DNA of 57,815 bases from Chiloscyllium plagiosum (Eukaryota): assembly GCF_004010195.1 (NCBI RefSeq), contig NC_057755.1, forward strand, positions 7,808,769 to 7,866,583. Reading direction: 5' to 3'. A program made the translations under genes and the position numbers. Below are positions 1 through 57,815 of this stretch, one piece after another. How positions within the stretch are numbered: the first letter of the stretch is position 1; every line of letters starts with the position of its first letter. The notes under the pieces are model-generated. The model was not told where the DNA came from. It did no database searches and saw only the letters and a program-made list of their open reading frames with translations.

Positions 1-259
1 CGCGAAAGGGGCGGGGGAGGGGGGGGGGGGGGGGGGGGGGGTCAGAGGGTCACCGCCCCCACCCTCACCCCACCAACCCTCACCCCTGACCCCCGGCTCC
101 TCACCGCCCCCACCCTCACCCCCCCAACCCGTTCAACACCACCTCCATCCACCCCAACCCCAGCCGCCCACGTGCGTCAACCCGTCTGCCCCCGTCTCAT
201 CTCCAGGGCAGCCCAACTGGACACCAACAAGACTACTGCTTCTGCTGTCCTTTCCGGTG

Positions 260-400
260 AGTCTCCAAATAGCGCGCGCACACACACAACGTTTTGCTGC
301 AACTTTTGACAGATTCCACCTTAGCTCTGTACAGGACAATGTTAAAAATATCTGGGGGTTTAGTGTACGCCTCTGTATAGAACTCCAGGGAAAGTGTGGG

Positions 401-442
<42 letters not shown>

Positions 443-664
443 GGTGACCAGTCATTTGGAGACAGTGCCTGGGCTCCCATCAGTCCAGGACTGTTCTTGG
501 CAGTGTTTCAGTAAGCCGAGTTCACCTTTAATCAGTGTAAACAAAAGATGTGATCAATGTTGGAATCATATCTTTGATGTAATGTTTCTATTGGGACCTC
601 GTGATCTCCTTTGGATAATCCGATATTTGGATAATTGATATTCGAATAATCGAGGTTCCTCTTT
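260..664. mobile_element. Probable non-autonomous Tigger/pogo-like DNA transposon end, containing a (GA)n tract at about 403-438
   Basis: Ends in repeated ggataat units and cgaataatcgaggttcctct, resembling Tigger-type terminal inverted repeats; the other end is not seen. Confidence 0.4.
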
Positions 665-669
665 ACATC

Positions 670-1765
670 CAAATTTGCTGTTAACACAAAATTGAGCGGC
701 AGATGACAACATAAAATTACGATGTTTTAGCATCTCAGATTAGGTGAATGGGCAAAACTGTGGTCGATGGACTTCAAAGTAAGCAAGTGTGAGATTATCC
801 ATTTGGATGGAAAAAGCATAGATCAGGGCATTGTCTAAATGGCATGAACACAGTAGGAAGATGCAGAAAATAATCAAGAAAGCTAATGGAATCTGGCCTT
901 GACATCAAGAGGACTAGAGTATAAGGATGCAGAAGTTATGCTGCAGCTATACAAAATCCAGGTGAGATGCTACTTGGAGTACTGAGTACAAAAACACACC
1001 TTAGGAAGGTGATATTAATCTTGGAGGGAGTACAACACAGATTCACATAAACTTCAGTGTTTAATTTATGTGGAGAGATTATACAAAAAAGGCCTGTTTA
1101 CTCTAGAATTTAAAAAGTTAAGATGCAAGTTAAGATATTGACAGGAAAAGGAAGAGTTGATTAAAATAAGCCATTTCCACTGGCTGGGGATTCTACCACA
1201 AGGGGGTAGAGGCTAAGATGAGATGTCCAGAAGAGATGTTAGAGCCATAAGAGTCACACAGCATGGAAACAGACCCTTCGGTCCAACTCGTCCATAGCGA
1301 CCATGTTTCCTAAACTAAACTGGTCCGATTTGCCAGCAATTGGCCTACCTTCCTCTAAACCTTACCTGTTCATGTACCTGTGAAAATGTCTTTTAAATGT
1401 TGTAACAGTACCTGCAAAACTATTTTTTAAATGTTGTAACTGCACCCGCATCTACCACTTCCTCTGGCAATTCATTCCAAGTACATACCATTCTCTCTAT
1501 GAAAATGTTTTCCCTCAGGTCCCCTTTTACATCTTTCCCCTCTCAACTGGAGGCACAGGGTGGTCGAGGTTTGGAACTCTTTTCCACAAATGGCAGTTGA
1601 TGTCAGATCAGTTCTTAGTTTTAAATCTGAGACAGATGAACTTTTGATGAGTGAAGGTATAAAGGATTATGGGCCTAAGGGGGTTAGGCCACACAACTGC
1701 CACGATCTCACTGAATGCTGGAGCAGGCTCAAAGGGCTGAATGGCCTCCTCCTGTTCCTTTGTCC
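670..1765 (+). mobile_element. Old CR1-type LINE 3' fragment with a nested minus-strand CR1/HER1 3' end (about 1250-1545)
   Basis: Decayed ADD, WAKLW, KCEIIHF, LQLYK and ERL motifs; tail gggctgaatggcctcctcctgttcct. Confidence 0.75.
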
Positions 1766-1894
1766 TGAGTGCACTGTGAACCATTCTGTTTTGGTTTCAA
1801 CATTTATTGGACGCGAGATTGCTTTATTTTAGTGTACCTTTTGTTCGAAATTATATGTATAATTGGAAGGTGGGAGGGGGATCATGATGATGCT

Positions 1895-2470
1895 GTACCT
1901 TTAAGATGTTATTTTGCCCTGCTTTGTTTTAGGAGGGAGATTGAACAAAAGGGTTCAAGTTGGCACAAGCGCAAACGTGCTTAGAATTGGGAATTTCAAG
2001 AAGTAATAGCTTTGGAGGCCTTGGAATCTTTTACAAATGTATCCTGAATGGATGTGGCCAACTCCCACAGATCCGGATTTCTGAGTAGCATCAGAAGCTT
2101 GGAAGCTTCAGTGAATGTTTCCTGGCTGCTACTCTCCCTGAATTTTCTTGATTTGCTTTTTTTATTTCTGGATGGGAAAACTGCATGCGAGAATCTGTGT
2201 CTGAATTGTCCTTTATGCCAAGGTGTGTGTTTATGGAATGTTACCATGTTGGAATACTTAATTAGTAACAGTTACTGTATTATTCTGTTAAGTTTTCCAA
2301 TAGAGTAATGTTATTCTAAATTCCTCTTTCTTTGGTTGTATTTGAACAATTCTTTGTTTTGTTTAACTTTGAATAGTCTGACCAGTTGCATTTCATCTGG
2401 AATAGACACTACATTTGGTATTACAATAAGAAGCTAGGGAGTCCAGTACCTTCTTAAAACATTTTGAAGT
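1895..2470 (+). mobile_element. Probable decayed LTR-like repeat
   Basis: T-rich LTR-like composition; termini and TSD not resolved. Confidence 0.3.
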
Positions 2471-3249
2471 CATGTGTGCTGGGAGGGGGGCATGAGGGGC
2501 CAACAAAGAGGAGGGGTGTAAGAGAGGGGAGGGTGAGCGAGAGAGGGCAAGTGAAAGAGAGATGGTGAGAGAAAGAGAGAGGCAAAGGACAAGAGGGAAT
2601 TTGAGAGAAAGGAAGGAGGCGAACTGAGTATGTGCGAGTGCAAATCGATCTGAGATGCAGGTCAGGGATGCTTTTCAGGACAGATTGTATTTTACAGCAA
2701 CTTCTCAACTGACCTCCATCCAATCTCCCACCTTGTGACATATTGGATCTACTTCCCTGTTCAATCGGTCAGCAATGCTGTTGATAGGTGTTTCCAGATT
2801 CTGATGTTCTGTAAGAGGTATAAGATCAATAGGAGGGGTAGACAGAAATACTACAGTGATGAAAACATTGCTTTGTTAAACGTAATAGCATTCCTTCCTT
2901 TCCCATATCAATATCTTATTATAAGATATGATGAACTGTCCCAATGACGTGTGTGACACAGACAGTTACCAAGTGAAATCCTGTCAGTCCCACTGACTTA
3001 AATGCTCCCATCAGCCCAGACTCAATGCTTCATTGTCAAATTCCTGATTGAGAATATTCCAGGGGAAATTCCAGCAACCATGTGGGGGATTATTAAGTGA
3101 CGCTACACTGTATGAACCAACGATGATAAAGGATCCAAAAATAAGAATTGGATGGTACTGGAAATGTGAATGGTATAGGCTGTCCAATTAAATCTGCCAA
3201 ATTGACTTGTTTAAAATTTGGGAACTGGCAACATGAAGAGCAATATGCC

Positions 3250-3890
3250 AAAGATGAATCAAGGAACGGTGTGACAGTCATTCTTACTGCGAATACTGCA
3301 TTAGAACTAATTTCACAGACATAACCATCACCATCATTCCCGATGTCCTGTCCCACCAGAAGGAGGGACCGACTGAAGGGGCAACACAACGCTGGGTGGG
3401 TGTAGCACTGGGAGTGTTCAAAGTCCATGACATCAGAATAAGGAAAGCTTCCTCAGCTGATGAATCAGTACCCCTCGACATTGGGCACCACTTGGAAGAA
3501 ACACTGAGGTTAGCACAAGCGCAAATGTGCTTAGAATTGGGAATTTCAATGTGTCCCACCAAAAGTGGCTCAGTAGCACTAAGCTAGCCAAATCATGAAG
3601 GGCATATCTGCCAGACTGTGTGGAAATAGGTGGCAAGGGAGCCAACAAAACATACTGACTTTATCCTCACCTGTCGTAGATGCGTGTGTCCTTGACAATA
3701 TTGATAGAAATGACTATCACCTAGTCTTGTGGAGACAAAGTCTTTTTGTCACTTTGGAGACACCCTCATTGTGTTGTGTGGCTCTACCATTGTGCTAAGT
3801 ATGTTAGACTCAGAACAGATCCAACAATTCAAATCTGGACAATCGAGATGACCTGTGGGCCACTGGCAGAAGAACTGGCACTCAACTGAA
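3250..3890 (+). mobile_element. Old LINE APE-endonuclease fragment
   Basis: Decayed DITITIIPDVLSHQ, GVALGV, SADESV..HHLEETLRLAQAQ/NVL.IGNFNV, NIL...DACVLDNIDRNDYHLVL and VVWLYHCAK motifs. Confidence 0.7.
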
Positions 3891-3896
3891 TCTAGG

Positions 3897-4240
3897 CAAG
3901 AGTGAGAACTGTAGATGCTGGAGATTAGAGTCGAGAGTGTGGTGCTGGAAAAAGCACAGCAGGTCAGGCAGCATCCCAGGAGCAGGAAAATCCCTTCATC
4001 AGGAATGAGGCTGGGAGGCTCAGAGGTGGGGCTGGGGGACAAGATAGCTGAGAGTGCAAAAGGTGGATGGAAATAGGGGTAATGGTGATAGGTCGGAGGG
4101 AGGGTGGAGGTTTCCTCATTTCCCCCCCCCCCCCACCTTATTCCACTTGCAACTTTCCAGCTCAGCACCACGCTTATGACCTGTCTTAGCTGTCCATCAT
4201 CCTTCCCACCTGTCCACTCCACCCTCCCCTCTGACCTGAG
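3897..4240. mobile_element. Short Penelope-derived repeat
   Basis: gtgagaactgtagatgctggag...gcacagcaggtcaggcagcatcc...cccttcatcaggaatg terminal module seen many times in this window. Confidence 0.7.
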
Positions 4241-4244
4241 TGGG

Positions 4245-5147
4245 GAGAGGGGTGTCACACNNNNNNNNNNNNNNNNNNNNNNNNNNNNNNNNNNNNNNNN
4301 NNNNNNNNNNNNNNNNNNNNNNNNNNNNNNNNNNNNNNNNNNNNNNNNNNNNNNNNNNNNNNNNNNNNNNNNNNNNNNNNNNNNNNNNNNNNNNNNNNNN
4401 NNNNNNNNNNNNNNNNNNNNNNNNNNNNNNNNNNNNNNNNNNNNNNNNNNNNNNNNNNNNNNNNNNNNNNNNNNNNNNNNNNNNNNNNNNNNNNNNNNNN
4501 NNNNNNNNNNNNNNNNNNNNNNNNNNNNNNNNNNNNNNNNNNNNNNNNNNNNNNNNNNNNNNNNNNNNNNNNNNNNNNNNNNNNNNNNNNNNNNNNNNNN
4601 NNNNNNNNNNNNNNNNNNNNNNNNNNNNNNNNNNNNNNNNNNNNNNNNNNNNNNNNNNNNNNNNNNNNNNNNNNNNNNNNNNNNNNNNNNNNNNNNNNNN
4701 NNNNNNNNNNNNNNNNNNNNNNNNNNNNNNNNNNNNNNNNNNNNNNNNNNNNNNNNNNNNNNNNNNNNNNNNNNNNNNNNNNNNNNNNNNNNNNNNNNNN
4801 NNNNNNNNNNNNNNNNNNNNNNNNNNNNNNNNNNNNNNNNNNNNNNNNNNNNNNNNNNNNNNNNNNNNNNNNNNNNNNNNNNNNNNNNNNNNNNNNNNNN
4901 NNNNNNNNNNNNNNNNNNNNNNNNNNNNNNNNNNNNNNNNNNNNNNNNNNNNNNNNNNNNNNNNNNNNNNNGGCCCGTGCGCACACACAGATCCCACTGA
5001 GGAGGGTCACAAACAGATCTCACTGAGGGGGTCACACACTGATCTCACTGGGCGGTCACACACTGATCCTACTGAGGGAGGTCACACACTGAGGGGGGGT
5101 CACACACTGATCACACTGAGAGGGGGGTCACACACTGTCTGATCTCG
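4245..5147 (+). repeat. Degenerate minisatellite (gtcacacactgatc core) spanning a gap
   Basis: Repeated gtcacacactgatc(t/c)cactgagggg units on both sides of the N run. Confidence 0.75.
4261..4971. other. Assembly gap (others at 19773-20272 and 51047-51322)
   Basis: Runs of N. Confidence 1.
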
Positions 5148-5299
5148 GGGGGAGGGCGGTATAAACTGTCGGATGTTTATAATTTGGCTCCAAAGCCGCA
5201 CCCGGACCTCCTTTAGCAGTTCATGCGTTAAGTATAGAACATTAATACGATATATCACCACAGTGTTAATCCAATAAACCATTCACACTGACGCTCTAA

Positions 5300-5560
5300 C
5301 TGTGAAGATTAAATACATTTCTCACCGTCACCAACAAACAAAACAGTTCCACCGTGAACACGGAACTACTCCTCGTTTGGCAACCGCGCATGCTCGGTCC
5401 ACGGTGCCGCGCACGCGCACTCGCTCCGGTGCCGGCTGGTGCCCGTCACCCGCGCGCACAGGAGACCGTTGGCGGACATGCGCAGTTTACACATGCCGGT
5501 CAGCAGCTGCAATTCCTCCCTTCGCCACCCCCACGGTGGGGCGCTGCATATAGGTGGAGT
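5300..5560. promoter_or_regulatory. Small CpG-rich promoter-like island
   Basis: Dense CpG in an otherwise CpG-poor window; NRF1-like GCGCATGC and CATGCGCA, RFX-like GTTGCCAAAC (minus), minus-strand donor G|GTGAGA at 5326/5325. Confidence 0.5.
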
Positions 5561-5950
5561 GAATGGACACTGAGCAACAATCACCCAGACAGGGGTGATT
5601 CCACCCCCCCCCCCAACACCCCCCACACCCAAGTCAGGGAGTACTACAGCTGGCAGGGACATTGAGCCTCGCATCTTCGGGTGACCATCCTCCAGGGCAG
5701 TCTTCGGGAGATGCCACAATGCTGGAGTGGCCGAGCAGAGGCTGATAGAAAAGCGCAGCAGGTCAGGCAGCATCCAAGGAACAGGAGAATCGACGTTTCG
5801 GGCATAAGCCCTTCTTCGATTCTCCTGTTCCTTGGACGCTGCCTGACCTGCTGCACTTTTCCAGCAACACATTTTCAGCTCTGATCTCCAGGCATCTGCA
5901 GTCCTCACTTTCTCCTAGCAGAGGCTGATAGCCAAGTTCAGTACCCAACC
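5560..5950 (+). mobile_element. Penelope GIY-YIG 3' fragment with a nested palindromic short element (5749-5916)
   Basis: VTILQG..., AEQRLIAKFST motifs; 15-bp TSD agcagaggctgatag at 5734-5748 and 5917-5931. Confidence 0.8.
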
Positions 5951-6030
5951 GGGAGCTCTGGTTAATGTCGCGCTACCGGTTTACAGGGCAGTGTGATGCC
6001 AACAGTGTGGGTTCAATTCCCATCACCGGC

Positions 6031-6658
6031 TGTAAGAAATGGGGAAGTGTGTTGTTTTCGCAAAAAGGTAGTGATAATAAGCTTTAGTATAGTGCTGATA
6101 AATCGAGCTGCAGACAATGATTAAATCAGCAAGCACTAGGAAAATGTATAATTGGGTACTAACTTCAGTGCATAATTATTCTAGTAAATAATTTCTTTCA
6201 TCATGATAGTTTAAATAATTTAGTCTCAGCAAAATAGCTGAGATAGCTGAAACACATAAACTAGGCAAGAAAAGACACATTGTTCAAATGTATATTCAGG
6301 AATGGAATGTACCTATGAACAATGGAAGATGTTACAAGCAAACAGATAAAGTGAAAGGAACATCAAGATCCAAGTTTAGCAAAATCTCCCTTATGTCAGC
6401 ACTTACAGAGGGAAGGGTCACCAACTTGGAGAAGCGGGGGAAATAATAAGAGCGGATCGTAAGTTAGTCAGAGAATAAAATTGATTGGGTAATGTAGGAG
6501 TCAGAAGAGGTGACCTCACGCAGCTCAAAAGTATAACTGTGTACCAGTTTGAATGTTCATTGCTCATTTGATGCCCTTTCTTGCAAGATCATAGAATAAA
6601 TTGTCTTGTTTCCAGTTTTGGTGGTCTCGTCTAAATTTTATTAAATTTGTTTCTAACA
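6031..6658 (+). mobile_element. Solo LTR inserted in a tRNA-derived SINE (about 5955-6030 + 6659-6910)
   Basis: TGTAAGAAA...TTTCTAACA termini (imperfect 9-bp inverted repeat), AATAAA at 6595-6600, 4-bp TSD cggc/cagc; the host SINE resumes after it. Confidence 0.8.
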
Positions 6659-7067
6659 CAGCTTGACCTTACCATGAAGGACTCTCCTTCTCAGCCTCTT
6701 CCCTCGCCTGAGGTCTGGTGGCCCTCAGGTTAAATCACCAACAGTGTTGAGTGTGTTGCTGGAAAAGCACAGCAGGTCAGGCAGCATCCGAGGAGCAGGA
6801 AAATCGATGTTTCGGGCCGGAGCCCTTCATCAGGGAAAATCACCACCAGCCACTTCCCTCTAATAAGAGAGCTGCCCCTATGGTCTGGCAAGACTTTGGT
6901 GACGGTAGTAGACTCTTCAGCTTTAAAGGCATTTAAATGATCATTGGATATTCATATGGATAAAAATGGAATTGTGTGGGTTAGATAGGCTTCAGATTGG
7001 TTTCGCAGATCAGCGCAACATCGAGGGCGAAAGGGCTGTAATGTTCTATGACACAATAGAACATTGG

Positions 7068-7385
7068 GGTAGCACGGTGGCTCAGTGGTTAGCGCTGCTG
7101 CCTCACAATGCCAGGGTCCCAGGTTTGATTCCAGCCTAGGACAACTGTCTGTGTGGAGTTTGCACATTCTCCAGTGTCTGCGTGGCTTTCCTCCGGGTGC
7201 TCCGGTTTCCTCCTCCCACAGTCACAAAGATGTGCAGGTCAGGTGAATTGGCCATGCAAAATTGCCCATAGTGTTAGGTGCATTAGTCAGAGGGAAATGG
7301 GTCTGGGTGGTTTGCTCTTCAGAGAGTCGGTGTGGACTGGTTGGGCTGAAGGGCCTGTTTCCACACTGTTGGGAATCTAACCTAA
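7068..7385 (+). mobile_element. HE1-type V-SINE
   Basis: A box tggctcagtgg, B box ggtttgattcc, V-domain tggagtttgcacattctcc...ccggtttcctc, aatct tail. Confidence 0.9.
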
Positions 7386-7399
7386 TACAACAGATGACT

Positions 7400-9395
7400 C
7401 CCCCACTGCACGACACACACATACACATACACACACACTACAACATTCTCACACAATTATGCAGATCCTCTCTCATACATACACACACTCTGCACTCAGA
7501 CCCATGCACACACCTTCTCACAGGCTTATATTCCGTCACAGTCACGCACACACTCTCTCTCTCGCTCTCTCCCTCTCTTAAGCGCACACATAGAACATTA
7601 CAGTGCAGTAAAGTCCTTAGGCCCTCGATATTGTGCCGACCTGTGGAACAATACTGAATCATTTGTATGCTACACTATTCCATTTCATCCATATGCTTAT
7701 CCAATGACCAATTAAATGCCCTTAAATTTGGCGAGTCTACTGCTGTTGCAGGCAGTGCATTCCATGGTCTTACTACTCTCTGAATAAAGAACCTACCTCT
7801 GACATCTGTCCTATATCTATCAACCCTCAATTTAAAGCTATATCCCCTTGTGCTAGCCATCACCATTTGAGGGAAAAGGCTCTCACTGTCTACCCTACCT
7901 AACACTCTGATTATCTTATATGTCTGAATTAAGGCCACTGTTGGAATATTGTGTGCAATTCTGCACTCCTTCCTATTGGAAATATGTTGAGAAACCTGAA
8001 AGGGTTCAGAAAAGATTTACAAGGATGTTGCCAGGGTTGGAGGATTTGAGCTACAGGGAGAGGTTGAATAGGCTAGGGCTGTTTTCCCTATAGCGTTGGA
8101 GGCTGAGGGGTGACCCTATAGAGGTTTATAAAATCATGAGGGGCATGAATAGAATAAATAGACAAAGTCTTTTCCCTGGGGTGGGGGAGTCCAGAACTAG
8201 AGGACATAGGTTAGGGTGAGAGGGTAAAAATATAAAAGAACCTACGGGGCAACATTTTCAGGCAGAGGGTGATACGAGTATGGAATGAGCTGCCAGAGGA
8301 TGTGGTGGAGGCTGGTACAATTGCAACATTTAAAAGGCATCTGGATGGGTATATGAAAAGGAAGGGTTTGGAGGGATATGGGCCAGGTGCTGGCAGGTGG
8401 GACTAGATTGGGTTGGGATACCTGGTTGGCATGGACAAGTTGGACCGAAGGGTCTGTTTCCATGCTGTACATTTCTATGACTGTAAGTCAGCTCTCAACC
8501 TTCTCTCTAACAAAAACAGCTTCAAGTCCCCCAGCCTTTCCTCATAAAATCTTCCCTCCATACTAGGCAATATCCTAGCAAATCTCCTCTGAACCCTTTC
8601 CAAAACTTCCACATCTTTCCTATAATGCCATGACCAGAACTGTATGCAATACTCCAAGTGCAGCCACACCAGAGTTTTGTACAGCTGCCGCAAAACCTCG
8701 TGACTCTGAAACTCGATTCCTCTACAAATAAATGGTAACACTGAATGACTTCTTAATAATCCCATGAACTTGGATGGTAACTTTCAGGGATCTATGTACA
8801 TGGACAGCGAGATATCTCTGCTCATCTACACTACTAAGAGTCTTACCATTAGCTGAGTACTGTTTATTCCTGTTGCTCTTTCCACACATACAAAAAGGTG
8901 TATGGGGTGAATATGGGATTTGCAGAATTGTATTTGCAGATATATTCTATTTGCTCAAAAAGCACACAATCTGCAGGCAGTCAATACAGGCAATCAATCC
9001 GTTTAACATTTTATAAATTCCTACTTTGGAAGTGGAACCAGTCTGACTCAAGACAGACTCTAACCTCACACCTTCAGTACATTGTCTGAGCTGAGATGTC
9101 ACCTTTTCTTTTATAAAACCATGTAACCTTGAGAATGTGACTGAAGAGAAGTTCTGGGTTTTACATATTAATGAACCAAAACCTGCAACCCATTTTAAAA
9201 GATGAACGACTTAGCACCAAACTTGGTTTGCTCAATGTCTTCTTTCAGCTGCATGACATTGTAATCTTTTGCTGTAAATTCAATGCCTTATGATCTTGCT
9301 TCACAGGATGAAGGAGTAGTACGCTGAAAGCTAGTACTTCTAAAAGAAACCTGTTGGATTATAACCTGGTGTTGTCTGATTTTTAACTTTGTCCA
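7400..9395 (+). mobile_element. Penelope 3' region interrupted by a minus-strand CR1 (about 7590-8883), itself interrupted by a plus-strand CR1 (about 7935-8482)
   Basis: 8890-9395 aligns with 23030-23530; CR1 ORF2 C-terminal motifs LEYCIQFW, ERVQRRF, GRFFIQRVV. Confidence 0.85.
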
Positions 9396-9818
9396 GTGAG
9401 ATCAAACAGTGTGTGAACCCCCCCACCCCCGGTGAGGTCAGAAAATGTGTGACCATCCCAGTGAGATCAGACAATGCGTGACTCCATAGTGTGATCAGAC
9501 AGTTTGTGACGTGTGTGACCGTCCCATCCCTCTGGGATCAGACAGTGTGTGACTGCCCATCCATGTGCGATCAGATAGTGTGTGACACCCCAACCCTGTG
9601 CAATTAGCAGTGTGTGACTGCCCCATCCCTCTGGGATCAGACAGTGTGTGACTGCCCATCCATGTGCGATCAGATAGTGTGTGACACCCCAACCCTGTGC
9701 AATTAGCAGTGTGTGACTGCCCTACCCCTCTGGGATCAGACAGTGTGTGACTGCCCATCCATGTGCGATCAGACTGTGTGTGCCACCCCACCCCTGTGCA
9801 ATCAGACAGTGTGTGACC
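9396..9818 (+). repeat. Minisatellite (gatcagacagtgtgtgac core) with a 99-bp higher-order unit x3
   Basis: ctgggatcagacag recurs with ggg at 9534, 9633 and 9732; each unit has three subunits of about 33 bp. Confidence 0.9.
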
Positions 9819-9821
9819 TGA

Positions 9822-10400
9822 GACAGTAAGGACTGCAGATGCTGGAAGCCAGAGTCAATAGATGCAAAGCTGGAAAAGCAGAGCAGATCAGACAGCATTT
9901 ATGGAGCAGGAAAGTCAATGATTTGGACCAAAACCCTTTGTCAGATCTGGGAGGGGGAGGGAATCTCAAGGTTAATAGAGGAAGCGGTTGGGTGTACCGG
10001 AAATGTAGATGGGATGGAGATAGGTGGACGCTGGTGTGGGATTACTGTGATTGGTCAGTGGGAATGGTGGAGCGGATAGGGGAGTAGGAAGGCTAGATCA
10101 GGTCAGGGAGATGAGGAGGAGGGTGGGGCTAGACGTGAGTTATGGCTTGGAGAAGAGGCATTTTGAAGCTGGTGAAGTCAGCGTTAAGGCCACTGGGCTG
10201 GAATCTTCCCAGCTAAAATCTTAGGTGTTCCTTCTCCAGTTTACATTTGGACTCCCTCTGACAGTGGAGGAGGCCAAGGATGGACATGTCACTGGGGGAG
10301 TGGGAGTAGGACGAGGAAAAAAATTGGATGGAAACTGGAAGGCCAAGTTGGTTGATACTTTGCAGAACTGATCCCCAATCTGTGTTTGGTCTCCCCGATT
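9822..10400 (-). mobile_element. Penelope-like 3' fragment (GIY-YIG end)
   Basis: DMSILGLLHCQ..KLEKEHLRF on the minus strand plus the terminal module. Confidence 0.75.
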
Positions 10401-11277
10401 TGTACATCTCTGTCAGCTCCCCCTCAGCTTCTCTGCTCTAAGGAAGACAATCCCAGCCCATCTCGTCTCACTTCACAGGTGAAACTCTCCAGCCCTGGTC
10501 AATCTATCCTGTAATCCTTCCTTATGAACATTTTTTTTTAAAGATGGCGGCATTGGCAGGTTAGGCAGTGATGCGTCCTGAGCCCATTCACATCCAATCA
10601 CCAAGCCAATTGCATCCTTTTTTTCTTTTCTCTTCTTGTCTTCATCTTTCTGTTCTTTTTGGTGGTGATGGTGGAGGAAGATGGCATCTGTGGTGGTGGC
10701 ATTATGGGCCTAGTACGGGAATCCTGGCGACGGCAGCGAGTAGGCCAAGGTATGCAAACCAATTCTTTTGACTGATTGCATTGAATTGATGTTAATGAGA
10801 CAGTGGAGTGGAGATATCAAGCCAGGAAGATTGCAGCATTCATTGTCAATTTGAATGAAGCCAGACAGATATGCAAGCCATTCACCTTGATAGACGATCG
10901 AATGTGTTGCTTTTGAGACACTGCCACAAGGTTTCAGGTACAAGAATAAATTTGAGTTTCAGTAGAACTGTTGTTGAGATGGCTAGGCTTGTAGGATTGG
11001 CTCTGTTAAGAAGGGCTAAGTAAAATATCCAAGACTGTCTGAGGTAACACCATTCCTGAGATGGAAATTCAATTTAAACTATATTGTGGGCGGCACGGTG
11101 GTACAGTGGTTAGCACTGCTGCCTCGCAGCGTCAGAGATTTAAACTATACTAATTACATTGTTACGTCAAACTACTGCTAAGCCAGTGTATTCAGAAACC
11201 ACCCAGAAACTCGCTAAAATAGGCCACTCAAATCAGAGGAATCCCATACACACTCCAGAGAACATTTGGACCAAGAA

Positions 11278-12507
11278 TGCAGGATGCAGAGCTGGGCTGA
11301 GAAATGGCAGATGGTGTTCAACCTGGATAAATGCGAAGTGATGCATTTTGGAAGGTCGAACTCAAATGCTTAATATAGGATTAAAGACAGAGTGGAGGAA
11401 CAGAGGGACCTGGGTATCCAAGCACATAGATCCCTCAAAGTTGCCACCAAGTGAATAGGATTGTTAAGAAAGATCTATCCCCTTCATCCCCTGCTCCATC
11501 CACCCATTATATTCTGTGCTATCTTCCCCCACCTGCCTCTCTGACTTTCCCCCAGCATCCTACCCACCCCCCCACCCCATTTATCTCTCCACCCTGGAGG
11601 CTCTCTGCCTCCATTCCTGATGAAGGGCTTTTGTCCGAAATGTTGATATTCCTGCACCTCGCATGCTGGCTGAACTACTGTGCTTTTCCAGCATCACTCG
11701 AATCTAAACCCTGGTATCCAGCAAGTGCAGTCCTCACTTTTGCCTTGTTAAGAAAGCATGTGGTGGATAGACTTTAAGAGCTGTGAGGTTTTGCTACGGC
11801 TCTAGAAGTCCCTGGTGAGACCACACTTGGCACGGTGGCACAGTGGTTAGCACTGCTGCCTCGCAGCGCCAGAGACCCGGGTTCAATTCGTGTTTTGGCT
11901 TTCATTAACAGTGGGATAGACTTTAAGAGCTGTGAGGTTTTGCTACGGCTCTAGAAGTCCCTGGTGAGACCACACTTGGAATATTCTGTCCAGTTTTGGT
12001 CATCCTACTATAGGAAAGATACAGAGGCTTTGGAGAGGGTGCAAAGAAAGTTTACCAGGATGCTGCCTAGACTGGAGGGCTTGCCTTATGAAGAAAGTTG
12101 AATAAGCTCAGAGACTTTTCTCTCTGGAGAGAAGGAGGAAGACAGGAGACCTGATTTAGGTATACAAGATAACGAGAGGAATAGATAGAGTCAATAGCCA
12201 GAGACTTTTCCCCAGGTCTGGATTGACTGGTCATAGTTTTAAGATATTCGGAGAAAATGTAGATGAGATATCAGAGGTAGGTTCTTTACGCAGAGAGTTG
12301 TGAATGCATGGAATGCATTGCCAGTGGTGGTGGTGGAAGCAAAGTTATTAGGGACATTTAAGCGACTGCTGGACATGTGCATGGAGAGCAGTGAGTTGAG
12401 GGGTGCGTAGGTTAAGTTATTATATTTTACATTAGGATTAAACCTCGGCATAACATTGTGGGCCAAAGGGCCTGTTCTGTGCTGTACTTTTCTATGTTCT
12501 ATGTTCT
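11278..12507 (+). mobile_element. 5'-truncated CR1/HER1 LINE with a nested Penelope-derived insert (11473-11744)
   Basis: MQSWAEKWQ..., (tatgttc)n tail; insert flanked by 12-bp TSD ttgttaagaaag (11461-11472 and 11745-11756). Confidence 0.85.
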
Positions 12508-13029
12508 AAGAAGCCAAAACCTTGGCAGTTGGAAGGACAGACCCAACTCCAGTTCGACAATCTGTAAACGGGTAATGCAGATTTTAAGCTACCGGATGGG
12601 CATAGACGTTTCAGAACTGTAAGGTTACTCGGGATATTAGAAGGAAAGGCTGATTTATCCACCTTGTTTTTCAAAGATAATCAACTATGTCTCTTTTCAG
12701 CCACAGCTCAATATTACTGTAAAATGAGGCCCACAAGTAAGCAAGTAGTTCAGACCATACAAAATAAAACTTACAGGAGACATTTTCAACAGCTTTGGGG
12801 AAATGGTCAACATATTCATTAATCATTTTGCCTAAGTATTTACAAATATCAAATCAACAAGAAACTTTCCACCAAATGTCCTTGAGAGAAGGAAACTGCC
12901 ATCCTCACCTGATCTGACCAATATGTGACTCCAGACCCACAGCAAAGTCATTGACTCTTAAATGCCCTCTGGAATGGGCAATAAATGCTGTCTGAGTCAG
13001 TTATCCTCTCATCCCTTATAGAATCATCA

Positions 13030-13880
13030 TAGAATTCCTACAGTGTGGAAACTTCAGCCCAACAAGAGGATTTTGAACTAGAGGGAGAGGTTGAATTGGT
13101 TGGGTCTGTTTTCCCTGGAGCATTGGAGGCTGAGGAGTGACCTCATAGAGGTTTATAAAATCATGAGGGGCATGGATAGGATAAACAGACAAGGTCTTTT
13201 CCTTGGGGTGGGGGAGTTCAGAACTAGAGTGTTTAGGGTGAGGGGAAAAGATATAAAAGGGACCTAAGGGGCAATATTTTCAAACAAAGGTGGTGCCTGT
13301 ATGGAGTGAGATGCCTTGGTACAGTTCCAGTATTTGAAGGGCATCTGAACAGGAAAGGGTTAGATGGGATATGGGTCAAGTGTGGGCAAATGGGACGAGA
13401 TTACGTTAGGATATCTATTTGGCATGGACGAGTTTGACTGAAGGGTCTGTTTCCGTGCTGTACATCTCTATGACTCTAAGTCCACACCAAACCTCCGAAA
13501 TGTAACCCAACCAGAGCCATTCCCCGAACCTATTTACCCCTGACAAATGCACATAACCTCCTGACAAAGGGCTTATGCCCAAAACGTTGATTCTCCTGCT
13601 CCGCGGATGCTGCCTGACCAGCTGTGCTTTTCCAGCACCACACTCTTGACTCTGATCTCAAGCATCTGTAGTCCTCACTTTCTCCTACCCTTTACCATGG
13701 CCAATTCACCTAACCTGCACGTCTTTGGATTGTAGGAGAAAACCTGAGAACCTGGAGTAAATGCACGCAAACGCAGGGAGAATGTAAAAACTCCATACAG
13801 TTGCCTGAGGCTGAAAACGAACCCAGGTTCCTGGTGCTGTGAGGCAGCAGTGCTAGCCACTGAGCCACCATACCACCCTA
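13030..13880 (-). mobile_element. HE1 SINE interrupted by a plus-strand CR1 3' end (about 13067-13477) and a Penelope-derived insert (about 13560-13687)
   Basis: The SINE pieces rejoin across both inserts; CR1 RGDLIEVYKIM motif. Confidence 0.8.
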
Positions 13881-13899
13881 GAAGGTTTGGCCGCTGCAG

Positions 13900-14362
13900 C
13901 TACACAAACCCCTTGTTAGATTCCATTTGGAAGGATGTATTGACCTTGGGGGGAGTACAGTGTAGATTTGTAAGAATGATACCTGGACTTCAGGGGTATA
14001 GTTATGAGGAGATACTGTATAAATTAGGCTTGCTTCCTCTAGAAATTAGAAGAGAGGGTAAACTATTTCCATAGTTAGGGAATTTTAGAAGAAAGGGACA
14101 TCGTCTGCAAATTTGGGCCAGCATGTTCAGGAGAGATGCTAGGAAGTACTTCTACACTGGAAGTGGATGTTTGGAAGTTTCTTCCACAAATGGCAGTGGA
14201 TATTGTGTCAGTTGTTAATTTTAAGTCTGAGATTTTATTTTGTTAAACCTATGTATTAAGGAATGAGGCACAAAGACAGGAGCATGAAGTTAGCTTACAG
14301 CTCAGGCACTGAATGCTGGAACAGGCTCATGGGGGGGTGAATGGCCTGTTGCTATGTCCCTA
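13900..14362 (+). mobile_element. Old CR1 3' fragment
   Basis: GVQCRFVRMIPGLQGYSYEE motif; tail similar to 1550-1760. Confidence 0.75.
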
Positions 14363-14929
14363 TGATTATTAATCTCATCCGAGAGCCCCAATCACGGGAC
14401 TCATGTTCAATGAGATCCATCTGGCTGACCTCATCACAATCTGTAAAACTCACCCTGTATTAACCCCTTCCCTGTGCCCCTGAAAAAAACTTGTTATTTT
14501 CTATAGACTTCTGCCCCTATTACTTGTTATTGAATCCTTTCCCTTTTCTAACTTTCATCCTCTCCCTATTACTCTTTATTTAACCCTCTCCTATTGTGTA
14601 TTTAATCCTCTCCCCATTATTCTCTCCCTATTACAATCTTTAGCCCTATCTCTCTCTTTATTTAACTGGCACTCTTTCCACAGTACTCTCCATTTATTGT
14701 CACCCCTCCCACTTCCAGAATGTGTGATCCGCCCCACAATAACCAGAGACCACGTGTCTCTACCAAATCATTCCCCACAACCGCCAATACGTCACCGCCG
14801 CCGCTCTCTGCTGCCGCCCGTCTGGCCAGTGTTGGGACTGCAGATTCATCCCGAAGTGCTGGAGGAGTTCAGCAGCACCCCCACATGGTCAGAGACAATA
14901 TTGCTGATGTTATGGAAACAGGCACAACT

Positions 14930-15180
14930 TTAACATGAACTAATACAGTATTGATATATAAATAGGAACAGCTCCAATACACAACAGTATTTTCGTATAA
15001 ACATGAACAATTTTGATACATAACTTTATTTATAGAGAAACTGCAACATCTTCAACACAAAACAATATTTATATACAGGTACAAACTGTTCCAATGCACA
15101 TTAATAGTGCATGTAAACATAATAAGTTCTAATTTGCAATAATATTTGTACAGACTCAAACAGCTCCAGCATATGAGACA
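14930..15180. repeat. Degenerate AT-rich 39-bp tandem repeat (second copy at about 31500-31700)
   Basis: Unit starts at 14967, 15006, 15045, 15084; in the second copy at 31526, 31565, 31604. Confidence 0.65.
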
Positions 15181-15192
15181 TAATATATGTTC

Positions 15193-15525
15193 ATAGAATC
15201 CCTATAGTGTGGAAACAGGCGATTAGGCCCAACAAGTCCACACCAACCTTCTGAAGAGTATCATACCGGATCCATTCCTCTAACACTCTACATTTTCCAT
15301 GACTAATGCACCTAACCTACCCATCACTAAAAACAATGGGCAGCTTCGCATAGCCAATTCATCTAACCTGCACATGTTTGGACTGTGGGAGGGGACAGGA
15401 ACACCCAGAGGAAACCCATGCAGATATGGGGAGAACTTGCAAACTCCACATACACCATTGCCTGAGGCTGGAATCGAACACAAGTCCCTGTTCCCATGAG
15501 GCAGCAGTGCCCGCCACTGCACCAA
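15193..15525 (-). mobile_element. HE1 SINE
   Basis: Reverse complement of the V-SINE core and tRNA head. Confidence 0.85.
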
Positions 15526-15633
15526 CATACTACTCTATTATGCAATCCTGTGTATATGAATGACTTGAAGGAAAGAAAAAATGTACTGCTGCCAAATTTG
15601 AAGATGACACAAAAATAGATGGGAAAGCAAGTT

Positions 15634-16530
15634 GGCACATTGCATGTGTTTTCTTAGGTATGGGGACAGTGGTGGTGTTCTTGAAGATGATTGTGACTTC
15701 AGCTTTTTGGAGGGAGTGGGTGAAGATGTCGATGAATACCTCTGCCAGTTGGTCCATACAGGATCTAAGTGCACGGCCATGGACTTCATCCAGGCCTGTC
15801 GCTTCCCTTGGGTTGACTCTCAGGAAGACCGTTCTGATATCTGCAGTGGTGACCGAGGGAAGATGTGCGTCTGGGGCTGTTGGGGCAGGCATCACTGCGC
15901 CACGAGCATTCGGCTCAAAAGGAGCAGAAAAAGGATTGACAACCTCAGGAAGAAATGTGTCTTTGTTTGTTATCTTGTTCAGCTTCATTTTGTATCCCAT
16001 AATGTTGGTTGGGCCATGCTATAGGTGGCCGGAATCCATTTGGTAGGTTTGGACCTCTATCGTGTTCCAGTAGATTCATAGAGATGTGCAGCATGGAAAC
16101 AGACCCTTGGGTCTAACCTGTCCATGCCAACCTATCCCAACCCAATCTAGTCCCACCTGCCAGCACCGGGCCCATATCCCTACAAACCTTTCCTATTTAT
16201 ATACCCATCCAAATGCCTTTTAAATGTTGTAATTGTATCAGCCTCCACCACTTCCTCTGGCAGCTCATTCCATGCACCTACCACCCTCTGCGTGAAAAAG
16301 TTGCCCCTTAGGTCCCTTTTATATCTTTCTCCTCTCACCCTAAACCTATGCCCTCTAGTTTTGGACTCCCCCACCCCAGGAAAAGGAGGTCATATCTGAA
16401 TTCCCTGTATAGATTTGGGTCTTCTGACTTGAATGTTGCCCATCTGGTGTTCAGTAGGGAGTGGACTTCCTGGTTCACTCAAGATCTTCGGTTGGAGCAC
16501 ACTTGGATTGACTTCATGAATAGGCACTTG
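15634..16530 (-). mobile_element. Rex1/Babar-like LINE RT fragment with a nested CR1 3' end (about 16075-16385)
   Basis: NPREATGLDEVHGRALRSCMDQLAEVFIDIF...FKNTTTVPIPKK matches the Rex1 pre-RT motif pattern. Confidence 0.8.
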
Positions 16531-16534
16531 AAGA

Positions 16535-17870
16535 TTGTGTTGGTGAAAAAGCACAGCCAGTCAGGCAGCATCCGATGAGCAGGAGAATCAATTATTTTTT
16601 AAGATACGATTCCCCACAGTATCGAAACAGACCATTTGGTCCAACATGTCCACACTGACCATCTAGAAGAGTAACCCACCCAGAGCCATTTCCCTACCCT
16701 ATATTTACCCCTGCCTAAATGCACCTAACATTATGGGCAATTTATCATGGCCAATTCACCTGACCTGCGCGTCTTTGGATTGTGGGAGCAAATGGGAGCA
16801 AACCCACGCAGACACAGGGAGAATGTGCAAACTCCACAGACAGTTGCCTGAGGTGGGAATTGACCCCAGGTCCCTGGTGTTGTGAGGCAGCAATGCTAAC
16901 CACTGAGCCACCATGTGCCCTGCCATGAGCACAAGTTCTTCATCGGGAATGAGGTGGTAGCCCAAGGGGGCTGAGAGATAAATGGGAGAGGGTGGGCTAG
17001 GGGAAGTCAGCTGAGAGTGCGATAGGCAAATGAAGGTGGGGTGAAGGTGATAGGTCAGAGAGAAGGGTGGAGTGGATAAGTGGGAAGGAAGATGGTCAGG
17101 CAGGACAGGTCAAAACAGCAGTGCTGAGTTGGAAGCTAGGCTCTGGGATAAGGTGTAGAGGGTGGAAATAAGGAAACTGGTGAAATCCACATTGATCCTG
17201 TGTGGTTGAAGGGTCCCAAGGGAGAAGATTAAGCTTTCTTTCTCCAGCCATCGGTGGCAAGGGTGTGGCAGTGGAGAAGGCCCAGGGACCTGCATGTCCT
17301 TGGCAGAGTGGAAGGGGAGTTAAAGTGTTCGGCCACGAATTGATGGGGTTGTTTTGTGCGTGTGTCATGGAGATGTTCTCTAAAGCTTTCTGCAAGTATG
17401 CATCCTGTGTCCCCAATGTAGAGGAGACCACATCAATAGCAATGGATACAGTAGATGATGTGTACAGAAGTGCAGATTAATCTCTGATGTTTGTGGAAGG
17501 CTCCTTTGAGGCCTTGGATGGAGGTAAGGAGGGAGGTGTGACGCAGGTTTTGCAATTCTTGCGATGGCAGGGGAAGGTGCTGGGAGGGGAAGGTGGGTTG
17601 TTGGGGTGGCGTGAACCTAACAAGGAAGTTGTGGAAGGAATGGTCTTTACAGAGGTGGGGAGGGGAATATATCTCTGGTGGTGGGGTCTGTTTGTTGGTG
17701 GCAGAAATGGCAGAGAATAATACGAAACATCCGAAGGTTGGTGGGATGGTAGGTGAGGACCAGGGGAAGTTCTGTCCTTGTTGCGGTTGGAGGGATGGGG
17801 TTCGAGGGCAGAGTTGTGGGAAGTGGAGGAGATGTGCTAGAAGGCATTACTGACCACGTGGGAGGGGCAA
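16535..17870 (-). mobile_element. Penelope 3' part with a nested HE1 SINE (about 16600-16920)
   Basis: PLVLTYHPTNLR..HQQTDPTTRDIFPSPPL and LEKESLIFSLGTLQPHRINVDF motifs. Confidence 0.8.
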
Positions 17871-17879
17871 TTGTCATCT

Positions 17880-18178
17880 ATCTTAAAAATGATGTCTTCA
17901 TGAGAAAATTGACACCATCATATATCCAGGCTGATAAGAAATGGGCACAAGTTCATCAAGTTGTATTGCCAATGGGTCATAGATATGCATGTGGTGCATG
18001 AACTACCTGTAGGGGGACATTTAGGTGTAAGAAAAACCCAAGCTAAAATACAGTAACTGTTTTACTGGCCTGAATTGCACAAGGATGTAGTTGGATTTTG
18101 CCAGACATGTCATACAGGTAGTAAAAGCTGAACCTTTAATAACCTTACCTGCATTTGAGGAACCTTTTACAAGAGTCT
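17880..18178 (+). mobile_element. Gypsy (Gmr1-like) integrase zinc-finger fragment
   Basis: HELPVGGHLGVRKTQAKIQ*LFYWPELHKDVVGFCQTCH. Confidence 0.8.
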
Positions 18179-18687
18179 GTGAAGACCCAATGCACCAGCT
18201 GGACCCATCACTCACAGCCAGTCCGTGTTTTTGAATCACTCCAACAACCTCTTACCATGAAATCACCACGCACCGTCCCTTAGCCCCCACTGTCATCTCT
18301 TGCCCCTTTACCTGCTGTTGCTTTGTCATGCCCTGCAATAATTTTAAGGTAGAAATGGATAGATTCCTGTTATGTCAGGGGTACACTGGAATGCAGATTT
18401 AACTTAACAACAGAATGGTCAGCAAATTTCTGGAATGGTGGGTGAACCAAATTCCAAGGGCTGAATGGCCGACTGCTGCTCATTGTTTGTGTCCCCCCAT
18501 GTGTGTCAATCCATTAGTCAATCAGGGATAGCAGCCTGTTCATGAACCTGGTGAATGGTGACCCGTCCTGTTTCCTCCTCCCCATCCACCGTTGGGTGTT
18601 GTATTCAGATCCATGTGATTTTGCTGATGGAATCCTGGTCGTACACATGCAATTCCTGCACCGTTGTTTTGCAGAGTCATTAAGAGT

Positions 18688-19553
18688 TTACGTGACCATT
18701 TGGTGCACGGCATTCTTGAACTTCGCTCTGAACTTGGGCAGAGTCACTGCATAAAATAATGTGTTTGTGCTGCAGCTGAAATCCTTGAGAATTTCTCCGA
18801 CTTGTGGAAAAATGCAGCACTGCCCAATAGATTTTCCATTAATCCCACGGTATATGAAATGTATACCATACATTAACCACAGAAGTATGAAGCTGATGGA
18901 TATGATGAAGAGGGAAATCACTGACTTCCTCCGGCTCTCCATCTCTGCATCTTTGTGACTCCCTCCCTCCCTCTGACCCTTCAGGCTTTTGCGGACTTGA
19001 CTGGCCACTAAAATGTACCTGACCGTCAGAGTATTCATCAACACAATTAACACAAATGGGATGAAAGGGGTTAAAATGTGATTAAACCAGTTGAAACCCA
19101 GCCACTTGGGATCAGTAATGTAACTTGACTTTACTCGGCAGTACCACGGAACTTTGTCAATTATCCTCCTAGGTTCAAACTGAAAATAGAAGGGAATGCT
19201 TTTTGAACAGAGCAGAATGCCGGTTGAGGCCAGAGCCACAGCCAAGGTTTTCTCTGTCCAATATTTTCTCTTCATTTTTTGACAGCAAATGGCCACAAAA
19301 CGATCAAAGGAGAAAAGGACAGTGAACCAGACGGAACAGTCGGTGGCTGCATTCGCCAGGGCAAAAATAGAACTGCACACAGGGGTGATGTCCAGGAAAC
19401 ACTTTGGGAAGTAATAGATCCTCAGTTGATTCAGTATAATGTTCGTGCCAATGAACAGTAGATCTGCAGTTGCCATAGCCAACAGGCATCGCATGGTACA
19501 GGTTGAGAGGCCGCATTTTCCCTGTGCGAGAATAAAAACCAGGAGGACATTAA
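18688..19553 (-). CDS. GPR139/GPR142-like orphan class A GPCR, gene A, exon 2 (end of TM1 to C-terminus)
   Basis: Acceptor ctttctgtctcttgcag|TT AAT GTC; open frame (V)NVLLVFILAQGKCGLSTCTMRCLLAMATADLL...SVWFTVLFSFDRFVAICC...PFVLIVLMNTLTVR...SCSTNTLFY to the stop at 18688. 866 nt = 2 nt + 288 codons, consistent with a phase-1 intron. Confidence 0.92.
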
Positions 19554-19719
19554 CTGCAAGAGACAGAAAGTAAAAAAAGATCTGAAATTATTGATCAAAC
19601 ACTTGCCTTGTCTCCCAATCTTAGGGGGATTAAGCATCGAAATGGATCAGTTGGGAGATGTCAGAGAGTGCATCTAAAAATATCAGCTTGGAGCAGTCAC
19701 TCCTGATATTAAGTAAGTG

Positions 19720-22700
19720 GACAAAGTCAAAAATCGTCTAGGATAAAGTGAGGACTGCAGATGCTGGAGATCNNNNNNNNNNNNNNNNNNNNNNNNNNNN
19801 NNNNNNNNNNNNNNNNNNNNNNNNNNNNNNNNNNNNNNNNNNNNNNNNNNNNNNNNNNNNNNNNNNNNNNNNNNNNNNNNNNNNNNNNNNNNNNNNNNNN
19901 NNNNNNNNNNNNNNNNNNNNNNNNNNNNNNNNNNNNNNNNNNNNNNNNNNNNNNNNNNNNNNNNNNNNNNNNNNNNNNNNNNNNNNNNNNNNNNNNNNNN
20001 NNNNNNNNNNNNNNNNNNNNNNNNNNNNNNNNNNNNNNNNNNNNNNNNNNNNNNNNNNNNNNNNNNNNNNNNNNNNNNNNNNNNNNNNNNNNNNNNNNNN
20101 NNNNNNNNNNNNNNNNNNNNNNNNNNNNNNNNNNNNNNNNNNNNNNNNNNNNNNNNNNNNNNNNNNNNNNNNNNNNNNNNNNNNNNNNNNNNNNNNNNNN
20201 NNNNNNNNNNNNNNNNNNNNNNNNNNNNNNNNNNNNNNNNNNNNNNNNNNNNNNNNNNNNNNNNNNNNNNNNGTGTGACTATATAAGGGTGTGTACATTG
20301 TATTGGGTTTTACCTGTAAAGCGACATGATCTCAAGGTCCCGCCTGAGGCCATTCTCATGGGCACAGAACTTGGCTATCTGCCTTTGCTCGGCCACTCTC
20401 TTGTATATCCTGAAGTCTGCCTTGGTGTGTACTAACTCAAAGATCAGAGGTAGAATGTCCCTTACCACTAAAGTATTCCTGAATGGAGAGGGAGCATCCC
20501 TGTCTGGTTATTATTGAGCGGGTTCCATTCACCCATTGTAGTAGCATCTGCTTTGTCTCACCAATATACCATGCCTCATGGCATCCTTGCCTGCAGCGTA
20601 TGAGATAGACAACATTGGCTGAGTCACTTGAGTACCTAGTAGAAAGTGAGGACTGCAGATGCTGGAGATCAGAGCTGAAAAATGTGTTGCTGGAAAAGCA
20701 CAGCAGGTCAGGCAGCATCCAAGGAGTAGCAGAATCGACATTTTGGGCATAAGCCCATTCCTGAAGAAGGGCTTATGCCCGAAACGTCAATTCTCCTGCT
20801 CCTTTGATGCAGCCTGACCTGCTGTGCTTTTCCAGCAACACATTTTTCAGTTCACTTGAATACCTGCCATGTGCATGGTGGGTGGTGTTCCCACGTGTAA
20901 TGGTAGTATCCATGTTGACACTCTGACACATTAACGTGGTCACCATGACAGGGTTCTACAGTGTTGTGGTTGATGTTGTCCTGAAAGCTGGATAGTTTGC
21001 TGTGAACAACTGTCTGTTTAAGGTTTGGTGGTTGTTTAAAGGCAAGAGGTTAAGGAGTAGGGCAGGTCTTGGTGAGGTGCTCATCCTCATCAATAATATG
21101 TCTGCAGGCTGTGAAGAACATAGAGTAATTTCTCTGTTCCCTGGAAGTACTGGACATGAAGGTTACAATATCTGTCATACCTCATGTCTGTCTCCTGAGG
21201 AAGGCATTATAATTTCTTGCTGTGGCACATTGGACCTGGTGATTGATGATTAAGCGTTGGATCCTGTTCTTATGAGGACATCTTCAGCACTTTCAGGTTC
21301 TGTCACCTTTCTCCTCACCTGAACAGATCCTGTGTATGTGTCGAGCTTGTCCATAAGAGATGGCTGTCCTCATGTGTTTAGGGTGGAATCTCGAGAAGTG
21401 CAGCATTGTGAGGTTATCTGTGGAGTAGAGTGAGGTACTGAGGTGCCTGTTCTTTATGGAGATCCGTGTGTCCAAGAATGAGACAGATACTAAAGAGAAG
21501 TCAGCGTTAAGTCTAATGGTGGGATGAAACTTGTTGATTTCACTATGTAGTTGTTTCAGTGACTCCTCACCATGGGTCCAGAGGAAGAAAATGTCGTCAA
21601 TATATATAGTATATAGTGCTGGTTGGAGGTCCTGTGCCACAAAAAAAAGTCTTATTCAAACTTTTGTTTGTAATTATTGGCATATTAGGGTGCAAATGTG
21701 GTCCCCATGGCTCTTCCATGTGTCTGGATGAAGAACTGGTTGTCAAAGGTGAAGACTTTGTGGTCGAGGATGAAGCAGATGAGTTGTAGGATGATGCTCA
21801 GAGATAGATAGTTGTTGGTATTGAGTACGGAGGCTGCTGCAATGATGCTGCTATCACAGAGGATGTTGGTGTAGAGTGCCAAAACATCCATTGTAATGAA
21901 GAATATTCCTTTATTGACTGGTCCGTGGGTACTGAGTTTCTGCAAGAAATCTGTAGTGTCATGACAGATGCTGGGGTCTCTTATACAATGGGTTTCAAGA
22001 TGGCCTCAACATAGCCAGAGAGATCCTCACACAGGGTTCAGTTACCTGACACGATGGCATGTCCTGTTGGCTTTCTGTATCTTTGGGAGGCAGTAGAAGT
22101 ACTCTGAATGAAAAGTACGGGGGATGAGACTGTGTAGGGAACTCTGAAGAACTGGCTCAAAAGTCTTGATCAATTCGCTTAGTTCATGGGTGTGTTCTTT
22201 GTTTGGATTTATCGGTAGTTGCTGTAGTGTTTCTGGTTGTTCAGTTGTTGGCACACTTCCTTGCAATAGTCTGTTCTATTCTGAGTGACAATGACTCCTC
22301 CATTGTTGCTGGATTGATGACAATTTTGTGATTGGCTTTGAGAGCATGCGTGGCATTGAATTGAGTTTGGGTGATGTTTTTTCTACCTTGTTAGTGTGGC
22401 TGATGAATCTGGCATTTACACATTTCTTGACAACATGGTATATTGGTGAGACAAAGCTGACATTATGACAATGGACGAATGGACTCTGTGGAAGAATCGT
22501 CAAACTGGAATGTTCCATCCCAGTCAGGAAAACTTCAGCAGTCGGGGACACATGGCCTCAGATTTACAGGTGATTGTCCTCCAAGGTAGACTTCAGGATA
22601 CACAACAACGCAGAGTTGCCGAGCAAAGGCTTATAGCCAAGTTCAGTACACACGAGGAGAGCCTTAACCAGGACATTCAGTTCATGTCGCACTACAGGTG

Positions 22701-23559
22701 ACCGCAATAGATTGTATACTCTCTCACACACATTCACATACAAGCGCATGTGCACATACACACACAACACACACAGAAACTCTCTTACATACTCACACTC
22801 ATGCAGACCCACTCTCATGCATGCAATCTCTCAGGGACAAGTGTACGTGTCTGCACACACACACACAAACCCCACTCACATCCATGCAAACACACTCTCA
22901 CAGGCATACATTCCATTACACACATGTACACACACTTTCAAGCACAGACAGCCACACACTTTAAAACACACACACATTCAAACATTCACACTATCTCTCT
23001 TCCACATCATGCACTCACACACCTATAAATCTATGGGGTCAATTTGCATTTGCAGAATTCTACTTGCAGATGCATTCAATTCTGTTCAAAAAGCCCACAA
23101 TCTGTAGGCAGTCAATCCATGTTATATTTTATAAATTCGTACTTTGGAAATAAAACCAGTCTGACTGAAGATTGAAATACATACAGACTCTCATGTCACA
23201 CCTTTAATATATTTTCTGAGTGGAGATGTCACTTTTAAAAAATAAAATTGAGTTATCTCGGTAATGTGACTTGAAAGAAGTTTTGGGATTGACTTATTAA
23301 TGAATTGAAATCCGTAAATTAATTTAAAAGAGGAAAGACTTAACAGCAATCTAGGTTTGTCCAATATATCACATCAGTTGCATGACACTGTGATCTTTTG
23401 CTATAAATTCTGTATCTTATGATCCTGCTCCACGAGCTACCTGACAAAGGAGTAGCACTCTGAAAGCTTGTACTTCCAAATAATCCTATTGAGCTATAAC
23501 CTGGTGTTGTATGATTTTTAACTTTGTCCACCCCAGTCTAACACTAGCACATCCGCATC
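19720..23559. mobile_element. Penelope element in the gene A intron: minus-strand RT+GIY-YIG body (to about 22435) joined to a plus-strand 3' copy (22436-23559)
   Basis: ITMDVLALYT, GRAMGTTFAP, YIDDIF, NVVYLIRC..WYIGETK motifs; flanked by ttaagtaagtg at 19709-19719 and 23560-23570; nested palindromic insert 20638-20851 with 14-bp TSD. Confidence 0.9.
20757..20792 (+). ncRNA. Minimal type I hammerhead ribozyme core (Penelope-derived)
   Basis: CTGAAGA-a-gggc-ttat-gccc-GAAA-CGTC; intact core with palindromic ACGT in place of stem III. Confidence 0.75.
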
Positions 23560-24892
23560 TTAAGTAAGTGAGCCAGGGAATTGACAGACAACAATTTTTA
23601 AGGTGAAAGGCAAGAAGTTTGGACTTGAGGGAAAGGCTTTCATCCAGCGACTAACAGATTTCTGAAATGCACTACCTGGGAGGATGGTTGGGGCTTGAAA
23701 CCTCACAGCCTTAAAAAAAAGGAATTCGATGAGCACTTGATGTGCTTTCCATTTTAAGGCTATGAGTCCAGTGCTGGAAGCTGGGATGATGTTAGATTTG
23801 GTGTAGCTTTGATACGACAAGCTTAATGATGCAGAGGACCTCTTCTGCAGCATTAGGTTTTGTAATTCCAAGAATTGCTTCTGTGAGATAGATTACAAAA
23901 TTAAACATTTTAATGATAAATCAAACATCTGTGGATGCTTGCAACATGAACTGAAACAAAAACAGCTGGAGAAAATCAACAGGTAAGGCTGCATCTGTCG
24001 AGACAGAAACGGAGTTAACATTTTGTGTCTAGAATCACTCTTCATTCTGAAGAAGAGTCACTGGGCTCAAAACGTTAATTCAGTTTTCTCCCCAAGAAAG
24101 ATTGTCATTGCAAACAAAGGACAGGTGTTCCTTTCCAAACAGGAATTGAAGTACAAAGCATTGATATTCATTTACTTTGGAACCTTTGTAGACCGCACTT
24201 AGCATACCAGGTGTATGGTGACCATGCTACAATAACATAACTGTCAAAAATGTAATTATTCGATGGAGAATGCTAACAGAGCTGAGAAAGTTCTATTTTA
24301 TAATGAAAGAGAGAAGACGTCTGTGCCCTGATAAACGGGATATGCTAAATCATTGAATCCCTCAGAGCTTGTCTTGGAAAGTCAACATTTAGCAAATGTT
24401 CCAAACCTGCATATGCATTGACTCAGCAAACAATGCAAACTTCAAATAGAGAAATGTTGTTGTTTTAATGTTTCTCTGTGTTCTCTGACTCAATTACTTT
24501 CAGACTGTGCTTGTCAACAATTTACAAATAAAGAACATAATGCCAAAACCCAACAGGCAGTTCACTCATGCAATTATTTATTGCCATTGATCCAATCCGT
24601 GTGTAATAAAATATAATATAATAAAAATCCAGTCTCTCTGGCTCTCCATTGTGTTCTGATCATGTTAGGGGCAATTAGCATTTAAACTGATAAACTGAAT
24701 AGCCAGTAGTTCATGGAGAGAACGGGTCAACATGCTTTCACATTAACTTTTGAAAAAAAAACCTTCACTTAATAATGAGAATAATTAAAAAAAGTTAAGT
24801 AGTAGAACTCATGAGCACAGATGTTCTAACTCAATTTATTTCCCTCCCTTTGAAGAATGATTTTATTGGAAAAATTATAAAGCTACAAACCC

Positions 24893-25900
24893 TTCTTCAG
24901 GAGGCAGCTACAAGGTAGCCACAGCCCCCTCGACTTCACTTTAACTCTCCTCAATATGTCACTTGGACCGCACGGTGGCTCAGTAGTTAGCACTGCTGTC
25001 TTACAACACCAGGAACCCGGGTTCGATTCCCGCTTCGGGCGTCTGTCTAGAGTTTGTACGTTCTCCCAGTGTCTGCGTCCTTCCACAATCCAAATCTATG
25101 CAGGTCAGGTTATTGCCCATAGTGATCGGTGCATTAGTCAGAGGTAAGTGTAGGGAAATGGGTCTCGTCGGAGTGGACTTGTTGGGCCTCCTCCACAGTG
25201 GAGGGAATCTAATCTTAGGGTGGCACAGTGGTTAGCACTGCTGCCTCACAGCGCCAGAGACCCGGGTTCTTCAGGAGGCAGCTACAAGGTAGCCACAGCC
25301 CCCTCGACTTCACTTTAACTCTCCTCAATATTTCACTTGGACCGCACGGTGGCTCAGTAGTTAGCACTGCTGTCTTACAACACCAGGAACTCGGGTTCGA
25401 TTCCCGCTTCGGGCGTCTGTCTAGAGTTTGTACGTTCGCCCAGTGTCTGCGTCCTTCCACAATCCAAATCTATGCAGGTCAGGTTATGCTAAATTGCCCA
25501 TAGTAATCGGTGCATTAGTCAGAGGTAACTGTATGGAAATGGGTCTGGGTGGGTTATTCGTCGGAGTGGACTTGTTGGGCAGTTTCCACAGTGGAGGGAA
25601 TCTAATCTTAGGGTGGCACGGTGGCACAGTGGTTAGCACTGCTGCCTCACAGCGCCAGAGACCCGGGTTCAATTCCCGACTCAGGCGACTCACTGTGTGG
25701 AGTTTGCACATTCTCCCCGTGTCTGCGTGGGTTTGCTCCGGTTCCCTCCCACAGTCCAAAGATGTGCAGGTCAGGTGAATTGGTCATCGTTTTAGGTTAA
25801 AAAAAGGGGTAAATGTAGGGGTATTGGTGGGTTGAGCTTCAGTGGATCGGTGTGGACTTGTTGGGCTGAAGTGCCTGTTTCCACACTGTAAGTAATCTAA
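24893..25900 (+). repeat. Cluster of HE1 SINEs with a local tandem duplication (offset 374 bp)
   Basis: gaggcagctacaaggtagcc... starts at 24901 and 25275; near-identical diverged SINE copies; a younger full HE1 at about 25612-25900. Confidence 0.9.
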
Positions 25901-25929
25901 TCTACTATCTCATTGAAGAGCAGGCAAAT

Positions 25930-26500
25930 TATAGCAAAGAAAGAGGCCATTCAGCCCACCATATCTGCATCAACTGTATAAACTAGTTACCTAGTATAAT
26001 TCAAATTTCCAGCACCTGGTCTACAGCCTTGAATATTATTTCACTACAGTTGGGGATCCTGGCTCTCTTTAACTGAGTTGAGGCTTGCCACCTGAAACAT
26101 TCTCCCCGTCCCCTCCCCTCCCCTCCCCTTCCACCAAACAGGACAATGAATTCCAGACACATCACCACCTTTTGGATGAAAGCGTTAGCCCTCTTCTCTG
26201 CTATAATTCTTCCAGCAATCAGTCTCACTTTTTATCCCCTGGTAACTGGTTTGCTCCTTTCCGGGTATCAGGGCTCTTTCTAGGCCCTCCTCAGATTGTA
26301 CACCTCAATCACATCACCCGTCATTCTACTCTGTCCTCAGGAAAAGAAACCAAACCCAAACTAGCTTAGGTCAATGCCACTGTAATTTTCAGATGCTGGC
26401 AACATTCCTGTTAATCACGTTTGCATTCGCCTCAGTGCAATTCTATCCTTACTGTTAGGGATGGCCAGACGTCCGCGCAACATCACAGTTGTGAACTGCC
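25930..26500 (-). mobile_element. Old CR1 3' fragment
   Basis: gaggccattcagccc tail (reverse) and NAFIQKVV motif. Confidence 0.6.
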
Positions 26501-28030
26501 CAGTGTCACATGTAGTTCGAGTGTTGCAGGAGATGAGGGAATTTGCATTGACTCGGCTGAGTCCCAGGGTGAGTCGTTGGTAGTTTGGGGAAAGCTGATG
26601 TCAACTTATATCCTGGTCTGGCTATCTGATCAGGCTCTAGGGAATTTATTGGACCTGGAAGGGTGCAGTTAGGAGTAGCTGATCGAAACACGGGGTCAGT
26701 TAATCATTTACTTGGGAGTTAGACTATGTGTTTAATCACGTCTCTTCTGTCTGACAAAAATCAGAATATGGCAGGAGCAGGACCTGAACGCAGCTTGAGG
26801 GATCAGAACCTTATTTGTTTTGGTTTTGAACAAAGTGATCTCTTGTTGAACCGTAAACACGCAATGCTGCAAATATTGCCCAACAAAACAGAAGTCAGTT
26901 GTAAAGGGAAGGATGATAAAATAGAATAAACCAAACTACGTTTTTATAACCCAGATTCAAAGGCAATGAACAATCACTACATGTATAACCAGATTAATTC
27001 CAAATCAGTCTATAAATTGAGAAGAAATCAATCTACCTTTATATCAGATACAAACACCACTTCTGGTTCCAAAAAGAAAGCAACTCTCGTATAATGCTCT
27101 AGCCAGGTTTCCTATATGAAACACTTGGTTAAATGATTTGTGACTTCCATTTTTACAATGTAACTAGGGCTAAAACACAGCTCAGCTTCAATGGACTCAG
27201 TGTTGAGTTACCTCTTCAGGTTTTTAAAAAAATTCCAACACTTCTGGTCTGGGATGAACACAAACTTTTCGCTCCAAGATAATCTAATTGACTAAATCCA
27301 TCATTCCTTTCTCATGAGCACAGATCGATACATCCATCCAGTTCCACTGTCTTCCAAAGACTAAGGGGAATGATTTAAATTTAAAACTGAAATTAAGGTT
27401 TCTCAGTCAAGGGTTTGTTCCTTCAGCACTGATTCCAGAACTCACTAACAAACATTTGAGTCTCCATTAATAACATGCTGAGTTGCAAACAATCGAAAAG
27501 AAACAAAAATTTATTCATACACAGTCATTCAGCCTATAGCCAGGCTTCAAAAGCAGTTTGTAAAAGAAATGGTTGTGGTTACAGAAATACCTTCATGTTA
27601 ACGATTAACTTCAAATGCACAGTGAAGGCCTTCACTTATTTACTCAAACAAAACCAGAACCAAACTCAACCAACATGCTGTTGCATGTTCTGCATAAAAA
27701 AAAAATCAATTGTGTCTCTTACACTTTCTCATCGTGACGGCTTTACTTAATTCCATCGAAACTCTGCAGCCTTCAGTTGAAGTGGAGGTTTCTAGAAGGT
27801 TCCAGAGGCAGATTGGGCTAGCGGAGAGTTCAATTTTCCAAGCAATTTCTGAGGAATCTGCAGTGATGAGATTTCTATTGGGTCCCTGTAATCTGAGGCT
27901 AAATTATGGATCATTTGCCCCTGTGTGAGGGTGACCATAACATGCCCATGTATCATTGTCAGTGGCAGACTGAAACCGCAGGGAAGCCTCAGACAGATTC
28001 ACCACAAATTCAACGGTGCAAGGCACTTAC

Positions 28031-28085
28031 CAGGAATGATTACGATCGGAAAGCTCACATAAAATATTATCCGCACTTGTTGCAT
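28031..28085 (-). CDS. GPCR gene A, coding exon 1 (MQQVRIIFYVSFPIVIIP + G)
   Basis: ATG at 28085, 55 nt (18 codons + 1), donor CCTG|gtaagt. Splicing to 19553 restores TM1 ...IIP-V-N. A paralogous exon exists at 55938-56004. Intron about 8.5 kb. Confidence 0.88.
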
Positions 28086-28620
28086 TTTCGATGCGAATCT
28101 CTTTGTGCAGGCAATCTGTCTCTGTATGACAGACCGACGTAAATAATCCCAAAGCATCTCATTTATACCTCACAGCACCGCCTGGGAATTTTCACTTTAC
28201 GAGGTTCTTCCACTGTTTTTTTAAGAATTTGAACAAAAAAGGTGACGACATGAGTTATTTCCCAATTGAGACAGACCATTTTTAGAACTGAGCTCAATCG
28301 GTGAAAACTAAACTTTGAAAATGCATCTGTGCCAGCATTGATACCCGAACACTATCTGTCCCACTTTGAGACTCATTTTATTTCAGTGCCGTCCTCCATT
28401 TGACTTAAAACATTTTGTAATTAAATTATGTTTGTTGAGTATATCTCTGTGAACTGTTCTCCTCAACTCCAGGATGTATTTTCCCTGTCTAACCGCGACT
28501 GTTCTGTGACGTGATGATTGTTGGTTACCTGAGGTGACACATTATTAGTTTTAACAAATTCAACATCGTAACAAAATTCTTCGCCATGCACGGATAAGCT
28601 GTCTCAATTCATTATGACCC
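28086..28620 (-). promoter_or_regulatory. 5' UTR and TATA promoter of GPCR gene A (TATAAAT at 28167-28161)
   Basis: aggTATAAAT about 75 nt upstream of the ATG; the block is alignable by eye to 56005-56520, including the TATA. Confidence 0.65.
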
Positions 28621-29344
28621 CGAGTAAAACAACTCAGCAAAAGATATTGTCAACTGTTAGAGAGCTTCCATAAATACAGATCCTCCTACCAGGATGAAAC
28701 AGTCCTGGAGATGAATCAGATCTGACTCTGGGACACATTCAGAGCTCTTGCAGCAGATATAAGTGAATCATTCTCTGTTCCCTGCAGTTTACTGGACATG
28801 TACAGAGGCTGGGAAAGAGACACCCACGAGCTGCACAGCAGCAGATGGGAAAGAATCATTTTGTTACGTACAATTTACGGGGTATGTACAGTGAAGAATC
28901 CTAAAATATCTGACTGACGATGGAATAGAGCAGGTTGAAGGGAGCTGGATGTTGAGGACAGGTAAGGATTTGCACACACGAGGCTTCAGGATAGTCACTA
29001 GAAAAGCACACCAGGTCAGGCAGCATCTAAGGAGCAGGAGAATCGATGTTTCGGGCATAAGCTTTCATCAGGAATGTAGCGGGGGATAGAATGTGGGAAT
29101 GGTGCTGAGAGATAAAGAGAAGGGTAGGGGTGAGCAGAAGATAACTGGGAAAGCTACAGATGGATGCAGTTGGGATAGTTCAGTGGGGAGACTGGAGACG
29201 ATGCACCTTCCCACTTTCCTCTCCATTCTCCCCAACGATCTGTCACAGTCACCTCCCACCTGCATCCACCTGCCCTCCATGTTACCTTCTCCCCTCCTGT
29301 TTTTCTCTCAGCAGCCTTCCCCTCCTCCCTACGCTCCGTCACAC

Positions 29345-29376
29345 ATTCCTGATGAAGGGCTTCTGCCCGAAACGTC
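29345..29376 (+). ncRNA. Minimal hammerhead core within a Penelope-derived composite (about 29000-29435)
   Basis: CTGATGA-a-gggc-ttct-gccc-GAAA-CGTC; the 3' arm of stem I is missing. Confidence 0.65.
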
Positions 29377-29827
29377 TCTCCCCGGCTCCTCCGATGCTGC
29401 CTGACTTAGTGTGTTTTTCCAGGGTCACACTTTTCGAAGCTTTTCCCCTGAAGGACTGATCCCTTTACTTTTCCAGAAACAATCTACCTCTGTCTTAACT
29501 AGACTCAACGGCTTTCCATTCACTGCCATCTCTGGCAATGAGTTGGACAGTTTCACCACGCTCTGGCTGAAGAAATTCCTCCTCACCTCAGTTCAACAGG
29601 ATTGCCGCTTCACTCTGAGGCTGTGCTGTTGCATCCTACCAATTGCAACATCTTCATTTCCGTGTTATGCAGGCCTCTCAGTACTCTGTAAGTTTCAGTC
29701 TTCCCAGCCCTCAACCTCCTGAACTCCATCGAGTACAGACCCAGAGTTGTAAACTGCTCCTCTTATGAACAGCCTGCATCATTCTGGCATCATTCTTGTC
29801 CACCTCCTCAGGACAACATCTAGCGCC

Positions 29828-30443
29828 TGTGCTATGTTCCAGGGCATCCCCCGTAAGCATTTCAAGAAAGTAACCGAGACCTTACTTTGCGGTATGTTTT
29901 AAGCAGGCGTCAGGCAGATATTCCAGGAGAGATGCAGCTGGTCAAATCACTTCAGTTTTAATCAAAACAGAATTTACTTACACTATTACCGAATGAAGCA
30001 GAAACAAACGAGAATATAGAATAACTTAACCCATCCGACAACCCAGTCGATTACCCCAACTAAGTGATGCTGTTCCAAATACCGGCAGAAATCCCCATAA
30101 ACACCTCTTAGCAACGAAGGAAAAAAAATCAGACACATCTTCTTTTCGGAGAGGTGTCCAAGAGAGGGAGGATCATCATAGATCTGCTTCTTTGGGTCTT
30201 GCTGCTTCAAACTCTGACTGCCGAAACCATAGCAAACGGAGGAAAGCTGACCTGGGTGAACTTGTGCACGTGCTTTCTTTAACCGTGAAAACCTTTTACC
30301 TGAGGCAGTGTCTGTTAGCAATAATCGAAACAGCTTTAAAAACGTACAAATCTAAACCTTGCAGAATCGCTCCTTTTCTGACTTCTGAGAAAAAAAAAGG
30401 CCCGAGCACAGCATAACCTTGATAAAGGAGCAGCATCGTCACA
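29828..30443 (-). mobile_element. Solo LTR of the Gmr1-like gypsy family inserted in a minus-strand CR1
   Basis: tgtgctatg...catcgtcaca termini; alignable to 44255-44729 and 47384-47970; TSD not resolved. Confidence 0.75.
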
Positions 30444-30819
30444 CTAGTCCATCATTCCTTCGACACTGGATTCAAAACTGCTGACAGTGTTTCAAATGCA
30501 ATCTGAACAGAGCTTAACAGAGTTTCCGCTGCTGCTGCAGTCTTGCCCTCTTGAAATGAATGCTGATATCTGACTTGGCTTCTTGCATGGCAATTGAACC
30601 TGCATATTAACTTTTAGAGGATCCTGAAGGATGACTCCCAAGTCCCTTTGCACTTCAGAATGCCGCAACATTACCTCATTTAGAAAGTAATGCTTTCACC
30701 TCATTCTGCCTGTACCACTGCAGCCGCCTCCTGCTCCGCTTCTACTCTCTCTCAGCAGAAGAACCCTAGTGCCCTCTTCCTCTTTGTCAATCCGCATGGA
30801 ATCCGTGGAACCTGTACGG

Positions 30820-32570
30820 GTAGGGATAGGAAATACAACAAACAGTTAATAAAGGTAGGGTTTGTCTGTAGACCCAAAAGAGTACTGTAGACATACGTGA
30901 AAGCTAAAACAGAATACATGCAGTTTACAGCTGCAATCATGGCTAACTTTAATCTACATACTGGTTGGACAAACCAAACTAGCAATAATACTGACGATAA
31001 TTTGCTGAAGTTTATATTCGATGCTGTTTTAGACCAACATATTGAGGCTGGAGAACTATTGAGGCTATTGTGATTGGGAGTGGTGGTGGGGGGTGTGTGG
31101 GCATTGTGCAATGAGATGGCATTAATTGATAATTTTACTGTGCTGGAGAAAAAAAACATAAAATGCTAAGATTATTTCTTGAGATGGAAACTTAGGAAAT
31201 TGAATCCGAAATGAGAATCCTGAGTCCAAATAAAAAGCAGAAGAAGGGATTGATGCATAAATTGGCAATTATTGATTGAACCTTAGTGAACGTGGTAACA
31301 GTGGATAAGCAATAGGTAATATATCAGAAATGTACGAACGCGTTGCGATAGCTGTTCCTTCTCCACTGGTGCAAGAATAAAACAAGAACGGTGAAAGCCA
31401 GACTACATTTCTGATCGGGGAGCTTTCAGATATTCACCAGCTTGACATGCAACAGAAACAGAAAATCTGTCTTTGAGTGGAAAGCCCTGTCTGCTCACAA
31501 GCAACACTTTTTATATATATGTAGGAATAGTTTCAATGCACAATAAAATTTACATGCAAACAACCGCAGCTTGAATGCACAACAATATTTATAAGTGAAC
31601 ATGAACAGCTCCTCTACATAAATAATTTTTACTTATAAGTACAAAGAGTTCCAATGTATGACAATATTTACATAAAGACATAAAGTGAAACAACATATGA
31701 CAACATACAGTAAATCATCCATAAGTATGCATGGACATATGTATTTGTAATAAAATACATGTATAATATTAAATATTGTATAAATGAATGACTCGACAGT
31801 GGAAACGAATGCACTATGTACTATAGCTAGATTTGCAGATGACACAAAAATAAGGGGGAAGGCAAGTTGCAACAGGGATACAATCAGTTTAGAGAGAGAT
31901 ATTAATGAGTAAAGTAAGTGTGAAAAATTCTAGCAATTAGCATATAAGTTTGCAAAATGTGAATTTGACCATTTTGGGAAGTTCCAATAAAAAAACAGAG
32001 TAATATTCAAATTGAGACAAAACTGCAGAAATCTGCAACATAAAGGGACTTAGGCGGAAATGTGCATGAAACTCAAAAGCAAGCACATGTGTTTCTGAAC
32101 ACTACAGAGGGCATTCGGAGGGACAGGATGCTTTTGGAGAGGCTTGGAGCGATTAGAAATAGTCCATATGGCTTTGTCCGTGCGAAATGATGGCTCCCTA
32201 ACTTGATTGAGTTTTTTTTGAAGAAGTTACGAAAAAGACTGATGAAGGCCCAGTGGTGCATGCCGTCTGTAGTCATTTCAGCAAGGCGTTTGACAAGATT
32301 CGGTATAGCCAGTGGGAGAACTGCAAGGATTGGAGCTAGTTCCACTGCTGATATGTGATTTATGTTAATTGATTGGCTGTGAATACAATAGCGATGGTTG
32401 TAACTTTGCAGGTGACACCAAAATTGATGGTGGAATAGACACAGAGTCGTCTTAGAGTGCAATAGGACCTTGGTCAGATGGGCCATTACACTGAAGAGTG
32501 ACAGGGGGAGTTTAATATAAACAAATGTGAGTTTCTACAATTTGGCAGTGCAAATCAGGGCTGAACGTGA
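30820..32570 (+). mobile_element. Several old CR1 fragments (endonuclease about 30820-31350; RT about 31780-32570)
   Basis: IMANFNLH..W, FADDTK and decayed NLIEFF motifs. Confidence 0.65.
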
Positions 32571-32944
32571 ATTTGCAGGTCAACAGATTTTCCTTGGATC
32601 ATCAGAGGCCTGGGTTTGCAGAGATTATAAAGTTACAAGGTTGCTGTGTCTTGTATGGTCTTCTTCCAGCGGCGAGAGCTCCAAAACCAGAAGGCATCAG
32701 TTTTGAGGGAAATACATTGTCCTCTGAATGAATGAATGAGTTTTGTACTCTCAGACAAATATTGGGTGGAACCAAGTAAAATGGTTTGTCGCCTGGCATG
32801 GACCATATCAGATACCCTCAAATCATTTAAGGAAGGTAGTCCAGTAACATTTCCACTTATTTTTCACAGGTGTTCTGTGGAATGATGCAGCTGTTCCAAC
32901 CACTCTGTTTTGAACAAAACAACATTTAGATACACACGAGCAAT

Positions 32945-34005
32945 GATATAGCCAGGAAAGGGATGGAGGATTTGAAAAGTGACTTACAGAGAGCGAGGTA
33001 GGAAGCTGAAGAGCAGGATGAGTAGAGTAGTTTTCTCAGTTTTGCTACCGGTGCCACAAGACAGTGAGGTGAGGAACAGTCAGAGAATGCTGCTTAACAT
33101 GTAGCTGCGGGACTGGTGCAGAAGGGAAAGCTTCAGATACTTTGACCATTGGGATGCCTTCTGTCAAAGGTGTGACCTGTAGAAGAAGGACGGGTTGCAC
33201 CTGAATTGGAGGGGCACAAATGTCCTAGGCGGGAGTTTCGTTCGTGTGGTTTGGGAGGGTTTAAACTAGTTTTGCAAGGGAGTGGGAACCACAGCTACAT
33301 ATCTGAGAGGGAGGGGGGGGGGTAGTTGTAGATCGGGCAGTGACAGGATGTAGCGCATCTATTGGGAAGGTTTTTCACGTGATGAAACAAGGGATCGGTT
33401 AAAGCGTGTCTTCCTTAACACAAGAAGTGTCAGAAATAAGGGCGATGAACTGAGAGCATGGATCAGTACTTGGGAAAATGATGTTGTGGCCGTAGCGGAG
33501 ACGTGGATTTCACAGGAACAGGAATGGTTGCTAGATAGTCCAGCGTTAAGAATGTTTAAAAAAAAAAAACAGGGTGGGTGGCACAAGAGGAGGGGGTGTA
33601 ACATTGCTAATCAGAGAGTGCATCACAGTTACAGAAACAAAGGTTGTTGAGGAATGTTTGTCTACTGAGTCAGTATGGGTGGAAGTTAGGAACAGCAAGG
33701 GGGTTTCTACAGACTCCCTAATAACAGTAGGGAGATTGAATAACTCTAGGCCGAGATTTGGAAAAAATGCAGAGGTAGCAGGGTTATTGTTATGGATAAC
33801 TTCAGCTTTCCCAATATTGACTGGAACCTCCGTGGTCTGGATGGTTTCGATGGAGTCATTTTTGTCAGGTGTGTTCAGGTAGGTTTCCTTACTCAGTATG
33901 TAGACAGGCCCACAAGGGGAGAGGCCATTTTGGATTTTGGGTTCGACAATGAACCATGTCAGATCGCGCGGTGGGAGAACACTTTGGTGACAGTGACCAC
34001 AACTC
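32945..34005 (+). mobile_element. CR1 ORF1 (SGNH esterase) to ORF2 endonuclease fragment
   Basis: DGLHLNWRGTNVL; NKGDELRAWI...ETW; GGGVTLLI; FSFPNIDW; PTRGEAILD; GDSDHNS. Confidence 0.85.
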
Positions 34006-35199
34006 TGCACTGACCCTCCGACAGTACGGCACTCCCTCAACACTGACAATCCGACAGTGTGGCGCTCCCTCAGTACTGTCCCTCCAACAGTGCAGCACTA
34101 TTTTGTTGTTCCACCTGTACTGTATTATTGTGACACTTAGAGCAGAGCAGCTCTATGGCATCTACACAACTTTGTTGCAGGGTCCGAAAGCCCTTACACA
34201 ACAGGATAATCTGAACAGAAACAGGAAAAATAAAATTTCACATTTTGCCCAGGAATATCCTTTACAGATACTCAATCTCAATGAAGTGTCAAGCTCTCTG
34301 ATTTTTCCTCTGAACTTTTTTTGCTGCAAAGATATTCTTCCTTCATGAAAATAAATATTTATGTACATGTACAGTGAATGAAGCCGTTCTGGTCTATACT
34401 TTCTTTACATACAGAGAACAAATTGATCCTTGACGTTCACCATTCTCTATATTTACAACCAAACTCTTGGCATTTAGCCGAAGCATCAGCCCAATACACA
34501 GAGTTTTATTGAAAATTATACTTTTCTCACAAGAACAAATCGTGTACAGTTAATGAAGCTACTCAGATCAATACTGTCTTTACTTAGAATGCCACTCTCC
34601 TTAAATTTAATTTCTAACTTAACTGGCTCTTTGCAGGATTTATGGCTTTGTGACATTTTTGCAGGACTGATCACCCAAGCCTCTTTTCAGTTTTGACAGT
34701 TTGAGAAAAGTCGACACAAACTCTCACGGCATAGATACTTTGCAAATGATTCTCCTGAGGTTGCGTTTTCCTGTATATGACCAGATTTCTCTATTGAGCT
34801 GACCCAACTTTTCTGCCCTGGAAACATGGTGGTTCAGAACTGTATTCAACCTATTACTGGCTCCTGGCCTTTTTCTCTGTATGTCATAAAACTAACATTT
34901 ACTCCATCAGTTATCACTATAGATAGCTGACTAAGTCGAAAGTCACAGGCCTTCTTGGAAATGATACCTTTAGTTCACCGTCCCAGATGACTTCCTGTCC
35001 ATTAAAAAATATCCTTTCCCAGAACTGAATCCAAACCTCTATTTTATCTCGCCTTCAAAATCCAACATACGAATGACAATCTGTCAGACACCACCTTCCA
35101 TGTGTTCAGATAGAAGCTGGTATCTCTCAGCAACAATTGTTACTCAAATCCACCTGATCTCACTTCCAGAATCTAAAGAATCAATGGCCATAAGTAAAT

Positions 35200-35522
35200 T
35201 AGATTAGATTAGATTAGATTACTTACAGTGTGGAAACAGGCCCTTCGGCCCAACAAGTCCACACCGACCTGCCGAAGCGCAACCCACCCATACCCCTACA
35301 TTTATCCCTTTAACCTAACACTACGGGCAATTTAGCATGGCCAATTCACCTGATCTACACATCTTTGGACTGTGGGAGGAAACCGGAGCACCCGGAGGAA
35401 ACCCACGCAGACACGGGGAGAACGTGCAAACTCCACACAGTGAGTCGCCTGAGTCGGGAATTGAACCCAGGTCTTGGCGCTGTGAGGCAGCAGTGCTAAC
35501 CATTGTGCCACCGTGCCACCCA
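35200..35522 (-). mobile_element. Young, intact HE1 SINE
   Basis: (tagat)n tail, full V-domain and tRNA head with CpGs retained. Confidence 0.92.
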
Positions 35523-36409
35523 CTTCAGATTTTTTTTTTATTGAATGCTGTGGGTTGCAATTACAGTTTAATAACTCGTCAACTTCAGTATGTATTGTCA
35601 GAGTAACGTTTTAGATCTTCCATATCTCTTTAACTGCCTCCAGCTCTCTACACCCCCATTTCTGTAACCCACCCCATCTCCTACACCCTTCCCTATCTCT
35701 GTAACCTCCTCCAGCCCCTACAGTCCTGAGTTGTCCATGAGCTCATATATTTCCGCCCATCTCTCTTGTCCTTTACTGGGGGCGTTACAGAAATCTGTGA
35801 TCAAATATACCCCAAATAATGTATGCCCAGTGACTTGAGCCATTGGTTCATTGAAGTAGCAGAGAAAACGAATACAATAGAGTGCAAGCTTTTCAAACAC
35901 TGAGCTGAGGAGTTTTCCCAACGAAGTGATCTCAATATTCATCAAAGGAGGGAGCAAGAAGTCTTTTGAAATAGTGAACAGTGAAGTGCAGGTTACATTT
36001 TGATGTGAAGTAGGAACACGAAAGGGAAGATTGTGGTCAGGATGTCAGTAGATTGGATAGCAGCATCATGGAGTGCAGCAGGAAGTGGGGTTGTCTGATA
36101 CAGAGTTAGAAGATGGATGTCACAGGGACTGCAAGGGTTGATGTGTAAGGATGGGTTGAGAGAGAAATGAGTGTGACAGACTGTGACAGCAGATCACAAA
36201 GGCAGGAATAGCGACAAGCAGGAAGGACAACATCCTGGTGGGTCAGTACATAGAGGTGCTCAGGACAAAATCAGATCCTGAGTGAATGGCACTGCAGGTC
36301 CAACTGGCCAAATACCTTTGTAATTGATCTGGTCTTTAGACAGAGCTTCAGGGTAGATTCTGTGAGGAGAAAACTGCCAGAGGAAAACAGGGTGTTTGTG
36401 TTGACAGAC

Positions 36410-36510
36410 TTTGATGAAGTAATTTGTTTCAGCAACCACTTGCGAGTGATATGAGATTGCATGATAAAATGCGGACGTCGATTCAACTTTTGCTCAACTG
36501 AGGACTTCAA
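36410..36510 (-). pseudogene. Stefin (cystatin A/B-like) exon 2, frameshifted
   Basis: Branch point/polypyrimidine acceptor ctgacattttctctttttctcc...ccccag; LKSSVEQKLNRR then a -1 shift to AFYHAISYHSQVVAETNYFIK|gtctgt. Matches the stefin QVVAGTNYFIK motif (G to E here); 101 nt versus the usual 102 nt exon. Confidence 0.85.
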
Positions 36511-36571
36511 CTGGGGACAGACGCAATGGAGAAAAAGAGAAAATGTCAGCATTACTGAATAATACAGTTAC

Positions 36572-36950
36572 GGTCAGAAGGTCAGTACTGAGAACTTATC
36601 GCACATTGGAGAGTCAGCAATGAGGGAGTGCCACACTCTCAGAGGGTCAACACTGAGGCAGTGCTGCACTGTTGGAGGGACAGTACTGAGGGAGTGCCGC
36701 ACTGTCGGAGGGTCAGTGCTGAGGGAGTACTGCACTGTCAGAGGGTGAGTGCTGAGGAAGTGCTGCACTGTCAGAGGGTTGGTACTGAGGAGTGCCGTAC
36801 TGTCAAAGGGTCAGTACTGAGGGAGTACTACACTGTCAGAGGGTTAGTACTGAGGGAATGCCGCACTCTCAGAGGATCAGTACTAAGGGAGGGCCACACT
36901 GTGGGATGGTCCGTACTGATGGAGTGCCGCCCTGTCTGAGTATCAGTGCT
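36572..36950 (-). repeat. 33-bp minisatellite (cagtactgagggagtgccgcactgtcggagggt) in stefin intron 1
   Basis: Units at 36681, 36714 etc.; the same unit in the opposite orientation at 34005-34100 and 38680-39125. Confidence 0.9.
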
Positions 36951-37405
36951 CAGAGAAAGTGAGGACTGCAGATATAGGAGATCAGAGTCGAGAGTGTGGT
37001 ATTGGAAAAGGCAGCATCCGAGGAGCAGGAGAATCGACATTTTGGGAAAGAGCCAGGGTCAGTACTGACTATCTGCTGCATTGCAAGATAGTTCCTTTCA
37101 GTTGGGACACTAAACCAATCCCATAGACAGTGGTGAAAGTTGAGCTGATGTCAACGTCTTGGGCAGAAAGATGTTTTCCTCAATCACATCATTCCAAGTT
37201 TGAAACACTTCATTCTAACCTTTGTCCTTTCTGAGATCTTGCTCTACATAAATGTCATGTGAAGTCTGTAACTCACAGCATTGTCTTGTAAACAAACACC
37301 TCAGTTTTATCAAAGACTCAGTGGTATCCAGAGTTGGTGAAATGTGGAGTGGATCGGTCTGGTTTGTTCTACAGGGTAACTTGAATACGGAGAAAGGTTA
37401 CGTAC

Positions 37406-37478
37406 CGACTGCACAATGGTCTGAATCTCAGGAGTGACGGCTGCAACGCCAGGTAAAGCACCAGGTCCTTTGATGCAT
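37406..37478 (-). pseudogene. Stefin exon 1, ATG out of frame
   Basis: Frame GPGALPGVAAVTPEIQTIVQS|gtacgt resembles the stefin A N-terminus (PGGLSEAKPATPEIQEIV). The only nearby ATG (37478) is shifted by 1 nt and reaches TGA after 16 codons. Confidence 0.75.
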
Positions 37479-37534
37479 TCGTGTTGTGTCTGTCCCACTC
37501 TCTCGCTTACTCTCACTCTGTTTCTCCGTTCTGC

Positions 37535-37541
37535 ATTTATA
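37535..37541 (-). promoter_or_regulatory. TATA box of the stefin (pseudo)gene
   Basis: TATAAAT about 57 nt upstream of the ATG, followed by a purine-rich leader. Confidence 0.55.
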
Positions 37542-38679
37542 AAGTTTCCTCCTTCCTCTAGTTCATGCCCTCAGTGATGAGGCCTTGCGGCAGGGAAATC
37601 ACTCCCATTCTCTGAGCTTGACCCTCAGTCTTTCACCGTTTGTTCAGTTTTCCAAGCTGGAAATTGGGGGATAGTGCTGATTCCTGTGAGCGATTGCCTT
37701 ACCCAGTCCTTCCTTCGTTCCCTGACAGGGAAAACTGCCACCTTCTTTTTTTAAATTTCCCGTAACTTTAATGATAAGGATTGAAACTAGAAATGGGCTG
37801 AACAGTTTTGGATTAGCTTTGGTGCCCCACGAGGATCAGGGTCTGGGTCTCGGGTGGGGACAGACAAAGTATCATCAACTCTGACTAACTGTTACTCCTC
37901 TCCCAAGGAGCCACGTTGAGCTGAATTGCCGTCTTGCACCTTCCGTCATTCCACGTTTCCCAGCTTCTGTTGTTGAGCTATTGGTGTAAAGCCCTAATTC
38001 CCTCACACCATCTAATGTGACATTGAGAGCTCACTGCCAATTGTATCCGTGCCAAGTATCAGAGGCTGTGCACTAGTAAACCTGTGTAAACATGCCCCCT
38101 GCCTCAGGGTTCATTCTGCAGGTTTGGAAGCCTCGTTTTCTCTGTTGGTGATGAGGTTAACAGCGTGAGAAAATGAGAAGACAGAGTAACATGGAAAATG
38201 GGAGCAGGAGTAGGCCAGTTGGTTCTTCAAGCCCGCTCCACCATTCAGTAACATCAGGGTTGTTCTTCCAACTCAGTCACCTTTTCCTATTTTATCCCCA
38301 TACACTTGAACCCAGTTAGCACCAAGAACTGTAACTAACTCCCATTTAAAAACATTTAATGTTTAGGCCCAAAGTGTTTTCTGTGGCACATGCTCCCACA
38401 GGCTCACCACTCTCTGATGAAAGGATTTCTCCTCTTCTCTGTCTGAAATGATTTAATCTGTATCCTTGAACTTTGATCCCTGGTTTTGGACTGCCGAAAC
38501 TGATGCACTGTTTACTTTCTCAGGGGGAGAATGATCGGTTGTGCCTGATCATCACTGAGTCACAGTGTCCCTCATTTTCTAGATCTGAAAGAGCTGGGCT
38601 TCAAAACTCACACATGAGATTTAACACATGAAGAGATATTACGTTGCACAGCAGCTCCAAATTTGCACTCTGCCCTCAG

Positions 38680-39125
38680 TACTAATATTCTAACAATGCA
38701 ATATTCCCTCAGCACTGACACTCCGGCAGTGCAGCGGTCCCTCAGTACTGATCCTCCGACACTGAGACGGTCCCTCACCATTGACCCTCAGATAGCGTGG
38801 CGCTCCCTCAGTACTATCCCTCTGACAGTGTGTCACTCCCTTTGTACTGACCCTCTGACAGTGCAGCACTCCCTCAGTACTGATCCTCTAACACTGCTAC
38901 ACTCCCTCAGTACTGACCTTCTGATGGTGCAGCGCTCCTTCAGTACTGACCCTCTGACACTGTGGTACTCCCTCAGTACTGACCCTTCGACACTGTAGCA
39001 CTCCTCAGTACTGACCCTCTGACAGTGCGGCACTCCATCAGTACTGATCCTCTGAAAGTGCGGCACGTCCTGCGTACTGACTCTCCAATAGTGCGGCAAT
39101 CCCACAGCACTTGCCCTTTGACAGT
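38680..39125 (+). repeat. 33-bp minisatellite (cactccctcagtactgaccctctgacagtgcag)
   Basis: About 13 tandem units; ORF track shows the 11-aa period LSTDPLTVxHS. Confidence 0.9.
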
Positions 39126-39425
39126 CTATGCTTTTAGACTCAACTGTTTTATTGTTTCATCTCTCTTTTGTAATTCAGCTAATTTCTCTGAATTAATTGT
39201 ATTCACTATGCCCCCAACTTGCTCTTGTTTTCTTTCAACCACTTGATCAAATGTAGTCTCTGATAATTGCACTTCAATTTCCGTATCTTTAATCCTTGAT
39301 GTCTCCTCCTGCTTCAAACTGTGAGTTTGTGACCTGGTTACCAAGCAGTCAGGGAAAATCTTGGAATGTACTTCCTGAAACATTTCAGTTGCCTGATTTT
39401 CCACTGGCTTTTCAACCACAGTAGG
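39126..39425 (-). mobile_element. Gmr1-like gypsy pol fragment (protease-integrase linker)
   Basis: IFPDCLVTRSQ...KLAELQKRDETIKQL, homologous to 45470-45750. Confidence 0.75.
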
Positions 39426-39427
39426 CT

Positions 39428-41035
39428 ACTAGACTAGGTAGGATTGAGGTTCACAAGGAAGAGGTATTAGAGAGCCTGCAGAGTGTGAAAATATATAAGT
39501 CCCCTGGGCCGGATGGGATTTATCCTAGGATCCTCTGGAAAGCCAGGGAGGATGTAGCTGAGCCTTTGGCATTGATCTTTAAATCGTTATTGTCTACAGG
39601 AATAGTGCCAGAAGACTGGAGGATAGCAAATGTGGTTCCCCTGTTCAAGAAGGGGAGCAGAGACAACCATGGTAATTATAAACCAGTGAGCCTTACTTCA
39701 GTTGTTGGTAAAGTGTTGGAAAAGGTTATAAGAGATATGATTTATAATCATCTAGAAAAGAATAATTTGATTAGGGATAGTCAGCACGGTTTTGTGAAGG
39801 GTAGTTTGTGCCTCACAAACCTTATTGAGTTCTTTGAGAAGGTGACCAAACAGGTAGTTGAGAGTAAACCGGTTGATGTGGTGTATATGGATTTCAGGAA
39901 GGCGTTCGATAAGGTTCCCCACAGTAGGTTAGTGTACAAAATGCGGAGGAATGGGATTGTGGGAGATTTCGCAGTTTGGATAAGTAATTGGCTTGCTAAA
40001 AGAAGACAGAGGGTGGTGGTTGATGGGAAATGTTCACCCTGGAGTCCAGTTACCAATGGTGTACTGCAAGCGTCGGAGTTGGGTCCACTGATGTTCGTCA
40101 TGTTTATAAACGACCTGGATGAGGGCGTAGAAGGGTGGGTTAGTAAATTTGCAGATGACACTAAGGTCGGTGGAGTTGTGGCTAGTGACGAAGGATGTTT
40201 TAGGTCACAGAGAGACATAGATAAGCTGCAGAGTTGGGCTGAGAGGTGGCAAATGGAGTTTAATGCGGACAAGTGTGAGGTTATATGCTTTGGACGGAGT
40301 AACCGGAATGCAAAGTACTGGGCTAATGGTAAGATTCTTGGTAGTGTAGATGAGCAGAGAGATCTCGGTGTCCATGTATACAGATCCTTGAAAGTTGGCA
40401 CCCAGGTTGACAGGGTTGTAAAGAAGGTATACAGTGTTTTAGCTTTAATTACTTGAAGGGTCGAGCTCTGGAACCATGAGGTTATGCTACAGCTGTACAA
40501 AACTTTGGTGTGGCCGCACTTGGGGTATTGTGTACAGTTCTGGTCACTACATTATAAGAAGGATGTGGAAGCTTTAGAAAGGGTGCAGAAGAGATTTACT
40601 AGGATGGAGGAAAGGTCTCACGAGGAAAGGTTGAGGGACTTGAGGCTGTTTTCGTTAAAGAGAAGAAGGTTGAGAGGTGACTTAATACAGACATTTAAGA
40701 TAACCAGAGGGCTAGATAGAGTGGACAGGGAGAGCCTTTTTCCAAGAATGGTGACGGCGAGCACGAGGGGGCACAGCTTTAAATTGAGGGGTGATAGATA
40801 TAGGACAGATATCAGATGTAGTTTCTTAACTCTGAGAGTAGTAAGGGCATGGAATGCTTTGCCTGCAACGGTAGTAGATTCGCCATCTTTAAGTACATTT
40901 AAGTCGTTATTGTACAAGCATATGGACGTATATGGAATAGTGTAGGTTAGATGGGCTTCAGATTGGTATGACAGGTCATTGCAACATCAAGGGCCGAAGG
41001 GCCTGTATTGCGCTGTAATGTAATTTTCTATGTTA
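39428..41035 (+). mobile_element. 5'-truncated CR1/HER1 LINE (RT domain; premature stop at 40454-40456)
   Basis: KSPGPDGI, NYKPVSLTS, DFRKAFDKVPH, KFADDTK; 3' tail to tctatgtt. Confidence 0.95.
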
Positions 41036-42035
41036 AATTCTTTGTAAAACATTTATAAATCGACCTGCGTCACCAGATGGAAGGAATAAACAGTAAAATT
41101 GGACTACTGGTGAAACCACTAGGAGAACATAGACTAGAAATAACCAAAGCCAGGGAAAGTAGGTCAAATTTTAATAATGAATAAGGGAGTTAAGTTCAAT
41201 AGGCTTTGTGCAAATATAAAAACCGAAAGAACTGCAGATGCTGTACATCAGAATCAAAAACAGCAGTTGCTGGGAAAGGTCTGATGAAGGGATACCGGAC
41301 CGCGATGTGAAGTCTGACTTCTCTCCCCAGAAGCTGCCAGGTCTGATGAGCTTTTCCAGCAAATTCTCTTCTTGTTACACACACATAACTTGTTTTAGAG
41401 ACTTATCAATAAAGCCAACAGCTGTAAGTATCGGGTAGTAAATGCGTGCTATCGGTAAGACTGCTGAGCAATTCATTCTGTCCCAATCAGGCCTGTCTGT
41501 TCCTGTAGAGTCAATTATTCTGTGCGTCAGAATACAATAATATTGTCAACACAGCTTCATTTTATTTGGAAGCGAAATATCCAGTGAGACAATAAATCTG
41601 ACTGAATCAGTAATTACACTAGCTGCAGTAATCTGAATAAGCAGCAAATTAACTATTTTCCTCTAAGGGTTATTTTGCAGTGGAATCTATTTTGAAAAGT
41701 AAGACGTCATTAATTTCGTGAGAATTAGAATTAGATTGTTTTGTTCTATGTACTCAAGCATAGAAGTATATGAGTAGAGTGAAACATGTACAATGTCACC
41801 ATACCTCGCGCCATCTTAAGTACAAAATAGCAACAAAAGGCTAAAACTGAAAAGACTTGCTTTAAAATATTTTTGAAAGACAGAAAGCTATTCTATACCA
41901 GACTGAGATGTCGCTTTCCCTTCATTATTACATTTTAAATCAACAAAATGCTGGCGTGTGTTTTCCACTGAGTGGGAATCTCACACCCATGCCTAATCTG
42001 GCCCTTTTCTTTCTGATGTGTCTCACATTTACCAC

Positions 42036-44253
42036 AGACCTGGAGAGGGAAAGGAACAGTTACCAAGGGAAGGAATTTAATTGGGGAAAAGGAAATTAGG
42101 ACGCTATCAGACAGGAGTTGGGAAGTACAAAATTGGGAGCAATTGTTCCACAGAAAGGGCACAGCAGACATGTGGAGTCTACTGATGGAGCAGCTGTTGC
42201 GAGTGATGCACCAATTTGTTCCTCTGCGACAGGCAAGAAGGCGTAAGATTAAGGAGTCTTGGATGAGAACAAGGGAGCTTCTCGTCAAAAGGAAGAAGGC
42301 AGCCTACATAAGATGGAGGAAGCAAGGATCTAGCACAGCTTTAGAGGATTACAGGCTTACTAGAAAACAGCTCAGAAAAGGATCTGAGAGGAGCTAGGAG
42401 GGGGCATGAAAAGGCTTGGCAGGAAGGATTACCGAGAACCGAAGGCATTTTTGTTATACGTGAAGAATAAGAGAATGATCAAGGAGAAGGGAGGACCGGA
42501 CAGGGATAGCGTAAGGAACTTATGTGTGGAGTCTAAGCAAGAAACAGGAAGTCCTAAATGTGTGTTTTGCTTCGGTTTTCACGAAGGAAAGGGACCTTGT
42601 TGTGAATGAGAACTTTGGGGAGCTGTGAAACAGGCTTTAACAGACCAAGATTGATAAAGTTGATGTGATGGAAATTTTGGCAAACATTAAGATTGAGCCA
42701 GATCAGATTTATCTATGTTGATTCGGGAAGCAACAAAGCAGGTTACTAAGCAGCTGGTGAAGATCTTTGTTTCCTCATTCTCTACGGGGGTCGTAGAGGA
42801 GGATTGGAGGGAGGCGAATGTTGTTCCTCTTTTTAAAAAGGGGAATAGGGAAATCCCTGGCAATTACAGACCAGTCCGTCTTATGTCTGTGGTCAGCATG
42901 GCTTTGGAAAGAATTTGAAGGATAGGATTTATGATTATTTGGAAATGCATAGCGTGATTAAAGGCAGTTAGCATGGCTTTGTGAGGTGTAAGTCATGCCT
43001 CACAAATCTTATTGAGTTCTTTGAGGAGGTGACAAGACAGGTCGATGAAGGTTGAGCAGTGGGTGGGGTGTATCTGGACTTCAACAAGGCATTTGATAAG
43101 GTTCCTCATGGTAGGCTCATTTATAAAGTCAGGAGGGATGGGATACAGGGAGACTTGGCTATTTGGATTCAGAATGGGTTGGCTGACAGAAGGCAGACAG
43201 TGGTTGTAGATGGAAAGCATTCTTCCTGGAGGTCAGTGTTGAGTGGTGCCCCAGAGGGCTCTGTTCTTGGGCCTTTGCTCTTTGCAGCTTTTATAAATGA
43301 CTTGGATGAGGAGATTGAGGTGTGGGTTAGTAAATTTGTCGATGATGCAAAGGTTGAAAGTACTGTTGAGAGTATCGAGGGCTACTGCAGGCTGCAGCGT
43401 GACATAGACAGGATGCAGAGCTGGGCTGAGAAATGGCAGATGGAGTTCAACCTAAATAAATGCCAAGTGATGCAGTTTGGAATGTCAAACTTGAATGCTG
43501 ATTATCCAATTAGAGACAGGATTCTTGACAGTGTGAACGAACAGAGGGATCTTGGTGATAAAGTGCATATATCCCTCAAAGTTGCCGCCCAAGTGGATAG
43601 GGTTGTTAAGAAAGTATATGATGTTTTGGCTTTAATTAACAGGAGGATCTGTTTAACAGCCATGGGTTTTTGCTGCAGCTCTCCAAGACCCTGGTGCGAC
43701 CACACTTGGGGTATTGTGTCCAGTTCTGGTTGCCCGACAATAGGAAAGATATAGAGGCTTTGGAGAGGGTGCTACGAAGGTTTACCAGGATGATTCCTGG
43801 GCTGGAGGGCTTTTCTTATGAAGAGATGCTGACTAAGTTCGGACTTTTCTCTCTGGAAAGAAGGAGGAGAAGAGGTGACCTGATAGAGGTATACAAGGTA
43901 ATGAGAGGCATGGATAGAGTTAATAGCCGGAGACTTTTCCCAGGGCAGGATTGACTGGCACGAGGAGTCATAGTTTTAAGATGTTAGGAGGAAAGTGTAG
44001 AGGAGACGTCAGTGGTAGGTTCTTTACACAGAGAGTTATGAATGCATGGAATGGAATTCCAGTGGTGGTGGTGGTGGAAGCAGAGTCATTCAGGAGATTT
44101 AAGTGACTGTTGAACATGCATTTGGGCAGGAGTGAATTGAGGGGTGCATAGGTTAGGTTATTTTATTTTAGATTAGGCATAATCCTCGGCATAACATCAT
44201 GGGCCGAAGGGCCTGTCATGTGCTGTACTTTTCTATGTTCTATATTCTATGTT
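42036..44253 (+). mobile_element. 5'-truncated, decayed CR1/HER1 LINE
   Basis: NYRPV, DFNKAFDKVPH, GSVLGPLLF, KFVDDAK; (tatgttc)n tail. Confidence 0.93.
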
Positions 44254-44254
44254 C

Positions 44255-47200
44255 GAACAAAAGACAACAGAATACCAAATAAAATAATTGTGCTGAAAAC
44301 CCAGTCGACTCTATCACAACTTAATGATGCAGTTCCAAATGCTTGAAACATCCCCATAAATACCCCCTTGGCAGACAAAATGAAAACGATAAAATCAAAC
44401 ACAGGTTCTCACGGGAGAGATGTCAGGTAGGCAGAGATGTTCAACATGGGACTGTTTCTTTGGGTGCCCAATAGCTTCCCTGGGTTCTCAGCTAAAACAT
44501 GACCAGTGGATGAACACAAAACAGCTGGCAAAAACCAGATCAAATCAAACCCTGATCTGTTAGATCTGGCCACTTCCCTTTCATTGTACACGCGTATCTA
44601 AGGAAAAAAAAAACTGAAAAACTTTCTCAAGTAGATAAATTCAGACATATCGGAACCTGTGCATTTAGGGCCCCTCTGAAAAAAAAATCAAGACCAAAAT
44701 AAACTTGCTGATGGAGCAACATCGTCACAATCTGATTATAATAAAGTGCAAATGGAATTCCATATCTCAATCATCTGGAGAGTGTTGCCAATAAGCCCTC
44801 AACATGGTCTTTAATGTCTGATGCCACGTTTCTAGCGCTCCCTGTGATTCTGCATGGCATGCAGTAGATTTGAAGTGTTTTATTCCTCAGTTGTCTATAA
44901 TATCCTTGAATAATTTTGAGGTAAATTTTGATCCTTGATCTGATCGTATATCTGTGGGTTGTCCGTATCTCATGAAAAAATTGAGTTACTCCACTACAAT
45001 CCTTTTAGCTCGATATTGCATAATGGAATGGCCTCTGGAAATCTGTGGACTCATTTATTATTGTAAACAAATACTGATTCTCATTTTTTTTTGTTTTAGC
45101 TAGGGGGTCCTACGCTATCAATTAAGACTCTTGAAAAGGGTTCTGCAAATGCAGGAATAGGTATTAAAGATGTGAGTTTTATTACTTCCTGCGGTTTTCC
45201 AATTACCTGACATGGATAACGTGTCTGGCAAAATTCAATTGCATCCTTGTCCAGTCCAGGCTAGTAGAAGTGTTTTGTGTTTTAGCTTGAGTTTTTCTTA
45301 CTTCAACGTGACCGCCTGTTGTTACTTCATGTGCCTTTCCGACTTGGTGAACTTCTGCTCATTTCCCAACTGCCTGAATGTGTGATGGTCTCCATTTTCT
45401 CACTAAAACATTATCTTTAACACAGTAGCAAACAGGGATACATTCGGATTCTTTTTCCGTTTCTACATTCTGATACAATTGCTTCAACTTTTCATCTTTC
45501 TGCTGTAACTCATTTAATTTTGCCGTGCTAGAGATTTCTACTTTATCAGCCATCTGCTCCTGGTCCTTTTCAACTATTGGTGAAAAAGAGTCACTGCTAA
45601 TTCCACTTCAACTTCCTTATATATAAACATTTTGATCTTTGCTATTTCAACTGATGACTTTGTGACCTCCTTACCACACAGTCAGGAATAATCCCAAGAT
45701 TTTCTTTCTGCAATGCCTCAGTTATCTGCTTTCTCACTGGATTTTTAATCACAATAGGCAACACTCCTACTTGTGAATCAATACGTCGTTAGCAATGGCA
45801 AATTATATTGCTGTAACTCAGAATTTGTCCACTAGTCCTACTCCAACTTCTCCACTCTTCACTGGACACTCTAACCTCACCCTATGCAAATGAGCATTTC
45901 TTCTCTCACCGTGAATTCCCGTGACTAGCATTTTATTTCTGGGAATAGTCCTTCAGAGTTACATATTTCATCATCTTCAACATCAAAGATTGAGAGGATC
46001 CCGCATGTCTTAACATTATAACCTCTTTACCGGCTGCTCCTGGAATATGCAAACAAGCTTAACCTACACAGGTTCATGGATTAAGATGAGCTGGCATTTC
46101 CTCCTTAACCAACCTCCGACCAGGCTCCGACCAGGCACCATTCTGGTGCATCTTTCTAGACTCCAATGTGTTTTCTGTTACCACTGCAACAAACTACACT
46201 GGTTTATCGTGTTTTCCTCTATCCATCTTCCCAATGTTTTTTTCTAACACACCAATACTGTGATTTTATGTGGCCTACTTTATTGCCGTGAAAAGACTGG
46301 AGCCTTTGAACGTCTGTTTCCCCTTCAAGGGATTTTTTTTACCCCGTGGTAAATTATCCATATGATCTCCACCAAGATCTGCCTTTCCCTTACCACGTGA
46401 GGATTTCTCATCTCCCCAATTTCTATCTCTCATGGATTGAAATTGACTTTGGATGCCAAAATTTGATTTCGCAACCAACTCCTAATCATTGGACATTTCA
46501 GCTGATAATAATGCCGTTTTAACTGTCTGCTCTTCCACATGAGACCTTGTTACATCAGGAAGTGAATTTTTTAACTCCACCAAAATAATTGCCTTTCCTC
46601 GAGCGTCATAGGTTTGCTGTATTTTTTGCCCTTATCCACCAATCAAAAATAATTTGTTTGATGATTTCATCCTCAATGTAGGTTTGACCAGGCCCCTTCC
46701 TTAGTTTCCTGAAATGCTGTCTGCCGGATTCTGGCACATGCTCATATGCACCTGAAATGGCTTTATGCCCCATGTACCGCCTCTGATATGATGCAAATAC
46801 TTCACTACATCTATCTCCAAGTTTTGTTTTGACAAACAAGAGTCACATGGTCACTGGCCACTTTAATTGTTCAGCCACACTCTGAAATTAGATGAAAACG
46901 GCTTCTACATCCTTCCCCTCAAATTTAGGTAATACTTGAATATATTTTATCAGATCCATGATAGCCTTTGGCTGCATTGGATTTGTTCATCCTCACTCTG
47001 TTCCTCACTCAGCTTACCTCCAGCCTTTATTTCCATCTTTTTAAGCTGACCTTCCTGTCCAAGTGTCAAATAATGAAGTTCAAACTCCCTGTCTTTCCTC
47101 TTTCCTCTCACTCCTTTTCTCTCTCTTCTGCTTTAATGGTAACTCACCTGTTTCATTCTATTGCCATTTCATTGTCATTTACTTCTAACTCAGGTGCTTC

Positions 47201-47970
47201 ATTTTCAATTGAATTTTAGCAATCTCTAAAGATTCTAGGGGCGTTTCCAACAAATTCCAGACAGCACTGTTTAATCCAACACCCAGAAGAAAACGACACT
47301 AATAACTTCCACTCACACCCTTTGAGTACGACAACCCGAACCCAATTTGGAACTGTATAGCAAATCCCACACAGTGCCATGATCTATTATGCATCAGGCC
47401 ATAACCGCTCAAAATGTTTCAAGAAGATAGCTAAAAACCTAACTTTTTCTATTGTTTTAATCAGGTGTATGGTGGAAATTCCAGGAGTAGTGCAATTGGC
47501 CCAATCATTCGGTTTGAAACAAAGCAGAATTTATTTACATATGAACAAAAGAGAACCGAATATAGAATAGCATATATGAAAACCAATTGGCTCTATCACA
47601 ACTTAATGATGCTGTTGAAAATACTTGCGACATCTCCACCGACACCCCTTTGGCCAACAAAGGTTCTTGCAGAAGAGATTCAAAGAGAGACAGTCAGTCA
47701 CGAAAGGTCTGTTGAATCCACAAGGTATTCTCCCAGGCAGTTTTCTTTGACGAACAATTCCAAACCAACTACTTGGTAAAACCAATCCAAACTAAACCTT
47801 AAACTGGGAAATTAACCGCTCCCCTCTCACGTGCAAGTGTTTAAAAAGAAAGAATTCAAAACCTTCTCTAGTACATACTTCCAGAAATATCGGAATCTCT
47901 GCCTTTATGAGACCTTTTTGAAAAAAAAAGCCAAGGACAACGTAACCTTGTTCAAGGAGCAACATTATTA
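44255..47970 (-). mobile_element. Decayed Gmr1-like Ty3/gypsy element: 5' LTR (about 47970-47384), gag, protease, integrase, truncated at a partial LTR (44729-44255)
   Basis: PKFEGKDVEA...VAEQLKWP; decayed zinc knuckle FHGNKVGHIKSQ; LRHAGSSQSL protease; HEVTTGGH..RKT; SDQGSKF...ESQGALETWHQTLK integrase core. Confidence 0.88.
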
Positions 47971-48739
47971 AACGCCATAATCTGGCACCATTTTAAAATA
48001 CAGGAAGAAAAAAAGAAAATACAGAAATAAAGTTCATCTTCATTCATCTAGGTCTAGGGGGTCACTTCTCTGGGCCTCCCTTGCCAGGAATCCCTCATCC
48101 AGGAACTGACACTGCCAAAGTTGATGACCCACAGATGCCACCATAAGTCCACACGCCAGGCTAACCACAGGGAGGAGTCCGCGCTCCAGGCCTACTGCCG
48201 CCAAGGTTCCATTCTCCAGGCCAACAAAGCGATGAGTCCCAGCCAACACCATCCGACCTCCCAGACATCAGAAGATGAAAGAAACGAAATGAATATAGAA
48301 GACAAAAAGGCGAGAGAGAAAAAGAATACCGCCCGTCCAACTTAAACACGACCTGCACTTTTCCTGCTGGGAGATTCCGGGCTAAGTTAGAGCCATGTCT
48401 GACTCATCCCAGTGATGCAAGCCAGCGCTTCTGCTCTGTTTCCTGGTGTGCTGTGTTTCATTGCGTATTTCCCTTTCTTGTTCAGTTAGTTAGGTCTTTG
48501 AACTGAAGTAACAATTCACCTTTCAGGGTTTATGGGGTTAGAGATACTGATATTTCGAATTATCGTGGGTTCCTAGAAATACCCCATTGAGAGCAATTTA
48601 TGCATCAGGATCTGCCATTAGTGTTCAATCGTCCTTCCTCAGGAAAGAGAGTTTCAGGATGAGGCAGAATCAGAACCACCCTACGACAAATCCCATATCC
48701 TCCCACACATACAGAAATACGGTTTCATGAAGAGACATT

Positions 48740-49520
48740 ACACACCAACGTGAAAAATGTCACAGAAACATTCCTATACACACACATGATCACACTCAAG
48801 CACATTAACAGAACTGCACACACAATTAGATGCAGACATTGAGCGAAAGTCATAAACAAACACATACACACAGATCCTGCTGGAGATACAGAAAAATCTT
48901 GACACGGACAGACAATAGTCTGAACAACACAATCACATGCTTGAACAGGAGCGAGTCAGGAAGAGACACACATGTGGACTCCCACAATGATACACCGAGA
49001 CTCAGAGACAGGTCGACATGGAGTCACAGAATCATCATGAGACGCTGACAGTAACACACACATTCAGCAGACACACATTATGGGAATGTAACCACACAGT
49101 CACACACTCACATACTGAATGAACTTGCACACAGACAGAAGCACAACAGATGTACAAGACCAAAACACACACAGATGCACTACCAGAAAGCGCAGTCATG
49201 ACTTAGACTGGAGTGGACAAAGATAAAAATCACACATCACAAACTAACTTTCAGAGTGCTGCTCCTTCCAACAGGTGATGAAAGGCTGGTGCTCTGAACG
49301 CTAGTGCTTCCAAATAAACCTGTTGGACTTAGACATAATGTTGCATGATTTTTAACATAAAGCACAGTAACAAACACATAGATAGAAGCACTCACAGTCA
49401 CAGAAGCACACAAACGCAAGAAGGATAATACGAGGGACGCACACACAGAGTGACACTCCTCCAAGGACAATGAAGCTATCCACACACAGACCATCACACC
49501 CGAAAGAGAAAGACACACAA
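48740..49520. repeat. CA-rich low-complexity tract with a short Penelope terminal fragment (about 49205-49355)
   Basis: gtggacaaagataaaaatcacac...gctagtgcttccaaataaacctgttggact module. Confidence 0.6.
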
Positions 49521-49799
49521 TCTCCCTCATTGACACGGGGGTGGGGAGGAGGTGGAATGGGGAGAAATATAGTAGGAGAGAGAGGAAGAGAGACAATCAA
49601 AGTGCCACAGATAAATGGACACAGAACTTTACATAGCTCTAATTAATATTGTGTCACTATATTGCTGGTTGTGTCCAAACATGACGTATTTTCGAAAATG
49701 ACTTCCTGCGGTAAAATCAGTGACTGAAGGGATGAGGAAGGAACTTGAGCCGATGCACGTGAACATTTGCTAAGCTGAGTGAAATGTCTGATTTCATCA

Positions 49800-49898
49800 A
49801 TGAGAGAAAGACGAAAAGAGAGAGAGAGGAGACAGAGAGAGAGAGAGATGTAGAAAGAATAAAACAGAGACACAGAATAACAGAGGGAGAGAGAGAGA

Positions 49899-49936
<38 letters not shown>

Positions 49937-50075
49937 ATAACATAGTGAGAGCCTGACAGTGAAATACTGGAAGAGAGCGAGAGTGACAGAGATAAATGTA
50001 GTAAAATAAAGCGACAGACAGAAAGAGGGAGAGAATGACAGGGCAGACAGAAAAAGGCAGAGAAAAGAGAGAGGG
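49800..50075. repeat. (GA)n microsatellite / purine-rich tract
   Basis: Direct inspection. Confidence 0.9.
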
Positions 50076-50768
50076 CAATATACAAGTGTTCTGAGTGGAC
50101 AGGAGTTGTGCTTAAAAAAACCTTCAAAAAATAAACAGCAGAGCAGAAAATAATTCCAAATGTCGATGAGAGGATCACCAACACACGGAGACTTTCTCTT
50201 GTTGTAATAACTTGTTTATTGCGAATTTGTACAGAGAGTCTGACAATCATCATGGTGCAGGCGGGACTGTTTCTGCCCCTAACCTTCCTCCCCCGCAGGC
50301 GAAATGTAGATACCCCTCTTGACAGTCTTTAACACTCATCCATACGGCTGTCCGTGAAGACTCAATGCTCCAGCTGAACCCAAAATTCATAGCCAGTCTG
50401 TCATTTAGAATCACTTTTCCAGTCTCTATCCATTTTAAACCGCCCGTCAGTCACCTCTTGCTTTCTTACTGTCACTTTGTGATATCCTTCAATAATTTTA
50501 ATGTAAATGGACTATTGTTCAGCTGTAGAAGGTGAGGGGTGGGTGGTCCTCTGTAGGCGGACGTGAATGCAGATTTTAGGTTATTATCAGATTAACCATA
50601 AATTTCTGGAATGGCAAGTGGACCAGAAACGAAGGGCTGAATGGCCTGGTACTACTCATTGTCTGTGTGTCCCCGTGTATGACAATTCGTCAGGCAATCA
50701 GGGACAGCATTCTGGATCAGTGGTGCTGGAAGAGCACAGCAATTCAGGTAGCATCCGAGGACAGGCAA

Positions 50769-50804
50769 AATCGACGTTTCGGGCAAAAGCCCTTCATCAG
50801 GAAT
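50769..50804 (-). ncRNA. Minimal hammerhead core within a Penelope insert (about 50707-51417) downstream of gene B
   Basis: Minus strand attc-CTGATGA-a-gggc-tttt-gccc-GAAA-CGTC-gatt. Confidence 0.75.
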
Positions 50805-51598
50805 AAAGGCAGAGAGCCTGAAGCGTGGAGAGATAAGCTAGAGGAGGGTGGGGATAGAGTAGCATAGAGTACAATAGGTCAGTGGGGGAGGAGATGAAGG
50901 TGATAGGTCAGGGAGGAGAGGGTGGAGTGGATAGGTGGAAAAGGAGCTGGGCAGGTCGGACAAGTCCGGACAGGTCAGGGGATCGAGTTTCTGGAGGTTA
51001 GAAGCTAGGATGAGGTGGGGGAAGGGGAAATGAGGAAACTGTTGAANNNNNNNNNNNNNNNNNNNNNNNNNNNNNNNNNNNNNNNNNNNNNNNNNNNNNN
51101 NNNNNNNNNNNNNNNNNNNNNNNNNNNNNNNNNNNNNNNNNNNNNNNNNNNNNNNNNNNNNNNNNNNNNNNNNNNNNNNNNNNNNNNNNNNNNNNNNNNN
51201 NNNNNNNNNNNNNNNNNNNNNNNNNNNNNNNNNNNNNNNNNNNNNNNNNNNNNNNNNNNNNNNNNNNNNNNNNNNNNNNNNNNNNNNNNNNNNNNNNNNN
51301 NNNNNNNNNNNNNNNNNNNNNNGAGAGGGGTGGGGAGGGAAATATATCCCTGGTGGTGGGGTCTGTTTGGAGGTGGCAGAAATGTCGGCGGATGATTTGG
51401 TTTATGCGTAGGTTGGTAAGTATACTCCTGAGCATGTTTACTGGTGACTGATTTTACTTCCCCACCCCCCTTCCTCACTAAGTGTTGTATTCAGATCCAT
51501 GTGATTGTGTTGAATCCTCGCTGTACATATGCAATTCCTGCACTGGGAACACTGAGGACCTCCCTCAGTTGTTTTGCTGAGTCATTAAGAGAACACAT

Positions 51599-52455
51599 TT
51601 ACGAGACCACTTGTTGCACTGCATTCCTGAATTTCGCTCTGAACTTGGACAGTGTTACTGCATAAAATAATGTGTTCGTACTGCAGCTGAAATCCTTGAG
51701 TACGTATCCAATTTGTTCATAAGCACCAATAGTTGTTCTATTAATGACATAGTATAAGAAACTTGTACCGTACAGTAACCACAGAAGTATGAAGCTGATG
51801 GATATGGTGAAGAGGGAAATCACTGACTTCTTTCGGTTTTCCATCTCTGGGTCTTTGTGAGTCTCTCCATTGCTCTGACCCTTCAGAGTTTTGCGGACTC
51901 GACTAGCCACTAAAATGTGCCTGACTGTCAGAGTGTTCATCAACAGAATTAACACGAATGGGACGAAAGGTGTTAAAATGTTATCAAACCAGTTATATCC
52001 CTGCCACTTGGGATCAGTAAAAAAACTTGACTTTGTTCGGCAGCCCCACGGAACATTGCCAATTATCCTCTCAGGTTGAAACCGAAAATAGAAGGGAATG
52101 TTTACTGAACAGAACAGAATGCTAATTGTAGCTAGAGTCAGAGCCAAGGTTTTCTCTGTCCAATATTTTCTCTTCAGTTTCTGGCAGCAAATGACCACAA
52201 AACGATCAAAGGAGAAAAGGACAGTGAACCAGACGGAGCAGTCTGTGGTTGCATGAATCAGAACAAAGACAGCACTGCACACAGGGGTGAGGTCCAGGAA
52301 ATTTCTTGGGAAGTAATAATTATTGAGTTGCCACAGTATGACGTTCACGAGAATGAACAGTAGATCCGCCATTGCCATGAACACCAGGCATCGCGTTGTG
52401 CAATTAGAGAGGCCACACTTTCCACGTGCGAGAACCAAAATCACGACTGAATTAA
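51599..52455 (-). CDS. GPR139/GPR142-like orphan class A GPCR, gene B, exon 2
   Basis: Acceptor ccttctatctattacag|TT AAT TCA; frame (V)NSVVILVLARGKCGLSNCTTRCLVFMAMADLL...FSFDRFVVICC...SCSTNTLFY...QQVVS*. 857 nt = 2 nt + 285 codons. The N-terminal 63 aa of ORF 51599..52645 are intron read-through. Confidence 0.92.
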
Positions 52456-53324
52456 CTGTAATAGATAGAAGGTAAAAGGAAAATTGGAAATTGTTGATAA
52501 AACGTTCTCTGCGTCTGTCCAGATAGCAATGGATGTTCTTCGTACTGAAATGCCTTAGTTGGGATGGGTCTGAGGTCAAATCTAAAAATGACAGTATAAA
52601 CTTGTGTGTGTGTTTTTGGAGGGGCAGCGAATTGACGGACAACAAGGCTGCATAATTTTCAGGTGAAAGTCCTGAGCATTAGAGGGTATTTTAAGATAAA
52701 GCTTTCACTGAAGAATAGTGGGTTGCTCGAATGCACTGCTTGGGAGCATAGTGAAGAAGGAGACCTAAAAACTTTAACCAGTCCTTCGGTGAGCATTCAG
52801 GATCACTTTTCAGGACATCTTCAACTGAAGAAGTTTCGCTGGACTCAAGACGTTAACTATGCATTCTCCCCACAGATGCCACCATAGCAGCAAGCTTTCT
52901 TCGGTAATTTATGCTTTTCTTTGAAATGTTTCATTAAGGCTGCAAATTGTTGTCTTATCCTGCTTTTTAAGATTATGGTTGACTGCCTAAGATTCAAGAA
53001 TTCGGAGAAGATGTAGTCGATTTAGCCCTTTGAACTTGTACTACCATTGAAATTGTGGTGGCAGATTCTCAACAGAAATGCTTACTTTCTGTCCATTCCC
53101 CTTTGTGCCTTTAAGATCACAAATCACATCTGTCTCACACCCAAAAAACAAACTCAAAGTTTGAGGGAGAAAGATGGAATGTTGGAGACTGGAAGCATTA
53201 TCTCTTCCTCCATCACATGACCATCAGGGTCTGGATCAACTTGAGGATCATGACACTGGAGTTGCATCCCAAGACTCGGTGTTTGAAAGCTGTCTGTTTC
53301 CTGCACTCTAACCATCCGCTTATG

Positions 53325-53963
53325 ATTAGATTAGATTACCTACAGTGTGGAAACAGGCCCTTCGGCCCAATAAGTCCACACCGACCCTCCGCAGAGCAAC
53401 CCACCCTGACCCATTCCCCTACATTTACCCCTTCACCTAACACTACGGGCAATTTAGTATGGCCAATTCACCTAACCTGCACATTTTTGGACTGTGGGAG
53501 GATACCGGAGCAAACCGGGCAGCACGGTGGCACAGTCGTTAGCACTGCTGCCTCACAGCGCCAGAGACCTGGGTTCAATTCCCGACTCAGGCGACTGACT
53601 GTGTGGAGTTTGCACATTCTCCCCGTGTCTGCGTGGGTTTCCTCCGGGTGCTCCGGTTTCCTCCCACAGTCCAAAGATGTGCACGTCAGGTGAATTGACC
53701 ATGCTAAATTGCCTGTAGTGTTGGGTAAATGTAGGGGTATGGATGGGTTACGCTTCGGCGGGTCGATGTGGACTTGCTGGGCCGAAGGGCCTGTTTCCAC
53801 ACTGTAAGTAATCTAATCAAATCTAATCTAATCTAATCAAACCCACGCAGACACGGGGAGAAATGTGCAAACTCCACACAGACAGTTGCCTGAGGTGGGG
53901 AATTGAACCCGGGTCTCTGATGCTGTGAGACAGCAGTGCTAACCACAGTGCCACCGTGCCACC
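53325..53963. mobile_element. Minus-strand HE1 SINE with a nested plus-strand HE1 (53517-53837)
   Basis: TSD caaacc at 53511-53516 and 53838-53843; the host SINE resumes with acccacgcagacac. Confidence 0.9.
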
Positions 53964-54099
53964 CAAGCTTTTTTGTCAGGAGATCATTTTCTCGTCAGCA
54001 ATGTCTCACATAGCACTTTGCAAATGTGTTCTGGAACTACAGAGTCTATATGCAAAAATGTCGTTGCAAATACAAATAGGAGTGCCCCTAATTTGAATT

Positions 54100-54840
54100 C
54101 AGAGTCATACAGAACAGAAAGAGACCCTTGTCTGCAACTCATCCATGCCGACAAGATATCCTAAATTATTCAAGACCTATTTGCCTGCATTTGAACCACA
54201 TCCTATTCATGTACCCATATAGATGTCTTTTCAATATTTTAAGTGTACCAGCCTCCACTAATTCCTCTGTCAGCTCATTTCATAAACCCATCACCCTCTG
54301 CACAGAAATGTTGCTTTTAAATCTTTACCCTATCAACTTAAGCCGATGTAATGGGGGAAAAGAAACATCGGCTTGTCCCCATGTCCGTGCTCCTCATGAA
54401 TTTGTAAACCTCTGTTAGGTTACCCCTCTTCCTCTAATGCTTCAGTAATGAACTGTACAATTGCAACATGACGTCCCAAATCCTGTACTTAATTCACTGC
54501 GAATGAAGTCTAGTTTGCTAAACATCGTCTTTAACATTCCGTCTGCCTGCAACTCACCTCTCTCTGTTCGACAAAACTCCCCAAGGCCCGACCATTCTAT
54601 GTATCAATCCTGCCCTGCTTTGCCTGACCAAAGTGCAACGTCCTGTATTTATCTAAATTAAACTCTGTCTGCGCATTCTATGTCCATTGGCCAGGTGATC
54701 AAGGTGCTGCTCTCCTCTAATGTAACCTTTTGATGTATCCAATCACTTATTCTGATGTCATCTGCAAATTTGCTAAAAGATCACTACTATATTGGCATTC
54801 AAACATTTACATAAATGATGAAAAGGTAATGGAACCAACA
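54100..54840 (-). mobile_element. Old CR1 3' fragment
   Basis: Reverse tail gagtcatacag...agaccct and tcatctgcaaattt (KFADD). Confidence 0.75.
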
Positions 54841-54999
54841 CGCGGCATACTGCTGTTTGATAAGTTTGAAACACAACTGTTTAAATAGTGGTGTGCATTG
54901 AATTCTACATCCCTAAAGTTGTGAAATGTCTCAGCAGAGTGCAAAATTCCCTCGACATCGGAAAGGAGGGAGACAGAATCCAATACATTACAATACAGT

Positions 55000-55225
55000 A
55001 AGTACTACATGCATTTGGAAACTAGAGCAGACCGTTGTACTCCTCTCTGGTAACAAAGAGATGGCTGGTGGTGGTGCAATCTGAATGTCTTGTCCCTCAG
55101 CCAATGACAGAGATTGAGAAGTAGAATCCATCAATGGTAACCTCAACCCGTGCAAGAATTGGACGCACACTGTTAGCATCACGCTGTATTGCAAAGTAGC
55201 TATCCAGCCAATTGAGCTAACCGAC
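55000..55225 (-). mobile_element. tRNA-derived SINE (same family as 5955-6910)
   Basis: Minus-strand head ggttagctcaattggctggata...gatgctaacagtgtg. Confidence 0.65.
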
Positions 55226-55937
55226 GGCAGAACACCACAGTGCACATTTAAATGAAAATAATAACCGCAAGTTGGTCAGAAGGGTGATTTTCGAAAGATT
55301 CCTTGGAAAAGAATGGATGCAAATGCGATTCTTGCATTTGGGAGCTCAGAGGGACAGATTACAAATATGTAAAATAGCGTTAACAGGGCAACAAAGCCTC
55401 TTTCAGACTGGCGTTCATTTCCAGAAGGGACTTGAAATATAAAGAGTTAAGATTCATCTACGATGGGAGCATGCTTAGTTTACCTGATCGATTTCTAGTA
55501 AACATAGCACATCAGCATGACTTGATGCACTGGACAATATATAATTATACGATGGAGAAAGATTACTGAACTGACAAAGATTTGTTTAATCATTAAGGGC
55601 ACATGCCACTATCTAAACTCTCTCTGTTAACATAATGATTAACTTCAGAGACACAGAGAAGCACGCCGGTTAATTACTTAAAAACCAGAACGAAACTCAC
55701 CCTAAAGGTTATAGCACTTACTGCATAAAATTTCCATGAATTATCCAGTGGGAAATTGAATTGGTAAGCATTTTCTGCTGAGTCAGCGATGCTGGGAACC
55801 TGTGACCTCAATCTAAATCACTGATTGTCTTCCCCTGTATGACGGTTGTCACAGCACGTACCACTGTCAATGGGAGAGTGAAATTGTGGACGAACCTCAA
55901 ACAGATTCACATAAATTCAGTGGTGGAAGGCACTTAC

Positions 55938-56004
55938 CAGGAATTGTTATAATTGGAATGATCACGTAACATATTTTCCGTGCCTGATGAATTAACTGAT
56001 ACAT
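55938..56004 (-). CDS. GPCR gene B, coding exon 1 (MYQLIHQARKICYVIIPIITIP + G)
   Basis: ATG at 56004, 67 nt (22 codons + 1), donor CCTG|gtaagt, phase matches the acceptor at 52455; flanks align with the gene A exon 1 region. Confidence 0.88.
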
Positions 56005-56520
56005 TTTCTGCACGAATCTCTTTGTGCAGATAATCTCTCTGCACTAAATTCTGAGGCAATATTTTCTCAAATCATTTCGTTTATACCTGATGGTGTCACC
56101 AGGGGAACAGTCACGTTACTACACGACTCAATTATATTATTTAAGAATTTGAGCAAACAAGTGACGATAGTGAATTAACCCCAAGTTGTGACAGAACATT
56201 TTTTTCAAGTTGAGGTTTACTGGAGGATGCAAATCTCAATCGGTCAATATCAAATATTGGAAAATGTGGCTCTGATACACAAACACTGACTGTCGCACCT
56301 TGAAATCTCCTTTGAATTCAATGGCATCCTTCCCTTGATTTTGACTAGTTAGCAATCAAATTCCGGTACTTAACTGTTCTCCTCAACGCTGGGATGTGCC
56401 TTCCCTGTCTAACAGCAGTTGTTCAGTGAAGAGATAATTGTTTCTTAATGAAGATGATACATTGTAGGTGTCAACAAATTCAACATTGCAATAGAATGCC
56501 TCGCAGTGCACGATAGCACC
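56005..56520 (-). promoter_or_regulatory. 5' UTR and TATA promoter of GPCR gene B (TATAAA at 56085-56080)
   Basis: aggTATAAAc at the equivalent position; shared words with gene A such as gaatctctttgtgcag, aactgttctcctcaac, ttccctgtctaac, aacaaattcaacat. Confidence 0.65.
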
Positions 56521-56825
56521 TCAAACCACTATAACTTCACAAATGAAAACAAAACTTTAAACAAGTCAAATAACTCATTGGAAGATATCCTTTACGGTGA
56601 CATATCAGCTGAACACGGGGCTGCAGGGATAGTGTAAGAGCGAATGTTTCAGGTACTTTGATAATTGGAGGTCATTCTGGGGAATGTGGAACCTTTACAA
56701 ACAGGACGGTCTTCACTTGAACCTAGAGAGTAGGGACTTGAATCTGATATCGCAGATTGGAAATTTGCTGGTCCTATTCGTGTGGCTTTAAACTAGCTCA
56801 GCAGAGGAATGGGAACCTGAGGTGT

Positions 56826-57815
56826 ACATAGAACATAGAACAATACAGCACAGAACAGGCCCTTCGGCCCACGATGTTGTGCCGAACATTTGTCCTAGCT
56901 TAAGCACCCATCCATGTACCTATCCAATTGCCACTTAAAGGTCACCAAAGATTCTGACTCAACCACTCCCACAGGCAGCGCATTCCATGCCCCCACCACT
57001 CTCTAGGTAAAGAACCCACCCCTGACATCTCCCCAAACCCTTCCACCCTTCACCTTAAATTTATGTCCCCTTGTAACACTCTGTTGTACCCAGGGAAAAA
57101 GTTTCTGACTGTCTACTCTATCTATTCCTCTGATCATCTTAGAAACCTTTATCAAGTCACCCCTCATCCTTCGCCGTTCCAACGAGAAAAGGCCGAGAAC
57201 TCTCAACCTATCCTCGTACGACTCCCTCTCCATTCCAGGCAACATCCTGGTAAATCTTCTCTGCACCCTCTCCAAAGATTCCACATCTTTCCTAAAGTGA
57301 GGCGACCAGAACTGCACACAGTACTCCAACTGTGGCCTAACCAAAGTCCTGTACAGCTGCAACATCACTTCACAACTCTTGAATTCAATCCCTCTGCTAA
57401 TGAACGATAATACTCCATAGGCCTTCTTACAAACTCTATCCACCTGAGTGGCAACCTTCAAAGATCTATGTACATAGACCCCAAGATCCCTCTGTTCCTC
57501 CACCTGACTAAGAACCCTACCATTAACCCTGAATTCCGCATTCTTATTTGTTCTTCCAAAATGGACAACCTCACACGTGGCAGGGTTGAACTCCATCTGC
57601 CACTCCTCAGCCCAGCTCTGCATCATATCTAAGTCCCTCTGCAGCCGACAACAGCCCTCCTCACTGTCCACAACTCCACCTATCTTCGTATCATCTGCAA
57701 ATTTACTGACCCACCCTTCGACTCCCTCATCTAAGTCATTAATAAAAATTACAAACAGCAGAGGACCCAGAACTGATCCCTGCGGAACTCCACATGTAAC
57801 TGGGCTCCAGGCTGA
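56826..57815 (-). mobile_element. Young CR1/HER1 LINE 3' part, running off the window; adjacent to an old CR1 ORF1 fragment (about 56640-56822)
   Basis: Long open frame QGSVLGPLLF...KFADDTK...LEYCVQFWSP; (catagaa)n tail. Confidence 0.95.

Follow-up and report, generated by a model that had tools for sequence, protein, structure and literature searches.

The window analysed here, a 57,815-nucleotide stretch of the genome of Chiloscyllium plagiosum, carries two class A GPCR genes that are intact, consist of two exons each, and lie on the minus strand; we refer to them as gene A (306 aa) and gene B (307 aa). The coding part of gene A exon 1 (28031..28085) comprises 55 nt, that is, 18 codons plus 1 nt from the ATG to a GT donor, and aligns with the exon 1 block of gene B, where the coding part (55938..56004) comprises 67 nt, or 22 codons plus 1 nt. 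The introns (19554..28030 in gene A, 8,477 nt including roughly 500 N of assembly gap, and 52456..55937 in gene B, 3,482 nt) are GT-AG introns in phase 1 and fall in the codon preceding Asn1.50 of TM1. Exon 2 (18688..19553 in gene A, from the second half of TM1 to the stop, and 51599..52455 in gene B) follows an AG acceptor and is an open frame in both genes, and the frame of gene A has no internal stop. A TATAAA box lies upstream of each gene, at 28162..28167 (starting at 28167) for gene A and at 56080..56085 (starting at 56085) for gene B. Two complete genes with a shared phase-1 intron and TATA promoters had been proposed in a preliminary description of this DNA, and this arrangement is confirmed. 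The same is true of the transposon debris around them: fragments of LINE reverse transcriptase occur in the space between the genes and next to them, and three of the six window frames tested match RVT_1. Within the window nothing matched Rfam, and no 26-bp satellite adjoins the promoter of either gene.

The two genes had also been described as a tandem pair with a minimal N-terminus. By position they are a tandem pair, but they are not sister copies, as they share 70% of their amino acids whereas gene B is 79% identical to a copy 7.2 Mb away. At the nucleotide level, the exon 1/promoter blocks are 66% identical over 753 aligned columns and the exon 2 blocks 80% identical over 1,035. Direct duplication of A into B is unsupported because both pairwise comparison and the tree reveal closer paralogs for each gene. 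The minimal N-terminus holds for genes A and B but not for a large subfamily of their relatives on C8; exon 1 has 19–23 codons in most TATA-anchored members of the family and approximately 44 in that subfamily.

Domain, fold and signature residues identify both proteins as class A (rhodopsin-like) GPCRs. Pfam finds 7tm_1 (E 5e-16 for gene A exon 2 and 2e-19 for gene B exon 2) and nothing else at E 0.01, and AlphaFold models gene B exon 2 with seven helices at a pLDDT of 84. Both proteins contain N1.50, D2.50, the C3.25–C45.50 pair, D/E-R3.50, W6.48, and N7.49–Y7.53, all of which are near-invariant across 44 aligned copies; in the same alignment Asp3.37 is present in 44 of 44, Thr occupies the position of Pro7.50, and Pro6.50 is missing in most. 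In Foldseek the gene B model matched generic class A peptide and chemokine receptors, with GPR139 not among the matches listed, and the modelled fold resembles that of peptide receptors, whereas small-molecule sensing had been suggested. Searching PDB sequences with gene B did not recover GPR139 at E 0.001; for one paralog in the family, GPR139 is the best solved-structure match (E 2e-10).

GPR139 and GPR142, both class A orphan receptors, respond to L-Trp and L-Phe (PDB 7VUG–7VUJ), and the family shares with them the S-x-W-x-T motif of TM3, W6.48, and a TM7 motif without Pro7.50. The phase-1 intron immediately ahead of Asn1.50 is common to genes A and B, GPR139, and a separate conserved gene, GPR139-like. 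In contrast, GPR139 lacks the Cys3.25–Cys45.50 pair and the longer ECL2 and ICL3 of the family, and Pro6.50 is mostly missing in the family, unlike in GPR139 and GPR142. True GPR139 is a single gene on C21, 85% identical between shark and human, with a cluster of the family 0.5 Mb away; its exon 1 was not found in the 40 kb upstream. GPR142 is present in other shark species. One-to-one orthology of genes A and B with GPR139 is excluded by this separate single-copy gene, by an identity of only 19–26% to GPR139/GPR142, and by placement in a distinct clade (100/100). In PMC5430874 and PMC8807744, F3x33, H5x43, W6x48, R6x51, and N7x38 are given as the residues that bind Trp and Phe; among these five, genes A and B retain W6x48 and have lost the other four. 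The closest relative of the family in the tree is a salamander gene (100/99), which rules out the idea that there are no relatives beyond cartilaginous fish and which matches 119 scored loci evenly at 29–37% identity. The next branch is GPR139-like (P0357 of the coelacanth, P0416 of a catshark), which free trees place as sister to the family plus the salamander gene; an AU test did not reject the alternative in which the family joins GPR139/142 and GPR139-like stands apart (p 0.065). Since the nearest relatives lie elsewhere and the Trp/Phe-binding residues are not retained, the close tie to GPR139-type amino-acid sensing that had been suggested is unsupported. GPR139-like, unlike the family, has not expanded and is conserved in non-mammalian jawed vertebrates, with 52–66% identity among named full-length matches from sharks, bony fish, amphibians, turtles, and squamates. 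Its single ortholog in this genome is on C26 (84% identical to the catshark protein) and is 25–32% identical to the family and 25–30% to genes A and B, neither of which can therefore be that ortholog. This conserved gene is perhaps the "Orphan 139-like" family listed in Table 1 of PMC5207463, where it is sourced to Yun et al. 2015.

An expansion in cartilaginous fish had been anticipated, and its scale is well beyond what was foreseen. Exact motif matches in the genome number 1,743 for TM3 and 1,282 for TM7, against one for each control motif, which excludes a family of one or two copies; about half of these matches are on unplaced contigs, which may carry allelic duplicates. At least 177 stop-free main exons are on chromosomes among the loci listed, and we estimate approximately 400–500 intact main exons in the genome together with numerous pseudogenes. 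Among 256 individually scored loci, drawn from lists selected by score, 229 are stop-free across at least 820 nt, and 161 of these are placed on C1–C51. A sample of 40 loci picked by position instead yielded 17 intact copies (median identity 45%), 15 broken, and 8 gapped, such that 15 of the 32 assessable copies are broken. The copies are concentrated at chromosome ends and on small chromosomes. Pairing of TM7 with TM3 matches (43 of 71) gives about 2,900 loci in total, a rough upper guide that counts fragments and assumes that the motifs are independent. A recapture estimate of 2,737 intact genes was discarded because it was based on a single recapture in score-biased lists.

The same family accounts for the "probable G-protein coupled receptor 139" models that RefSeq lists for sharks, rays, and Callorhinchus (1,798 clusters at 90% identity, E 1e-5), an automatic label that is also applied to true GPR139 and to GPR139-like. 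All of the 120 clusters listed are of elasmobranch origin, and members are found in sharks, rays, skates, and one chimaera; the chimaera protein shows 46% identity to both gene A and gene B. In the tree, old subfamilies are common to sharks and rays. Our literature search found no published treatment of these models as one family, and the gene name is absent from the supplements of PMC10529500 (one file), PMC8455134 (24 files, one in part), and PMC11589584 (the four readable of five files).

The promoters of the family share more than the TATA box, which occurs at the spacing seen in gene A in 59 matches as compared with 19 in the control. Odorant-receptor promoters combine O/E sites with TATA, and approximately 20 nt upstream of the TATA box genes A and B each carry a putative O/E (EBF)-like element (28178..28187 and 56097..56106, minus strand) that matches at 6 of 8 positions and, in gene A, is conserved in position. 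The motif was initially spotted by eye, and the promoters are of common ancestry. All 12 held-out promoters score 5–7 of 8 (mean 6.0; background maximum 4.25), and 11 subfamily representatives average 5.55 versus 3.62 when shuffled, a value reached by none of 5,000 shuffles. EBF also controls B-cell genes and many neuronal genes. An exon 1 pattern picked without regard to TATA gave 256 matches, the first 30 loci of which all belong to the C8 subfamily; no TATA box was found 90–190 nt from the donor at these loci, and thus the TATA spacing is not universal in the family.

Evolution of a chemoreceptor-like kind, which had been suspected from the two genes, is supported by the pseudogenes, the clusters, and the distribution of selection. 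Codon models (fitted in a script of our own that scales M0 branch lengths and assumes no gene conversion) give an omega of 0.61 across 25 paralogs; purifying selection (omega 0.16) acts on about half of the sites, and 6% are at omega 3.2 (M2a vs. M1a LRT 69). The ten top selected sites all fall in the extracellular half, for which the LRT is 63.0 versus 0.0 in the intracellular half; it is 31.9 without the gappy ECL3 region and 20.1 in 17 wider copies. Variability is higher at pocket positions than in the intracellular helices (p 0.002 and 0.006) but does not significantly exceed that at other positions of the extracellular half (p 0.11 and 0.09). The family thus combines a conserved cell-facing half with a positively selected outward-facing half, a birth-and-death pattern, and an ancestry separate from GPR139.

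Hundreds of clustered copies, many pseudogenes, a diversified ligand side, and a conserved signalling side are the traits of a chemoreceptor family. OR, TAAR, V1R/ORA, V2R, and MRGPR/FPR likewise form large clustered repertoires that include pseudogenes, diversify under selection at the ligand face, and often have a short N-terminus. The coding regions of OR, TAAR, and V1R are intronless; genes A and B, in contrast, have a coding intron and match only 7tm_1 in Pfam at E 0.01, and the family is not part of these groups by sequence, its origin lying in the GPR139/sex-peptide/FMRFamide receptor group. We counted the intron against a chemosensory role, and likewise the use of EBF in B-cell and neuronal genes and the fact that immune receptor families evolve in the same pattern. 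Nematode srw chemoreceptors, which trace back to peptide receptors, and comparable invertebrate expansions of FMRFamide/sex-peptide-type receptors belong to the same wider receptor group, PF10324 (Srw) being found on GPR139 proteins and neighbouring Atlas clusters. Their expansion was independent of the one described here, in which PF10324 is found on 1 of the 120 family proteins listed.

We propose, with a probability of about one half, that genes A and B are intact members of a several-hundred-strong class A family of cartilaginous fish that serves as a chemosensory repertoire. The ancestor would have been one old gene, still carried by salamanders in what appears to be a single conserved copy, that was freed from a role of the neuropeptide-receptor type and then multiplied in sharks, rays, and chimaeras. 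Individual copies are predicted to bind differing outside molecules and to signal via a shared G protein, probably Gq/11 or Gi/o given the kinship with GPR139. The polar pocket, Asp3.37, the disulfide between TM3 and ECL2, and the beta-hairpin of ECL2 point to water-borne peptides or charged small molecules as ligands, and expression would be expected in olfactory or other chemosensory epithelia. More tentatively, and at less than even odds, the family may represent a major vertebrate olfactory receptor class that has so far gone undescribed and that arose by a separate recruitment out of the GPR139/sex-peptide/FMRFamide group; it would then be the largest set of chemoreceptors in sharks and rays, several-fold larger than all of their known smell and taste receptors combined.

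Transcript data suggest that relatives of these genes are expressed and that at least one is spliced. A contig about 90% identical to gene B in a probable RNA run is joined at the gene B exon 2 acceptor; no RNA run containing the exact stretch was listed. In two single-cell runs without tissue label, 2 of 13.0 M and 0 of 8.3 M reads fell on gene B exon 2 at a likeness threshold of 85%. Weighing against a chemosensory role, PMC11979771 reports no GPCR among the genes that rank as the 50 most specific to a library of catshark brain plus olfactory tissue, though such a ranking would dilute a dispersed family.

The main rival, which we consider unlikely but deserving of attention, is a repertoire for immune or barrier sensing, in which leukocytes, mast-like cells, or epithelial sentinels would detect microbial or parasite peptides in the manner of mammalian MRGPRs or formyl-peptide receptors. 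Family size, turnover, and extracellular selection fit this equally well, as do the peptide-receptor-like fold and the role of EBF as a B-cell factor, and two probable bulk RNA runs without tissue label contain several different paralogs as contigs (5 and 11). Against it, a scan of 24 upstream regions with consensus sequences revealed no fixed-position enrichment of NF-kB or ISRE sites, and the gene name is absent from one supplement to single-cell work on nurse-shark spleen, a weak test at 4,750 characters. In its favor, MAS1 and its relatives are reported missing in cartilaginous fish (PMC8455134). It is improbable that the copies arose mostly by neutral growth where chromosomes are prone to duplication, at their ends and on the small ones, and that they redundantly serve one endogenous ligand. 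The fraction of broken copies, the high overall omega, the crowding of copies in these regions, and possible allelic duplicates on unplaced contigs favor such growth, but about half of the sites are strongly constrained, positive selection is limited to the extracellular half, and the family has been retained from sharks to the chimaera. There is a slimmer chance still that the proteins serve reproduction or species recognition, binding fast-evolving peptides of seminal or pheromonal origin in the gonad, on sperm, or in the oviduct; sexual coevolution is compatible with the positive selection, and PMC12208981 places sex-peptide/MIP, proctolin, and FMRFamide receptors in the wider group, but hundreds of copies in old shark–ray subfamilies exceed the known ligand sets of such systems. 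That these are shark copies of GPR139/GPR142 sensing L-Trp and L-Phe is very improbable, as the shared intron of GPR139, the structural match of one paralog, the cluster on C21, and the AU result are outweighed by the single true GPR139, the low identity, and the four lost residues of the published site.

Cartilaginous fish are described as GPCR-poor in PMC8455134, and known chemosensory genes of the catshark total 65 according to PMC6368271. Whatever their function, the intact main exons of this one shark, at least 177 among those listed and an estimated 400–500 in all, overturn the GPCR-poor view as it is stated there. Three gene lineages that databases all label GPR139 can now be told apart, and the salamander gene offers a single-gene handle on the ancestral ligand. 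If the family is expressed in the nose, it would offer a testable explanation for the good sense of smell of sharks despite few known receptors; if it is expressed on immune cells, the oldest lineage to possess adaptive immunity would prove to have a new sensor system.

The receptor family to which genes A and B belong is real, surprisingly large and not GPR139, the name under which its proteins already stand in RefSeq. In a six-frame scan the minus strand of the window shows two long receptor frames, those of gene A (18688–28085) and gene B (51599–56004). GT-AG splicing gives proteins of 306 and 307 aa with zero internal stops, TATAAA precedes the donor by 135–147 nt in both, and 7tm_1 is the sole Pfam domain, so that the two intact two-exon receptor genes of the preliminary description stand. 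Self-alignment of the window places a second copy of the gene B exon-1 block at 27879–28592 (66% over 753 columns), inside which gene A exon 1 sits. The predicted structure of gene B exon 2 (103-sequence alignment, pLDDT 84) shows seven helices, with ECL2 as two strands, and the best Foldseek matches of the model are ghrelin, neurotensin, motilin, galanin and chemokine receptors at 15–21% identity, a generic likeness to peptide receptors. A 657-nt contig from X2, a probable RNA run with another organism label, aligns to gene B exon 2 at ~90% identity and runs on past the acceptor into exon-1-type coding sequence; splicing is seen for a close relative and not for gene B itself. Intron bins had zero depth in every run examined.

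LINE reverse-transcriptase fragments (RVT_1) lie at 39425–40945, 43056–43754 and 57006–57815 of the window, the first of which looks fairly young, since one stop alone divides its two open runs (343 and 162 codons). Degenerate 33-bp satellite arrays (9511–9817, 34008–34099, 36574–36947, 38673–39125) and a 26-bp array beside an assembly gap (4982–5137) are present, none of them next to the promoter of gene A or B. Positions 1–510, which are GC-rich and of low complexity and include a (GA)n run, may be a neighboring gene's promoter or first exon. A ~220-nt pair in the same orientation (47453–47663 and 29895–30120, 69% similar), one member of which is 1.7 kb upstream of gene A, is either a repeat or a remnant of an old duplication.

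The proposed lineage expansion is borne out by the paralog count. An exact 20-nt TM3-motif pattern has 1,743 genome matches and an independent TM7 pattern 1,282, against one for each control. In a protein search of the genome all 137 loci scored, out of 7,809 candidates, matched at E 1e-96 or better. For a sub-pattern, 62 of 116 matches are on C1–C50 and 38 of those listed on unplaced contigs, the remaining 16 following these in contig order. Forty chromosomal motif matches were chosen by position (30 sub-pattern, 10 TM3 pattern), and exon 2 was intact in 17, broken in 15 and interrupted by assembly gaps in 8. From these 17 of 40 we estimate ~400–500 intact chromosomal exon 2s (rough limits 220–750), a figure for exon 2 only and from a nonrandom sample. 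Two nonoverlapping scored lists contain 229 of 256 loci stop-free for at least 820 nt, 161 of them on C1–C51, and together with the position-picked sample these set a floor of 177 chromosomal stop-free main exons. Copies are concentrated on C46, C37, C44, C48, C8 and chromosome ends. The tandem arrangement stands as clustering, with at least eight copies at 7.8–8.2 Mb of C46, but not as a sister pair: at 70% identity to each other, A and B both have closer paralogs. Close paralogs on C16 and C95484 (L011, L008, L007) have a C-terminal tail ~70 residues longer. A large subfamily, mostly on C8 (L106–L135), has a longer exon 1 of ~44 codons that follows a variable count of ~36-nt repeats, in some copies in-frame N-terminal repeat units, and no TATA at the usual spacing. 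The named proteins that come closest to A and B are those of Hemiscyllium (79%) and Chiloscyllium, which marks the genome as of carpet-shark type. Counted over all species, 1,798 protein clusters match, the 120 listed being all from sharks and rays, and members are also present in skates and Callorhinchus.

The likeness to GPR139 on which the preliminary description drew does not amount to orthology. Identity of the family to GPR139/142 is 19–26%. The GPR139 motif has one genome match, on C21, and, as the control pattern likewise matched once, the C21 frame was examined directly; it is the true GPR139, 85% identical to the human protein and 93–95% to GPR139 of other elasmobranchs. A family cluster at the chromosome end (59.2–60.4 Mb) is ~0.5 Mb away from this gene (L031, 58.73 Mb), a proximity that may be fortuitous with so many clusters in the genome. 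Among 1.84 billion representative proteins searched, at least 120 match at E 1e-30; names were retrieved for 30, and the distant full-length ones in that set are coelacanth, salamander, teleost and unnamed proteins. That from coelacanth represents a conserved gene, GPR139-like, of sharks, bony fish, amphibians, turtles and squamates; the 120 matches listed for it include no mammal or bird. GPR139-like is a lineage separate from GPR139, under which name databases carry it (P0357, P0416–P0533), and is single-copy here (C26:36600769–36601743, L136). Two of its gene models are fused to TMEM183A, which suggests TMEM183A as a neighbor. In a 62-row tree GPR139 and GPR142 form one clade (100/100) and GPR139-like its own (100/99); the salamander protein groups with the family (100/99), and the family, the salamander gene, GPR139-like and an anchovy protein fall together (99/96). 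With its long branch, the anchovy protein (P0390) makes up one more lineage close to GPR139-like and to the family. The root is uncertain because the outgroup rows do not form a single clade and long branches come together, and an AU test (29 rows, quick tree) did not reject the family with GPR139/142 to the exclusion of GPR139-like (P = 0.065). The intron before Asn1.50 is common to the family, GPR139 and GPR139-like. The salamander gene, found in Pleurodeles, axolotl and Lissotriton (P0358, P0394, P0397; a single 90% cluster of five), is, in the tree, sister to the entire shark family; its protein matches 119 scored loci at 29–37%, none outstanding, as expected if it is co-orthologous to all of them.

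A TATA at the A/B-like distance from an exon-1 donor has 59 genome matches against 19 for the control, and 21 of 30 fetched matches are family exon 1s. Some 20 nt 5' of it is an element, initially spotted by eye, that resembles the O/E (EBF) consensus. It outscored 45 of 45 background windows in the first promoter set, averaged 6.0 against a background maximum of 4.25 in 12 held-out promoters (the subfamily of the window genes accounts for 8), and was equaled in 0 of 5,000 composition shuffles. The element is real and conserved among TATA-anchored members; EBF as its binding factor would be a guess. The family may work as a chemosensory repertoire, to which we give a probability of about one half; that it is the main olfactory receptor family of sharks and rays is a tentative suggestion. 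EBF would not set olfactory expression apart from expression in B cells or in other neurons. An immune or barrier sensing repertoire we consider rather unlikely.

Codon models (our own implementation) were fitted to 25 copies, that is, the 30 nearest loci minus one motif-less, two broken and two near-duplicates. Omega is 0.61, and a positively selected class (likelihood ratio 69) takes 6% of sites at omega 3.2; fitted by half, under the assumption of no gene conversion made in all these models, the ratio is 63.0 for the extracellular and 0.0 for the intracellular half. All 10 sites above 0.95 are in the extracellular half. The ratio drops to 31.9 once the gappy ECL3 region is removed, and 17 wider copies give 20.1 at omega 0.33. 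What is shown is intact class A receptors whose cytoplasmic half is conserved and whose outer half diversifies, in hundreds of copies among which pseudogenes form steadily. Neutral copy-number growth is improbable. A role in the reproductive system, with which an outer half of this kind would also agree, is very improbable.

Activation of GPR139 is reported to require F3x33, H5x43, W6x48 and N7x38 (PMC5430874) and also R6x51 (PMC8807744). A and B retain W6x48 only and lack the other four, so that amino-acid sensing of the GPR139 type is highly improbable. Over 44 intact copies (27 nearest, 17 sampled) these positions are variable, whereas Asp3.37, Cys3.25 and Cys45.50 are nearly fixed. Compared with intracellular helix positions, pocket positions vary more (P = 0.002, 0.006), with an excess over other extracellular positions that is not significant (P = 0.11, 0.09).

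In the open full-text literature, which leaves most subscription papers outside its scope, we found no paper describing the family, and a term search of the available text of PMC7677710, PMC10620051, PMC11979771 and PMC13113109 gave no mention of it. Table 1 of PMC5207463 lists a family termed "Orphan 139-like", its relationships unclear, which may correspond to the conserved single-copy gene and not to the shark expansion. Cartilaginous fish are described as having a relative paucity of GPCRs (PMC8455134), and catshark chemosensory genes are given as 65 (PMC6368271). The chemosensory, immune or barrier, and reproductive readings have one mechanism in common and differ in cell type: each copy would bind its own set of outside ligands, and all would feed one shared pathway, probably Gq/11 or Gi/o, the coupling reported for GPR139 (PMC12208981). 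The shark family would belong, as a variant, to the known kind of lineage-expanded sensor GPCRs.
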